From a virus: a stretch of DNA of 37,689 nucleotides. The translations under genes were made by a program, and so were the position numbers. Of the stretch, positions 1 to 37,689 are shown one piece after another. A model generated the notes under the pieces. That model was not told the origin of the DNA. It ran no database searches and was given only the letters and a program-made list of their open reading frames with translations. Each line of letters starts with the position of its first letter. Within the stretch, counting starts at the first letter, position 1. Location: the IMG/VR virus record IMGVR_UViG_3300027719_000019, positions 1 through 37,689 of that record; one strand, given 5' to 3'.

Positions 1-127
1 CAATAGCCTCAGCCTTGATGTACTCTGCGCAGTAGGGACATTTTTTGAGTTGCCCCTGGGCTACTTTTTGCTGCACTTCGGCAACTACCTGCTGCTCCAG
101 GTGGGCTTTATCCTCTTTTTTGATCAA
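1..127. repeat. Terminal direct repeat identical to 37563..37689, interpreted as a circular-assembly overlap
   Basis: The first 127 nt (caatagcctcagcc...ctcttttttgatcaa) recur base-for-base as the last 127 nt. The repeat sits inside one continuous minus-strand ORF, and the window begins and ends exactly at the repeat. Confidence 0.9.
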
Positions 128-295
128 CGCATAAATGATGCCGAACGGTCCCAGCATGAAGCCGACCAGGAACCCCCAGCCTTCAGATAAGCCTTTTCTG
201 CGGTAGATGTAGGCGGCGGCAATACCAAAAATGATCCAGAAAAATCCGGCACAGCATAACAGGCCGGTTGGATCTGTGGCAGTGGATGTGTTCAT
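1..295 (-). CDS. N-terminal part of a 111-aa small membrane protein with a C-terminal zinc ribbon. The gene wraps the circular junction and stops at 37522.
   Basis: ATG at 295..293 overlaps the stop of the upstream 69-aa gene (ATGA). My translation is MNTSTATDPTGLLCCAGFFWIIFGIAAAYIYRRKGLSEGWGFLVGFMLGPFGIIYALIKKEDKAHLEQQVVAEVQQKVAQGQLKKCPYCAEYIKAEAIVCKHCGRDLVKKE. It has two hydrophobic helices followed by CxxC...CxxC. Confidence 0.7.
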   Translation of the reverse strand, partial: MNTSTATDPTGLLCCAGFFWIIFGIAAAYIYRRKGLSEGWGFLVGFMLGPFGIIYALIKKEDKAHLEQQVVAEVQQKVAQGQLKKCPYCAEYIKAEAI

Positions 296-501
296 AGGTC
301 ACCTAAAGTGCTAATTATTTTCATTGAAATGTATAACCAAATAAAAAAATAAACGATAAATATACCGCCTAAAATATAAACGGTCATACAGAGTCCATTC
401 AGGTTATATTGAGAAATTGTTCCCCAAAGTGGGATAATGCCTAAACTTCCCAAACAAATTATTTTGATAATTTTATAGACGTTTCTTATCAATGTGCTCA
501 T
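292..501 (-). CDS. Small hydrophobic membrane protein (69 aa) in a strongly AT-rich segment
   Basis: ORF preceded by AAGGAA. It has 2-3 predicted TM helices and is translationally coupled (ATGA) to the next gene. Its base composition is far below the rest of the genome. Confidence 0.6.
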   Translation of the reverse strand: MSTLIRNVYKIIKIICLGSLGIIPLWGTISQYNLNGLCMTVYILGGIFIVYFFIWLYISMKIISTLGDL

Positions 502-519
502 ATATATTTCCTTTCTAAA

Positions 520-1455
520 TCAATTACTTTCACAACCAACCCCGTCATGATTTCCATCGAAATTATGAGGGTCTGAACCTACGACCTGAAATCGGCGATA
601 GGGGATATCTTTGCAATCCAAGTCTGGTGGTGCCGGTGGTATGCAAACGGTTGGATAGGATGGATCGCAATTATTATTCGTGGCTGGTGCCTCCTTTGTG
701 GATATTGCCCTGGTAACCGGTGTTACTTCTTTTTGCAGTGCCCATAGGCCATACCCCATGGATGCCGCTCTTTGCTGACCATTCGCAAACAGATCCGCAC
801 AGGCTACGTCCGGGGGGTAGGTGGATGCATTGGCATACCCCAGGCGGACCAGTTCATAGTTGACCATTTTATTCCCCACAAGCACATAGCGGAGTAATCG
901 ACCGTATTGGTCCGTTTCAGACACGTCTTTGATCAGAATGACATCCTTATTCTCAACCAATGCGCGATTCTGGTCCGTTGCCTGCTCACCAAATTCTTCA
1001 TGCGTGGTGGTATCTTCCGGAGTGTCGATGCCGATATACCGGACGGTGAAATCCTGTCCACCGATATCAACGTGGATGGTATCCCCATCAACGATTCGAG
1101 TAACCTTTGCCGGTACGGACTGGGTATTGACAGGCAGGCATGGAAAAAGCTGATTGAGCGATGCTGTTTTAACTGCTGTTGGTACTGGCGGCGTTGGAGT
1201 ATCTGTTACTACAATTGGGGTTTGAGACAGGATTACCGCCAGTGTGCTGTGGTAGGTTGTCTCGTTGACGACCATTTTTATATCTGTCGGAGTTGTAATG
1301 CCACTCTGGGCAATTGGTAACTCAGTATTTGTGGGGGCCAAATCATCTGTATTTGAGGATAATAGGGCAGCTCCACCACCGCACATACATAACAATGCAA
1401 TGATGGCCAAACAACCTACTAAAATATTATTATTTTTTGACTTGGAATCAGACAT
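520..1455 (-). CDS. Membrane-anchored or secreted thermonuclease (SNase fold) with a C-terminal Excalibur Ca-binding domain
   Basis: The start is moved to ATG 1455 (AGGGGA upstream) because 1456..1509 lies in a repeated regulatory element. There is an N-terminal TM segment (ILVGCLAIIALLCMCGGGAALL). The SNase core reads VTRIVDGDTIHV...RYIGIDTPE...GRLLRYV...NYELVRLGYA. The C-terminus DCKDIPYRRFQVVGSDPHNFDGNHDGVGCE matches the Excalibur DxDxDGxxCE motif. Confidence 0.85.
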   Translation of the reverse strand: MSDSKSKNNNILVGCLAIIALLCMCGGGAALLSSNTDDLAPTNTELPIAQSGITTPTDIKMVVNETTYHSTLAVILSQTPIVVTDTPTPPVPTAVKTASLNQLFPCLPVNTQSVPAKVTRIVDGDTIHVDIGGQDFTVRYIGIDTPEDTTTHEEFGEQATDQNRALVENKDVILIKDVSETDQYGRLLRYVLVGNKMVNYELVRLGYANASTYPPDVACADLFANGQQRAASMGYGLWALQKEVTPVTRAISTKEAPATNNNCDPSYPTVCIPPAPPDLDCKDIPYRRFQVVGSDPHNFDGNHDGVGCESN

Positions 1456-1483
1456 AAAAAATCCCCTGAGTGCCGAAAAAATA

Positions 1484-1590
1484 GTAACACGTAACAGCAG
1501 TAACGGCATTTTGCATTAAATACCCATAGTACATAGTGTGGGGGTATTTAAAGGAATTATCTGTTACATCTGTTACCTGTTACAGAAATA
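1484..1590. promoter_or_regulatory. About 105-bp quasi-palindromic element, copy 1 (inverted copy at 13361..13475). It contains the upstream region of the nuclease gene.
   Basis: GTAACA x3 (1484-1506), stem TTAAATACCC (1516-1525) / GGGGGTATTTAA (1540-1551), then TGTTAC x3 (1561-1585). It aligns over its whole length with the reverse complement of 13361..13475. Confidence 0.65.
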
Positions 1591-1693
1591 CCCCTCATAC
1601 TGAGTATGATCCCCCTGGGATCGACCTATTTGGAGAGGTATAAATAATCTGTTGGTAAAGTTCAAAAACTCGTTGTCACCAATTTGTTATTTT

Positions 1694-1820
1694 TGAGCTG
1701 AGCAAATACTTTAAGTATTAAGCGAGTTTGTCCCATTTTTGCTGAGGAAATACTTTAAGTATTAAGGAAAAAAACGAGTTTAGGGATTTTTTTGCCAGTA
1801 AATACTTTAAGTAGTGTAGG
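1694..1820. repeat. 2.5 tandem units of about 45-52 bp, each carrying the palindromic site AAATACTTTAAGTA(TTAAG). These look like iterons or operators.
   Basis: Site copies lie at 1704..1722, 1748..1766 and 1800..1814. The flanks GCTGAG.. and ..CGAGTTT..ATTTTT..GC are also repeated. Confidence 0.75.
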
Positions 1821-2047
1821 GATCAATCAGAATTTACCTTAAAAAAGATAACTCTTGTGAACTGTCCGGAAAATTTTAATGGTATCGGAGGGTAAATATG
1901 GTTGTATTTCAGCTTTGATGGTTTATAGTATTCCACAAATAGTAGTGAGTTCTTATGGATAAGTTCCATTAATGACATATTGCAGAAATACTGAAAAGGC
2001 GATATAACTTTATTATCTAATAGAAAGGGTGTTCTAATGAACCAAAA

Positions 2048-2476
2048 TCAAGATGATTGTTCTCCTTCGTTTTCAGTCAACTGGATGCCGGACCTGGACA
2101 ATGCGGATTTAATGATTTCTCTCGCTTCGGGCGAATCTGTTTTTATTCCCCTCTGTGAAAGTTCTGCTGAATATTCTGCGCGAGCAGCCAATACCCTATC
2201 AACCAGTTCAACTGGCAATCCGGCATTTAATAATGTTACACGGGGGTCATCACCGTCTGGCCTGCGATAATTAAGAACGTCATAAACCTCTAGACCCAGC
2301 TTCTTGGATAACAATGCTGCCCCATCTAAACGTGGTTTGATTCCTGCGTTTAACCAACTTGACATTGTTGTGGGGGGAACATTCAAATAGAGAGAAAAAT
2401 CTTTTAATGTTTTTTCCTCATCCTGGGTGGAATTCCACTCCCTAAATTTATTTATAAGAAAATCTGAGAATTTCAT
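2048..2476 (-). CDS. XRE-family HTH protein, probable CI-like immunity repressor
   Basis: HTH segment LKDFSLYLNVPPTTMSSWLNAGIKP. It is divergent from the early operon. There is no SD, and a TATAAT box lies 6 nt upstream of the ATG, implying a leaderless mRNA as for lambda cI from PRM. Confidence 0.7.
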   Translation of the reverse strand: MKFSDFLINKFREWNSTQDEEKTLKDFSLYLNVPPTTMSSWLNAGIKPRLDGAALLSKKLGLEVYDVLNYRRPDGDDPRVTLLNAGLPVELVDRVLAARAEYSAELSQRGIKTDSPEAREIIKSALSRSGIQLTENEGEQSS

Positions 2477-2583
2477 AAGTCTATTATAAACAATTCTTGA
2501 AACCTCTTGACAATACGACGAGATCGTAGTAGTATATATATAACGATACGACGAAATCGTAGTATAAAAACGGAGGTGAGAGA
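2477..2583. promoter_or_regulatory. Divergent lysis/lysogeny switch region with two 19-bp inverted-repeat operators
   Basis: ATACGACGAGATCGTAGTA (2513..2531) and ATACGACGAAATCGTAGTA (2546..2564) start 33 bp apart. The rightward promoter is TTGACA (2507-2512), 17 nt, TAGTAT (2530-2535), with operator 1 filling the spacer. The leftward TATAAT is the complement of 2483-2488. Confidence 0.65.
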
Positions 2584-2817
2584 ATGAGCGAAAAAATCAA
2601 GTACGGGACCGTACTCCCACAAGAGAGCATCCAGCAAGTCCAGCAAATCGCCGGTGTGATGCGCTGGTCCCAAAGCACTGTGGTTGAGGTTGCGATTGAC
2701 TGGCTGCATAAGCGGTTGATCTCCAGCCCGACCGATACAGTAACCATCAGCGAAGTTGAATCCGTCGCTGACCGGCTGTTGGGGGTGACCAATGAAGCCG
2801 CAATTAACCCCAGTTGA
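2584..2817 (+). CDS. Ribbon-helix-helix (Arc/CopG-like) DNA-binding protein, first gene of the early operon (Cro analogue)
   Basis: GGAGGTG SD. The pattern is a beta strand (KYGTVLP), helix (QESIQQVQQIAGVM) and helix (SQSTVVEVAIDWLHKRL), typical of RHH regulators. The position is opposite the repressor. Confidence 0.55.
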   Translation: MSEKIKYGTVLPQESIQQVQQIAGVMRWSQSTVVEVAIDWLHKRLISSPTDTVTISEVESVADRLLGVTNEAAINPS

Positions 2818-2923
2818 ACGCCAGGAACTGACCGCTATCGCTCTGATAGCCGGTGCGTTTGGCGCTGCCATGCAGATGGCATTCTGGGTAACCGATCTTC
2901 TCAATTTCATTGTACGGAGATAG
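2792..2923 (+). CDS. Possible 43-aa membrane peptide, below the ORF-track size cut-off
   Basis: ATG 2792 follows GGGGGTG. The sequence MKPQLTPVERQELTAIALIAGAFGAAMQMAFWVTDLLNFIVRR has one hydrophobic helix. Its stop lies 2 nt before the next start. Confidence 0.3.
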   Translation: MKPQLTPVERQELTAIALIAGAFGAAMQMAFWVTDLLNFIVRR

Positions 2924-2925
2924 CG

Positions 2926-3246
2926 ATGACTTTCTCAATCAGGGTCGATTTCAGCATCATTCTGGCCGTGTTCTGTGTACTGGCGCTGTTTGGATTTGGT
3001 TTCAATGCGCTGGTTTCGTGGATGGAACGGCGCGGGTTTGCGGATGGATATGTTTCTCTGCTGGTCGCGGTCGGGGTGTTGATTACCCTGGGCGGTGTGG
3101 CAGTGATCAGCTGGCAGTCAGCAGTGATAGCCCTGCTGTTTTTTATCGGTAGCGGATTACCCATGATTATCGGTAGTGTGGTGAGGTACATGCGACGGCG
3201 GGATCAGATGATTCAACAAATCAAACAGGAGGTGCTGGGGAAGTGA
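2926..3246 (+). CDS. Integral membrane protein (3 TM), unknown function
   Basis: GGAGA SD. It contains three long hydrophobic segments and ends 4 nt past the start of the next gene. Confidence 0.65.
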   Translation: MTFSIRVDFSIILAVFCVLALFGFGFNALVSWMERRGFADGYVSLLVAVGVLITLGGVAVISWQSAVIALLFFIGSGLPMIIGSVVRYMRRRDQMIQQIKQEVLGK

Positions 3247-3452
3247 GCACAAAAGCGCGGGAGTGGCCAAACGGAGCGAAAGAGGCGCGGGACCGGGCGG
3301 CTGAGGAAGCGGTGAGAGCGCTCAGAACACTAGAGCCGATGTTGAATGATCTGACCCGCGTCGAGGATATGAGACGGATCGCAATCGCGATCAACAGCCT
3401 GCAAACAATCGCCCGCCTGCTGGAACAGCAAGGGGCACAGACAAGACCGTAA
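3243..3452 (+). CDS. Hypothetical protein (69 aa, helical, charged)
   Basis: GTG start overlapping the upstream stop. The ORF sits in the operon frame with no competing ORF. Confidence 0.5.
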   Translation: MSTKAREWPNGAKEARDRAAEEAVRALRTLEPMLNDLTRVEDMRRIAIAINSLQTIARLLEQQGAQTRP

Positions 3453-3461
3453 GGAGTAGGG

Positions 3462-3875
3462 ATGAGCGTATTACCAAAGGTCATGATTTTGAATATCGCT
3501 GCTGACAGAGACAGCAACCGCGGCGTGATCGTTTGGACGGATATGCCAGAGCTGGTTAAGTGCCGTACAGCGGCGATTGCCACAGCCGAAAGCGAAGCGG
3601 CGTTTGTCCTGCGCGAATGCTATGTGTATAACCATGACGGCAGCTATGAAAATTTCCACCTTGACCTGGTCAACCGGATCATCCGTGCGGAATGGCCACA
3701 AAAAGCGCTGGCTGAGAAGTGGCTTGAAAAACGGGAAGAAAACATTGCCAAGTGGGAATTGATCAGCCCCTACAACGTTGAATTTGTACCTTTTGACCAG
3801 GCAAAGATTGATGCCGGTGAATTTACTCAATGCGGGAATGAATTTTCCCATGTCATGTTCAGACGAGAACTTTAG
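3462..3875 (+). CDS. Hypothetical protein (137 aa)
   Basis: AAGGAG SD 6 nt upstream. It is tightly packed in the operon. Confidence 0.65.
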   Translation: MSVLPKVMILNIAADRDSNRGVIVWTDMPELVKCRTAAIATAESEAAFVLRECYVYNHDGSYENFHLDLVNRIIRAEWPQKALAEKWLEKREENIAKWELISPYNVEFVPFDQAKIDAGEFTQCGNEFSHVMFRREL

Positions 3876-3881
3876 GAGTTT

Positions 3882-4655
3882 ATGATGTCAAACCAATTGA
3901 TGAACGATTTCGATTTGCTGAATGCGGCGATGGACGCCAAACTGCCGGAGCCGAACCGTGATTTCTGGGGCCAGGTTGACCTCAAGGTCCAGCAGGTTGC
4001 CCTGGTGAAGGGCGTGGGTAAGGTGCCGTTTGACCCCGGCATCCACAAAAGCGGTGTTACCGCCATTGATATTTTCATCTACCCGCTGGCCGAAATGGGG
4101 AACATCCCCGCGAAAGCCACTGAACGCAATCTGATCGCTGAATCCAAAGAGTGGATCAATATCACTCTGGACAGCTTGAAGAAGTTGGGTGTCAGCAGCC
4201 TGGCGCAGGTGCCCGGCAAGTATGTTCATGTGGTTGCCACCCCCACCGGTGAGACCTACGAAAAGAACGGGGAGACCCGCGAAAAGACCCAGTTCTCGTT
4301 CGTGAAGATCTTCACCAGTCAGGCAGAATGCCAGGCGGACTACTTTGCTTCCACTGGCGGACCTGCCGCTCCGGAAGCACAACCCGCGCCGGTCTATCAG
4401 GCTCCAGCTCCCGCGAACGGCGGCAACGGCAATGGCAACAACCTCAAGCGGGAAACCGCCAAGAAATTCCTGCCGGTGATTGTCGAAAATGCCTGCCGCG
4501 GTCAAACGGACCTGAACGTTATCCGTCAGACGATTGCGCTGAACCTGTCCACCATGCCGATGGTGGGGGAATTCTTCACCGCGGACAGCCCGGAGGTCAT
4601 TGAATTGACTCTACAGGTCATGTCCAAGGGTGTCCAGGAACAGATCCCGTTCTAG
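3882..4655 (+). CDS. Putative ssDNA-binding-like protein: globular N-domain, Gly/Pro/Asn-rich linker, C-terminal ...EQIPF tip
   Basis: TAGGAG SD. It has a low-complexity linker (GGPAAPEAQPAPVYQAPAPANGGNGNGNN) and ends in IPF like bacterial SSB (..DDDIPF). It lies upstream of the recombination genes. Confidence 0.35.
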   Translation: MMSNQLMNDFDLLNAAMDAKLPEPNRDFWGQVDLKVQQVALVKGVGKVPFDPGIHKSGVTAIDIFIYPLAEMGNIPAKATERNLIAESKEWINITLDSLKKLGVSSLAQVPGKYVHVVATPTGETYEKNGETREKTQFSFVKIFTSQAECQADYFASTGGPAAPEAQPAPVYQAPAPANGGNGNGNNLKRETAKKFLPVIVENACRGQTDLNVIRQTIALNLSTMPMVGEFFTADSPEVIELTLQVMSKGVQEQIPF

Positions 4656-4665
4656 GAGGTGTACT

Positions 4666-4857
4666 GTGGCAACGATGACAACCATGTCCAGCGTATGGCA
4701 GCAGATTGCCGAAGATGAGTTGATTGCGGCCTACGTGCCGGATGCGGAAATTATGAGCCATGATGAGGCTCTCCACCTGGCACTGGCCCGGGATGCTGAG
4801 GCGGCTGGGAATTTGCAGGAAGATGCACTTTTGATTGGAGCCTGCTGCCCCGGATAA
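4666..4857 (+). CDS. Hypothetical protein (63 aa)
   Basis: GTG 4666 lies 6 nt after AGGAGG (4654-4659). The ORF-track start at 4630 sits inside the previous gene. Confidence 0.5.
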   Translation: MATMTTMSSVWQQIAEDELIAAYVPDAEIMSHDEALHLALARDAEAAGNLQEDALLIGACCPG

Positions 4858-5127
4858 GGCAGTTCTCCAAATTGGGTGGCGGTGTGGTGGGACACACAGC
4901 GCGGTACCGAGTGACTGATCAAATATCGGGCTAACAACTAACTCCCGACGCTACGACTCGAAAACTACGATCAGGGTTCAAATCCCAACACCCAACATGG
5001 ATGAGTTGACTTTCTGGTTCAAAACCGACCATATAAACGGGCAGCAACCAGGGTAAACGTCTTACCAGAATGTACGTGACAGCCGGAGAGACGGCACTTA
5101 ATAACTGCAAATCAGATCAGAGGTGTT

Positions 5128-5340
5128 ATGGAAAATCAGAAATTGGAACAGGACGGCGATACACAAACTCCAACTGTAGTTAAACCGAGAAATATCCCTG
5201 TTAGTGTTGAATATTCAAATCAATTCATCATTTTGATCATTGGCAATGGTCGCTATTCATTAACCCCTGCTGTGGCCCGCGATCTTGCTTTGAATTTGCG
5301 ACAAGCAGCCAACCATATCGACAAAAAAAAGTCAGTTTAA
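5128..5340 (+). CDS. Hypothetical protein (70 aa)
   Basis: AGAGGTG SD. It is the first ORF after a 270-bp non-coding gap. Confidence 0.55.
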   Translation: MENQKLEQDGDTQTPTVVKPRNIPVSVEYSNQFIILIIGNGRYSLTPAVARDLALNLRQAANHIDKKKSV

Positions 5341-5368
5341 TTTTTTCAGTAGATAACCTGAGGTGACC

Positions 5369-6145
5369 ATGACAACAGCAACGATAACCGCAGTGATCAT
5401 CGACAGCCGGGAACCCGACTGGGTTCAAAAACTCGCATTCGGATGCCCGTCATCGGTCACCATGCTGGATGCCGGGGATTTGCTGGCCGTGACCAGCGAC
5501 GGGCACATGATCTGCGCTGAACGTAAAACCCCGGACGACCTGTTATCCACCCTGCGAGACGAACGGCTGTTCCCGCAGATGCTGAAAATCTCCGAACAGC
5601 GCCACGTCCAATTGGAACAGGGACAACGGCCTACCTGGTGGCCTTACCTGGTCATCACCGGCGCACTGGGATGCAGCAAGGCGGGAAAGGTCATCACCCC
5701 GGAGCGTGGGGAAACCGGCTGGAGTTACAGCGCACTGATGGGGGCGTTGACCACTGCTCAGGAAATGGGGATTTTTATTGTGAATTGCGGGGGAGACAGC
5801 GAATATGCCCCCTCCATACTGAGTATAGGACGGCGCGACCGGGCGGATGTCCTGCCGATTCTCCCCGCACGCCAGGCGCTGGCACTGGGAGCAAAGGAGC
5901 AATTTCTGGCATCGTTACCCGGAATCGGGGTAGAGAAATCCATAGCCCTGCTGCAATGGGGCGGAGGGAGGTTGTCGGAGGTATTGGTCGGTTTGACAGA
6001 TTTGGACATTGCCTGCCCGGTTGAAGGGATTGGCAAAATCACCCGCGACCGGATCCGCGATTTTCTCGGTTTGAGGGGGAAATCCAAACTCGAATTTGTT
6101 ACCAACCAGAACGGTGAATCCGAACTGGTCAATATTTTCAACTAG
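5369..6145 (+). CDS. ERCC4/XPF-Mus81-type structure-specific endonuclease with a C-terminal helix-hairpin-helix
   Basis: Motifs VIIDSRE, DAGD and ICAERKTPDDLLSTL (the ERKxxxDL signature of ERCC4 domains), plus the HhH LASLPGIGVEKSIALL. ATG 5369 lies 5 nt after CTGAGG; an alternative GTG is at 5363. Confidence 0.8.
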   Translation: MTTATITAVIIDSREPDWVQKLAFGCPSSVTMLDAGDLLAVTSDGHMICAERKTPDDLLSTLRDERLFPQMLKISEQRHVQLEQGQRPTWWPYLVITGALGCSKAGKVITPERGETGWSYSALMGALTTAQEMGIFIVNCGGDSEYAPSILSIGRRDRADVLPILPARQALALGAKEQFLASLPGIGVEKSIALLQWGGGRLSEVLVGLTDLDIACPVEGIGKITRDRIRDFLGLRGKSKLEFVTNQNGESELVNIFN

Positions 6146-6163
6146 CGACAAGGAGATTTATTT

Positions 6164-6940
6164 ATGGAGACAGCATTAGCAACGCAGACCACTGGATCAA
6201 GCGCACTGGGGTTTCAACGTCAGTTAACCCCGCAGATGTGGCAGATGGTGATGGAATTATCTCCGATCATCTACAAAAGCCGTTTATTTGGGGTCAGCAG
6301 CCCGGAACAGGCCGCGGTGATCATGCTCAAGGGATTTGAACTGGGGATGGGACTGACCGCCAGTTTCGAGTTTGTCCAGGTTGTTCTGGGTAAGCCGGGA
6401 TTGTCCCCACGGGGAGCCCTGGCGCTGCTGGTCAATCATCCGGAAATCACAAAAATTGATGTCAAACGGTTGACCAAGACTGACGGCAGTTTCTACGGGT
6501 ACGAGTGTACGATGGTCCGAAAGAACGGATTCCAGTTCACCGCACAGTTCACGATGGATGACGCCAAACGGGCCGGAGTTGTGAAAGTAGATTCGGGCTG
6601 GGCAACCTACCCTGAAAACATGTGCCGATGGCGGGCAATCGGATTTGTGGCGGATATGGTCGCCCCGGATATCATTTGCGGTATGTCGGCCATGATGAAA
6701 ATGCCGGAAGAATATGGCGCAGCAATTGATGACAGCGGAAACATCATCGATGCCGTTGCGCAGCCTGCCTACACAACCCCGGCAGTCGTAGACGTGCCCC
6801 CACAGCAGCCGAAAATCAGCCTGGATGACCTGCTTTCCATGTTTGGAGCTGAGGCCATCCTGACAGCGAATGAAGGCAAAATTCCGGGGACGGATGACGA
6901 AATTGCAGCGGTTGCCGCAAAAATGGCCGGTGCAAAATGA
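6164..6940 (+). CDS. recT: RecT-family single-strand annealing protein
   Basis: AAGGAG SD. The core FELGMGLTASFEFVQVVLGKPGLSPRGALALL ... MDDAKRAGV...WATYPENMCRWRAIGF resembles RecT/Redbeta-type recombinases. It is coupled to the following exonuclease. Confidence 0.75.
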   Translation: METALATQTTGSSALGFQRQLTPQMWQMVMELSPIIYKSRLFGVSSPEQAAVIMLKGFELGMGLTASFEFVQVVLGKPGLSPRGALALLVNHPEITKIDVKRLTKTDGSFYGYECTMVRKNGFQFTAQFTMDDAKRAGVVKVDSGWATYPENMCRWRAIGFVADMVAPDIICGMSAMMKMPEEYGAAIDDSGNIIDAVAQPAYTTPAVVDVPPQQPKISLDDLLSMFGAEAILTANEGKIPGTDDEIAAVAAKMAGAK

Positions 6941-7707
6941 CCGCCCCAGCAATTGATCACCTAAGCTATTCCAGCATCACGTTGTATCTGGATTGTCCGG
7001 AAGCCTGGCGGCGCAAGTACATTCTCAAGGATCCGGTGAAATCCTCTCCAGCCCTGGTGGTTGGATCCGCGTTCCACGGCACGGTTGAGCGCCTGGTGCA
7101 GGTCACCGATGGGGATGTAGTCAAAATCTGGGATGAGGAATTCAAGAAAGCGACTGCGAAGGATGCCGTCGAGTGGGGTCTGGATACTCCGGAACAGCAT
7201 TACAACGATGGGCTGCGGATGCTGACTCACCCAACCATCAAAACCGCGATTGCCGATATCCACCCAGGGCAAGATGAAGCCGGGTACAAAATCGAACGCA
7301 AAGTGGAGCTGCGTGTTCCGGGCGTACCGATTCCGGTCATTGGTTACATCGACGCTATTCTGGATGACGGCACCCCGGCAGATTTCAAAACGTCCAAAAT
7401 GAGCTGGACAGAAGCAAAAGCCAGTGATTCACTGCAAACCCTGTTTTACCTGGCGGCGATGAACCAGATGGGAATTCCGGTCAACTGGAAATTCAAGCAC
7501 CTGGTGTTCGTGAAAACCAAGGAACCAAAGTTCCAGATGCTGGAACACAGCCACAAACCGGCTGAGATTTTCTTCCTGATGGATATCGTTGCCCGGGTAT
7601 GGAAGGCCATCGAGCTGGATGTGTACCCGATCAACCCGACCGGCTGGCGCTGTAACGAACAATACTGCGACTTTTTTGCCAACTGCAGGGGAAAGTATCA
7701 AAAATGA
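6937..7707 (+). CDS. PD-(D/E)XK (Cas4/RecB-like) exonuclease, partner of RecT
   Basis: The N-terminus SYSSITLYLDCPEAWRRKY, the GYIDAIL...ADFKTSK (D..D/ExK) core and the C-terminal Cys cluster WRCNEQYCDFFANC are typical of Cas4-like Fe-S nucleases. It overlaps recT by ATGA. Confidence 0.75.
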   Translation: MTAPAIDHLSYSSITLYLDCPEAWRRKYILKDPVKSSPALVVGSAFHGTVERLVQVTDGDVVKIWDEEFKKATAKDAVEWGLDTPEQHYNDGLRMLTHPTIKTAIADIHPGQDEAGYKIERKVELRVPGVPIPVIGYIDAILDDGTPADFKTSKMSWTEAKASDSLQTLFYLAAMNQMGIPVNWKFKHLVFVKTKEPKFQMLEHSHKPAEIFFLMDIVARVWKAIELDVYPINPTGWRCNEQYCDFFANCRGKYQK

Positions 7708-7937
7708 GTGAACCTTCCACCGCCCGCCAGTTTGTGCATAAGCCGTGTCCTGGACGACTGGAACGGCTGTACAACCAGCTCATTGTCCCTGCAGGGGATA
7801 CCGGTATCCTCAAGGGACAGCTGGCCAAACTGGCGGGGGTGAAGGACGCAGACGGACTGCTGGCATCGTTGGAGTTTGCCGGATTTCTGGTGAGTGAAGA
7901 TGATGCCGGCAGGATTTATCCGTTTTCTGGAGGTTGA
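7704..7937 (+). CDS. Small protein, possibly winged-helix DNA-binding
   Basis: ATGA overlap with the upstream gene. The segment GILKGQLAKLAGVKDADGLLASLEFAGFLV resembles a wHTH. Confidence 0.45.
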   Translation: MSEPSTARQFVHKPCPGRLERLYNQLIVPAGDTGILKGQLAKLAGVKDADGLLASLEFAGFLVSEDDAGRIYPFSGG

Positions 7938-7938
7938 A

Positions 7939-8811
7939 ATGCAACAAACAACGCTGTTTACCGTAGGGAAGTTTCAGAAAAATCAATGCAGCGTGCGGGT
8001 CGAAAATAATGGTCTGATTGTCAAAACCCCGTTCCACCGGGTTATGGTCGATATGATCAAAACCCTGCCGAGTACAGAGCGGCGGTTTGATCCGAATGAA
8101 AAATCGTGGGTGGTCAACCCGCGGCATGAGAACCTGGTGCTGAGCTGGATTGACGCCTATTTTGGCGAACAACCCATCGTGGAACGCTGCGCGGCAGTGT
8201 CGGGAATGCCCCAGTCCAGCATGAATATTTTAGAGGTCCATTATCTGGCCACCGCGAAAGATAAGGGTGGGGATGAACGGATTGCACTGGGCATGGACGC
8301 GGGGAATACCTGGTCGTTTGTGTTCCCCGAATCGGTCCTGCGGGCGTGGTTCTGTGCGGACACCAACCCGACCGAGGCACTGACACTGTACGGCCTGCTG
8401 GGTATCCGTCAGGATGCAGCTCCGGACGCGATCAAGGCGGCATACCGGCGCATGGCGTTGACCTGGCACCCGGACCACTGCAAGGAAATCAACGCGGCGG
8501 ATGTGTTCCTGCGGGTGAAGGAAGCCTATTCCATACTGAGTGACGCGGGGAAACGGGGGCGATATGACGCCGGACTGGCACTGGAACGCAGTCTGAACCG
8601 CAACAAACAGCAGGATACCGGCATCAACGATATCAGCGGTTACCGCGCCCCGCTGCGCTGCGGGATGATTCTGGCAGAGGGTGCGGTCAATCTGGGTAGA
8701 TTTCACGTTACAAAAATTTTAGCCTGGGAAGACATTATTAATGGTTTTGGCCAGACACTGGTCAGCAGCTGGGTGTACGGGGATAAAACCCCGACAAAGA
8801 TTTGGGCGTAA
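7939..8811 (+). CDS. J-domain (DnaJ-like, HPD motif) protein with unrelated N- and C-terminal regions
   Basis: ATG 7939 follows GGAGG. The J domain reads LYGLLGIRQDAAPDAIKAAYRRMALTWHPDHC...VFLRVKEAYSILSDAGKRGRYD. Confidence 0.8.
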   Translation: MQQTTLFTVGKFQKNQCSVRVENNGLIVKTPFHRVMVDMIKTLPSTERRFDPNEKSWVVNPRHENLVLSWIDAYFGEQPIVERCAAVSGMPQSSMNILEVHYLATAKDKGGDERIALGMDAGNTWSFVFPESVLRAWFCADTNPTEALTLYGLLGIRQDAAPDAIKAAYRRMALTWHPDHCKEINAADVFLRVKEAYSILSDAGKRGRYDAGLALERSLNRNKQQDTGINDISGYRAPLRCGMILAEGAVNLGRFHVTKILAWEDIINGFGQTLVSSWVYGDKTPTKIWA

Positions 8812-8821
8812 GGAGATTGAA

Positions 8822-9307
8822 ATGGACTCGATGATGATTGATTCGGAGAAAGTAAACAAAGGGTTGGTTGCCCTGGTGGAATCGCTGAGCGCGTACATGG
8901 GTGTGGATGCTCGTGTGGAAACCCGCATGGTGGTGTTCAGTGCGTCCCCCGCATTACTCAGTATTGTAGGGCAGCTGGTAGGCAAGGATGAAATTGCGCC
9001 GGTTGTCCCCGCGCCTGAGCTGGTCCAGCCGGGGCCGCTGCAAAGCCGCATCCGGAAGGAACCGGTCAAGGTCGATGATCAGCCGGAATCTGATCGTCTT
9101 TGCTATTGCGGAAAACCCCTGCAGGGGAAAGCGAAAAGCTGCGGTGAACCAGAATGTGTCAAAAAGCAAAAAGCCGAGTACATGAAAAATTACTGGGCGG
9201 AATATTCGAAGAAGAACAAGCCCGGCAAAGCGGTTGAATCGGTCGAAAAAGAAGACGAAGACCCCGCCCCTTTCGACCCGTCCGAGAAAAAAGCAGGTCA
9301 ACCATAA
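8822..9307 (+). CDS. Hypothetical protein with a CxCGKP...CGEPEC zinc-ribbon-like segment and a Lys/Glu-rich tail
   Basis: ATG 8822 follows AAGGAG. It ends in ..SEKKAGQP* just after an A6 run (9287-9292). Confidence 0.65.
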   Translation: MDSMMIDSEKVNKGLVALVESLSAYMGVDARVETRMVVFSASPALLSIVGQLVGKDEIAPVVPAPELVQPGPLQSRIRKEPVKVDDQPESDRLCYCGKPLQGKAKSCGEPECVKKQKAEYMKNYWAEYSKKNKPGKAVESVEKEDEDPAPFDPSEKKAGQP

Positions 9308-9312
9308 CCGCG

Positions 9313-9459
9313 AAATACAAATGCCTGTTGTGCGGGAAGCCATACAAATTTTGCACTTGTACCTGCACCTGGTGCGGGAAACCGCTCTACAGTCAGGATC
9401 AATACGGTGAATGGAATCATCACATCTGCGGCAATCGCAGAGTAGCGAATGTGAGGTAA
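9313..9459 (+). CDS. Cys-rich zinc-ribbon coding segment with no usable start codon. It is probably the -1 frame extension of 8822..9307.
   Basis: The frame is open from 9238. It encodes KYKCLLCGKPYKFCTCTCTWCGKPLYSQDQYGEWNHHICGNRRVANVR* and repeats the CGKP motif of the upstream ORF twice. Its stop lies 4 nt before the next gene start. Confidence 0.4.
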   Translation, partial: KYKCLLCGKPYKFCTCTCTWCGKPLYSQDQYGEWNHHICGNRRVANVR

Positions 9460-9463
9460 GAAA

Positions 9464-9946
9464 ATGGGTATCAGGACGATTGATAACATGACATTCGGAC
9501 GAATGAAAGCGACGATTCAAATTCTCAGGGGAGAGATTGAATTTTTGCGTGAGGAGCTTGCGGATCACCTTCATACTGGGGAACTCAGCCAGGCATCCGA
9601 GTTGGATCTAAGAGACGAGAAAAAATGCCTGATTGAGGAAGTTGGCGAACTGCGGGTTAAGCTGGCTGAGGCTGAGCAGCGGATTGCCGAACTGGAATCA
9701 GGCGATGATGGAATCACCTCAGCCTGTGATGAGATGTTGGCCGCGCTGGAGGCGAAAGTCGCGGCACTGGAAGCAGCTGGCTGGCAGAAACCGGGGACTA
9801 CTGCCCCCGTCACCGGCAATTATCTGGAACTGGGAGAATTCAGCAACGGCATCCGCGGGTACATGATGGTCCACCGGCGACAGGCGGGGTATGTATTTTT
9901 TACCCGGCATATCTACATTCCGGAGAGCGTGGAGGTGCAGGGATGA
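9464..9946 (+). CDS. Coiled-coil protein, weak DUF551-like C-terminus
   Basis: GAGGTAAG SD. It has a heptad-rich central region and a C-terminus ...FFTRHIYIPESVE. Confidence 0.6.
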   Translation: MGIRTIDNMTFGRMKATIQILRGEIEFLREELADHLHTGELSQASELDLRDEKKCLIEEVGELRVKLAEAEQRIAELESGDDGITSACDEMLAALEAKVAALEAAGWQKPGTTAPVTGNYLELGEFSNGIRGYMMVHRRQAGYVFFTRHIYIPESVEVQG

Positions 9947-10266
9947 GTGTCATTACTGAGTTATCCAATGTCTATCTTTCCATGCTGGAAACAGTAAGCA
10001 CTGAATTGGCAACGGCGCGGGATCGGATCGGTAACCTGGAACGGATGGTTACTGATCGTGATACACAGATCGTGTACTTACGAGAGGATGTTATCAAGGC
10101 ACAGAATAAAGGTATTGAATGGTATCCAAAGAGTGAAAAACCGGAGCGGTGGCCGGTGTTAGTTGAATACCGAGACGTATGCGAGGACCGTTCGATAGAT
10201 GTATTTGACGGCGAAATGCCACCTCTTGTAATTCGTTGGTGCTATATCCCAGAGGTGTCAAAATGA
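9943..10266 (+). CDS. Coiled-coil + DUF551-like protein
   Basis: ATGA overlap. The C-terminus WYPKSEKPERWPVLVEY...VIRWCYIPE fits the DUF551 pattern (W..ekPe..vLv...W..iPe). Confidence 0.55.
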   Translation: MSVITELSNVYLSMLETVSTELATARDRIGNLERMVTDRDTQIVYLREDVIKAQNKGIEWYPKSEKPERWPVLVEYRDVCEDRSIDVFDGEMPPLVIRWCYIPEVSK

Positions 10267-10769
10267 GCGACAAAATCACCTGCCCGGTTTGCGGGGAAGA
10301 GATGGAAAACATGGATCACTATGACGGTGAGCTGTTTTATTCATGCTCAAACGGAAATTGCTCCATGCACAGTTGTTTAGCGTCTGAATCTGAATTGGAG
10401 CTCCGTCCAGTTGATACAGCCCTGCGAGAACGCATCGTCGAGCTTGAAGCCTATTGTGACAAGCTGGCAGCCGGTCTGCCTGAGGGAATGTTGCCGAAGG
10501 ATGTTGAAAACCTGCGTGAGGCAAACGCGATAATGGCTCAGCAGGTACACGATTTGAAGGCGCGGGTGACGTGGAAGCGGGCACTGAAAGTGACACCGCC
10601 GCTGAATTGCTTTGTTTTGGTAAAAGATTGGCATGGCATCATAAAAACTTTGTTTGAAAAATCAGGAGACCAGATTTTATACTTGACCAGCGATGGATGT
10701 GGATATCACAGAACCACGTCTAATACCTGCTGGACTGAATATCCTGACATGCCAGAGGTGCAACCATGA
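10263..10769 (+). CDS. Zinc-ribbon + coiled-coil + DUF551-like protein
   Basis: ATG 10263 overlaps the upstream stop. The N-terminus has CPVCGEEM...CSNGNC and the C-terminus has FVLVKDW...NTCWTEYPDMPE. Confidence 0.55.
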   Translation: MSDKITCPVCGEEMENMDHYDGELFYSCSNGNCSMHSCLASESELELRPVDTALRERIVELEAYCDKLAAGLPEGMLPKDVENLREANAIMAQQVHDLKARVTWKRALKVTPPLNCFVLVKDWHGIIKTLFEKSGDQILYLTSDGCGYHRTTSNTCWTEYPDMPEVQP

Positions 10770-10981
10770 CCGTCAAATGCCGAATATGTTGGTTCAAACT
10801 GGCACCGATGGAAGACGACCCGTGCGCAGTTTGCGACGGAACAACGCACTTCGTCTATGAATTAGATGACCGTCCCTGTGAATCATGTGACAACAAATCA
10901 CTGGATACAGACTCTCCATCATGTAAACACTGCTGGCGTGGGGACCAGTACAAAGCGAAACCTGTTGAGGTGAAATCATGA
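10766..10981 (+). CDS. Small Cys-rich (multi-CxxC) protein
   Basis: GAGGTG SD. Cysteine pairs are CRIC, CAVC, CESC and CKHC. Confidence 0.6.
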   Translation: MTVKCRICWFKLAPMEDDPCAVCDGTTHFVYELDDRPCESCDNKSLDTDSPSCKHCWRGDQYKAKPVEVKS

Positions 10982-11304
10982 AGAAAATCCTTTTCATCTG
11001 TGTTCTGATTGCCGTAGTCGGGCTGCTGGCGTACTACACCCTGATAGGACTGGCGTGGACGCTGGTCGGGCAGCCGGTGGGGATTGTCCAGGTAGAAAAC
11101 GACCTGACACCCCTGCCGCTGCCAGATGGACTGGCGGTCAATCTTCCGGATGTTGGGTATCGGTATCTCAACACGCCGGTCATCATCAAAGCAACAACCG
11201 ATGTGCCGGATGCCAAAGAAACGGGGTTACGGCCCGCGGGATGCTGGCAGTATAACGAACAAAACGCCTGGTGGATCCGAGAGACGTGTGAGGTGAAGAA
11301 ATGA
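10978..11304 (+). CDS. N-terminally membrane-anchored protein (108 aa)
   Basis: GAGGTG SD. The signal or anchor is MKKILFICVLIAVVGLLAYYTLIGLAW. Confidence 0.6.
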   Translation: MKKILFICVLIAVVGLLAYYTLIGLAWTLVGQPVGIVQVENDLTPLPLPDGLAVNLPDVGYRYLNTPVIIKATTDVPDAKETGLRPAGCWQYNEQNAWWIRETCEVKK

Positions 11305-11867
11305 CAGACAGCAAATCAATCGTAATTGGCAGTGTTCGCCAAATTGCCAACCAGACCGGAAAAAGCCTGGCCGAGACCTTCATCGGTGTGGATTGCGTCA
11401 TCGTGGTGGACACATCCGGAAGCATGGACCGAAACGACAGCCGGGGCGGGAAATCCCGCTATGCAATCGCCTGTGAGGAACTGGCGGGGTTACAGGCGAA
11501 CATGCCGGGTAAAATCGCGGTTATCGCGTTCTCATCTAATGTTCTATATTGCCCGTCCGGTGTTCCAACCTATTTTGGAGGAACAACCGATTTGACCGGA
11601 GCGTTGAAATTCGTGCGGGTAGCGGATACACCGGGGATGCGCTTTATTGTCATCAGCGACGGTGATCCGGATGATAGTCTGGGAGCGTTGACGGAAGCCA
11701 AGAAGTTCAAAAACAAAATTGATACGATTTATGTCGGTCCAGAAGGAGACCGCTCTGGTTGGGAGTTTTTACAGCACCTGGCAAAAGTCAGCGGCGGACA
11801 GGCTGTTACAGCCGACCGGGCGAAGGAACTGAAAGCAAACATCGAACAGATTCTGTTGCACGCATAG
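11301..11867 (+). CDS. von Willebrand factor A (vWA) domain protein with a MIDAS motif
   Basis: VIVVDTSGSM (DxSxS MIDAS), ..TDLTGAL.. and ..IVISDGDPDD.. are in canonical vWA order. There is a GAGGTG SD. Confidence 0.75.
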   Translation: MTDSKSIVIGSVRQIANQTGKSLAETFIGVDCVIVVDTSGSMDRNDSRGGKSRYAIACEELAGLQANMPGKIAVIAFSSNVLYCPSGVPTYFGGTTDLTGALKFVRVADTPGMRFIVISDGDPDDSLGALTEAKKFKNKIDTIYVGPEGDRSGWEFLQHLAKVSGGQAVTADRAKELKANIEQILLHA

Positions 11868-11877
11868 CAGGTAAACC

Positions 11878-13356
11878 ATGACACTGCTGAATACATTGTT
11901 GAATTCGGGGATACTGCCCCATGATGCACAGATTCTGGCCAACGAGTTTGGATCCGTGCCCGAGGATCTGTTCCTGGACGGGTTGGAGACGATTGCCCGG
12001 CGCCTGGCGTTCAATGAGCCACCCGGGCTGGTCGTTCCCCCGTCCGAGCCATGGGCGACTGTCCACCAGTCTATGCTGCTGATCGGAGACCCGGAAACCG
12101 CGTTTCTAACCGCGCTGGCAACCTGGTCAACCCCGGTACAGGTGGCGCTGAGCGGAGCGGTCAACGTGCGCAAGCGGGATCTGCTGGCATGGCAGAATCA
12201 ATCCGCATTACAGCCTGGCAAGCGCAAAAAGACAGCGGATTACCTGAAAATCATGCGCAATCTGGGTTATAAATTTGCAACGAACATCTGCACCAACGAT
12301 ATCGAGGTGAACGGCGAACCGATCACCGACAGCCGGGCAGCAGAAATTCGGGGCAAGTTACGAGATGCTGGAGTATGGGAGGTAAACGTGGCTGAAGATG
12401 TATATATGGCGGACGCCTGGCAGCACCGCTATCATGCGATTAAAAATTACCTGATGGGTCTAAAATTCGAGGGGGGAGACCCGATTACCGAGGTCGGCAA
12501 TTGTTTCCAGGACGAGTACGGCATGTTCCAGACATGGCTGCGCCGGTGGTTAATTGGCGCTGTGGCGCGGGTGATGGCAGGGGAGCAAAACCGGGTGCTG
12601 GTCCTGGACGGTGCCCAGGGTATCGGCAAAGACTATTTTGCCCGCTGGTTATGTTCCAGCCGGTCGGAATATTTCTACGAGGGACCAATCATGCCGGATG
12701 ATAAGGACTGCCGGTTACGGCGCATGTGGACGTGGATCTGGGATGTGACCGAGTTCGGAGCCACCAGCCGACGGGCGGACCGCGACGCGCTGAAGGCATT
12801 TATTACTACTCAAGAAGTTCGGGACCGCAAACCCTACGGACGGTACGATATCCGGGGGACGGCAATGAGTTCGTTTGTGGGAACGGTCAACAACGAGATC
12901 GGCATCTTGACCGACCCGACCGGCAACCGGCGATTCATGATCTCCCATCTACTCAGTATTGATTGGAGCTACACCCGGATTGATGTGGATCAGCTCTGGG
13001 CGCAGGCCTACGAACTGTACATGAGCGGGGAATCGTGGAACCTGGTGGGCGCTGAGCTTGTCCGGGCGGAGGAAATTAACGAATACTACCAGACGGTGGA
13101 CGTGGTCGAGGAGACGATCAAAAAACTGTTCACGATTGACCCGGCCAACACAACCACCTGGTTGAGTACGGTGGATATTCTCGAAACCCTCAAAGACCCG
13201 ATTCGGGGCAATCTGCGGGCGGGGACTGAGGTGGACGCCAGACGGTTAGCGGCTGCATTAACCAAGATGGGGTTGGGGAAGCCTGGCCAAAGAAAGGTTA
13301 ATAGTCAGATTGTTAGAGGCTATTATGGTATTCAGAAAATGCCAACTATCCCATAG
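11878..13356 (+). CDS. VirE / P4-D5-type P-loop NTPase (putative SF3 replicative helicase)
   Basis: Walker A VLVLDGAQGIGKDYFARWL and Walker B-like WTWIWDVTEF. The 492-aa size and the position next to the primase support the call. Confidence 0.65.
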   Translation: MTLLNTLLNSGILPHDAQILANEFGSVPEDLFLDGLETIARRLAFNEPPGLVVPPSEPWATVHQSMLLIGDPETAFLTALATWSTPVQVALSGAVNVRKRDLLAWQNQSALQPGKRKKTADYLKIMRNLGYKFATNICTNDIEVNGEPITDSRAAEIRGKLRDAGVWEVNVAEDVYMADAWQHRYHAIKNYLMGLKFEGGDPITEVGNCFQDEYGMFQTWLRRWLIGAVARVMAGEQNRVLVLDGAQGIGKDYFARWLCSSRSEYFYEGPIMPDDKDCRLRRMWTWIWDVTEFGATSRRADRDALKAFITTQEVRDRKPYGRYDIRGTAMSSFVGTVNNEIGILTDPTGNRRFMISHLLSIDWSYTRIDVDQLWAQAYELYMSGESWNLVGAELVRAEEINEYYQTVDVVEETIKKLFTIDPANTTTWLSTVDILETLKDPIRGNLRAGTEVDARRLAAALTKMGLGKPGQRKVNSQIVRGYYGIQKMPTIP

Positions 13357-13360
13357 AGAA

Positions 13361-13475
13361 AGGATTTGGTTAACAGGTAACAGCATTAACATCAAATTCC
13401 ATTAAATACCCCTACAGTATATAGGGTGGGGGTATTTAATGCAAAATGCCGTTAATGCTGTTAACCGTTACCTTT
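13361..13475. promoter_or_regulatory. About 105-bp quasi-palindromic element, copy 2 (inverted relative to 1484..1590). It is the upstream region of the primase gene.
   Basis: GTTAACAGGTAACAGCATTAAC, then ATTAAATACCCC (13401-13412) / GGGGGTATTTAAT (13428-13440), then GCAAAATGCCGTTAATGCTGTTAACCGTTAC. The 42 nt proximal to each gene differ at only 3 positions between the copies. Confidence 0.65.
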
Positions 13476-13490
13476 TTAGGAGCTGAAATT

Positions 13491-14408
13491 ATGACGATTT
13501 ATCAACAAGCCTTAAGTTTTGTCCTGTGCGGCATTGGTGTTATCCCGGTGCGGTATAAGGATAAGAAACCCGATCTAAGCAAAATACCTGGGTGGGAGGC
13601 CTATAAAACTACCCTGCCAACACAGGCGGAATTGGAACAGTGGTTTTTGCACTCGCAGTTAAATAACTACGGAGTTTTAGCTGGTTGGACCGGGTTGACG
13701 ATTTTGGATTTTGACGACGCCAGTGAATATCTGCGCTGGCAGTCATGGTGTACGAAAGTGGGCGGGCAGGCTGGTTATGTTTCCCGGTTTGCGTTTCAAG
13801 TTTTGACCAGTCGGGGAGTGCATGTGTATATCCGTCTCCCACACCAAGAACGAAACCGAAAACTTGGTGATAAAGGCAAACTTGAAATCAAAGCAAATGG
13901 GTATGTTTTAGGCCCAGATTCAACCCACCCAAGCGGAGCGGTTTATACGCCATTGCGGGATGTATGGAATTTTCCGATGGTGGACGCGCTGAGTGATGTT
14001 CTTCCAACGGCATTGTTGATTCAGGATGCGGCAAAAGTAACCAATACTCAGTCACAACCGGCAGCTCCAGCTCAGCCGGTGGATCCATGGGCGGCGGCGA
14101 TGAACCCGAAACTGTATTCGACCAAAAACAGCAGCAGCGGGGATGACCTGGTGACGACCATCCGCAAGCATTTCAAGTGTGAGGATTTTTTGGCTGATAT
14201 GCGCCAGAGTGGATCTCACTGGATGGTGGGGTTGTGTCCGCTGCATGATGACCAGTCGTCTTCTTTCTGGTTGGACACGCAGAAACAAATCTGCGGGTGT
14301 TTTGCGGGGTGTACGCCCAAGCCGTTGGATGTGATCAACCTGTACGCCAGGCTGAACGGGTTGACGAATGTGGATGCGATTCATGCGTTGGGGATGCTGT
14401 TACCCTAA
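13491..14408 (+). CDS. Bifunctional primase-polymerase (prim-pol) with a C-terminal CHC2 zinc finger
   Basis: ATG 13491 lies 8 nt after AGGAG. Motifs are GIGVIPVRYKDKKP..GW, ILDFDD, SRGVHVYIRLP and THPSG, followed by CPLHDDQSSSFWLDTQKQICGCFAGC (DnaG-type CHC2). Confidence 0.8.
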   Translation: MTIYQQALSFVLCGIGVIPVRYKDKKPDLSKIPGWEAYKTTLPTQAELEQWFLHSQLNNYGVLAGWTGLTILDFDDASEYLRWQSWCTKVGGQAGYVSRFAFQVLTSRGVHVYIRLPHQERNRKLGDKGKLEIKANGYVLGPDSTHPSGAVYTPLRDVWNFPMVDALSDVLPTALLIQDAAKVTNTQSQPAAPAQPVDPWAAAMNPKLYSTKNSSSGDDLVTTIRKHFKCEDFLADMRQSGSHWMVGLCPLHDDQSSSFWLDTQKQICGCFAGCTPKPLDVINLYARLNGLTNVDAIHALGMLLP

Positions 14409-14449
14409 TACTGAGTAGGTAAAAGTCCGAACTGAAAATGAGGTATTTT

Positions 14450-14665
14450 ATGGCAGAAGAAATTATCAGATGCAAACGATGTGGAAACGAACTGGGCCGG
14501 GCCATAATTGTGGATAAAATCGAGCTGTTTGAATATGGTGGGTTGATATTGCGTGAAGCCCGCGGGCGCTGTAAAAATTGCGGGGAGCCGTTTTACTACT
14601 CGGTCTCTGACCGGGCGCTGGAACAGCTGCTGAAAACGATGGTAAATGTGGAGGTACATGAATGA
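14450..14665 (+). CDS. Small zinc-ribbon protein (CxxC-x29-CxxC). By position it is a candidate late-gene regulator.
   Basis: ATG 14450 lies 6 nt after TGAGG. It contains CKRCGNE...CKNCGEP and is the next-to-last gene before the late promoter. Confidence 0.55.
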   Translation: MAEEIIRCKRCGNELGRAIIVDKIELFEYGGLILREARGRCKNCGEPFYYSVSDRALEQLLKTMVNVEVHE

Positions 14666-14922
14666 ATGATAGCGATTATCTTCTCGCGCTTGAAAGTGCA
14701 AAGAAAATGGCGGTGCAGCATGGGAAAACAACCTATGTTTTTGACGATCAGAATATTGTTATCACAAATGGATTCAACGATGACGATAACATAAAAATGT
14801 TTGGAAAACTTGTTTTGATTGCCACTTGTTCTCCTGATGGGAACGTTGATCTGCGGGGGAAACTTGCAGAAATCAAGAAGCAGGGTGATGAAACAAATTA
14901 TGATCATAATTGTTTAGCATGA
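14662..14922 (+). CDS. Hypothetical protein (86 aa), last early gene
   Basis: ATGA-type overlap with a GGAGG SD. Confidence 0.55.
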   Translation: MNDSDYLLALESAKKMAVQHGKTTYVFDDQNIVITNGFNDDDNIKMFGKLVLIATCSPDGNVDLRGKLAEIKKQGDETNYDHNCLA

Positions 14923-14990
14923 ACGCTGTGCACCCCGTTCTTACCAGTCTGTTCCCGTAGAGTCTTAAGTGGGAACACCCTGACAGGGGT

Positions 14991-15034
14991 TGGTATAATA
15001 GAGTTAATCACATATTGGGATTCCGGAGTTTACC
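14991..15034 (+). promoter_or_regulatory. Late promoter A (extended -10 TGGTATAAT) plus a conserved leader box GGGATTCCGGAGTTTACCGCCC
   Basis: TGGTATAAT lies at 14991-14999. The 22-nt box (15017-15038) recurs at 20658-20679 with 3 mismatches. Confidence 0.6.
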
Positions 15035-15035
15035 G

Positions 15036-15080
15036 CCCGGCGTATAGCCAGAAATGGAATGCGCCGGGATTTTGTTTTTA
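15036..15080 (+). terminator. Promoter-proximal intrinsic terminator in the late leader (copy A)
   Basis: Stem CCCGGCG (15036-42) / CGCCGGG (15062-68), followed by ATTTTGTTTTTA. Confidence 0.6.
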
Positions 15081-15095
15081 ACGATAGAGGTATGA

Positions 15096-15668
15096 GTGGT
15101 AAGGCCAAAAGGGTTGACGAACAGGCAGCAGTTATTTATCGAATATTATCTTCAAAGCTGGAACGCCTGCGACGCGGCGCGGAAAGCGGGGTTCAGGCAC
15201 GCTGACAACCTGGGTGCCCGGCTGGTCAAAAATCCGGATATTAAAACGGCGATTGACGAGCGGATGAGATCCATCCAGATGCAGACGGATGAGGCACTGG
15301 TGCGCCTGACACAGATGGCGCGGGGCAACCTGGCAGATTTCATCACCATCGAGCAAATACCGCTGAACCGGCGCGGAAAACCAGTGCTGGATAGTGCCGG
15401 CAATCCAGTCATGGGGGAGACAGTCAAGGTCAATTTTCAGGCAGTCCGGGAGCGCGGGTATCTGATCAAATCGCTGACCTATGACCGCTCCGGGAATCCA
15501 AAACTGGAGATGTACGACGCCCAGGGCGCACTGGTCCAGATTGGCCGGGCGCATGGGCTGTTTACCGACCGGGTAGAGGACGTGAAAACCCCTCAGGTAG
15601 TTTTGTACATGCCGGATAACCAGCGGGATACCCCAAAACCTGAGTTACCAGGGGAGCCACATGAGTGA
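15096..15668 (+). CDS. terS: Terminase small subunit (Terminase_4 / P27-like)
   Basis: GTG lies 5 nt after AGAGG, with an in-frame TGA immediately upstream. The N-terminus LTNRQQLFIEYYLQSWNACDAARKAGF is the conserved HTH of this family. Confidence 0.85.
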   Translation: MVRPKGLTNRQQLFIEYYLQSWNACDAARKAGFRHADNLGARLVKNPDIKTAIDERMRSIQMQTDEALVRLTQMARGNLADFITIEQIPLNRRGKPVLDSAGNPVMGETVKVNFQAVRERGYLIKSLTYDRSGNPKLEMYDAQGALVQIGRAHGLFTDRVEDVKTPQVVLYMPDNQRDTPKPELPGEPHE

Positions 15669-17043
15669 CAGCATCCGTCCCCAGGCAGGACGGCAAGAGC
15701 AGTTTTTATCCACCCCGGCTGATATCGCCATCTACGGCGGGAGCGCGGGCGGTGGAAAAACATGGTCCCTGCTGATTGAACCGTTGAGACACATGAGCAA
15801 CGGCAATTTTGGCGCGGTCATATTCCGGCGTTCGTATCCGGAGATAACCAACGAAGGCGGCCTGTGGGATGAGAGCAAGCGAATCTATTCCCAGCTCAAC
15901 GGGCGGGATGTAAAGGGAGACCTGTACTGGCGTTTTCCGAGCGGGATGCGGGTATCGTTTGCGCACCTGCAGCACGAGGACACGGTGACAGACTGGCGCG
16001 GGGCGCAGATTGCGCTGATCGAATTCGACCAGCTGGAAACGTTTACCCAACATCAATTTTTCTATATGCTCAGCCGAAACAGAACCATGTGCGGCGTGCG
16101 GCCCTACATCCGGGCGAGCTGCAACCCGGAGCCGGGCTGGCTGGCCGACTTTTTGAGCTGGTGGATTGCGGAGGACGGTTACGCGGATCTATCCCGTGCT
16201 GGACAGGTGCGCTGGATGGTCCGGCGAGGGGATGACCTGTACTGGGGTGATTCCAGGGATGAAATAGAAACGCGGTTCGGTGTGGACTGCGGCGCGTTGT
16301 CGGTGACGTTCATCCCTGCGACCGTGTTTGACAATAAAGTGCTGCTGGCCAGCAACCCGGGTTACCTGGCGAACCTGCGATCATTGCCACTGGTGGACCG
16401 TGAACGGCTGTTGGGGGACAGCGCCAGAGGTGGAAACTGGAAAATCAAGCCCGCGGCGGGCAAAGTTTTCAACCGGGCGTGGTTCAGGGTTGCCGATTCC
16501 ATCCCTGCCGGTGGCGTGGTGTGCCGGCGTTGGGACTTTGCCGCGACGGAAAAGCAGCTCAACAAATCCGACCCGGATTACACGGCCAGTTGTTTGATGC
16601 TCAAAGCGGACGGTGTTTTTTATGTGCTGGATGTGACCGCTGAACAACTGCCGCCCAGCAAGATTGACAGCTATTACGAAAACATCACCCGGCAGGACGC
16701 GGCGCGGTGCAAGCTGGAAAAGCGGCAATATTTGTCCAGGTGGGAGCAGGAGCCGGGGAGCGCTGGCAAGCGGGAGAGCTGGCGAATGACCAAGCGAATG
16801 GCGGGGATTGATGCCAAGGGGATCGCGTCCAACCAGGACAAACTGGTGCGAGCCAAACCGCTGGCCACCCAGACCGAGACGGGCAACGTGTATCTGCTGC
16901 CGGGCGCATGGAATGAGCGGTTTCTGACCCACATGCACGGACAGCCGGAACTGCCGCACGATGACATCATGGACGCGGCAGCCGGTGCGTTTGAAGATTT
17001 GACCCACGCTGTTGTCCGCAGCGCGAACAGTTATCAGGGATAA
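15661..17043 (+). CDS. terL: Terminase large subunit
   Basis: Walker A IYGGSAGGGKTWS and Walker B ALIEFDQLE. There is a C-terminal nuclease-like half. It overlaps terS. Confidence 0.9.
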   Translation: MSDSIRPQAGRQEQFLSTPADIAIYGGSAGGGKTWSLLIEPLRHMSNGNFGAVIFRRSYPEITNEGGLWDESKRIYSQLNGRDVKGDLYWRFPSGMRVSFAHLQHEDTVTDWRGAQIALIEFDQLETFTQHQFFYMLSRNRTMCGVRPYIRASCNPEPGWLADFLSWWIAEDGYADLSRAGQVRWMVRRGDDLYWGDSRDEIETRFGVDCGALSVTFIPATVFDNKVLLASNPGYLANLRSLPLVDRERLLGDSARGGNWKIKPAAGKVFNRAWFRVADSIPAGGVVCRRWDFAATEKQLNKSDPDYTASCLMLKADGVFYVLDVTAEQLPPSKIDSYYENITRQDAARCKLEKRQYLSRWEQEPGSAGKRESWRMTKRMAGIDAKGIASNQDKLVRAKPLATQTETGNVYLLPGAWNERFLTHMHGQPELPHDDIMDAAAGAFEDLTHAVVRSANSYQG

Positions 17044-17058
17044 AAATAGAGGTAGGAA

Positions 17059-18387
17059 ATGAGTGACTTAAAAAAAGCGTTCGATGCCATCACGGCCAAA
17101 CAGAAACCGCTGACCCAACTGATCAACTATTACCACGGCGAACAGCCGATGGTGTACACCAGCAAACGCCTGGTGGATGTATTCGGCAGTGCCATGGAAG
17201 ACTTCACCGAGAACTGGTGCGGGGTCGTGGTAGACAGCATCAAGGAGCGGATGACCCTCAAGGCGTTTGACGCTGGCGCTGCCCAGGCTACGCTGGATAA
17301 AATCATTGAGGCCAACCAGCTCTATCTGGAGGCTGCCGACCTGCACGAGATGGTACTGGCTGCCGGTCATGCCTATCTGCATGTCTGGGACGAAGGCAAC
17401 GGGGTAGAAATTTACTTTAATGACCCGAGACAGTGTGTTATATTCTACGACCCGCAACGCCCGCGGATACGGACCTACGCGGCCAAACTTTGGACGGATG
17501 AACGGGCACACATCACGCTGTATTACCCCGACCGGTTTGAATACTACATCAGCCGGGGAAAAGGAACGGATGTAACTGAAGCTGGAGCGTTTGAACTGGA
17601 TACCAGCATCAGCGAGACCGGAACGGCGGTCAATGAAACTGGCGGCATCCCGCTGTTTGAGTTCTGCGGCAACCGGCAGAAGAAATCTGATCTCTCCAAT
17701 GTGATCAAAATCCAGAACGGGATCAACAAACTGCTGGGGGATATGATGGTGGCGGCAGAGTACGGCGCGTTTCGACAGCGCTGGATTATCAGCAATTCGG
17801 ATATCACTAAATTGAGAAACGCACCCAACGAAATCTGGAATCTACCGGGTGGGGATGGGGTTGGCCAGCAGACGCAGGTGGGCGAGTTCAGCCCAACAGA
17901 CCTGGGCAACTACCTGAACGCCATCGACCGGCTGGCAGGAGATATCGCCAGGGTAACCCGATTGCCGAAGCACTATTTCTACAGCCAGGGCGGGGATCCG
18001 AGCGGTGAGGCGCTGATGGCCATGGAGGCCCCGTTGATCAAGCGAGTGAAATCCAGAATCGAACGGATTGAACCCACCTGGCAACAGGCAATGGCGTTTG
18101 CGCTGCAATGCGCAGGGATTACCGGTGAGGCCAAACCCATCTGGGACTCGGTTGAGAGCGTCCAGCCAGTGACACAGGCAGACATCCGGGTAAAGAATAA
18201 ATCTGCCGGCATTCCACTGCGCAGCACCTTACGCTGGGAAGGGCGGAGTGATCAGGAGATTGCCGACGTGGAAGCGGATATCGTTGCCGAACAAACCGCG
18301 GCGAACAGCAATCTGGCCAAGGCACTGCTGGAACAGCAACGGCAGTTTGACCAGGGGAATGTTGACCAGGGGAACGGGGTTGTATGA
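17059..18387 (+). CDS. Portal protein (SPP1 gp6-like)
   Basis: 442 aa, placed between terL and the MuF/gp7-like gene. The size and order are canonical. Confidence 0.8.
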   Translation: MSDLKKAFDAITAKQKPLTQLINYYHGEQPMVYTSKRLVDVFGSAMEDFTENWCGVVVDSIKERMTLKAFDAGAAQATLDKIIEANQLYLEAADLHEMVLAAGHAYLHVWDEGNGVEIYFNDPRQCVIFYDPQRPRIRTYAAKLWTDERAHITLYYPDRFEYYISRGKGTDVTEAGAFELDTSISETGTAVNETGGIPLFEFCGNRQKKSDLSNVIKIQNGINKLLGDMMVAAEYGAFRQRWIISNSDITKLRNAPNEIWNLPGGDGVGQQTQVGEFSPTDLGNYLNAIDRLAGDIARVTRLPKHYFYSQGGDPSGEALMAMEAPLIKRVKSRIERIEPTWQQAMAFALQCAGITGEAKPIWDSVESVQPVTQADIRVKNKSAGIPLRSTLRWEGRSDQEIADVEADIVAEQTAANSNLAKALLEQQRQFDQGNVDQGNGVV

Positions 18388-19397
18388 GCAGCGGCAGCAC
18401 CCCGCAGGTGATCGCCCGGCTCAACGAGTTCCGGAGTGAATTGAACGCCGGGGAAATCAGCCAGTTCGGTGAGATGACCCGGCGCTGGCGGGATGTGGAG
18501 CGCGGGATGACCGACAAGCTGCAGCTGCTGCTGGATGATATTGCCGCCCGGCAGGCACGCGGGGAGACTGTCAGCCAGTCCAAATTATTCCAGATGGAGC
18601 GTTACCAGGCACTGCTGGCACAGACCCATACTGAGTATAAAAGTTACAGCCGGTGGGCGGCGGAGATGATCGAGCGCAAACAGGGGGATTTGGCCGCGTT
18701 TGGCATCCGGTCGGCAACGGACCTGATTCGGGCGCAGTACATGGACGCGGGGATGGTCGGAGCGCGGTTTGATATCCTGCCGGTGGAAGCGATCAACGCA
18801 GGAATCGGGTTTGCGGCGGACGGCACTCCATTGAAAAAGTTATTGACTGACCGGTATCCGGATGCAGCAGCAGGGATGACCCGGCAAATTATCGACAGCC
18901 TGGCGCAGGGAATCAACCCGCGGGAGACCGCGCGGTATCTGAATGCGTTGGGGGCGGGGTTACAGCACAGCCTGGTGGTGGCACGAACCGAACAGATTCG
19001 GGCGTACCGGCAGGCAACCAGCGAGCAGTACAAAGCGAGCGGGGTGGTAAAAAGCTACCGGCGCAATGCAGCAAAACAAGAAAGAACCTGCCTGGCGTGC
19101 CTGGCATTGGATGGGAAAATACAGGCGACCGAGGATCTGTTTGAAAACCATCCGTGCTGCAGGTGCTTTATCACGCCGGTGATTGATGGTCTACCACCGG
19201 TGGAGGTGGAGAGCGGGGCGGCGTGGTTTGCCCGGCAGGATGACGCTACACAAAAATCGATGATGGGGGAGGAACGATTTGCGGCATGGAAGGACGGCCA
19301 GTTTGGGTTCGGAGACCTGGCAAAGGTGCATGAGCATGAAGTATGGGGTCCAACGGTGGGGATTACACCTTTGAGCGAGCTGGTGGCAGGTAAATAA
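18384..19397 (+). CDS. Head morphogenesis protein (Mu F / SPP1 gp7 family)
   Basis: The C-terminal signature is ..ERTCLACLALDGK...FENHPCCRCFITPV. It overlaps the portal stop. Confidence 0.8.
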   Translation: MSSGSTPQVIARLNEFRSELNAGEISQFGEMTRRWRDVERGMTDKLQLLLDDIAARQARGETVSQSKLFQMERYQALLAQTHTEYKSYSRWAAEMIERKQGDLAAFGIRSATDLIRAQYMDAGMVGARFDILPVEAINAGIGFAADGTPLKKLLTDRYPDAAAGMTRQIIDSLAQGINPRETARYLNALGAGLQHSLVVARTEQIRAYRQATSEQYKASGVVKSYRRNAAKQERTCLACLALDGKIQATEDLFENHPCCRCFITPVIDGLPPVEVESGAAWFARQDDATQKSMMGEERFAAWKDGQFGFGDLAKVHEHEVWGPTVGITPLSELVAGK

Positions 19398-19403
19398 AAA
19401 AAT

Positions 19404-19421
19404 CCCCCGGAAAACCGGGGG
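19404..19421. terminator. Bidirectional intrinsic terminator between convergent genes
   Basis: CCCCCGG aaaa CCGGGGG, flanked by an A-run on the left and a T-rich tract on the right. Confidence 0.75.
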
Positions 19422-19443
19422 TGATTGTTATTATTTGTCTTTT

Positions 19444-19881
19444 TTATTTGATAACGCCTGTCCACTTTGCCGCGCCGTTGCGGATCAGATAGGAAACCAG
19501 TTCGCTCCATGAACCATTACCTTTGACAAACGCCGTTACCTCGTGCCATTTCCGGGCTGCATCCTGTACCATGATCTGAAACCCCCAGCGGCCATCGGGG
19601 AGCTGGCAGATGTTAAAATATTTGTTGTCTTTAGTGCGCCAAGTTTGGTACGCGCCGGTTTTGCACAACGTATCCCGGATTGCCTCGGCGTCTGTGCCGT
19701 GTCTAATCACAGCGTGTTCGTGCTGGATGACTCCGGGGAGCGCAGCAAACACTGCATTGAGTTCGCTTTGCATGGATATATCCCACGCGGCGGTTTGTGC
19801 GATTGGCAAAATTAACACCGCCACAGCCAGCAAAATCAATCCAACGAATGAAACTTTGATGGTCGCGATGGTGTTTGGCAT
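19444..19881 (-). CDS. Secreted or anchored protein of unknown function (145 aa)
   Basis: AGGAGG SD. The signal-like N-terminus IKVSFVGLILLAVAVLILPIAQTAA is followed by a 2-Cys globular domain. It lies on the strand opposite the surrounding late genes. Confidence 0.65.
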   Translation of the reverse strand: MPNTIATIKVSFVGLILLAVAVLILPIAQTAAWDISMQSELNAVFAALPGVIQHEHAVIRHGTDAEAIRDTLCKTGAYQTWRTKDNKYFNICQLPDGRWGFQIMVQDAARKWHEVTAFVKGNGSWSELVSYLIRNGAAKWTGVIK

Positions 19882-20088
19882 TTATTCCTCCTGTGCTAAA
19901 CTTTTGATCACAAAAATAAAATCTTCCATGGTCATCTGGTCGGTCGAACCGGCCACGGCCCGGAGCATATCGATGGTTTGTTCGTCCTTTGTACCGCAAA
20001 CCGCCTGTGTGTTTGCAGCATCCCGTGTCTCGTCAGTCACATGACCGACAAGAATCAAGTCCAAAAAAGCCTGCCATAAAATTTCCAT
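19882..20088 (-). CDS. Hypothetical acidic protein (68 aa)
   Basis: AGGAGTAACA SD. Its stop abuts the start of the next gene. Confidence 0.6.
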   Translation of the reverse strand: MEILWQAFLDLILVGHVTDETRDAANTQAVCGTKDEQTIDMLRAVAGSTDQMTMEDFIFVIKSLAQEE

Positions 20089-20133
20089 TGTTACTCCTAT
20101 TCGCGTATATCCCCAGGTGCGGGGAAGGTTGCT

Positions 20134-20354
20134 TTATTTCTTCGGTCTCCCTGCTTTGCTCCGCTGCACCCCTACCAGGTCCGCTCGTTTGATAAGCAGC
20201 AGTCGCTTACCAACTCTCTTTGCGGGTAATTTTCCGGTCAGGACCATTCGCCGTACTCCTGAGTCTGTTATACCCAACAGCGCGGCTACCTCAGCGGTTG
20301 TTAAAAATCCATGCCGTCCGTCCGTGCTTTATCTTCTTCGTCAAGCTGTTTCAT
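20134..20354 (-). CDS. MerR/excisionase-type HTH (HTH_17-like) protein, interrupted by a frame change at a T5 run
   Basis: AGGAGG lies 5 nt before ATG 20354 and gives MKQLDEEDKARTDGMDF*, with the stop at 20303-20301. The -1 frame continues LTTAEVAALLGITDSGVRRMVLTGKLPAKRVGKRLLLIKRADLVGVQRSKAGRPKK* and has no start codon of its own. Confidence 0.6.
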
Positions 20355-20383
20355 TCATTCCTCCTTATTTGTTTGATGTATCT

Positions 20384-20412
20384 ATAATATCACGTTAGCG
20401 TGATATATACAA
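20384..20412 (-). promoter_or_regulatory. Sigma70-like promoter of the minus-strand cassette, with a 20-bp palindromic operator in the spacer
   Basis: On the minus strand: TTGTAT, 17 nt, TATTAT. The spacer is ATATCACGCTAACGTGATAT, which is the complement of 20387..20406 (8-bp perfect arms). Confidence 0.6.
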
Positions 20413-20473
20413 TCCCCCAATATATAAAGCGGCGAAAATATTATTTAATGTTCTATTGTTCTATTTTTGGGAT

Positions 20474-20502
20474 AAAAAAAAGGGCAGCCTGGGGAGCTGC
20501 CC
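20474..20502 (-). terminator. Strong minus-strand intrinsic terminator with no obvious upstream gene
   Basis: GGGCAGC (20482-88) / GCTGCCC (20496-502). On the minus strand the hairpin is followed by T8 (A8 at 20474-81). Confidence 0.65.
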
Positions 20503-20635
20503 GACCGACAAAGGAGATCTCAGGACAGAGACGCTGCTGAAACAAGAGACGAGATCAGTATAGCACGGGGGGCAAGGGAGGCTCAAGGGAATGAGATTAG
20601 GATCATAATTGGACACATCCCTTACAGCCCATGTT

Positions 20636-20679
20636 ATACTGAGTATATAACTGAATAGGGAATTTGGAGTTTACCGCCC
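20636..20679 (+). promoter_or_regulatory. Late promoter B (TATATAAC region overlapping an ATACTGAGTAT motif) plus the conserved leader box GGGAATTTGGAGTTTACCGCCC
   Basis: The box at 20658-20679 matches 15017-15038. A -10-like TATATA/TATAAC lies at 20644-20651. Confidence 0.55.
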
Positions 20680-20716
20680 AAGATGCACAGATGTGTGTCG
20701 GGCGGTTTTTGTTTTT
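20674..20716 (+). terminator. Promoter-proximal intrinsic terminator in the late leader (copy B)
   Basis: CCGCCC (20674-79) / GGGCGG (20700-05) with an extended inner stem, followed by TTTTTGTTTTT. Confidence 0.7.
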
Positions 20717-20737
20717 AACTTACTGTTTGGAGGGCGT

Positions 20738-21118
20738 ATGAGTTGGTTATCGTTAGACGTTATCAAAACTGTTATTGGTCCGCAGATTGCCGCATTGATC
20801 GGTTTGATCGCTCTGCAGGTGCTGCTGGCCTGTGCGCTGGCGGTCCGCCAGAAGAAATTTGCCTGGAGAAAACTGGCAGATTTTTACCGTGTCATGGTCC
20901 TGCCGATGCTGATCGGCTGGCTGGGATTTGTTGTCCTTGCCCGGCTGGCGAGTGAGGCCATTCTGGGACCGGAGTACGGCATGTTGGCAGGGAATATGGT
21001 GAGCTGGTTAGCCTGGCTGGCAGTGGTCGCGAGTTTAGGCGGGCGGATTGTTGATACAGCCAAGGAATTATACGGCAGCCGGTTACCGTTCACTGCGGGC
21101 AGTGGAGATCCGAAATAA
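20738..21118 (+). CDS. Three-TM membrane protein, holin-like
   Basis: ATG 20738 follows GGAGGG. The three hydrophobic helices are IAALIGLIALQVLLACALAV, VMVLPMLIGWLGFVVLARLA and MVSWLAWLAVVASLGG, followed by a charged tail. Confidence 0.45.
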   Translation: MSWLSLDVIKTVIGPQIAALIGLIALQVLLACALAVRQKKFAWRKLADFYRVMVLPMLIGWLGFVVLARLASEAILGPEYGMLAGNMVSWLAWLAVVASLGGRIVDTAKELYGSRLPFTAGSGDPK

Positions 21119-21525
21119 TGAGCGCACTGCCACCAGCCAGTATCTGGCTGCAATTCACCATTATCGCAATCATCGTGCTGGTCATTTCCCTGCTTGGGAT
21201 TGGTTTGTACAAAGGCTGGAAGGAATTCACCGACTGGCTGACCAAACAAAATTCGCTGAGGGAAAAAGAACGCCAGACCCAGCGCGATTGGGAAAGCGCA
21301 GAGCAAACCAAGCGCGAACTGGCACAGGATAAACGGGACGAGGTCTGGAGAGCCTATTTCACAAAAATGCAGACTGCCCAGGATGAACAACGGGCCGAGG
21401 ACCGCAAAATTCTCGGTGAACTGGTCACCACGATGAAGGAACACGACAACTGGGCACGGAAAACATTGGGACGGTTTGAGGTCGTAGAGGGTGAGACGCC
21501 CATCACGATTAAGCGACGGAAGTAG
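21118..21525 (+). CDS. N-terminally anchored coiled-coil protein
   Basis: TAATG overlap. One TM helix (IWLQFTIIAIIVLVISLLGIGL) is followed by a charged helical region. Confidence 0.55.
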   Translation: MSALPPASIWLQFTIIAIIVLVISLLGIGLYKGWKEFTDWLTKQNSLREKERQTQRDWESAEQTKRELAQDKRDEVWRAYFTKMQTAQDEQRAEDRKILGELVTTMKEHDNWARKTLGRFEVVEGETPITIKRRK

Positions 21526-21533
21526 GAGGCGAG

Positions 21534-22094
21534 ATGCCGGACGGAAACAATCAGCAACAGCAACAAAATGATGAGCAAAAACAGCAGCAGCAAAATCAAC
21601 AACAGCAACCTGCTGGCTTCGAGGCCTGGTTATCCAAACAGGATGATGCTGTCAAGCAACTTTATGAAACCCATACGCATGGGTTGAAAAACGCGTTGGA
21701 TACTGAGCGGTCCACACGGGCGGATCTGGAAAAACAGGTGAGAAACCTGGCTAAAAGCGCAGAGGCGGGAAGCCAGACGCAAACCCAGTTGACCCAGTTG
21801 GCCGACAAACTCAGTATGGTTGAGCGTCAGAATCAGTTTTATGAGTCGGCCATGGCTCCGGAGATCGGGGTCAAAAACCCACGGCTGGCGTGGATTGCGG
21901 CGCAGGACGCAAAACTGATCGGTGATGACGGCAAAACGGATTTCAAGAAACTCAAGGAGCAGTTCCCTGAGCTGTTCGCAGAACCGCAAAAACCCCCACC
22001 CGCAAAGGGAAATGGGGGAAATGGTGCGGGCAATAATGCCGGGGCGTTTTCGATGGATACCTTCATTCGGAATCAAGCCGGAGTTAAAGGTTAA
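21534..22094 (+). CDS. Scaffolding protein (GP20-like)
   Basis: AGGAGG SD. It has a poly-Gln N-terminus and a coiled coil, and lies immediately upstream of the capsid gene. Confidence 0.7.
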   Translation: MPDGNNQQQQQNDEQKQQQQNQQQQPAGFEAWLSKQDDAVKQLYETHTHGLKNALDTERSTRADLEKQVRNLAKSAEAGSQTQTQLTQLADKLSMVERQNQFYESAMAPEIGVKNPRLAWIAAQDAKLIGDDGKTDFKKLKEQFPELFAEPQKPPPAKGNGGNGAGNNAGAFSMDTFIRNQAGVKG

Positions 22095-22108
22095 GAGGAG
22101 TGTGAATT

Positions 22109-23050
22109 ATGCCTTATGACAATGTAATCAACCGGACTGATGCAGCCGGTACCATCCCCGTAGAAACCTCGTTGGAACTGATTAACACGGTTGCCAACGA
22201 ATCCAGTCATGTGATGCGTCTCGGACGCCGGCTGCGGGATATGACCGTGTACGAAAATGATATGCCGGTGCTGAGTGCGCTGGCCACCGCTTACTTCCCG
22301 GATGGTGACACCGGTCTGGTACAGACCACGGAAACCAACTGGGAAAACGTCAAAGTTTATGCAAAAGACCTGGCGGTTTTAGTTCCCATCCCGAAGAACG
22401 TGCTCAACGATGCCCGGATTCCGATGTGGGACTCGGTCAAGCCGATTCTGGCGACCGCTGCCGGTAAAGCCATCGACAACGCGATTCTGTACGGCACCAA
22501 TAAACCGGCTGCCTGGCCGACCGCGATTGTCACCGCGTCTCTGGCCGCTGCTCACAACGTATCCATTGCCGGGTTCCCTGACCTGTATGACGCCATCCTT
22601 GGCGAATCGGGTGTGTTCTCGAAGGTTGAAGTGGACGGGTTTGGTGTGACCGGCGCGATTGGTGCCCTGACCATGAAGGGCAAACTGCGCGGATGCCGTG
22701 ACAGTGAAGGTCAGCCGATTTTCACCAAGGATCCGGCTGTTGCTGCCCAGTACAACCTGGACGGTTCACCGATCTACTTCCCGCTCAACGGAGCCGGTTC
22801 TGCCACCTACCCGCTGATCGTGGGTGACTGGTCGCAGTTGGTGTACGCCATGCGTCAGGATATGGAATTTGAAGTGTTCACTGAGGGCATCATTCAGGAT
22901 GCCGCGGGGAACATTCTCTACAACCTGCTCCAGCAACGGATGGCCGCGATCATGATGACCATGCGTCTCGGTTTCGCACTGCCGAACCCGATCAACTGGG
23001 TGAACAGCGACAGCGCTACCCGGTATCCGTTCGCTCATCTGACTGCCTAA
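22109..23050 (+). CDS. Major capsid protein (HK97 fold, no delta domain)
   Basis: 313 aa, following the scaffold. Its composition and size are typical of HK97-like capsid proteins. Confidence 0.8.
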   Translation: MPYDNVINRTDAAGTIPVETSLELINTVANESSHVMRLGRRLRDMTVYENDMPVLSALATAYFPDGDTGLVQTTETNWENVKVYAKDLAVLVPIPKNVLNDARIPMWDSVKPILATAAGKAIDNAILYGTNKPAAWPTAIVTASLAAAHNVSIAGFPDLYDAILGESGVFSKVEVDGFGVTGAIGALTMKGKLRGCRDSEGQPIFTKDPAVAAQYNLDGSPIYFPLNGAGSATYPLIVGDWSQLVYAMRQDMEFEVFTEGIIQDAAGNILYNLLQQRMAAIMMTMRLGFALPNPINWVNSDSATRYPFAHLTA

Positions 23051-23063
23051 CAGGAGGTCTGTT

Positions 23064-24020
23064 ATGGGTTTGTATCCAAAAAATCTGAATGAATATGTGG
23101 CTTCCATGGGTATCCCGCGGGGGCCGTTATCGAAAGTCTACCTGGTAGACCCGGTCAACGGGTCCGACAGCAACAGCGGCACGAACTGGGGGGCACCCCT
23201 TAAGACGTTGACCGCGGCTGAGGATCTGTGTGTTGCCGACCGGCATGACGTTGTTTTGTTCCTGGCCGGTGACACTGCGGATAACCCCGCGGCTGCCATT
23301 GCCTGGGACAAAGATTACACCCACCTGATTGGCGTTGGCTGTGAGTTACCCGGTGTTGGCCAACGCTGCCGGGTTGTGGGCACCTCCGCGCTGGACCTGA
23401 GCCAGGTGATCACCGTCAGCGCCAACGGCTGTATTTTCAAGAACATCCAGTTCTACAACGGAAACGACGCGGCTGCCGATTCAGGCGCTGCCATTGTCTC
23501 CGGGGGCCGGAACCTCTTTGAAAATTGCTTTTTTGCCGGTATGGCCCATGCCACTCCGGGCGCGCGGGCGGGCTGCTACTCGCTGAATGTCAGCGGGGAG
23601 GAAAACGTATTCAAGCGCTGTTCGATTGGTCTCCAGACCATCATCCGCGCCCAGGCCAATACTGAGCTGCTGATCAGCGGCACTGCATGTTATCGCAATA
23701 AATTCATCCAGTGTGAACTCCTGAGCTGGTCCGTGACTGCCGGAAAACTGCTGGTGAAATTCGCAGCTGCTTCTGTGCCGTGGACTACCCAGTTTGAGGA
23801 CTGCCTGTTCAACAATCTGGACATGAGCGCAGGCGGGGCGGACGGCGCGAGCATCGATAACGCATTTGGCGACAGTTCGAGCGCAAAACACCAGGTGATT
23901 CTGCGCGGCAAAAACCAGTTCGTTGGTTGCACCGGCGTTGCCGATACGCTGACCAACATCTGGAGCGCTGAACCTGTACCGGCAACCGGATTCGGTATCT
24001 CGGTCAACCCGGCTGCTTAA
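23064..24020 (+). CDS. Right-handed parallel beta-helix (pectate-lyase-like) repeat protein
   Basis: The N-terminus VYLVDPVNGSDSNSGTNWGAPLKTLTAAEDL..DVVLFLAGD is followed by repeated hydrophobic/Gly/Asn rungs (..NGCIFKNIQFYNGN.., ..NLFENCFFAG..). Confidence 0.6.
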   Translation: MGLYPKNLNEYVASMGIPRGPLSKVYLVDPVNGSDSNSGTNWGAPLKTLTAAEDLCVADRHDVVLFLAGDTADNPAAAIAWDKDYTHLIGVGCELPGVGQRCRVVGTSALDLSQVITVSANGCIFKNIQFYNGNDAAADSGAAIVSGGRNLFENCFFAGMAHATPGARAGCYSLNVSGEENVFKRCSIGLQTIIRAQANTELLISGTACYRNKFIQCELLSWSVTAGKLLVKFAAASVPWTTQFEDCLFNNLDMSAGGADGASIDNAFGDSSSAKHQVILRGKNQFVGCTGVADTLTNIWSAEPVPATGFGISVNPAA

Positions 24021-24032
24021 CCATCAAAATTG

Positions 24033-24053
24033 GGCGGGGTGAAAATCCCCGCC
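24033..24053 (+). other. GC-rich stem-loop between the beta-helix gene and the next gene
   Basis: GGCGGGG tgaaaat CCCCGCC with no T-tract. The SD of the next gene follows immediately. Confidence 0.4.
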
Positions 24054-24063
24054 AGGAGTACCT

Positions 24064-24450
24064 ATGACTGCAACTATTTTAGAGAGCAAAGGCAGACTGG
24101 CGATCCAAATCACCGGTGAAAACGATACCGATGCTGCGGGTCTGGCCAACGTTGCCAATCCTGAGGGCGTTGCCCTGGTGATTACCAAGGCGGTCGTGCT
24201 GGTCAACACCCCATCAACCGGCGCTGCAACCCTGGGCATTGGATGCGGGGCGAGCGGTGCCAGTGTCACCACCCTGTTCAGCGCATTGACCGTCAACGGG
24301 GCGATCACCGGCAAAGCCTATAACGGCCTGAATCCAGCGGCCAACGCTGAGCTGGATGTGTGGGGCGCGAGCGAATATCTGACTGTAACCGGGTCCGCAG
24401 ATACGTCCGGTCTGGACGCTACCCTGTACCTGGATTACGTCCACGCATAA
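24064..24450 (+). CDS. Hypothetical head-associated protein (128 aa)
   Basis: AGGAG SD. The call rests on position in the head module. Confidence 0.5.
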   Translation: MTATILESKGRLAIQITGENDTDAAGLANVANPEGVALVITKAVVLVNTPSTGAATLGIGCGASGASVTTLFSALTVNGAITGKAYNGLNPAANAELDVWGASEYLTVTGSADTSGLDATLYLDYVHA

Positions 24451-24465
24451 GTGGGAGGGGATGAG

Positions 24466-24834
24466 ATGACAGCGACAGCAGCACAAATCAGCCAGTTGCG
24501 CCGGATGGTCGCAGAAATTGGCAGTGGAACGTACAGTGACACCGAACTGGGTGAAGCGATTGAGCGTTACCCGGTGATGGATGAGCACAATGAATTACCG
24601 GTAGTGGGTGGAGAAATCAACACTGTCTGGGAAGCAACCTACGATTTGAACGCTGCTGCCGCTGACATCTGGACCGAAAAGGCCGGCAATCTGGCCAACC
24701 AACACGACTACAGCGCGGACGGCGGGAACTTCTCGGTCAGTCAAGCGTATCAGCAGGCCATGCAGATGGCCCGGCATTACCGTTCCCGGCGCAAACCGGC
24801 CACCATCAGCCTGATCACGGATGTGCAATCATGA
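24466..24834 (+). CDS. Head-tail connector (gp6-like)
   Basis: ATG 24466 lies 5 nt after GGGAGGGG. The size and position fit. Confidence 0.55.
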   Translation: MTATAAQISQLRRMVAEIGSGTYSDTELGEAIERYPVMDEHNELPVVGGEINTVWEATYDLNAAAADIWTEKAGNLANQHDYSADGGNFSVSQAYQQAMQMARHYRSRRKPATISLITDVQS

Positions 24835-25223
24835 CGTTTGATGAGCGTACCCTGACATGGATGCGAGCAGCGCAAACAACCCACATGCAGGACGAGTGTT
24901 ACCTGGTGCGGTTTGTGGAGACAGGCGCAATCGATGCCTGGGGACAGCCGATCATGACCAACACAGAGACCTACAGTCAGTGCGGGTTGAAACTACGACG
25001 GAGCTGGAGCGGGATGGGTGATGCGCAAGTTGAAATGATCGACGGAGAATTGCGGCTCCCCTCCAATACTGAGTTATCACAGATTGACCATGTACGGGTT
25101 ATCCGGCGATATGGCGAGGATCCAGCGCAAGAGCTGACGTTCGAACTGGCCGGTGAACCCAAAGCGGGGCCGACCGGTATCCTGGTGGATGTACGCTACC
25201 GAGGCAGGACAGGAGCGGTGTGA
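24831..25223 (+). CDS. Head closure / head-tail adaptor protein
   Basis: ATGA overlap and conserved gene order. Confidence 0.5.
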   Translation: MTFDERTLTWMRAAQTTHMQDECYLVRFVETGAIDAWGQPIMTNTETYSQCGLKLRRSWSGMGDAQVEMIDGELRLPSNTELSQIDHVRVIRRYGEDPAQELTFELAGEPKAGPTGILVDVRYRGRTGAV

Positions 25224-25669
25224 TGGCCGATGTAGATGTAGTTGTTACCTTGCGATTGTCTGAGGTGCTGTTAGAAGTGCAAAACGCCACCAACGAGCTG
25301 CTGACCAAAGCAGCGCTGCGGGTGGAGGAATACGCAAAACTCAACATCCGGACGAACGATCAGATTGATACCGGCTTCATGGTCAACAGCATCTACACGG
25401 TGACCAGCGACCAATCCGGATATGGATCTGCCAAGGCGAACGCTGAGGCACAGAAAACCAATCGAGACGGCGAGGTTATTGATCACGAGGGTGACATGAG
25501 CGATGAGGTTGCCCTGGCTCCCGGCGCGGTTGCCGGTGTGGTGGTAGGCGCGAAATACGCCATCTACCAGGAAGATGAAAAGCCGTTTCTGTATCCTGCC
25601 GGTGAGAAAACCGCGGCAGATATGCAGCAGTTGGGTAACCAATCGAGTGTGACCGGAGTGTACAAATGA
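25223..25669 (+). CDS. HK97 gp10-like tail-joining protein
   Basis: ATG 25223 lies 7 nt after AGGAG. The segment ..AKLNIRTNDQIDTGFMVNSIY.. resembles the gp10 family. Confidence 0.55.
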   Translation: MADVDVVVTLRLSEVLLEVQNATNELLTKAALRVEEYAKLNIRTNDQIDTGFMVNSIYTVTSDQSGYGSAKANAEAQKTNRDGEVIDHEGDMSDEVALAPGAVAGVVVGAKYAIYQEDEKPFLYPAGEKTAADMQQLGNQSSVTGVYK

Positions 25670-26061
25670 TTGATGTTGTTGCCCTGGTGCGAGATGTGAC
25701 CATCCGCGAGACCCTGATCCGGCAAACGTTTGCGGAGCGGGTGTACGGCGGACATCTGCCACCCCAAAAAACGGCAGCGGATATGCCGATGCTGGAAATC
25801 CGACAACGGGGTGGGCGGTTGGACTACTCCAGCCGGGTGTATCAGGTCAGTATGCAGTTCAAGGCCTACGGGGCCACTGAACAAGCGGCAATGACTGCCG
25901 GGCGGAGTGTGGTGGATGCGCTGAATGACAAGCAGCATGTACACAACACCGTATTGTGGTCACGGCTGGAGGAAGGCACGATGCCCACCACGCTGCAGGA
26001 ACCAGATACCGGCTGGTGGTTCTGTCTGGTGTTTATCCGATTTTTTATCAAGGAGTTGTAA
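25666..26061 (+). CDS. Tail completion / terminator-like protein (DUF3168-like)
   Basis: ATGA overlap. The segment ..RVYGGHLPP...PMLEIRQRGG.. resembles DUF3168. Confidence 0.5.
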   Translation: MIDVVALVRDVTIRETLIRQTFAERVYGGHLPPQKTAADMPMLEIRQRGGRLDYSSRVYQVSMQFKAYGATEQAAMTAGRSVVDALNDKQHVHNTVLWSRLEEGTMPTTLQEPDTGWWFCLVFIRFFIKEL

Positions 26062-26063
26062 CT

Positions 26064-26438
26064 ATGGCATACGCGAGTGCAGTTGCCTTAACAGTGAGTG
26101 AAATTAGCCGGGCGGGAAAAGCGTCTGAAAAGCCGCTGGTTACCCCGACCGCGACCCACGGAAATAAACTTTTGAACGACGGGAAAACCTTCCTGTATGT
26201 GATCAACGGCAGTGCCGCAGATATCACTGTAACCGTGGAAGCGCCAGGGAGCGTGGACGGGCAAGCGATTGCCGACCTGGTTGTGACCGTCAAAGCGACC
26301 GGGGATGCCAACGGCCTGGACAAGCAATTTATTGGACCGTTCACCAACACGTTCAATCAGAGCGATGGGTATGTGTGGGCGGTATTTTCGGCAGTGACCA
26401 CCGTCACTACTGGGGCGTTCCGACTGGCGAACGCATAG
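26064..26438 (+). CDS. Hypothetical tail-module protein (125 aa)
   Basis: ATG 26064 follows AGGAG. The upstream part of the ORF-track call overlaps the previous gene. Confidence 0.5.
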   Translation: MAYASAVALTVSEISRAGKASEKPLVTPTATHGNKLLNDGKTFLYVINGSAADITVTVEAPGSVDGQAIADLVVTVKATGDANGLDKQFIGPFTNTFNQSDGYVWAVFSAVTTVTTGAFRLANA

Positions 26439-26447
26439 GAGGATGGT

Positions 26448-27047
26448 ATGGCAAATGTTGTGAGTGACATTATTTTGACCCCGGCGAAGATTTACAAATC
26501 CGCGCTGGGAACCACCGCACCGGCTGACAGTGTCGCTGCAGATGGCGCATGGCCCGCGGGCTGGACGCTGTTGGGCTGGCAGGAAACCCCGTTGAGCGCA
26601 AGTTATACCTGGGAAGAACTGGAATCCGATATTCAAGAAAGCCTGGCCCCGGTCAAGCGCTTCAAAACTAAAGAGGAACTGGTCCTCGAAACCACCCTCA
26701 AGGAACTGGATATGACCCAGTTGGGATTGGCCTGGAATGGGACTGTGACCCCAACCGCGGCATCAAGCGGAGTGTACGGCAAGGATGAGCTGACCATGGG
26801 CGGCAGCGCTGCCATGACTGAATATCAGTTCGGAATTGAGGGCAAGTATGTGGATGAGGACGGGGCCACGTTCCCGATCCGGATGCTAATCTGGAAAGCG
26901 ACTGCCAGCGCAGGCGGGAAACTGGAATTTGGCAAGAGTGCCACCACCGGCATCCCGTTGAAAATCAAGGCGCTGGCGGATATGTCCAAAACGGACGGCC
27001 AGCGGCTGTTCAAGATGATCAAAATCCTCGAACCTGCGGGAGCATAA
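26448..27047 (+). CDS. Major tail (tube) protein
   Basis: TAGGAGG SD. It is 199 aa and lies immediately upstream of the G/T chaperone pair. Confidence 0.7.
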   Translation: MANVVSDIILTPAKIYKSALGTTAPADSVAADGAWPAGWTLLGWQETPLSASYTWEELESDIQESLAPVKRFKTKEELVLETTLKELDMTQLGLAWNGTVTPTAASSGVYGKDELTMGGSAAMTEYQFGIEGKYVDEDGATFPIRMLIWKATASAGGKLEFGKSATTGIPLKIKALADMSKTDGQRLFKMIKILEPAGA

Positions 27048-27050
27048 CGC

Positions 27051-27437
27051 ATGAGTGAAACAACCGTCGAACTGGGTGGGAAAGAGTACAAACTGCGACC
27101 GCTGCCGATTCGCCAGGCGCGGAAATTCCGCGAACAGTTGAAGTCGGTGCTGGGCAATCTGGCCACGGCGCTGGAGAGTGCCCCCGAAATCAAATTGAAT
27201 GACGCTGAAACGCTGAATCAGTTGATGGGGCTGATCAAAGAGGTTGTGCTCAGTGCCCCGGATTTGGTCTGGGAAATTGTATGTGAGTACAGCCCGGAAA
27301 TCGCGGCCAACAGCGAGGAGCTGGAGAACAGCGCGGTGGATGAAGAAATCATTGCCGCATTCGTTGAGGTGGTTAAACAGCTCTACCCTTTTGGCGGGAT
27401 TTATCACCTGATTGGCCAACTGAAGCCGCAGACCTAG
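27051..27437 (+). CDS. Tail assembly chaperone (gpG analogue)
   Basis: It sits between the tube and tape-measure genes. A slippery heptamer lies near its 3' end. Confidence 0.75.
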   Translation: MSETTVELGGKEYKLRPLPIRQARKFREQLKSVLGNLATALESAPEIKLNDAETLNQLMGLIKEVVLSAPDLVWEIVCEYSPEIAANSEELENSAVDEEIIAAFVEVVKQLYPFGGIYHLIGQLKPQT

Positions 27438-27697
27438 ACGAACTGGCACTATCCCAATGGGGGCGGTGGGCTGATGAACTGGATCCAATCGAGGTCACAC
27501 AGCTCACCGCTGCTTATATTCGCAGGACGCGATTTGAGGCATCCATACTGAGTATAGAGGTGGTCAAGGCATTGAGTCTGGCGTTGGATGGTTCGGGGGG
27601 CGGGGTGAGTGAAACTTCGCGCCCTTCGATGAACTCAGGGAGCGAAAGACGGGTCAGCGCGGCAGAATTTTTGAGAGAAACGCGGAGGCGATCATGA
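27051..27697 (+). CDS. Tail assembly chaperone G-T fusion made by a -1 programmed frameshift at C CCT TTT (27386..27392)
   Basis: The -1 frame is open from 27377 to TGA 27695-27697 and has no start of its own. It encodes WRDLSPDWPTEAADLDELALSQWGRWADELDPIE... and its stop overlaps the tape-measure ATG. Confidence 0.7.
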
Positions 27698-29280
27698 TCA
27701 CACTGGGTGATGCGGTCCTCTGGATTAGTGGAAATAACGACAAACTAAAACAGCAGCTGGCCGAAACCGGGACGATGGCCAAACAAACCACGTCCGGAAT
27801 CGGCGCGGCGATGAAACAGCAGATGACGTTTGCGGTTGGGCAGATTATGTCCACCGGGATTATGGATGTGCTGAATAAAATTCAGCAATTCAACCAGCAG
27901 GCGCTGGCCGAGGCAATGGACGCTGAAAAAGTGGCGGCGCAGCTGGATGCGGTCCTGAAATCGACCGGCCAGGCAGCGGGGGTGACGGCTGAGGATGTGA
28001 ACCGGCTGGCGAACGAATTCTCGCTGATGACCCGCTACGGGGATGAGGCGATTGTCACGGTGGAAACACTGCTGATTCAGACCGGCAAAATCGGCAAGGA
28101 TGTCCTGCCGCAGGCCACCATGGCCGTGCTGGACCTGTCCACACGGTTGGGGATGGATGCTACCAGCGCGGCAAAGTTGATGAGCAAGGCTCTGGCCGGA
28201 GATGCCGAAGCCGTCAGTGCGCTCACCCGCGCGGGGGTGAAGTTTACCGCCCAGCAGGAAGAAACTTACAAATCCATTTTGCAGACCAACGGGGTTGCCG
28301 AAGCACAAAAATACCTGCTGGAACAGTTATCTGTGGCGGTTGGTGGGGCAGCCGAAGCGGAAGGGAAAACACTGGCGGGAGCACTGGAGCGGCTGAAAAA
28401 CGCAGGCGGAAATATTCTGGAAGCGATGGCCACCCCATTTATTGACAATCTCAAGGTGTTGGTGGAATTTATTGTCACCCAGGTGGTGCCTGCAGTGCAA
28501 AAACTGGCTGAGGGAATCGGAAACCTGCCTGAGCCAGTTCAGTGGGTGCTGCTGGCGCTGGCCGGATTGGTCAGTCTGCTGGCACAGTTGGGACCGAGCC
28601 TGCTGGGCATTGTGGGGGTTGTCAGCATGTTTGGGACGGGTGGAGCGCTGGCAGGGGTTGGAACAGCGATTACCGGGGCATTGCCGGCACTGGGGGGATT
28701 AGGAGCGGCACTGGCCGCAATCAGCGTGCCGGTTCTGGCATTGGTCGGGGCCATTGGATTGTTGATTGTTGCCCTGTTGACACTCGGTCCGCAGGCGTGG
28801 AATTCGGTCAAGATGCTGGTTGAGATCCAGAAGGTGTGGGCACAGCAGATGGCGCAAAAAGCGCGGACATGGTTCAAAACTGTGGGCGTGTCGATTGTGC
28901 AGGGTATCGGGGATGGCATCCGAAGCGGCTGGGAATGGCTGAAAAAATCGGTCACTGACCTGGTAGGGAACATGGTCAAGACGGCGAAAAATGCGCTGGG
29001 GATAGCCAGCCCGTCGAAAGTGTTTGCGGATGAAATCGGGAAAAATGCCGCTCTCGGTATTGGCGTGGGATTTAAGTCTCAAATTGGATCCGTGAGCGGC
29101 ATCATGCGGCAGAGCCTATCGACCCTCGGCCCCTCGACCCTTCGACAAGCTCAGGGGGCGATGGGGAGCGTACAAATTGGCCGGGTGGAATATCACGGGG
29201 CGTTCTCGCGGGATGAACTGGCACGATTGCGGGGTGAGAGTGAGAGTATTGCTGCCCGGACGATCATGGAGGCATTATGA
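27694..29280 (+). CDS. Tail tape measure protein
   Basis: 528 aa, helical, with a Gly/Ala-rich hydrophobic block. It follows the G/T pair. Confidence 0.85.
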   Translation: MITLGDAVLWISGNNDKLKQQLAETGTMAKQTTSGIGAAMKQQMTFAVGQIMSTGIMDVLNKIQQFNQQALAEAMDAEKVAAQLDAVLKSTGQAAGVTAEDVNRLANEFSLMTRYGDEAIVTVETLLIQTGKIGKDVLPQATMAVLDLSTRLGMDATSAAKLMSKALAGDAEAVSALTRAGVKFTAQQEETYKSILQTNGVAEAQKYLLEQLSVAVGGAAEAEGKTLAGALERLKNAGGNILEAMATPFIDNLKVLVEFIVTQVVPAVQKLAEGIGNLPEPVQWVLLALAGLVSLLAQLGPSLLGIVGVVSMFGTGGALAGVGTAITGALPALGGLGAALAAISVPVLALVGAIGLLIVALLTLGPQAWNSVKMLVEIQKVWAQQMAQKARTWFKTVGVSIVQGIGDGIRSGWEWLKKSVTDLVGNMVKTAKNALGIASPSKVFADEIGKNAALGIGVGFKSQIGSVSGIMRQSLSTLGPSTLRQAQGAMGSVQIGRVEYHGAFSRDELARLRGESESIAARTIMEAL

Positions 29281-29639
29281 GGTATCAAATCGGCACGAGC
29301 GCAGATCTGTTAAACAGCCTGGAACTGCTGGGATTACCGCTGCCAAACGCCAGCCCAGTGCGGTATGCCAAACGGGCGCGGATGGGGAACGGCGGTACCC
29401 GCGGGCTGGGGTGGTTGAGCTGTGAATGGCGCTGGGCAGCCATTACCCTGGATGAGGTTGCCGAACTGCGTACCTTCTGCAGCGGAGAGAGCGCGGCAGT
29501 CTATGTCCAGACCGGTGATGGCGAAGGGGACTACCCGGTCTACTCCGGGCGGGTGGTGTGGCCAGAAAAATGGGAGCGGCGCGGGGATGTGCTTCTCGAC
29601 TTTACCCTGACCTTTGAACAGATGGTGGAGGTCGTGTGA
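29277..29639 (+). CDS. Minor tail protein (120 aa)
   Basis: ATGA overlap. The call rests on position after the tape measure. Confidence 0.5.
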   Translation: MRYQIGTSADLLNSLELLGLPLPNASPVRYAKRARMGNGGTRGLGWLSCEWRWAAITLDEVAELRTFCSGESAAVYVQTGDGEGDYPVYSGRVVWPEKWERRGDVLLDFTLTFEQMVEVV

Positions 29640-32600
29640 GAGCCATACTGAGTGAGGAACTGGCGAAATTGCGGGCGGATGGGCAATTCAGCAAGCTCTA
29701 TCTGGCCATTCACGAACCGGTGACGGTATTCAGCGCACGAGTCAACCAGACGTTCAGCAGCGTGGATAATGTGACTCAGGTGACGTATGACGGGGGTGTG
29801 GGCACGATTGCGGATGTTCTGGCTGGCATGACGCTGTGGGTGGGTTCTGCGTCCGGAGGGCGAGATTTGGGCGAGTGCCGGATCCGCAAAGCCGGGGATG
29901 CCACTACTCTGTATATTGGGGCGACCAGTGATATTGCCTGGGCGGATAACCTGTACCTGACTGTGGTGGATGAGTTCGGGTTGTGGGCCAAACGGGCGGT
30001 ATTGACCGGCGATTTTGATTATTTGATGGATGAGGATATTGCCTACAGCAACCAGCATGAGGTGCGTGACCCAGTAGTTGTGATGGGCGCACCGGCTGCG
30101 GGGTTCACGTCTCCCAGCGCAGACACGGAGGTTAACCCATACCGGCCAGATTGGACTGGAGCGGTTTACAGTGGAAACTGGTACGGATACTACTGGGCCG
30201 GATTTACCTACGATGATACCGGCTGGCGGAGCGATTACGTTGGCGAGAGTGTGAGCATCCGCTTCTACGGCACCCAGTTTGCGGTGGTGTACTGGGCCTA
30301 TACCGGAGGGACGCGGGGTAAGTTCAGCGTGTACATCGACGGTGCCTTTATCGAGGAAGTAGATTGCAGCACCTCAGCCGGATTGGAGACGTGGACGAGC
30401 GCAGCGATGACTGCCGGTTGGCACACGGTGCAGCTGGTCCACAGTGCGCTGCCGTCGATTTTTATTGACCGCTACATCCTGACCGAATCTATCTGGACGC
30501 TGGATATCGCCTGGGACGCCAGTGAGAGTCACGCACCGGGCAGCAGCGTCAGCAGTTATGCCTGGTCCGCACCTGGCGCACTGACCACCAGCGGGAGCGG
30601 GGCAACCTTTACCAGCCGATACCGAACGGCAGGCACCTACCGGGTGCAGTGTACGGTAACAGCGGCCAACGGGGCCAGTTCCACCGGCACACGGTTTGTG
30701 TTTGTATATGATTCAACCCATCCGCCTGTGACGGATTTTGAGGTGAATACGATTGCGGGCAACCGGGATGACGGCGGCTGGTATGCGGATCTCCGCCTGC
30801 ACCAGTCGGCAACAGTGCGTGAGGGGGCGTTATGCGTGTTGTTTGCGGAGGACTGGTACGGCACATCTGCCGGCAGTCTGGGACCGGTGAGCGGGCGTGA
30901 AAACGTGCTGATGTGGGGATGGATGCACACTGGAGGCGTGGAGCTGAGCGCGGACGGTGGCCGGGCGAAAATGCGAATCGAGGGACCGGCAGCGCGGATG
31001 GAACGTCTCGGTCAGCAGCCGGTGTGGATCCGCGATTTCTATTCGGTCGAGGGGGATGACGGCGGCGGGGTACGGTGGACGCGGTTCACCAACCTAAAAA
31101 TTGATGACTACATCTGGCACCTGCTGCACTGGCGGTCCACAGCAGACGCGATTTTTGACGTGATTTTGAGCGGCGATACGCGGGTGGTGGAATCGTTGTC
31201 CGAGAACGGTACACTGGCTGAGAAGGTCAAAAACGTGTGTCAAAAAATCCTTGCTGAGCCGATTTGCGACCGGTACGGACGGCTGTATATCTCCCTGCAG
31301 GCGCAATACCTGGAGAGCGCTGATCGCGCCAGTCTGCCGGTGGTGATGGATATAACCACTGCCGATTGGAGCCGTCTGGATATCAACGAGGCGAATGACC
31401 CGATCAGCGCGATTGAAGCCGAGGCTACTCAGTATGACGGGGGGATTCACCAGGTGATGGCCAGCCGGGCGGCAGGCGAAACGCTGAAACGGTGCGGGCC
31501 GGTGGAGACGGAATCTAACCTGGTTGTCAGTGACCAGACCCAGTTGAATCAGTTGAGCGGTCACCTGTTAGCCCGAAAAAATGGGGTCCACGGTCCCGTC
31601 AGTGCGCAGCTGGAGGAAAACAACCGGTTTGTTGATATTGCCCCGGCAGGGTACGTGCGAATCAGCCTGGCAGCCGGTGACACCCCCGCGGGGAGCGTGT
31701 GGAGCAATCAGAAATGTCTGGTTCAGCGGGTGGAGTTCGTATTTGACCCGGATTGCGGGAACCTGTCTACGGCCCTGGAACTGGAGGCAGAAACCATTGG
31801 TGTGCCCGGTGTGACCATCGACCCACCGCAGGAAGATTTGCCGCTGGAGACCGGAATTGATTTGCCGGAGTTGGATGATTTCCCGATGTGGCCAGGGTAT
31901 CCGGGAGATGGGGGCACGGAGCCATATATTCCGGAGGACTATCCGGAGCTGGGAGTCTGTAAAACCGATCCGACCGCTGCCGGAAATGGGCCGTACCGGG
32001 TGTGGATTGTGGGGGAAGCGACTTCGACCGACCGATACAGCCGGGTTGGTCCGTTTGCGTGCTGGGTGCGGGCGGATGAGGCAGATAACCCGACACGCTA
32101 CAGCATCCACGGGCGGTTTTTAACCCGGGATACCAGTGGAACCAGCATTGGCGGCTGGACTGAAACCATGGATGATGACTGGTATGAGGTCTACGGACTG
32201 GACGCCAGCAACAACCGGGTTGCACATGCGGTTAAGGATGCAGTAACAATTGCCGGATTGCGGACGGGGGTACTGGTCAGTGACGGCGGGGCCGGGGTGG
32301 ATATCGTCCGGCTGGAGATTGCCGTCACGGCTGAGGATTTTGATTGTACGGCTGTGGCGGACGCCGGGCAGTATATCGGCAAGTGGCGCGACCATACCAC
32401 GCCCGGAACGTTTGGATATGCACTGGCCGGGAACTATGCCTATGGAACCATTGCTAACGCGACCTATGGGACGAATGGAGCAGATGAGGATTGGCTGGAT
32501 GCGAGTTTTGCAATTGATTTTACTTTTAGCGAACGGGCAGCGCTGTTTCGATGGTATGACGTAAAAATGTTGTTACATACCAATTCGGACGATTGGCCCG

Positions 32601-32956
32601 ATCAAAGCTCTCCGGACAGCGCCTATCACTACTGGCGGTTCAAACTGACCGGCGCGGCTGTGGATTACTGGGGCGATGGAGCTATCCCGCTGGGCAATGG
32701 GAATCATCTCAACCCGGATGGATCCAAAAAATCAGACGAGCTGAGCCTGATCTGGCCAATGCAACGTGGATTCCAGCAGAACATGAAATTTTATTCGTAC
32801 AACGAGGCTGACCGGACGATCAAACTGGAAGCGCTGACCACCGGCGCGGTACGGTATCTGCCCCCGTGGATGACTCTGCAGGTGTGGGTGCGTCCGATTG
32901 CCAGCAAGAAAATTGTGTTTAACTCGGTGCAGTTATGGAATGTGTGCGCATCATGA
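29636..32956 (+). CDS. Large tail tip / host-specificity protein (1106 aa) with a PKD-like Ig domain
   Basis: GTG lies 5 nt after GGAGG. The PKD-like segment is SYAWSAPGALTTSGSGATFTSRYRTAGTYRVQCTVTAANG. Confidence 0.7.
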   Translation: MRAILSEELAKLRADGQFSKLYLAIHEPVTVFSARVNQTFSSVDNVTQVTYDGGVGTIADVLAGMTLWVGSASGGRDLGECRIRKAGDATTLYIGATSDIAWADNLYLTVVDEFGLWAKRAVLTGDFDYLMDEDIAYSNQHEVRDPVVVMGAPAAGFTSPSADTEVNPYRPDWTGAVYSGNWYGYYWAGFTYDDTGWRSDYVGESVSIRFYGTQFAVVYWAYTGGTRGKFSVYIDGAFIEEVDCSTSAGLETWTSAAMTAGWHTVQLVHSALPSIFIDRYILTESIWTLDIAWDASESHAPGSSVSSYAWSAPGALTTSGSGATFTSRYRTAGTYRVQCTVTAANGASSTGTRFVFVYDSTHPPVTDFEVNTIAGNRDDGGWYADLRLHQSATVREGALCVLFAEDWYGTSAGSLGPVSGRENVLMWGWMHTGGVELSADGGRAKMRIEGPAARMERLGQQPVWIRDFYSVEGDDGGGVRWTRFTNLKIDDYIWHLLHWRSTADAIFDVILSGDTRVVESLSENGTLAEKVKNVCQKILAEPICDRYGRLYISLQAQYLESADRASLPVVMDITTADWSRLDINEANDPISAIEAEATQYDGGIHQVMASRAAGETLKRCGPVETESNLVVSDQTQLNQLSGHLLARKNGVHGPVSAQLEENNRFVDIAPAGYVRISLAAGDTPAGSVWSNQKCLVQRVEFVFDPDCGNLSTALELEAETIGVPGVTIDPPQEDLPLETGIDLPELDDFPMWPGYPGDGGTEPYIPEDYPELGVCKTDPTAAGNGPYRVWIVGEATSTDRYSRVGPFACWVRADEADNPTRYSIHGRFLTRDTSGTSIGGWTETMDDDWYEVYGLDASNNRVAHAVKDAVTIAGLRTGVLVSDGGAGVDIVRLEIAVTAEDFDCTAVADAGQYIGKWRDHTTPGTFGYALAGNYAYGTIANATYGTNGADEDWLDASFAIDFTFSERAALFRWYDVKMLLHTNSDDWPDQSSPDSAYHYWRFKLTGAAVDYWGDGAIPLGNGNHLNPDGSKKSDELSLIWPMQRGFQQNMKFYSYNEADRTIKLEALTTGAVRYLPPWMTLQVWVRPIASKKIVFNSVQLWNVCAS

Positions 32957-35229
32957 TGAACAACAAAAATCAGGTAAAAAACGCCATCAAAAAGCGGCTG
33001 AGCCGTTACAACGAGCGAGAGCAATTATTACCGGCGACTCTCGGATATGCCGGTGAAACAACCGTCCCAGGGATGGACTCCTGGTGTTACGCGAGACTGT
33101 CCAGCGGGGAGGTGATCCCAGTCTACAACCAGGTCACCGCGGCGCGGTATGATCTGGCGGTTTGGGTACGGCAGGGGGCGCATGGTTGGGAAGTAACCGG
33201 GGCGCGCCGGTTGGGGGAGACGACCGCGATTGACCTGCGCAGACATGGGTCCAGTCACGGCTGGCTGGCGGGGGACAGCGTCTGGATCCACAAGCGGCAG
33301 ATTCTGCCTCTGCGACTGGAGGCGGTCGGGACGCTGATGGTGCGGATCCGTCCGGATGTGGTATATGTAGGCGGAGCCTGGCGCGAGGTGGGCGGGGATA
33401 CGGTCAGCCTGGCGCAATATCTGCCCGGGGTTGCAGATACCGAGCGGTTTGTGCTGATCACCATCGGCACCGCTGGCACGGGAACTGTTACCGCGGGCAG
33501 TACTCAGGCATTCGGAGACCTGACTGCTGCGGATATTCCTGCGGTGCCGGCAGGGCATATTCCGGTCGGGGTGGTGAGACTGTATTTTGATCAGGATAGC
33601 ATCGTGGAAACCATCGATGCGACCGACCTGATTGACCTGCGCTGGAGCGGCAGCCTGAGTAGTGCGGGGGAGCAACTGCCACTGACGGCGGTGGACGCCA
33701 ACACGGTGTACGCCGGGCCGGTCAGCGGGGCGGATGCAATACCTGGATTCCGGGCGCTGGTGGATGCAGACATTCCGGCAGGCATCGCCAGGGAGAATCT
33801 CCCGTTTGTTACCATCGGTAACCAGGCGGGATTATCAGCAGAGCGGGCACTGTCAGCCGGAGCGCTGATGACTCTGACGGACGGCGGAGCCAACGGCGCG
33901 GCTACTCTGGCCGTGGATGACACCAAACTGGTGCATACAAGCGGAAAATTGAACATCGCAGTCACGGCGGCAAAAATCCTCAGCCTGGCCAGCAGCGGAG
34001 ATTTTACGTTCACCGTTCCCGCAACCGGTACAGCTGCCTTATTGGGAGTAACCAACGCATTCACGGGGTTGAACACGTTTACATCAACCCTGTCCGACTC
34101 ATCATCGAATCAGATTACATCCACCTTTACCCAGACAACCAGCGCGAACGGCACTCGAACGCCCAAGAATTTACTGCTAGTTGGTAAGCCGATTGTCAAC
34201 ACCGGCGTTACAGACAGCGGTTCGTTCATCGGTCAAAACGGTCTGGTTTTGAGAAACTATGTGGCAGCCGGAACAGATGACGGCGGGACGCTGGATGTTT
34301 TAACTGCGCTCTATTATCAGATCGGACATAACAACACCAACAGTGGTATATCTCCTGTCACAAACACTGTGCGCGGCATCTGGCTGCATCCGTATGGCAG
34401 AACTGGAACGATTGGCTTGTTGCAGTGCGTGTACGTAGGCGATCTGGCGACAGGCGGTACGGTTACAGCCGGTTGGGGTTTGTACATCCTCGCATCCGGG
34501 TATCCGAACTTCTTAAAGGGAAAACTGCTGCTGGGAGATACCGTCGATGATGGTCAAATGCTCCAGGTAACGCAGGTTGATTCAGCTACCAACACGGTTG
34601 GCGAGGTAGCCAGAATTTCCAGGCAGACTTCCGGGACCGCGGCGGCGGGGTTCGGTGCGCGGCTCCTCTGGCAGTTGGAATCATCTACCACCACCAACCA
34701 GGATGCGGCGGCGATTGATGCGGTACTTACAACGGCAACCCACGCAACCCGCACGACGGATATTGTTTTCAGCGCGGTCAATGCCGGTACGTTTGGAGAG
34801 GTCTGGCGGATGAAAGCCAGCGGCGATCTGCTTGGTATCAAGGGCGGTGTCACGGCGGAGGGCGGGTATGGTTTTTGGAGCGTAGCCGATGAAACAATCT
34901 CGCGCGGACATGTGTTGTATGTTGAACAGGGCGGCACGGTCGGGCGGGTGAAGAAAAACCCAACGGATGGCGGTTTCCCGGTTGGCGTGGCTTATGCAGA
35001 TGCAACGGCGGGCAATCCTGTTTTCGTGGTAACAAAGGGGCGCGCTCTAGTTCTTCCGGACGCAGCTGTCACTGCCACCCTCGGCTATGCGGCTTTCTCA
35101 TCCAGCACGGCGGCGGGTCTGGTGCAGCAGTCCAGCACTGTTCCGGCGGTTCTCAACACATGGGTTTGTGTCTGGGAAACAAACGGCAGTGGAAATGGCG
35201 TGATCACTGCCGCAATTTTGAAAATATAA
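32953..35229 (+). CDS. Tail fiber / receptor-binding protein (758 aa)
   Basis: ATGA overlap. The composition is Gly/Thr/Ala-rich and beta-rich. Confidence 0.65.
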   Translation: MMNNKNQVKNAIKKRLSRYNEREQLLPATLGYAGETTVPGMDSWCYARLSSGEVIPVYNQVTAARYDLAVWVRQGAHGWEVTGARRLGETTAIDLRRHGSSHGWLAGDSVWIHKRQILPLRLEAVGTLMVRIRPDVVYVGGAWREVGGDTVSLAQYLPGVADTERFVLITIGTAGTGTVTAGSTQAFGDLTAADIPAVPAGHIPVGVVRLYFDQDSIVETIDATDLIDLRWSGSLSSAGEQLPLTAVDANTVYAGPVSGADAIPGFRALVDADIPAGIARENLPFVTIGNQAGLSAERALSAGALMTLTDGGANGAATLAVDDTKLVHTSGKLNIAVTAAKILSLASSGDFTFTVPATGTAALLGVTNAFTGLNTFTSTLSDSSSNQITSTFTQTTSANGTRTPKNLLLVGKPIVNTGVTDSGSFIGQNGLVLRNYVAAGTDDGGTLDVLTALYYQIGHNNTNSGISPVTNTVRGIWLHPYGRTGTIGLLQCVYVGDLATGGTVTAGWGLYILASGYPNFLKGKLLLGDTVDDGQMLQVTQVDSATNTVGEVARISRQTSGTAAAGFGARLLWQLESSTTTNQDAAAIDAVLTTATHATRTTDIVFSAVNAGTFGEVWRMKASGDLLGIKGGVTAEGGYGFWSVADETISRGHVLYVEQGGTVGRVKKNPTDGGFPVGVAYADATAGNPVFVVTKGRALVLPDAAVTATLGYAAFSSSTAAGLVQQSSTVPAVLNTWVCVWETNGSGNGVITAAILKI

Positions 35230-35241
35230 ATAGAGGTAACA

Positions 35242-35511
35242 ATGGCAACTCAACAGCAAAAATCGGATCATGTAACCCGGGTACGGCAGGAAACAACCAA
35301 CCTGGCCAATGCGATCGGGAGACTACGAATCCTTAAGATGAAATATGATGCTCAGGGTTTAGAAATCGACCTACAGGATATCGATATCATCGGTGAAAAT
35401 TTTGGAATCAGCGCACAGGATATCAAGGATGCCTATGTTGCAATTGCATTGATTGAAAAAGCGCTTTCCTCCGGAGGCGAGGAGGCCCTGTTGAAGGTTG
35501 TGATGTCATGA
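35242..35511 (+). CDS. Hypothetical soluble protein (89 aa) between the fiber and the endolysin
   Basis: AGAGG SD. It has no TM segment, so it is not a holin. Confidence 0.5.
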   Translation: MATQQQKSDHVTRVRQETTNLANAIGRLRILKMKYDAQGLEIDLQDIDIIGENFGISAQDIKDAYVAIALIEKALSSGGEEALLKVVMS

Positions 35512-36401
35512 GAGCAAAACTGATTGATATCTCAACTCACCAGGACGATTCAGATACACCGGCCAAATTTGATTTTAGCAAACCGCGTTCATACGATGTG
35601 AATGGAATCATCATCCGCACCGGTCACGGGATGGTCAAGGACGCGGACTATGAATATTATTACCGGGATGCAAAGGCAGCCGGTTATTACCTGGGCACGT
35701 ATCACTTCGATGACTATGATGTGAATCTGGAAAAACAGGTGTTCACGATGCTGGCGGCGATGGAAGGCAAAGCGTTTGACCTACCTCCGGCGTGGGACAT
35801 CGAGGATAGCAGCCAGCCGTTCCACGCTACCCAGACGTTCGCCTTATCCCGTGCCAAGGGCTTTTTCGCCATCGTTGAGCCGGTTGTCCGCAAAATCTGT
35901 GTCTACTATATGGGCGCTTCGATGATCCGCTGGTTGAAGCCGGTGCCCGGTTTTCTCCGGATGCGGCGCGGGTGGCCTGCATGGTATCCGAAGCGACCGG
36001 CTGGCAATCCGTTTGGCTGGATGGAAACCCATAAGGGACCGGATACGGGCGGGGTGCCGTGGTGGTTGTGGCAGGGCTCAGCTAAGGGGAACGGATTCGG
36101 GGCAGCGATGGGCGCGGACGGGAGCGCGGATATCGACTGTGACGTGAGTTCATTGCCCTATACTGAGTTTTACGAGGACGCTGCTCAGACGATTGTGTAT
36201 CCGGATTACCGACCGGCGAGAATCAAAACCAGTGGATCGTTCGTCCGGGTGCGGAAAACGCCACAGTTTGGTGATAACATCTGTTACTCATTGTTAAACA
36301 ATACCCGGGTCAATGTGTTCGGGGAGAGTAACGGATTCTATAAAGTTGATTTCCTGGCATCCGAGTGGGTGCACGGGTCGGTACTCAGTATAGGATTATG
36401 A
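35508..36401 (+). CDS. Endolysin: GH25 muramidase plus a C-terminal SH3b-like wall-binding domain
   Basis: The N-terminus KLIDISTHQDD...NGIIIRTGHG...DYEYYYRDAKAAGYYLGTYHF fits GH25. The C-terminus ARIKTSGSFVRVRKTPQFG...NGFYKV is SH3-like. Confidence 0.75.
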   Translation: MRAKLIDISTHQDDSDTPAKFDFSKPRSYDVNGIIIRTGHGMVKDADYEYYYRDAKAAGYYLGTYHFDDYDVNLEKQVFTMLAAMEGKAFDLPPAWDIEDSSQPFHATQTFALSRAKGFFAIVEPVVRKICVYYMGASMIRWLKPVPGFLRMRRGWPAWYPKRPAGNPFGWMETHKGPDTGGVPWWLWQGSAKGNGFGAAMGADGSADIDCDVSSLPYTEFYEDAAQTIVYPDYRPARIKTSGSFVRVRKTPQFGDNICYSLLNNTRVNVFGESNGFYKVDFLASEWVHGSVLSIGL

Positions 36402-36409
36402 TCATAATT

Positions 36410-37276
36410 TTATAGATGCCAGTTGTCCGCTGGTGATGAGCGCCGGTGCGCAGATTCAAGGTCTGATTGAGAAATCGCCAGGTATCTGCGCACCATCGTT
36501 AAATCGTTATGTCCCAGCAGCATTTGCAGTTCAAAAATGTTGCCGCCGTTGCGTAAAAACTCTATGGCAAACGTGTGGCGGAATCGGTGCGGGTGGATGT
36601 TTGTTATGCCAGCCCGTTTCCCGATGCGGCGCAGAATGTTGCGGAGTTGATACCGATCTAAGATTGTATTGTCGCGAGTGGAGATCAATGGATCTGTTGG
36701 GGTTACATCCCGGGTATGGATGTATTTCCAGAGTGCCAGGCGGGCGGATTTTCCTAAACGGGCAACCCGGCCACGGGATTTTTTTCCGGAGTGAAACGGT
36801 TTTACCAGGATAGATCCTGTTTCAATATCTAAATCATTGATCGTCAGACGGGATACTTCTGACACCCGCAGCCCTGAATCCAGCAGCAACAAGACAAGAG
36901 CCTTATCGCGTGCAGATTTGCACGATTTGACAATTTTACTGATTTCAGCCTGGGCGAACGGCAAAATTGCCTGATTTGGGGTTGCAGGCATTGGAATGTT
37001 ATCCACCCGTTCTATACTGAGTTCCTTACTGGCCCAGTTGAAAAATGATCGGATAACCTTCCAGTAGACCTGAACAGTGGATTCAGTTCGACCGTTATCC
37101 CTGAGCGATTGGAGGTAGCCGATCAGCTGTTCGCGGGTGATTTGTTCGAGGGGTGGATTGTCCAGCTGCACGGCAATATTTTGCAGACGCTGGGCATAAT
37201 ATTTTGCTGTTATGGGAGAATAGGCTCCGTTTGCCATTTCCATGGAAAAACCATCAATAGCATCTAAGAATTTCAT
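36410..37276 (-). CDS. int: Tyrosine recombinase / integrase (XerC/D-like, 288 aa)
   Basis: AAGGAG SD. There is a SAM-like N-domain. Catalytic motifs are LDSGLRVSE (R), HPHRFRHTFA (HxxR) and LLGHNDLTMVRRY (H..Y). Confidence 0.9.
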   Translation of the reverse strand: MKFLDAIDGFSMEMANGAYSPITAKYYAQRLQNIAVQLDNPPLEQITREQLIGYLQSLRDNGRTESTVQVYWKVIRSFFNWASKELSIERVDNIPMPATPNQAILPFAQAEISKIVKSCKSARDKALVLLLLDSGLRVSEVSRLTINDLDIETGSILVKPFHSGKKSRGRVARLGKSARLALWKYIHTRDVTPTDPLISTRDNTILDRYQLRNILRRIGKRAGITNIHPHRFRHTFAIEFLRNGGNIFELQMLLGHNDLTMVRRYLAISQSDLESAHRRSSPADNWHL

Positions 37277-37328
37277 AGGAATGTGCTCCTTTTTTGGAAT
37301 AAAAGAGCCAAAACAATCACATTCCTAT
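37275..37328 (-). promoter_or_regulatory. 11-bp perfect inverted repeat bracketing the int SD and start codon
   Basis: ATAGGAATGTG (37275-85, which includes the start codon complement) and CACATTCCTAT (37318-28). Confidence 0.5.
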
Positions 37329-37522
37329 TAAAAACTAAGAGTATTGTATTCTTTGTGGGCGGAACAGGACTCGAACCTGCGACCCCATCCTTGTAAGGGA
37401 TGTGCTCTAACCAGCTGAGCTACCCGCAGATAACGATCACATTACTCATAAAATATTGTAGGTATGTGCTTGTTTTGGTGGTTATCTTAAATAATCAAAT
37501 TTACGTGTATTGTGATTGTTTT
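37310..37522. other. attP region: AAAACAATCACA(T/A)T repeats flanking the tRNA-like core
   Basis: AAAACAATCACATT lies at 37310-37323 and its inverted copy (13/14 matches) at 37509-37522. A third ATCACATT lies at 37436-37443. Confidence 0.5.
37356..37429 (-). tRNA. tRNA-Val(UAC)-like sequence with an unpaired acceptor end, probably the attP core copied from a host tRNA-Val gene
   Basis: My cloverleaf on the minus strand has D arm GCTC/GAGC, anticodon arm CATCC-CTTACAA-GGATG, variable loop GGGTC and T arm GCAGG-TTCGAGT-CCTGT. The acceptor 3' strand TCCGCCC-A faces a 5' strand CTGCGGG, so pairs 1:72 and 2:71 are C:C and T:C mismatches. No CCA is encoded. Confidence 0.6.
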
Positions 37523-37689
37523 CACTCCTTCTTTACCAAATCCCGACCGCAGTGTTTGCAAACAATAGCCTCAGCCTTGATGTACTCTGCGCAGTAGGGA
37601 CATTTTTTGAGTTGCCCCTGGGCTACTTTTTGCTGCACTTCGGCAACTACCTGCTGCTCCAGGTGGGCTTTATCCTCTTTTTTGATCAA
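37522..37689 (-). CDS. C-terminal part of the wrap-around membrane / zinc-ribbon gene (same gene as 1..295)
   Basis: The frame runs continuously through the 127-bp overlap. The stop TGA is the complement of 37522-37524. Confidence 0.7.
   Translation of the reverse strand: MIKKEDKAHLEQQVVAEVQQKVAQGQLKKCPYCAEYIKAEAIVCKHCGRDLVKKE
37563..37689. repeat. Second copy of the 127-bp terminal overlap
   Basis: Identical to 1..127 when read by eye. Confidence 0.9.

Follow-up and report, generated by a model that had tools for sequence, protein, structure and literature searches.

Dispersed copies of a phage-specific DNA motif are linked to a VapE-PrimPol replication module and may be primase recognition sites

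The 37,689-nucleotide stretch of viral DNA analysed here as a whole (IMG/VR record IMGVR_UViG_3300027719_000019, hereafter the window) carries 17 exact copies of the 9-mer ATACTGAGT, 11 on the + strand and 6 on the - strand. The motif acts at the DNA level, is absent from the flanking host DNA, is linked to one clade of primase-polymerases (PrimPols) and changes its preferred strand at the gap between the VapE-like helicase and PrimPol genes. We interpret the copies as putative primase recognition and priming sites in cis, signals where the phage primase would start DNA synthesis. Based on comparative sequence analysis, we give this reading a probability of about 0.5. The genome is that of a complete, circular temperate siphophage with a unique length of 37,562 bp; the 127-bp terminal repeat in the window stems from circular assembly. 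Integration is at a tRNA-Val, and the most likely host is a member of the Anaerolineaceae (Chloroflexota).

ATACTGAGT is the top-enriched k-mer of the window. Dinucleotide shuffles predict 0.09 copies and a third-order Markov model 0.20, corresponding to an enrichment of ~85-fold over the latter. As a codon-aware null we used 1000 synonymous shuffles that kept protein sequences and codon usage and left non-coding DNA unshuffled. This yielded 0.23 expected coding copies compared with 13 observed; the total under this null, 4.23, includes 4 unshuffled non-coding copies. The number, positions and strands of the copies given in a preliminary description of this DNA are all correct, and the enrichment that it proposed to check against codon-shuffled and Markov nulls is real. 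The density is ~0.5 per kb, or ~1 per 2 kb, with gaps of 0.2-4.7 kb over 37.6 kb, and the 17 sites are spaced slightly more evenly than random (P about 0.05).

Between 13 and 14 of the 17 sites are intragenic. Read in sense they encode ILS (three copies) or xTEx (five), and in antisense LS(I/M) (six) or TQY (one). Since several frames are used and relatives have other amino acids at the orthologous codons, the constraint lies on DNA and not on protein, as had been suggested. On the left of the genome, a - strand copy (1320..1328) lies in sense orientation within the SNase-domain gene 520-1509(-), in frame xTEx. The + strand copy at 1597..1605 is non-coding and, like those at 5816..5824, 18628..18636, 20636..20644 and 27545..27553 (all +), represents the full 11-mer ATACTGAGTAT, confirming the five such copies counted earlier. 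The copy at 5816 falls in the ERCC4 nuclease gene in frame ILS, where relatives encode VLR or LTR. A copy in the DnaJ-domain gene (8533..8541, +, ILSD) is the sole position common to relatives (L011, L014, L206); otherwise positions turn over between relatives and are not conserved. Antisense copies are found in gene 8822-9307 (8956..8964, -), in the VapE-like helicase gene (12951..12959, -), where relatives have different residues, and in gene 21534-22094 (21809..21817, -). The copy at 14408..14416 (+) was correctly placed on the primase stop codon: it begins at the final base of that codon, 21 nt 5' of gene 14438. In the structural region, 18628 lies in a MuF-like gene (frame HTEY) and 25066..25074 (+) in gene 24831-25223 (NTEL), while 20636 is non-coding, 5' of the head-gene block. 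The latter had been assigned to the -10 region of a late promoter; a consensus scan gives no + strand sigma-70-type promoter there. Copy 27545, between 27437 and 27694, lies outside the simple ORF list and probably falls in a frameshift extension of the tail chaperone. The gene for a 1106-aa tail protein has one copy at its start (29645..29653, +, ILS) and one in antisense (31427..31435, -, TQY). The remaining copies lie in the GH25 endolysin gene (36160..36168, +, YTEF), near its 3' end in antisense (36383..36391, -), and antisense to the integrase gene 36410-37276(-) (37014..37022, +).

Comparison of ~60 related loci shows that ATACTGAG-Y-A is conserved together with a C-rich stretch upstream of it (-9..-3), and that the motif occurs in dialects. 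The C-rich 5' flank noticed earlier is evident in the window, where G is absent at -1, -2 and -4 and C occupies 9-12 of 17 copies at -2 and -5..-7. In two pooled sets of 146 and 538 sites, positions -9..-3 are 33-53% C and depleted in G, and the C-rich flank persists even in phages of 40% GC. Directly 5' of the core, pyrimidines are strongly preferred in the window but only weakly in the pooled sites. Motif density is stable over GC contents of 40-64%. The quasi-palindromic shape first attributed to the motif is incidental to the dialect of the window phage: relatives keep ATACTGAG-Y-A with its asymmetric flank, and no palindrome is formed by the C dialect ATACTGAGCA. Two C-dialect copies, ATACTGAGC, occur in the window at 21700..21708 and 23659..23667 (both +). 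The one-mismatch variants listed previously do exist, but the one given at 14045 begins at 14044, and there are extra ones at 386 and 29906. The three tandem sites reported at 1704-1814 are present as AATACTTTAAGTATT palindromes at 1705, 1749 and 1801, but it is unproven that they are related to the motif.

The motif belongs to the phage. In six related prophages, compared on both sides of their tRNA-integrase junctions, we found 24 copies in 65.6 kb of prophage and 1 in 58.2 kb of host flank (P = 1e-8), a ~20-fold fall in density across the junction. At other Anaerolineae loci there is no enrichment (19 copies versus 25 expected in 835 kb). Equal density in the host chromosome, which the preliminary description had named as grounds for abandoning a phage-specific role, is therefore not observed in these flanks. 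A host-wide signature merely shared by the phage, such as an uptake sequence or HIP1-like repeat, would fit a 9-10-mer present on both strands, intragenic, at about 0.5 per kb and with dialects, as in DUS/USS. Given the host-side counts, the motif is not such a signature, and we regard this explanation as extremely improbable.

Within the phages, the motif follows the replication module. Of the terminase relatives, the 11 loci with an upstream PrimPol homologue include 8 that are enriched, and the 38 without one include none (Fisher 4e-7). L013 and L017, which are just as close by terminase but lack the module, also lack the motif. When IMG/VR was sampled by PrimPol alone, 42 loci with full-length homologues were obtained; ~33 of them are ATACTGAG-enriched, whatever their terminase or capsid type, and most of the remainder have a TAC[T/C]GAG dialect. 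Across these loci the motif does not track terminase or capsid genes. The three closest PrimPol homologues in a metagenome collection that partly overlaps IMG/VR are enriched as well (P <= 2e-6). Around other zinc-ribbon primases (643 kb) the 7-mer is not enriched, with 33 copies versus 78 expected. One locus (L005) is not enriched despite a window-like PrimPol with intact ribbon and VapE. Linkage alone cannot single out PrimPol because all genes of the module are co-inherited.

The PrimPol (13446..14408, +) combines an archaeo-eukaryotic primase-polymerase domain with a DnaG-type CHC2 zinc ribbon. Both Pfam matches exceed the cut-off (Prim-Pol 55.7 bits, Zn_ribbon_DnaG 30.3 bits), and against the PDB the N-terminus resembles pRN1 ORF904 (1e-16) and the C-terminus the DnaG zinc-binding domain (4e-10). 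In DnaG, the zinc-binding domain reads the template. The DxD, H and CHC2 residues are invariant. Its partner, a VapE-like (D5/P4-type) helicase (11878..13356, +; Pfam VapE-like_dom 2.8e-37), is encoded next to the PrimPol gene in relatives too. The motif is missing in L034, the sole relative whose ribbon is canonical DnaG-like, and in L302, the sole one in which CGC of the ribbon is changed to GGC; the only two with ribbon FGC (L322, L323) use the dialect CTACTGAGTA. Overall, dialects do not correspond cleanly to ribbon subtypes.

The gap between the two genes contains an ori-like element (13357..13470) of GTTAAC/GTAAC repeats around the hairpin CATTAAATACCCC...GGGGGTATTTAATG, and clustered iterons occupy this gap in seven relatives. 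A second ori-like element at 1500..1600, with hairpin CATTAAATACCC...GGGGGTATTTAA and three CTGTTAC iterons, is directly followed by motif copy 1597, 12 nt 3' of the iterons. In the pooled loci the motif switches strand at the VapE-PrimPol gap, from +96/-111 on the left (46% +) to +187/-82 on the right (70% +; p = 5e-7). The switch is retained when only + strand genes are counted (80/100 left versus 160/74 right, p = 1e-6), has the same direction in 16 of 19 loci (Wilcoxon 4.5e-4) and draws on several reading frames, whereas control 7-mers of the same composition give 54% versus 57%. It is stronger in loci without a window-type terminase match (20/34 versus 58/15, p = 1e-6). Polarity is incomplete (about 70:30) and weakens at distances over ~4 kb from the origin; in the window alone it is a trend only (8+/2- versus 6+/4-, p = 0.6). 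The switch puts the motif on the template for the lagging strand, with its C-rich 5' flank on the side a primer would copy.

Together, linkage to the PrimPol/VapE module and the strand switch at the origin point to a role in replication instead of silencing. We propose that the C-rich stretch at -9..-3 with ATACTGAG-Y-A may be the cis-acting replication signal of a module of VapE-like helicase, PrimPol and iteron origin. The PrimPol zinc ribbon would recognize ATACTGAGYA on the single-stranded lagging-strand template, and priming would start at the motif copies, with the primer beginning just 5' of this word, so that copying the C-rich flank would give a G-rich, stable primer. Because a recognition word this long hardly arises by chance, selection would have to maintain the copies, presumably keeping one per 1-3 kb wherever proteins tolerate it, on both strands, with the preferred strand being the lagging-strand template for forks leaving the origin. 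Two further points speak against a primase: to our knowledge, known primases read 3-5 nt, so that a requirement for 8-10 nt would be unusual, and the polarity would be equally expected of a Chi-like element.

A duplex-DNA binding array for another phage protein, serving silencing or immunity, chromosome organisation or self-marking, appears unlikely. Dispersed, asymmetric, phage-specific sites with lineage dialects do resemble cluster A stoperators (PMC9283540), the module encodes several small zinc-ribbon and unassigned proteins, and the tandem palindromes at 1705-1815 share the ATACT/AGTAT half-sites. However, the sites are mostly intragenic, 59 of 145 (about 40%) are antisense to transcription, and they travel with the module for lytic replication and not with the immunity region, whose CI/Cro operators (TACGAC-N3-ATCGTA at 2510-2564) differ in sequence. 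With positions also turning over, the stoperator analogy drawn earlier is not supported. Many motif-rich loci lack g75 (14438-14665), one of the small zinc-ribbon proteins, and a silencer predicts no strand switch at the origin. The switch is better accommodated by a Chi-like, fork-polar recombination or nuclease-control signal that protects or processes replication and packaging intermediates, read by a helicase-nuclease or by ERCC4/RecT/PDDEXK. We nevertheless consider this rather unlikely. Its density is within the Chi range, about 70% of copies are on leading-strand sequence as in bacterial Chi, and genes for an ERCC4 nuclease, a RecT-like annealing protein and a PDDEXK exonuclease (5363..7707, +) lie in the same module. 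Yet a host RecBCD/AddAB signal should enrich host DNA, contrary to the flank and Anaerolineae counts, and the phage encodes no helicase-nuclease. Moreover, a motif-rich locus with PrimPol and a VapE-like gene (L311) has no detectable RecT/ERCC4/PDDEXK in the 5 kb upstream, and the C-rich flank is left unexplained.

That the copies are unselected footprints of molecular drive is decidedly doubtful; such a drive could, for example, be PrimPol DNA primers of preferred sequence that stay in the genome, or short-patch repair biased towards turning near-matches into the motif. Positions turn over quickly, overriding amino-acid sequence, fork polarity is compatible, and the motif is linked to PrimPol, an enzyme class that can prime with dNTPs (PMC8718748). 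The even spread and the density maintained across GC contents look instead like selective maintenance, in L005 and L302 the enzyme is present but the footprint is not, and no such drive is documented. Packaging recognition sites of the small terminase are very improbable. Among close terminase relatives the motif initially appeared to go with the Terminase_2-type small subunit, and L005, with another small-terminase type, has none, but PrimPol-sampled loci are motif-rich without a window-type TerS or TerL match. Packaging is also unidirectional and predicts no strand switch, which in loci without such a match is in fact the more pronounced.

Chi and KOPS are 8-mers enriched genome-wide with ~70-75% skew to the leading-strand sequence relative to the origin. 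The window motif shares the enrichment and the skew, but Chi and KOPS are host chromosomal signals for host enzymes, whereas it is lacking in host flanks and linked to a module of the phage. DUS/USS and cyanobacterial HIP1 are likewise 8-12-mers on both strands, intragenic and with lineage dialects; they are, however, properties of whole host genomes. Cluster A stoperators (L5, Bxb1, TipsytheTRex) also comprise >20 dispersed, asymmetric, lineage-specific sites with subgroup variants (PMC9283540, PMC6550527), but they are located in promoters and short gaps between genes, always point in the direction of transcription and correspond to the operator of the immunity repressor, none of which applies here. 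Among primases, the PrimPol of phage NrS-1 has a recognition sequence, 5'-TTTGGTTA-3'. This enzyme is without a zinc finger, reads via a helix-bundle domain and also accepts GTG; its 8-mer was suggested to mark a specific start instead of being scattered, and genome-wide enrichment or strand polarity is not described in that paper.

The gp4 sites of T7, 5'-(G/T)2GTC-3', are similar in that a zinc ribbon reads a template word, the 5' flank serves as template for the primer and the lagging-strand template is used, with a few dozen usable sites per about 40 kb genome (PMC12839067, PMC2910064). That the zinc-binding domain of T7 reads the template is described in PMC12839067 and PMC5517523. With 3-5 nt, the T7 word arises often by chance. 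T7 therefore needs no genome-wide enrichment, and none is reported, in contrast to the 8-10 nt word of the window, with its strong enrichment and dialects. The catalytic domains also differ, archaeo-eukaryotic PrimPol here and Toprim in T7. T7 uses fragments of 1-6 kb and about 14-26 active sites, with a split of 19 and 7 between the two strands (PMC12839067), and the 17 sites in 37.6 kb of the window are comparable, a density that supports the primase reading.

A preliminary description of the window had reported 17 copies of the 9-mer ATACTGAGT (11 on +, 6 on -), and all of these positions and strands were confirmed. Dinucleotide shuffles predict 0.09 copies and a third-order Markov model 0.20, and the word is the most enriched in the window among all lengths from 6 to 11. 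The enrichment also holds against a codon-aware null. Permutation of synonymous codons, with proteins and codon usage kept, yields 0.23 coding copies compared with 13 observed; the 4 non-coding copies are unaffected by this treatment. The set of one-mismatch variants needed minor correction, as one starts at 14044 and not at 14045 and two further copies are found at 386 and 29906. Thirteen of the 17 exact copies lie within called genes (14 if a probable frameshift ORF is counted), 6 of these 13 are antisense, and copies are read in five combinations of frame and orientation. When oriented, they share a C-rich 5' flank without G at -1, -2 and -4 and are usually followed by A. Copies are spaced by 2.2 kb on average with gaps of 0.2-4.7 kb. 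This is slightly more regular than chance placement (P = 0.05, CV 0.64), the largest gap being 4.7 kb where 7 kb is expected.

The same word occurs in many terminase relatives from IMG/VR, some of which carry the sister dialect ATACTGAGC(A). Using 146 sites from 18 phages we obtained a consensus consisting of a C-rich stretch (-9 to -3), ATACTGAG, Y (T 87, C 57) and A (105/146). The flank is the same in an independent set of 538 sites that includes phages of 40% GC. The quasi-palindrome first described was not supported, as the palindromic look of ATACTGAGTAT is limited to the T dialect. At codons orthologous to the window sites, motif-bearing relatives encode other residues (ILSI vs VLRL or LTRL; LLSI vs MLDV or IKHI), and the J-domain site 'ILSD' is the only site position common to the window and its relatives. 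Copy number is kept while positions are not, and protein sequence gives way to the motif. A scan of IMG/VR with the 14-mer CCATACTGAGTATA returned single, apparently chance matches, with three relatives among the matches listed. The idea of a separate dispersed word for each relative was discarded, as the frequent 9-mers of the relatives L005, L021, L034 and L059 are local clusters; the L034 cluster lies at an apparent origin, as does one of the two L005 sites. The latter (L005:8153-9914 and 5969-6124) comprise five copies of GTCGTAACA in the VapE-PrimPol gap and eleven of TAACGGCAG just upstream of a small terminase of another type, the second cluster being possibly a pac site. Among these four and L038, a terminase relative without PrimPol homologue, an unrelated dispersed word was found only in L038, where the 8-mer AAAACGCG occurs 15 times on both strands of L038:1-21416.

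The first and last 127 bases of the window are identical (1-127 = 37563-37689, exact direct repeat), indicating a circular assembly and a genome of 37,562 bp. The same contig is present in Logan run SRR10466901 and pieces of it in two JGI metagenomes, while GenBank phages gave no megablast match to 20 kb of it. The phage is a temperate siphophage. Its XerD-like integrase (36410-37276, - strand) lies beside the attP, a nearly complete tRNA-Val(TAC) (37355-37429, - strand) in which the acceptor stem is disrupted at the first two bases. Among related integrases, the tRNAs used are Val, Pro, Gly and Glu. The CI-like repressor gene (2048-2476, - strand) is divergent from a cro-like gene. Between the two lie its own operators, two 22-bp repeats ACxATACGACGAxATCGTAGTA (2510-2531 and 2543-2564) with the palindromic core TACGA-N5-TCGTA. 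They probably serve immunity and show no relation to the dispersed motif. The genome further encodes a recombination set (ERCC4, a RecT-like protein and a PDDEXK nuclease), a DnaJ-domain protein, terminase, portal, MuF, capsid and tail proteins and a GH25 lysin. Replication genes include a VapE-like helicase (11878-13356) and a PrimPol fused to a DnaG-type CHC2 zinc ribbon (13446-14408), with both Pfam families above cut-off. The enzyme matches ORF904 (1e-16) and the DnaG zinc-binding domain (4e-10) in the PDB and has the make-up of its class, a Prim-Pol catalytic domain with DxD and H motifs plus a CHC2 zinc ribbon. Residues D88, D90, H126, C264, H267 and C285 are invariant and C289 nearly so.

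Other repeats were observed in the window. A 14-bp palindrome ATTATGATCATAAT stands at the ends of gene blocks, at 14897-14910 (after gene 14662-14922) and 36395-36408 (lysin/integrase gap), with a partial copy at 20601. Three tandem palindromes AATACTTTAAGTATT (1705-1719, 1749-1763 and 1801-1813; spacing 44 and 52 bp) lie in a 540-bp AT-rich non-coding stretch and contain the ATACT/AGTAT half-sites of the motif with a 3-bp spacer. GTGTACG has 11 sites between 6505 and 34429, all on the + strand, compared with ~2 expected on both strands together; codon usage for Val-Tyr may lie behind this one-strand excess, or GTGTACG may be another polar word. TGATCA is over-represented across the whole window with 32 sites, i.e. 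64 counted on both strands vs 26 expected. HIP1 (GCGATCGC) is absent.

The motif is linked to a replication module of VapE-like helicase, PrimPol and the gap between them. Among terminase relatives it is found only where a PrimPol homologue lies upstream (8/11, vs 0/38 without; Fisher 4e-7). The module is missing from two equally close terminase relatives, and so is the motif; structural modules vary among motif-rich phages. A second sample of IMG/VR loci was collected by PrimPol alignment alone, whatever their terminase; single-protein queries with PrimPol and VapE had given no matches, the alignment query succeeded for PrimPol. About 33 of the 42 loci with full-length PrimPol homologues are significantly enriched for ATACTGAG, and most of the remaining ones carry a dialect, namely ATACCGAGCG, CTACTGAGTA, TTACTGAG or TACTGAGCG. 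Close PrimPol homologues from a metagenome collection were enriched in 3/3 cases. The metagenome scan otherwise returned mostly unrelated zinc-ribbon primases, which served as negative control: 643 kb around them contain 33 copies of the 7-mer vs 78 expected. There are three exceptions. The motif is absent from L034, which has a canonical DnaG-like ribbon, and from L302, in which the ribbon CGC is changed to GGC; L005 has a window-like, apparently intact enzyme, yet no motif enrichment. L322 and L323, with the ribbon variant FGC, use the CTAC dialect, and no simple correspondence between dialect and zinc-ribbon subtype was found among the compared loci. A small zinc-ribbon protein, g75 (14438-14665), was rejected as reader: many motif-rich loci lack it and the motif-poor L005 has it. 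In one PrimPol locus (L311:64-6058) an HNH endonuclease ORF immediately precedes the intact PrimPol and itself starts with a second copy of the PrimPol N-terminus; two DNA methyltransferase genes lie further upstream. Within the window, no DNA methyltransferase was detected among scanned proteins of the early, immunity and replication regions or among precomputed Pfam calls from 5.7-27 kb. On the basis of this negative result in the proteins covered, the motif was dismissed as a methylation or modification target.

In seven relatives the VapE-PrimPol gap is filled by clustered inverted iterons whose sequence differs from phage to phage, an arrangement that, judged by sequence, is typical of an origin. 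The 90-bp gap of the window holds an ori-like element (13357-13470) in which a hairpin is flanked by GTTAAC/GTAAC repeats. A related element (1500-1600) has three CTGTTAC repeats, with the motif copy at 1597 directly after. Both show a hairpin CATTAAATACCC(C)...GGGGGTATTTAA(TG) plus GTTAC/GTTAAC repeats, a pair that we take to recall ori/crr of P4. A motif copy beside the iterons is not a consistent feature, and the copies just inside the PrimPol gene correspond to a conserved peptide, LPTE. Since this peptide encodes the core, the PrimPol gene was excluded from strand counts, for which non-redundant loci were pooled and the origin was inferred from the iterons.

The preferred strand of the motif switches at this origin. 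We counted 96 +/111 - copies to the left and 187 +/82 - to the right (46% vs 70% +; p = 5e-7), and + strand genes alone give 80/100 and 160/74 (p = 1e-6). The direction of the shift agrees in 16/19 loci (Wilcoxon 4.5e-4) and the shift is fed by several reading frames, while control 7-mers of the same composition show 54% vs 57%. In loci without a window-type terminase match the shift is stronger (20/34 vs 58/15; p = 1e-6). The window alone (8+/2- vs 6+/4-) follows the direction of the pooled trend, without significance. As the + strand is the lagging-strand template of a right-moving fork, the motif with its 5' C-rich stretch preferentially lies on the lagging-strand template of both forks. 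In the broader view, it is likely that the motif serves this replication module in cis, as a signal with fork polarity.

Primase recognition sites are a known kind of signal; DnaG, like T7 gp4, reads a template word with its zinc-binding domain and the primer is copied 5' of it. For T7 gp4, reading of a short template word and copying of the primer from the bases 5' of it have been described (PMC2910064, PMC12839067), and T7 has Okazaki fragments of 1-6 kb, with about 14-26 sites active (PMC12839067). By analogy, the PrimPol zinc ribbon would read the word on the lagging-strand template, C-rich flank then core. Priming there would copy the 5' flank and produce a G-rich primer. Four features fit this geometry: an asymmetric word with a flank on the copied side, its place on the lagging-strand template, Okazaki-scale spacing and its link to a PrimPol with DnaG-type ribbon. 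We put the probability that PrimPol reads the word and primes at it at about 0.5, the pattern itself being a direct observation. A requirement for 8-10 nt would also account for the need of selection to maintain the word and for its absence from host DNA. More speculatively, the ribbon might demand an 8-10-nt word throughout a large clade of temperate phages whose hosts are Chloroflexota and perhaps others; the word would be written genome-wide at Okazaki spacing and override protein sequence. Such a private 'priming code', dialect-evolving and origin-polar, would confine priming to phage DNA and spare the host chromosome.

In species-representative genomes, relatives of the integrase come almost exclusively from Anaerolineae, the best being from Bellilinea caldifistulae GOMI-1 (54% identical). 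Each immediately follows a tRNA gene, the mark of the boundary between prophage and host, and over its 3' 60 nt the window tRNA-Val has the same sequence as the tRNA at the GOMI-1 junction. Three prophages found via integrase are identical or close to PrimPol-module phages (L088 equals L325; L212 is 91% identical to L006 and L215 74% to L011). The preliminary description had held that equal density in the host would make the motif a host signature. In DNA flanking the junctions, which stands here for the host, density is not equal: across six loci with a motif-carrying prophage, ATACTGAG occurs once in 58.2 kb on the host side and 24 times in 65.6 kb on the prophage side (P = 1e-8), and the 7-mer 3 and 41 times. 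Other Anaerolineae loci (835 kb) contain 19 copies vs 25.5 expected. The near-absence from host flanks identifies the motif as a property of the phage and makes a host signature hardly credible. A host-wide iterated sequence such as DUS/USS uptake or HIP1-like repeats would need a host-wide density that is not seen as far as the flanks show; host Chi was likewise rejected, with no enrichment in host flanks. At one junction (L088:1-9523) a second, lower-GC phage-like region across the same tRNA-Val has 1 motif copy in 9.5 kb vs 7 in 10.9 kb of the PrimPol-module prophage. In a Chloroflexia MAG (MFD03804.bin.2.16), the flanking host DNA (L236:1-9800) has ~20 copies of another word, ACGGCCGT(G/C); as this word is also present on the prophage side, it is a genuine host-wide repeat there.

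A silencer or organiser that binds the sites as duplex would account for dispersion and dialects. It is nonetheless unlikely, because intragenic placement in two orientations, linkage to a lytic module and origin-centred polarity do not fit. The suggested precedent, the cluster A stoperators, to which the repressor binds and so blocks elongation, differs in every respect compared: these lie in promoters or short intergenic gaps while 13/17 copies here are intragenic, they are oriented strictly with transcription while 86 sites in the 18 phages are sense and 59 antisense, and they repeat the operator of the immunity repressor, from which the motif differs (2510-2564), so that it was also rejected as a CI operator. 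A Chi-like signal shares the polarity, as Chi sites are skewed relative to replication direction like the motif (46% vs 70% +, p = 5e-7). Chi sites are, however, enriched in the host genome, where RecBCD/AddAB of the host reads them; the motif is not enriched in the host flanks and has no such reader, which makes this reading unlikely. A non-selected footprint of priming or repair appears improbable. Terminase sites (small-terminase pac) are very improbable, contradicted both by the PrimPol-sampled loci and by the switch in loci without a window-type terminase match.

Literature searches with the motif strings gave only unrelated sequence matches such as primers and did not find the word itself reported, nor did we find a paper combining Anaerolineae, prophage and primase. 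No long, enriched, dialect-forming and origin-polar primase site tied to a PrimPol with DnaG-type ribbon is known to us. If PrimPol is the reader, genome-wide selection for so long a primase recognition sequence would be without precedent, as would discrimination of self from non-self at the priming step. An 8-10-nt priming word kept every 1-3 kb at the cost of the phage's own proteins would mean that coding sequence across a whole genome can be moulded by lagging-strand initiation. Sequence alone would then suffice to locate the origins and the direction of forks in phages not yet cultured, natural enzyme/word dialect pairs would allow studies of how zinc ribbons read DNA, and sequence-specific DNA primases could serve as tools. 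Should another protein read it, the motif would still be a previously unreported, lineage-specific marker of this phage group and of its prophages in Anaerolineae genomes. The prophage-bearing Anaerolineae include two cultured strains, B. caldifistulae GOMI-1 (contig NZ_LGHJ01000016.1, prophage beside tRNA-Val) and Ornatilinea apprima P3M-1 (NZ_LGCL01000045.1), in which the question is testable.

Compared with established primase sites, word length is the main difference. By current understanding 3-5 nt suffice for primases, and genomes have no need to adapt to them, whereas here 8-10 nt plus flank are conserved; the 8-nt site of NrS-1 is the only precedent we found for so long a word. In three respects the motif resembles primase sites. 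It co-occurs with a primase bearing a template-reading domain, except in L005, L302 and L034, it prefers the lagging-strand template with a switch at the origin in the pooled loci (window alone 8+/2- vs 6+/4-, not significant), and its mean spacing of 2.2 kb falls within the 1-6 kb of T7 Okazaki fragments.

Follow-up and report, generated by a model that had tools for sequence, protein, structure and literature searches.

How does a phage express its late genes when each late promoter is followed at once by a strong intrinsic terminator? The question is raised by a 37,689-nucleotide viral sequence, IMG/VR record IMGVR_UViG_3300027719_000019 (below, "the window" means the whole of this stretch). 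An earlier note, made from the letters alone, had described an extended -10 promoter, a 22-nt box and an intrinsic terminator directly ahead of terS, had seen parts of this leader recur ahead of the second half of the late genes, and had suggested antitermination control. To our knowledge, few phage groups, those of lambda Q, P2 Ogr, Mu C, T4 and RinA/ArpU, have had the mechanism of their late-gene timing worked out in detail.

Two leaders of the same layout

Re-reading the sequence confirmed all coordinates of the earlier finding (Table 1). The two leaders, copies A and B, have the box GGGAWTYYGGAGTTTACCGCCC in common, which lies exactly 17 nt from the -10 element in both. A degenerate form of this box has two matches in the window against 0.00 per shuffle (100 shuffles), and a covariance model detected no third leader copy in the window. 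Folding, which the earlier note had put forward as a check, yielded terminator hairpins of -24.2 kcal/mol for copy A (z -2.3) and -22.3 kcal/mol for copy B (z -3.0); a simple terminator scan had missed both because their loops exceed its 8-nt limit. Rfam had no counterpart for the leaders: a scan of the whole window at the gathering threshold reported tRNA only, and permissive scans of both leaders gave only noise (E > 0.5).

Three details of the original description need amendment. A box followed by a GC stem is indeed present, but the last six bases of the box, CCGCCC, form the 5' foot of the terminator stem, and the two are therefore not separate elements. The box, the U-tract and GTATGAGT do recur at copy B, where GTATGAGT covers the start codon of the first gene of unit B, but the ATG that it holds in copy A (15092) is not in the terS frame. 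A GTTCCC/GGGAAC inverted repeat upstream of copy A exists as well, but it is conserved neither in copy B nor in the relatives examined.

A separate promoter and leader serve each late unit. In unit B the holin-like gene is followed by scaffold, capsid and tail genes, and no strong plus-strand terminator was found inside this 20.7-36.4 kb operon.

Distribution of the leader

The DNA of positions 14400-15700 had no match among 50,697 GenBank phages and E. coli genomes. Scanning IMG/VR with the 14-mer GGAGTTTACCGCCC returned 119 matches, most of them by chance within coding sequence; about two dozen have the full layout, that is, a TGnTAnAAT promoter, a motif like AAUAGGGA, the box, a hairpin starting within the box and a U-tract. 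Among 99 matches in 185,579 species genomes, 14 were true copies, 13 in metagenome-assembled genomes (MAGs) of Anaerolineae/Chloroflexota and one in Acidithiobacillus ferrivorans. We know of almost no phage genetics in the Anaerolineae. De-duplication left 39 distinct leader copies from viral contigs, MAG prophages and assemblies, and the window phage is present with identical sequence in four other samples. The search for the box in related phages that the earlier note had called for was thus productive: the core GGAGUUUACCGCCC occurs in about 40 non-identical leaders of otherwise unrelated phages and prophages, mostly of Chloroflexota, plus Acidithiobacillus. The alignment was collected by exact 14-mer match and only five variant boxes were seen. 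Since the copies were gathered in this way, the invariance of the loop and of two G-C pairs described below is partly a matter of ascertainment.

Two or three leader copies per genome are found in the window and in six other genomes (L035, L052, L079, L092, L124 and L237). Second copies tend to fall between a MuF-like head gene and the capsid genes, as copy B does. A TGnTAnnnT element precedes 34 of the 39 copies, and GGAG follows it at 15-16 nt in three copies, at 19-33 nt in 27 (mostly 22-28 nt, most commonly 27) and at 47-52 nt in four. The box does not appear to be phased with the promoter, since its spacing from the -10 element varies from 15 to 53 nt. The upstream motif AAUAGGGA is missing in the L236 and L122 variants. 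Just before this motif, 20-22 nt 5' of the box, -10-like hexamers are in weak excess; this excess is only modest, and we do not claim a sigma70-dependent pause element there. Complementarity of the box to 16S rRNA, sought by eye, extended over only 7 nt, looked like chance and was dropped.

A small hairpin that shares bases with the terminator

Comparison of the copies supports a 5-bp helix in the leader RNA, which we call P1. Three variable bases and GG pair with CC and three variable bases around the loop AGUUUACCGC. The three bases 5' of GGAG and those 3' of GCCC are paired in 38, 33 and 28 of 39 copies, and the next position outward is paired in only 12 of 39. In alignment A6, 90.5% of the P1 cells are paired, against 24-60% in slid registers. 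The same alignment contains 22 cells in which both partners have changed, compared with 7.1 +/- 2.5 after shuffling, and none of 500 shuffles reached 22. This demonstrates covariation of P1 at the level of sequence, within the limit that variation is confined to three of the five pairs. A 44-copy covariance-model alignment (A7) gave the same picture, with the reservation that an alignment fitted to the model favours the structure. Among the pairs are C-G, U-A, U-G, G-C and A-U; the frequent U-G pairs are strand-specific, which places the signal at the level of plus-strand RNA. A compensatory change is seen in a variant box found through the protein described below (L235, AGGGUUUACCGCCU), in which G1-C14 is replaced by A1-U14 and the 3' arm of the terminator has changed correspondingly. 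An alternative small hairpin, GG-AGUUUA-CC, is disfavoured by the same variant, which keeps the 1-14 pair and not the 1-10 pair.

A terminator could be folded for 38 of the 39 copies, and in all 38 its start falls within the box; the stem takes in a median of five box bases as well as the next three bases. C13, C14 and the three bases that follow belong both to P1 and to the terminator foot in each of these 38 copies. As the same bases are used, P1 and the terminator foot are mutually exclusive. The median computed energy is -27.7 kcal/mol for the terminator against -5.0 kcal/mol for P1, so that termination is the default state of the leader, as far as computed energies can tell without experimental transcription data. 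With P1 closed, the leftover upper stem of the terminator lies at least five to nine bases away from the U-tract. P1 is selected independently of the terminator, since A20680 and A20681 of copy B are paired in P1 and lie unpaired, in an internal loop, in the terminator. P1 is clear of the ribosome-binding sites, which sit 40-50 nt further on. The suggestion that the box might be a new protein-binding or RNA antiterminator element has therefore gained support, in the form of a covarying hairpin that competes with the terminator.

Table 1. Positions of the zinc-ribbon gene, of the elements of both leaders and of neighbouring late genes in the window
Feature	Position	Strand	Basis and detail
Zinc-ribbon protein gene (ZR), 71 aa	14450..14665	+	last conserved gene of the early/replication block
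GTTCCC/GGGAAC inverted repeat	14945-56 / 14971-82		83% complementary
Copy A leader	14991-15081	+	extended -10, 17 nt spacer, box, hairpin, U-tract
Promoter A, extended -10 TGGTATAAT	14991..14999	+	read from sequence; transcription start expected near 15006
Copy A upstream motif TATTGGGA	15013..15020	+	column frequencies; semi-conserved, family consensus AAUAGGGA
Copy A box GGGATTCCGGAGTTTACCGCCC	15017-15038	+	read from sequence; core box GGAGUUUACCGCCC at 15025-38
Copy A P1 hairpin, proposed antiterminator	15022..15041	+	covariation; arms 15022-26 and 15037-41, four of five pairs form, fold -5.0 kcal/mol; invariant loop AGUUUACCGC at 15027-36
Intrinsic terminator A	15036..15081	+	folding and stem search; bases 15036-41 common to P1; CCCGGCG (15036-42) pairs with CGCCGGG (15062-68), stem reaching 10 bp (15036-45 / 15059-68) with a small apical helix; ATTTTGTTTTTAAC at 15069-82, in which the stem is followed by A and then TTTTGTTTTT
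terS (Terminase_2), first gene of late unit A	15096..15668	+	GTG start at 15096; ribosome-binding site AGAGG at 15086-90
Copy B leader	20632-20716	+	layout identical to copy A
Promoter B, extended -10 TGTTATACT	20632..20640	+	read from sequence; transcription start expected near 20647
Copy B upstream motif AATAGGGA	20654..20661	+	column frequencies
Copy B box GGGAATTTGGAGTTTACCGCCC	20658-79	+	read from sequence; core box at 20666-79
Copy B P1 hairpin, proposed antiterminator	20663..20682	+	covariation and folding; UUUGG (20663-67) pairs with CCAAG (20678-82), five pairs, one of them U-G; loop at 20668-77
Intrinsic terminator B	20673..20716	+	hairpin 20673-20706, U-tract 20707-16; outer stem ACCGCCC / GGGCGGU (DNA GGGCGGT), 20673-79 / 20700-06; TTTTGTTTTTAAC directly after the stem
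First gene of late unit B, 126-aa hydrophobic holin-like protein	20738..21118	+	ATG at 20738
Capsid gene of late unit B	22109-23050		phrog_10 match

Linkage of the leader to a zinc-ribbon gene

The earlier note had named two neighbouring genes as candidate regulators, a small zinc-ribbon gene and the gene at 14662-14922. The latter is unlikely to have this role, as it is an 86-aa reading frame for which tblastn found no homologue in related loci. The zinc-ribbon gene has become the stronger candidate, being the one gene that is genetically coupled to the box. When 51 window proteins were compared with the element loci by tblastn, only its product was broadly shared. A family HMM located the gene in 20 of 31 element loci and in none of 187 chance-match loci fetched with the same pattern. 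An automated count gave 16 of 27 against 4 of 191 (Fisher p = 7e-14), where the four exceptions were true elements that the filter had missed. Of the 21 gene-bearing loci, 11 have the reading frame just ahead of the box, with 20-61 nt between its end and the box. In the others it is found 0.4-4 kb further 5' (in the window, at 363 nt), and several of these loci have additional genes inserted between it and the box. No copy of the gene was present within 4-5 kb of some elements, such as L003, L176 and L032, the last of which is a within-operon copy; most of the element loci that lack it are either truncated or hold a second copy within an operon.

The coupling also holds in reverse, since all nine contigs that were fetched solely through the protein (L120, L122, L124, L226, L232, L235, L236, L237 and L238) carry a leader downstream on the same strand. 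In L232 the most divergent protein is paired with the most divergent box, GGACUCCGCCC. The gene stands at the early/late junction, shortly ahead of the late (packaging) genes, in different types of phages, always as the last gene of the early/replication block, and the genes that follow it are of several unrelated types (terminase, HNH or holin). Gene and leader are thus demonstrably linked. On the strength of leader anatomy and this linkage we propose that the protein is a trans-acting antiterminator, for which RNA binding and read-through are both inferred.

The zinc-ribbon protein family

The two CxxC pairs of the protein, a Cys4 zinc ribbon, fall at residues 8-11 and 41-44. A conserved H/Y-W-S-x-S motif follows the second knuckle, and Arg35 and a C-terminal helix are further features. 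The window protein alone retrieved no relative from IMG/VR, and a word-index search with this single sequence returned only itself; a profile search was needed to recover the family, which comprises 53 clusters by word index and 530 representatives at 50% identity. Within the 53 clusters, all members with a source name are called "hypothetical protein" and none has a Pfam domain. No entry of Pfam (searched with the window protein and 51 members) or NCBIfam scored above threshold, and the family profile had no significant match among all PDB sequences, a set that includes published AlpA complexes and the lambda Q entries 4mo1 and 7ubm (no AlpA match, and no Q at E <= 10). Cultured phages appear to lack a homologue, insofar as tblastn of three members against GenBank phages gave only a chance match (E 0.07) within a Thermus phage TerL gene.

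An AlphaFold2 model (pLDDT 82.5) has six strands and a helix. Foldseek searches of PDB and BFVD with this model returned nothing better than E = 0.03, and only uncharacterised proteins. Weak, sub-threshold resemblances to Mss4-like/beta-tent zinc folds (MsrB, Mis18/Yippee and the RIG-I C-terminal domain) were not significant, and neither the sequence profile nor the structure search detected similarity to known RNA-binding folds. The median pI of the family is 7.6, and the window protein has a net charge of about -1 by hand count.

Several possible relationships were considered and set aside. A match of the single sequence to the lambda Q zinc ribbon (E = 0.36) was lost with the family profile, and hhalign gave 0.5%. 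For Mu Com (Zn_ribbon_Com), hhalign of alignment A3 gave a probability of 7.5% over 15 columns. Membership of Ogr/Delta (PF04606) rested on sub-threshold matches of 8 of 51 members, with a best E of 0.014. No CAT_RBD or PRD domain was found by Pfam in the window protein and 51 family members, which excludes it from the CAT-PRD proteins on this evidence.

Discussion

We propose that each leader attenuates transcription under the control of a protein and so gates a single late operon, a reading in which we have moderate confidence and in which RNA binding, read-through and local action are all inferred. The extended -10 promoter, of a constitutive type, would fire, and RNA polymerase would stop by default about 65-75 nt on, at the strong intrinsic terminator. 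The nascent RNA could first form P1, whose 3' arm and loop supply the bases of the terminator foot. Left alone, P1 (about -5 kcal/mol) is weak beside a terminator of about -20 to -40 kcal/mol. The 71-aa zinc-ribbon protein, made at the end of the early operon, might bind P1 and its loop and keep the hairpin closed. The terminator foot would then be blocked, and polymerase could read through to terS and the packaging genes behind copy A and to the lysis, capsid and tail genes behind copy B. The idea that a promoter-proximal terminator is here under antitermination control is in this way supported, by anatomy and linkage and not by demonstration. Several considerations weigh against our model: there is no experimental evidence of a transcription start, termination or read-through, the protein is not strongly basic and resembles no known RNA-binding fold in profile or structure searches, the alignment is affected by ascertainment and varies in only three of the five P1 pairs, and some elements have no zinc-ribbon gene nearby. 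The model also leaves the semi-conserved AAUAGGGA motif without a role.

A serious rival, possible even if we think it unlikely, is RNA-loaded processive antitermination like that of lambda N and nut. P1 would then correspond to boxB, and the protein would move to the polymerase and make it resist this terminator and later ones. A processive mechanism loaded at a hairpin would leave an identical sequence signature. It is compatible with the hairpin, the linkage and the presence of several copies in a genome, the order of an upstream conserved single-stranded motif and then a hairpin is similar to that of boxA and boxB, and a 10-nt loop that is unchanged across host phyla could mean contact with a conserved polymerase surface. 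Local action is nevertheless favoured, because the terminator overlaps the box in every folded copy (it starts inside the box in 38 of 38), an overlap that a processive factor does not need and that is typical of attenuators with alternative structures. It is favoured also because the late units have separate promoters and leaders, and because we found no strong internal plus-strand terminators in the late operons that would require processivity. A further, tentative and rather improbable option is that the zinc-ribbon protein and P1 form an unrecognised class of RNA-loaded antiterminator that targets RNA polymerase directly, the RNA exit channel being one conceivable site. If so, the loop AGUUUACCGC would have stayed unchanged in phages of Chloroflexota and Proteobacteria through a universally conserved polymerase contact, and the module would be a portable, host-independent antitermination part.

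Loading from DNA, as with lambda Q or AlpA, would have the protein sit on double-stranded DNA at or close to the promoter and join a polymerase paused near it, with the box as its DNA site or pause signal. The order of regulator gene, constitutive promoter, terminator and late genes equals that of Q-PR'-tR' (lambda record), and the weak single-sequence match to the Q zinc ribbon (E = 0.36) and the modest excess of -10-like hexamers 20-22 nt 5' of the box point the same way. We nonetheless give this reading very little credence: the Q match disappears with the family profile (hhalign 0.5%), the box lies 3' of the start site at a variable distance of 15-53 nt from the promoter, the -10-like signal is weak, and the covariation with its strand-specific U-G pairs is at the level of RNA. 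Alternatively, the leader might modify the polymerase unaided, as a put-like RNA, or be an attenuator read by a host factor, and the zinc-ribbon gene might be a neighbour with another role. A few element loci do lack the gene in the available flank, and direct evidence of RNA binding is missing. This explanation is quite unlikely given the association (20 of 31 against 0 of 187 loci, and nine of nine protein-anchored contigs with a leader), which holds across phages that have no other gene in common and pairs a divergent protein with a divergent box; moreover, an antiterminator that acts by itself next to such a promoter, a constitutive one, would put the late genes under no control. Finally, the short transcript could itself be the product, or the terminator could serve only to end the early operon, with the zinc-ribbon protein perhaps a translational activator like Com. 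A constitutive promoter with an immediate terminator would yield an RNA of 65-75 nt, a precedent exists in StxS from the PR' promoter of Stx phage (PMC7547250), and Mu Com, a small phage zinc-finger protein, is annotated as remodelling an mRNA hairpin. Expression of the late genes behind two strong terminators would remain unexplained, a single-stranded stretch that is the same across host phyla argues against a host mRNA target, and Com-like action is disfavoured by the lack of homology (hhalign 7.5%) and by the distance of 40-50 nt between P1 and the ribosome-binding sites. These possibilities thus seem remote.

Circuits of this logic, with a late operon behind a constitutive promoter and its proximal terminator and with a regulator gene ahead of them, are known. 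What appears to be new, judging from database searches, is the protein family, which is in none of Pfam, NCBIfam and PDB, and the RNA motif, which is not in Rfam; we found no description in the literature of the motif in a phage context or of this module. From this evidence emerges a compact module of two parts, a zinc-ribbon protein of 70 aa and an RNA element of about 45 nt, in uncultivated temperate phages including those of Anaerolineae. All statements on its function are inferred from sequence, structure prediction and gene linkage. If confirmed, the module would add a protein family and an RNA motif to the catalogue of antitermination systems, provide a marker of the early/late boundary for annotating metagenomic phage genomes, and give synthetic biology a promoter, an attenuator and an activator that together make up a very small orthogonal switch.

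Relation to known systems

AlpA of Pseudomonas aeruginosa and conAn of Gram-positive conjugative elements are recently described cases in which a small antitermination factor of a mobile element lets transcription pass an intrinsic terminator further downstream (PMC9371919, PMC8191782). AlpA differs from our model in being loaded from DNA, and conAn in being a bipartite, processive system of a protein and a long leader RNA. P2 Ogr and P4 Delta, too, are small phage proteins, about 70 aa long, that bind zinc and switch on late genes; Ogr, in contrast, activates initiation at late promoters by way of a DNA dyad upstream, without any part for a terminator. Mu Com is also a phage zinc-binding protein of about 60-70 aa with a CxxC...CxxC arrangement, and it binds mom mRNA and shifts a hairpin equilibrium, but it activates translation and not transcription read-through.

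The earlier note had compared the leaders with lambda Q and with HK022 put. Both comparisons survive as analogies, whereas membership of either family is not borne out by profile searches, hhalign or Rfam. With lambda N/nut and HK022 put the module has in common a promoter-near hairpin in the nascent RNA, present in two copies per phage genome, that serves, here by inference, to overcome termination. N is arginine-rich and needs host Nus factors, whereas the protein here is a Cys4 zinc ribbon of near-neutral pI. The put RNA consists of two stem-loops and acts without a protein, whereas covariation supports one short hairpin here, tightly linked to a protein gene. In both systems the sites are separate from the terminators and the action is processive, and the leader described here has no Rfam match.

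The module is placed in the genome as lambda Q, PR', qut and tR' are: the regulator is the last early gene, a constitutive late promoter comes directly after it, and a promoter-proximal terminator separates that promoter from the late operon (lambda record). Sequence and profile similarity to Q is absent, however, and the protein has 71 aa against 207 aa for Q. Where lambda has a DNA site in its promoter, the module has a covarying RNA hairpin overlapping the terminator; start and terminator are about 70 nt apart here and about 190 nt in lambda, and there are two or three leaders per genome instead of one. The best reading is that the module is a functional analogue of Q-PR'-tR', not a member of its family, its function being inferred. 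BglG, SacY and LicT each stabilise a weak hairpin, the RAT, whose 3' part overlaps the 5' arm of a stronger terminator, and they act locally. The leaders match this layout: their proposed antiterminator hairpin and the 5' arm of the terminator overlap, and every terminator has a single such site. They differ in that a phage-encoded zinc ribbon takes the place of the CAT RNA-binding domain and PRD, and in that a 5-bp stem with a 10-nt loop takes the place of a RAT of about 29 nt. By analogy, the module most likely works as the RAT systems of BglG, SacY and LicT do, at the regulatory position of lambda Q.

Genome context and surroundings of copy A

The window is an essentially whole temperate phage genome of ~37.7 kb, whose terminal genes are listed in the table together with the other elements discussed here.

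Features of the window and of related loci
Feature	Position	Strand	Remarks
Nuclease-like gene	520-1509	-	left end
86-aa ORF	14662-14922		overlaps zinc-ribbon gene stop codon (ATGA)
Inverted repeat CAGTCTGTTCCC / GGGAACACCCTG	14945-14982		arms 14 nt apart
Bidirectional hairpin	19404-19421		boundary of antisense ORF pair
Antisense ORF pair (145 and 68 aa)	19444-20088	-	between late units A and B
Strong terminator, GGGCAGC-N7-GCTGCCC then T8	20502-20482	-	
Inverted repeat, 25 nt	20555-79 / 20618-42		80% complementary
Integrase gene	36410-37276	-	right end
tRNA gene	37356-37429	-	right end, adjoins integrase gene
Canonical leaders	L176 2932-2977; L132 1588-1633		Anaerolineales MAGs
Box variants	L230 4321-4390; L232 4225-4320; L235 7735-7825; L236 3785-3860; L122 9111-9180		

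The 86-aa ORF that follows the zinc-ribbon gene, the proposed trans-acting antiterminator, has neither a Pfam nor a PHROG match, and no homologue of it was found in any of the related loci; it is specific to this phage. Downstream, the inverted repeat with 14-nt spacing overlaps the -35 region of promoter A, the promoter of the leader ahead of terS (copy A), and is missing from the second leader (copy B) and from the relatives examined. This repeat may serve as an operator or mark where the early operon ends, or it may have arisen by chance. The octamer GTATGAGT, which the earlier note had placed around the start codon in both leaders, is indeed common to copies A and B; in copy A its ATG (15092-15094) is out of the terS frame, and terS begins with GTG at 15096. 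Rather than a working start, the octamer looks like a relic of the duplication that produced both leaders.

Elements between the late units

Both antisense ORFs are also predicted by public gene callers, and neither has a PHROG match. With the MuF-like gene on one side and copy B on the other, the pair resembles an inserted moron. Closer to copy B, the 25-nt inverted repeat gives the minus strand a mirror of the copy-B promoter (TGCTATACT). The strong terminator lies ~55 nt downstream of this mirror promoter on the same strand (minus strand, 20482-20579); the unit has no box, and minus-strand ORFs come after it. The unit is either a small RNA of ~75 nt or a further promoter-proximal terminator.

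Leaders and boxes in related loci

The canonical leaders of L176 and L132 precede genes for a small membrane protein, an HNH protein and terS, and host-like two-component-system genes directly adjoin them on the opposite side. Within 5 kb of either leader the zinc-ribbon gene is absent. These loci may represent degraded prophages, or satellites that use the activator of a helper phage. In five further loci the box, the conserved leader element, occurs in variant form (GGAUUUACCACCC, GGACUCCGCCC, AGGGUUUACCGCCU and, in two of them, GGAGUUUAUCGCCC), and these natural variants would be good material for tests of protein-RNA co-variation.

What the first reader, a model, noticed from the sequence alone, without database searches (positions are those of the whole stretch)
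19404..20503. Autonomous three-gene minus-strand cassette inserted between the MuF gene and the rest of the head genes
The cassette has its own sigma70-like promoter (TTGTAT, 17 nt, TATTAT) with a perfect 8+8 palindromic operator, ATATCACG-N4-CGTGATAT, in the spacer (20387-20406). It encodes a MerR/Xis-type HTH gene, a 68-aa acidic protein and a 145-aa secreted 2-Cys protein.

It is insulated by a bidirectional terminator on one side (19404-21) and a strong terminator on the other (20474-502). It runs antisense to the whole morphogenesis region and looks lower in GC by eye.

This architecture is that of a lysogeny-expressed moron. Neither effector matches any family I recognise. The cassette could be a superinfection-exclusion, defence or host-modifying module.
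Basis: partly seen in the sequence, partly recalled or inferred. Interest (0 to 1): 0.65.

Follow-up and report, generated by a model that had tools for sequence, protein, structure and literature searches.

The report
Phage accessory operon with membrane-protein pair
A temperate phage carries, backwards inside its head genes, a small self-contained operon whose two effector genes are a conserved but uncharacterised pair, a cytoplasmic acidic protein plus a membrane-anchored surface domain. Its regulator gene is broken by a frameshift, so it is a plausible but unproven host-protecting "moron", not a new kind of system.

Summary
The cassette is real. Three minus-strand reading frames lie between MuF and the rest of the head genes of a complete, circularly assembled temperate siphovirus that has an integrase, a tRNA-Val and a CI-like repressor. 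The bidirectional terminator, the promoter-like hexamers and the perfect 8+8 palindrome are at the stated coordinates.

1. The HTH gene is not intact. A 17-codon leader ends at U_UUU_UAA and the HTH domain continues in the -1 frame. All four assemblies whose DNA was compared are identical here, and no intact allele is on record.
2. The right-hand terminator lies upstream of the promoter, so it does not end the cassette.
3. The promoter matches only 8 of 12 positions, 8+8 palindromes are not rare, and the GC drop is modest.
4. Only the 68-aa and 145-aa genes form a conserved unit. The 145-aa family has 558 clusters and no Pfam, PDB, PHROG or PADLOC match. It has a conserved His-x4-His, two Cys, Glu and Thr signature and a predicted N-in/C-out membrane anchor. 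All 11 relatives' loci that retain upstream sequence carry a small, usually acidic, upstream partner, and two proteins are natural fusions.
5. In relatives the pair sits among phage early or replication genes, without an HTH.

The most likely role is an envelope-acting accessory module such as superinfection exclusion. Function and lysogenic expression are untested.

The parts
19404..19421 (.). Bidirectional intrinsic terminator shared by the MuF gene (+) and the cassette (-)
   Evidence: The stem has 7 G-C pairs and a U-rich tract follows on both strands. Folding energy is -16.0 kcal/mol (-) and -15.1 kcal/mol (+), z -2.4 and -1.9.
19444..19881 (-). 145-aa bitopic membrane protein with an N-terminal anchor and a roughly 95-aa conserved C-terminal domain (His56, His61, Cys73, Cys92, Glu114, Thr116)
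   Evidence: ORF. The family has 558 clusters at E<=1e-3. The AF2 model has pLDDT above 90 for residues 50-145. There is no Pfam or PDB match.
19882..20088 (-). 68-aa acidic (pI 4.1) cytoplasmic partner. Its stop codon abuts the ATG of the 145-aa gene, and the Shine-Dalgarno sequence AGGAGG for that gene lies inside its 3' end
   Evidence: An equivalent small upstream ORF is present in all 11 relatives' loci that retain upstream sequence. An HMM of 12 partner sequences ranks it first of 521 sequences, E 0.09. Natural fusions are P0139 and P0153.
20110..20125 (-). Short G+C-rich hairpin in the 45-nt gap between the HTH frame and the 68-aa gene. It has no U-tract on the minus strand
   Evidence: The scanner flagged it only as a plus-strand terminator-like site. 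Its role is unknown.
20134..20307 (-). Reading frame of the HTH_17 / excisionase-family DNA-binding domain. It has no usable start codon of its own before helix 1
   Evidence: It shares 42% identity with the region of mycobacteriophage DLane that holds gp45, annotated there as a hypothetical protein and in a duplicate record as an HTH DNA-binding protein.
20301..20354 (-). 17-codon leader ORF (MKQLDEEDKARTDGMDF*) with a GGAGG Shine-Dalgarno sequence at 20360-20364. It ends at the T5 run
   Evidence: Gene callers called no gene here in four assemblies.
20303..20307 (-). T5 run within U_UUU_UAA. It is either a frameshift lesion (T6 to T5) or a shifty-stop -1 slippage site joining the leader to the HTH domain
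   Evidence: The region is 100% identical in L001-L003, and L004 ends about 80 nt short of this site. No intact 73-aa or 59-aa product is on record. A hairpin of -20.2 kcal/mol (z -2.8) starts 14 nt downstream.
20384..20412 (-). Sigma-70-like promoter TTGTAT-17-TATTAT. The perfect palindrome ATATCACG-N4-CGTGATAT (20387-20406) covers the spacer and part of the -10 element
   Evidence: Sequence. The match is 8 of 12, below the scanner threshold. The palindrome is unique in the window, but its class is not rare.
20474..20502 (-). Minus-strand intrinsic terminator (8-bp stem plus U8) lying upstream of the cassette promoter
   Evidence: -15.6 kcal/mol, z -3.3.

Best explanation
The region is an accessory, moron-type transcription unit captured in the head-gene region of a temperate siphovirus. 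Its payload is a conserved two-gene module.

The 145-aa product is a bitopic membrane protein with its N terminus inside and its C terminus outside. A short tether holds a compact alpha2-beta4 domain at the outer face of the cytoplasmic membrane. That domain carries a near-invariant His-x4-His pair, two Cys, and Glu and Thr. The 68-aa acidic product is its cytoplasmic partner and is translated by coupling from the same mRNA.

Transcription would start at the TTGTAT-17-TATTAT promoter and end at the bidirectional terminator shared with MuF. The palindrome over the promoter would be the private operator of the upstream HTH_17 protein. That gene is frameshifted. So either only a trickle of repressor is made by -1 slippage at U_UUU_UAA, or none is made and the operon is constitutive.

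The module most likely acts on the producer cell's own envelope. Superinfection exclusion or surface modification is the leading guess.

Shown: gene anatomy, family conservation, pairing, fusions, the frameshift and the terminators. Inferred: promoter activity, operator-HTH pairing, membrane topology, expression in lysogens and the biological role.
For: The phage is temperate and its genome is complete. It has an integrase, a tRNA-Val, a CI-like HTH gene and a 127-nt terminal overlap.

The 145-aa ORF is a real, widespread family. The profile search found 558 clusters at E<=1e-3 and 254 at E<=1e-10. Over 156 sequences, conservation is H56 99%, G100 99%, H61 96%, C92 93%, T116 92% and a Cys at or near position 71 in 86%.

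Topology:
- 142 of 150 motif-bearing members have a TM-like segment before the domain.
- The N-side is more positively charged than the C-side.
- The median tether is 10 residues.
- 139 of 150 have an even number of Cys in the domain.
- Fusion members P0139 and P0153 carry a G/XXXXEF motif, which I recognise from memory as TadE-type. In prepilin-type proteins such a motif puts the leader inside and the domain outside.

Partner:
- A small ORF, acidic in 11 of 12, lies from 37 nt of overlap to 11 nt of gap upstream in all 11 relatives' loci with upstream sequence.
- A leave-out HMM finds the window's 68-aa protein first of 521 sequences at E 0.09, which is about 2e-4 per sequence.
- Two natural fusions have the order partner-TM-domain.

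A short tether argues for action at the producer's own membrane, not for a diffusible product. Neither effector is a known virion protein. Morons with small membrane proteins that exclude phages are established, for example HK97 gp15 (PMC3594210).
Against: - No expression data exist. The promoter matches only 8 of 12 positions, and an 8+8 palindrome is not statistically unusual.
- In relatives the pair lies co-directionally among early or replication genes, with no HTH or obvious private signals. A lytic-cycle role is therefore equally natural.
- Insertion relative to sister phages could not be shown because no relatives were found.
- There is no homology to any known exclusion or defence protein.
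- The conserved His/His/Glu/Thr set and weak fold resemblance to RelE/BrnT-type RNases fit an enzyme or toxin better than a passive blocker.
- How a soluble cytoplasmic partner would work with an external domain is unexplained.
- The 68-aa model is poor (pLDDT 53).
Confidence: 0.45

Rival explanations
1. The pair belongs to the phage's own lytic programme. It would be an early or middle membrane function such as modifying the envelope for replication, blocking secondary infection during the lytic cycle, or timing release. In this reading the cassette is not specifically lysogeny-expressed.
For: In every relative with flanking sequence the pair is co-directional with neighbours that I read as phage early genes. 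These are an SSB in L012, a VRR-NUC-like gene in L009, PolX-like and SprT-like genes in L014, a replication-organiser-like gene in L016, and long arrays of small same-strand genes in L018 and the 11-kb P0010 contig. None of these loci has an HTH or an obvious private promoter.
Against: In this window the pair has been turned antisense to the late operon. It has a terminator and a promoter-like site with an operator of its own. That uncouples it from both early and late rightward transcription, which is the usual signature of prophage-expressed accessory genes.
Confidence: 0.25
2. The pair is a toxin-inhibitor system. The basic 145-aa domain (pI 9.3) would be a small RNase-like enzyme of the barnase/EndoU/colicin/RelE fold class that is exported or tethered. 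The acidic 68-aa protein (pI 4.1) would be its cytoplasmic inhibitor, as barstar is for secreted barnase, or an antitoxin in an abortive-infection or addiction module.
For: - The gene order, a small acidic protein followed by a basic protein with translational coupling, resembles antitoxin-toxin pairs.
- The predicted topology, two helices followed by a four-stranded sheet, matches my recollection of the fold class.
- The best PDB matches are BrnT (3u97, probability 0.91, TM 0.57 on the target), HigB2 and two CdiA-CT toxins.
- The near-invariant His, His, Glu and Thr resemble acid-base RNase active sites.
- The fusions could be read as an inhibitory pro-domain.
Against: - No fold match is significant (best E 0.23).
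- There is no Pfam, PADLOC or PDB-sequence match.
- The predicted N-in/C-out topology and short tether put the domain outside the cell and fixed to the producer, where it has no obvious RNA substrate and no delivery route.
- In the fusions the partner and the domain lie on opposite sides of the membrane.
Confidence: 0.15
3. The cassette is a decaying remnant. The HTH gene is a pseudogene and the unit is no longer regulated, or no longer functional, in this phage lineage.
For: The frameshift separates the start codon from helix 1 of the HTH. It is present in every assembly whose DNA covers the site. No intact product exists among about 15 billion recorded proteins. Gene callers called nothing there.
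Against: The 68-aa and 145-aa ORFs are intact, retain their Shine-Dalgarno sequences and coupling, and the 145-aa protein keeps almost every signature residue of the family. Loss of an autorepressor would raise expression of the effectors, not silence them.
Confidence: 0.1
4. The HTH_17 gene is the phage's excisionase or recombination directionality factor, and the two downstream genes merely ride on its transcript.
For: The repaired protein passes the NCBIfam excisionase-family domain cut-off (TIGR01764, 42.6 bits against a cut-off of 28.8). It also hits several PHROG excisionase families. No Xis-like ORF was apparent by eye in the translated ORFs next to the integrase.
Against: It lies about 16 kb from the integrase and is frameshifted. 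It sits behind a private palindromic operator typical of an autoregulated transcription factor. HTH_17 proteins are commonly plain regulators, and the best phage matches are annotated as HTH DNA-binding proteins that sit beside a separate excisionase gene.
Confidence: 0.05

Closest known systems
Phage morons, e.g. the HK97 gene 15 moron (Juhala 2000; Cumby 2012, as reviewed in PMC3594210)
   Same: Both are small autonomous units inside a late-gene region of a temperate phage. Each has its own promoter-like and terminator elements and a lower GC than its neighbours. Each encodes a small membrane protein with no virion role.
   Different: Insertion relative to sister phages and expression from the prophage were not shown here. 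This unit has two effector genes plus a broken regulator. There is no sequence similarity to gp15/YebO.
Membrane or lipoprotein superinfection-exclusion proteins of phages of Gram-positive bacteria (Sie2009 of lactococcal P335 phages, Ltp of S. thermophilus TP-J34)
   Same: These are small proteins anchored in the membrane by an N-terminal segment, with a compact domain exposed on the cell surface, encoded by temperate siphoviruses. The comparison rests on my knowledge and on the abstract of PMC3952083.
   Different: There is no detectable homology. Those genes lie in the lysogeny module and act alone. This one lies in the head region, has a cytoplasmic partner and carries an enzyme-like conserved residue set.
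Barnase-barstar and RelE/BrnT-type toxin-antitoxin pairs (BECR fold class)
   Same: Both pair a small basic alpha+beta domain, two helices then a four-stranded sheet, with a small acidic partner encoded next to it. BrnT, HigB2 and CdiA-CT toxins are the best but non-significant structural neighbours.
   Different: No fold match is significant and there is no sequence relationship. The domain is predicted to be tethered outside the membrane. The conserved residues, two His in the N-terminal helices and two Cys, were not compared with the catalytic residues of those families.
TadE/TadF-type pseudopilins and Flp pilins
   Same: Two family members (P0139, P0153) have a G/XXXXEF motif ahead of the hydrophobic segment. 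One of them lies about 1.8 kb from an Flp-like pilin gene in L018. The overall shape is a hydrophobic N-terminal helix followed by a small sheet-containing globular domain.
   Different: The window protein and at least 150 of 156 relatives lack the motif. There is no Pfam TadE match.
HTH_17 / excisionase-family regulators (e.g. mycobacteriophage DLane gp45, P2 Cox, AlpA)
   Different: The reading frame is interrupted between the start codon and helix 1.

Membership tests
Phage moron (Juhala et al. 2000 definition, as restated in PMC3594210) | Extra DNA compared with otherwise collinear related phages | not testable with these tools
   No related phage was found. A DNA search of GenBank phages gave only a 247-nt capsid-gene match. 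MuF tblastn matches are all below 30% identity. IMG/VR and metagenome scans were empty.
Phage moron | Own promoter | tested here: inconclusive
   TTGTAT-17-TATTAT is present, correctly placed about 23 nt upstream of a GGAGG-ATG start. It matches only 8 of 12 positions and is below the scanner threshold.
Phage moron | Own terminator | tested here: met
   The hairpin at 19404-19421 is followed by U7 on the minus strand, -16 kcal/mol.
Phage moron | GC content differs from surrounding genes | tested here: inconclusive
   The cassette is 0.485 against 0.59 for MuF and 0.536 for the window. Gene GC of 0.47-0.53 is within 0.3-1.7 sd of the other genes and similar to the other minus-strand genes.
Phage moron | Expressed from the repressed prophage | not testable with these tools
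   No transcript data are available.
HTH_17 / excisionase-family DNA-binding protein (PF12728, TIGR01764) | Domain match above the curated cut-off | tested here: met
   43.8 bits against a cut-off of 27 and 42.6 bits against 28.8. Both scores apply only to the sequence repaired by adding one T.
HTH_17 / excisionase-family DNA-binding protein | Intact reading frame from a start codon through helix 1 | tested here: not met
   The leader stops at 20303-20301. The first ATG, GTG or TTG in the HTH frame lies after helix 1.
Type II toxin-antitoxin / BECR-fold RNase toxins (RelE, BrnT, HigB, barnase) | Significant sequence or structural similarity to a known toxin family | tested here: not met
   The best Foldseek E-value is 0.23. 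There are no Pfam, PADLOC or PDB-sequence hits.
Type II toxin-antitoxin / BECR-fold RNase toxins | Toxin acts in the producer's cytoplasm | tested here: not met
   Prediction only. An N-terminal anchor is present in 142 of 150 members. The positive-inside rule, even Cys counts and prepilin-type fusions all point to an external domain.
Type II toxin-antitoxin | Small acidic partner encoded immediately upstream and translationally coupled | tested here: met
   The stop codon abuts the ATG. The pI values are 4.1 and 9.0. The arrangement recurs in all 11 relatives' loci with upstream sequence.
Known superinfection-exclusion / defence proteins (PHROGs, PADLOC) | Homology to a described exclusion or defence protein | tested here: not met
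   There are no PHROG or PADLOC hits for either effector. Only the HTH weakly resembles MADS MAD1, which is a generic HTH match.
Known superinfection-exclusion / defence proteins | Protection of the lysogen against phage infection | not testable with these tools
   This needs an experiment.
TadE-like pseudopilin / class III signal peptide proteins | G/XXXXE[FY] processing motif ahead of the hydrophobic helix | tested here: not met
   The motif is absent from the window protein and was found only in P0139 and P0153 among 156 members.

The most novel reading that the evidence does not exclude
The 68-aa and 145-aa pair is the founding example of a widespread, undescribed two-component phage envelope system of at least 558 protein clusters. 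GTDB hits suggest many members are linked to Chloroflexota. In this reading a membrane-tethered His/His/Cys/Cys/Glu/Thr exo-domain, either an enzyme or a metal site, works with a cytoplasmic acidic subunit to exclude superinfecting phages or remodel the cell surface. In this phage its expression would be set by a shifty-stop -1 ribosomal frameshift (U_UUU_UAA) that limits synthesis of its own HTH repressor.
Probability: 0.15. Interest if true: 0.7.

Novelty: new member of a known kind. Interest (0 to 1): 0.4.

Why it matters
If the pair proves to be an exclusion or defence module, it would give a function to a large unannotated family found in environmental phages, several of them linked to Chloroflexota, for which almost no phage-host biology is known. 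The natural fusions and the very small conserved residue set make the family easy to test by mutagenesis. The split HTH gene is a compact candidate for shifty-stop -1 frameshifting. If it is simply a lesion, it illustrates how loss of an autorepressor could lock an accessory operon on. As it stands, this is one more phage accessory cassette of unknown function.

Tried and rejected
- Virion or assembly role for the effectors: rejected. Neither has a meaningful PHROG or Pfam match (the 68-aa protein has only two sub-threshold hits), and homologues lie next to replication-type genes, not structural ones.
- Sequencing error as the cause of the HTH frameshift: unlikely. Three assemblies that cover the site are 100% identical over 1370 nt, and a fourth (L004, 1044 nt) ends about 80 nt short of it.
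- Search for an intact (T6) allele: none found by pattern scans of metagenome and viral contigs or by exact-protein look-up.
- The main phage repressor using the cassette operator: no second copy of the palindrome in the genome, even with 3 mismatches.
- Flanking direct or inverted repeats that would mark a mobile element: none convincing.
- Sister phages lacking the cassette: none found.
- Homologues of the 68-aa protein by sequence search: none. Its single-sequence AF2 model is too poor to search with (pLDDT 53).
The A1 profile found no relatives in viral contigs.
- Rfam: nothing in the intergenic region above noise.
- A conserved "YP" motif in the cytoplasmic tail as a docking site for the partner: found in only 11 of 156 members, so dropped.
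- An HTH gene upstream of the pair in L008 and L018: not found.
Full report
**Setting**

The window is a complete phage genome assembled as a circle. Its first and last 127 nt are identical.

It is a temperate siphovirus:
- a tyrosine integrase at 36410-37276(-), next to a tRNA-Val at 37355-37429(-);
- a CI-like HTH gene at 2048-2476(-), identified by reading its translation;
- replication genes on the plus strand;
- a plus-strand late region: small and large terminase, SPP1-type portal, MuF (18384-19397), a probable scaffold (assigned by position and composition only), major capsid protein, tail genes, and a GH25+SH3 endolysin.

No close relative exists in GenBank phages, IMG/VR or the metagenome contig set. 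The DNA search gave only a 247-nt capsid match to an Acutalibacter phage. MuF matches are all below 30% identity.

**Checking the observation**

The left hairpin (19404-19421, seven G-C pairs) is followed by a U-rich tract on both strands. It is a credible bidirectional terminator for the convergent MuF gene and the cassette.

The right hairpin (20482-20502 plus U8) is a terminator only on the minus strand, and it lies upstream of the cassette promoter. It therefore shields the cassette from leftward transcription arriving from the right. It does not end the cassette.

The promoter TTGTAT-17-TATTAT is well placed, with a GGAGG and an ATG about 25-35 nt downstream. It matches only 8 of 12 consensus positions, so the scanner did not list it.

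The palindrome ATATCACG-N4-CGTGATAT is perfect and has no second copy in the genome, even at 3 mismatches. Perfect 8+8 palindromes are not unusual, however. Three were observed and about 5.5 are expected in Markov-shuffled sequence. Its significance rests on position, not statistics.

The GC drop is real but modest. The cassette is 0.485, the genome 0.536 and MuF 0.59. The coding parts (0.47-0.53) lie 0.3-1.7 sd below the other genes and resemble the other minus-strand genes.

**The HTH gene is broken**

The ATG at 20354, preceded by GGAGG, opens only a 17-codon frame, MKQLDEEDKARTDGMDF, which stops at 20303-20301. The HTH domain (FLTTAEVAALLGITDSGVRRMV...) continues in the -1 frame from the T5 run at 20303-20307.

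In that frame the first ATG, GTG or TTG lies after helix 1. No functional HTH can be made by ordinary initiation.

Adding one T gives a 73-aa protein that matches:
- Pfam HTH_17 at 3e-11;
- the NCBIfam excisionase-family domain;
- the mycobacteriophage DLane gp45 region at 42% identity across the HTH.

Four independently assembled contigs were compared, two from Logan and two from JGI. Three are 100% identical over 1370 nt that include the run. The fourth is identical over the 1044 nt it shares but ends about 80 nt short of the run. Gene callers called nothing there. No intact product is recorded among about 15 billion proteins, and pattern scans found no T6 allele.

Two readings remain:
- A fixed one-base deletion, which I consider more likely.
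- A shifty-stop -1 P-site slip at U_UUU_UAA. tRNA-Phe can re-pair perfectly one base back, and the stop codon in the A site would then be read as UUA.

A stable hairpin (-20.2 kcal/mol, z -2.8) follows the site, but it starts 14 nt downstream, further than I recall as typical for frameshift stimulators. I treat it as a hint only.

**The effectors are a conserved pair**

*The 145-aa family.* The word-indexed search found only five relatives of the 145-aa protein. A profile search of 1.84 billion cluster representatives found 558 clusters at E<=1e-3 and 254 at E<=1e-10. None of 53 sampled members matches a relevant Pfam family, and the profile matches no PDB sequence. There is no hit in 50,697 GenBank phages.

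Over 156 sequences the signature, in window numbering, is:

| Residue | Conservation |
|---|---|
| H56 | 99% |
| G100 | 99% |
| H61 | 96% |
| C92 | 93% |
| T116 | 92% |
| G123 | 92% |
| F118 | 88% |
| A65 | 87% |
| A57 | 86% |
| Cys at position 71 (displaced to 73 in the window protein) | 86% |
| E114 | 79% |

AlphaFold models residues 50-145 at pLDDT above 90. The order of elements is two helices, a four-stranded sheet, a helix and a short strand. Foldseek finds no significant neighbour:
- The best PDB matches are BrnT (E 0.23, TM 0.57 on the target), HigB2 and two CdiA-CT toxins.
- The best viral match is an unnamed 71-aa protein (E 0.015).

*Topology.* Of 150 motif-bearing members, 142 have a hydrophobic segment before the domain. 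The N-side carries more positive charge than the C-side. The tether from the anchor to the first His has a median of 10 residues, and a quarter of members have 3 or fewer. An even number of Cys in the domain occurs in 139 of 150. I infer a protein with its N terminus inside and its C terminus outside, holding the domain at the outer membrane face. The two Cys could form a disulfide, or they could form a metal site with the two His.

*The partner.* In all 11 relatives' loci that retain upstream sequence, a small ORF of 76-105 aa precedes the gene. It is acidic (pI 4.0-5.2) in all but L012 (pI 6.8). The spacing ranges from a 37-nt overlap to an 11-nt gap. One contig carries two tandem pairs.

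These partners share a weak C-terminal motif, roughly D-x-[VIL]-[RK]-x-[VIL]-[AG]-x-x-N followed after a short variable stretch by an acidic patch and then hydrophobic residues. A direct search with the 68-aa protein finds nothing. An HMM built from the 12 other partner sequences ranks it first among 521 sequences at E 0.09, about 2e-4 for the single protein tested. The next independent decoy scores 1.6.

Two family members, P0139 and P0153, are natural fusions in the order acidic domain, hydrophobic segment, conserved domain. Their hydrophobic segment begins with a G/XXXXEF motif, which I recognise from memory as TadE-type. The P0139 locus also encodes an Flp-like pilin.

The fusions tie the two proteins together functionally. 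They also agree with a cytoplasmic partner and an external domain.

**Context in relatives**

Three of the five GTDB genome hits are Chloroflexota MAGs. Wherever flanks exist, the pair is co-directional with its neighbours. From reading the translations, those neighbours look like phage early genes:
- an SSB (L012);
- a VRR-NUC-like protein (L009);
- PolX-like and SprT-like proteins (L014);
- a replication-organiser-like protein (L016);
- long arrays of small same-strand genes (L018 and the 11-kb P0010 contig).

None of these loci shows an HTH gene next to the pair. Their gene calls show none, and six-frame translation of the upstream gaps in L008 and L018 found none. The three-gene cassette is therefore specific to this phage. 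The conserved unit is the two-gene module, here rewired behind an HTH and operator and turned antisense to the late genes.

**How it most likely works**

*Shown:* an operon-like arrangement of leader/HTH, a 45-nt gap with a hairpin, the 68-aa gene and the abutting 145-aa gene, ending at a strong terminator.

*Inferred:*
- Transcription starts at the TTGTAT/TATTAT promoter.
- The private palindrome is the operator of the HTH protein.
- With the HTH frameshifted, repression is weak or absent.
- The 145-aa protein inserts with its domain outside and acts on the producer's own envelope, together with the cytoplasmic 68-aa partner.

The short tether argues against a diffusible toxin. The enzyme-like conserved residues argue against a purely passive plug. 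My leading guess is superinfection exclusion or surface modification, by analogy with membrane-protein morons such as HK97 gp15.

I put about 0.7 on [quoted passage not shown] and about 0.3 on "exclusion or defence" specifically.

*Rivals:*
- a lytic-cycle membrane function (0.25), favoured by the relatives' context;
- a barnase/barstar-like or toxin-antitoxin pair (0.15), favoured by the charge pairing, gene order and weak fold hits, but disfavoured by topology and lack of significant similarity;
- a decaying remnant (0.1);
- the HTH acting as the phage's excisionase (0.05).

**Comparison and novelty**

By architecture this is a moron-type accessory unit, which is a known kind. Two defining features of a moron could not be tested: extra DNA relative to sister phages, and prophage expression. 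The protein family is undescribed and large, but unannotated accessory families are common in phages. I rate it a new member of a known kind, with moderate interest (0.4).

The frameshifted regulator, the partner fusions and the tight residue signature are the most useful handles for experiments.

**Limits**

- No expression or phenotype data are available.
- The 68-aa model is unreliable (pLDDT 53).
- The host is unknown.
- The neighbour-gene names in relatives come from reading translations, not from profile searches.

Noticed in passing
window 1-127 and 37563-37689: The first and last 127 nt are identical. The window is a circular assembly of a genome of about 37.56 kb, and another assembly of the same phage is 37,559 nt long.
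   Followed up: yes
window 20555-20642: An 88-nt imperfect palindrome (25-nt arms, 80% complementary) lies in the intergenic region to the right of the cassette. It folds at -33 kcal/mol (+, z -4.0) or -36.3 kcal/mol (-, z -5.8). Each arm holds a TATACT -10-like hexamer. On the minus strand it precedes the 20502-20474 terminator, so a small minus-strand RNA or a divergent control region is possible. It has no Rfam match.
   Followed up: partly
window 20693-21525 (+): Two membrane proteins sit between the cassette and the probable scaffold gene. One is 141 aa with three predicted TM segments (126 aa by the gene callers). The other is 135 aa with one TM segment and a charged coiled region, and it gives a weak PHROG spanin-like hit. 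No TM protein lies next to the endolysin at 35508-36401, so these may be the holin-like lysis genes, displaced into the head region.
   Followed up: partly
window 19404-19421 and 20503-20692: The terminator after MuF would also stop rightward late transcription, and no good sigma-70 promoter precedes the next plus-strand genes. The late operon may need antitermination or a phage-specific activator to cross this region.
   Followed up: no
window 520-1509 (-): A 329-aa protein with an N-terminal hydrophobic segment and a staphylococcal-nuclease domain (Pfam SNase 4.7e-18; PADLOC candidate 'SNc+LTD' 3.9e-24) is encoded on the minus strand near the CI-like gene. It is a second candidate prophage-expressed envelope or secreted factor.
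   Followed up: partly
window 36410-37429 (-): A full-length tRNA-Val(TAC) lies 79 nt from the start of the integrase gene. It is probably the attachment-site region.
   Followed up: partly
window 7894-8811 (+): A phage-encoded DnaJ-domain protein lies in the early region (Pfam DnaJ 3.2e-18).
   Followed up: no
L018 896-1042 and 2833-3468: A metagenomic element encodes an Flp-like pilin (KGQGLVEYALIL...). About 1.8 kb downstream it encodes a 211-aa member of the family in which the acidic partner is fused ahead of a TadE-like G/XXXXEF anchor. This hints that at least this branch is processed like a pseudopilin.
   Followed up: partly
L015 351-1941: Two tandem copies of the partner+domain pair lie on a 2.1-kb contig binned as a Nanoarchaeota MAG, which may be a binning error. 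The second copy looks frameshifted.
   Followed up: no
window, 10 sites (e.g. 20555, 20633, 36157, 36385, 37011): The arm motif TCAGTATARC occurs 10 times at up to 1 mismatch, against 1.85 expected (0 of 100 shuffles reached 10). Three of the sites lie around the integrase and endolysin junction. Its meaning is unknown.
   Followed up: no
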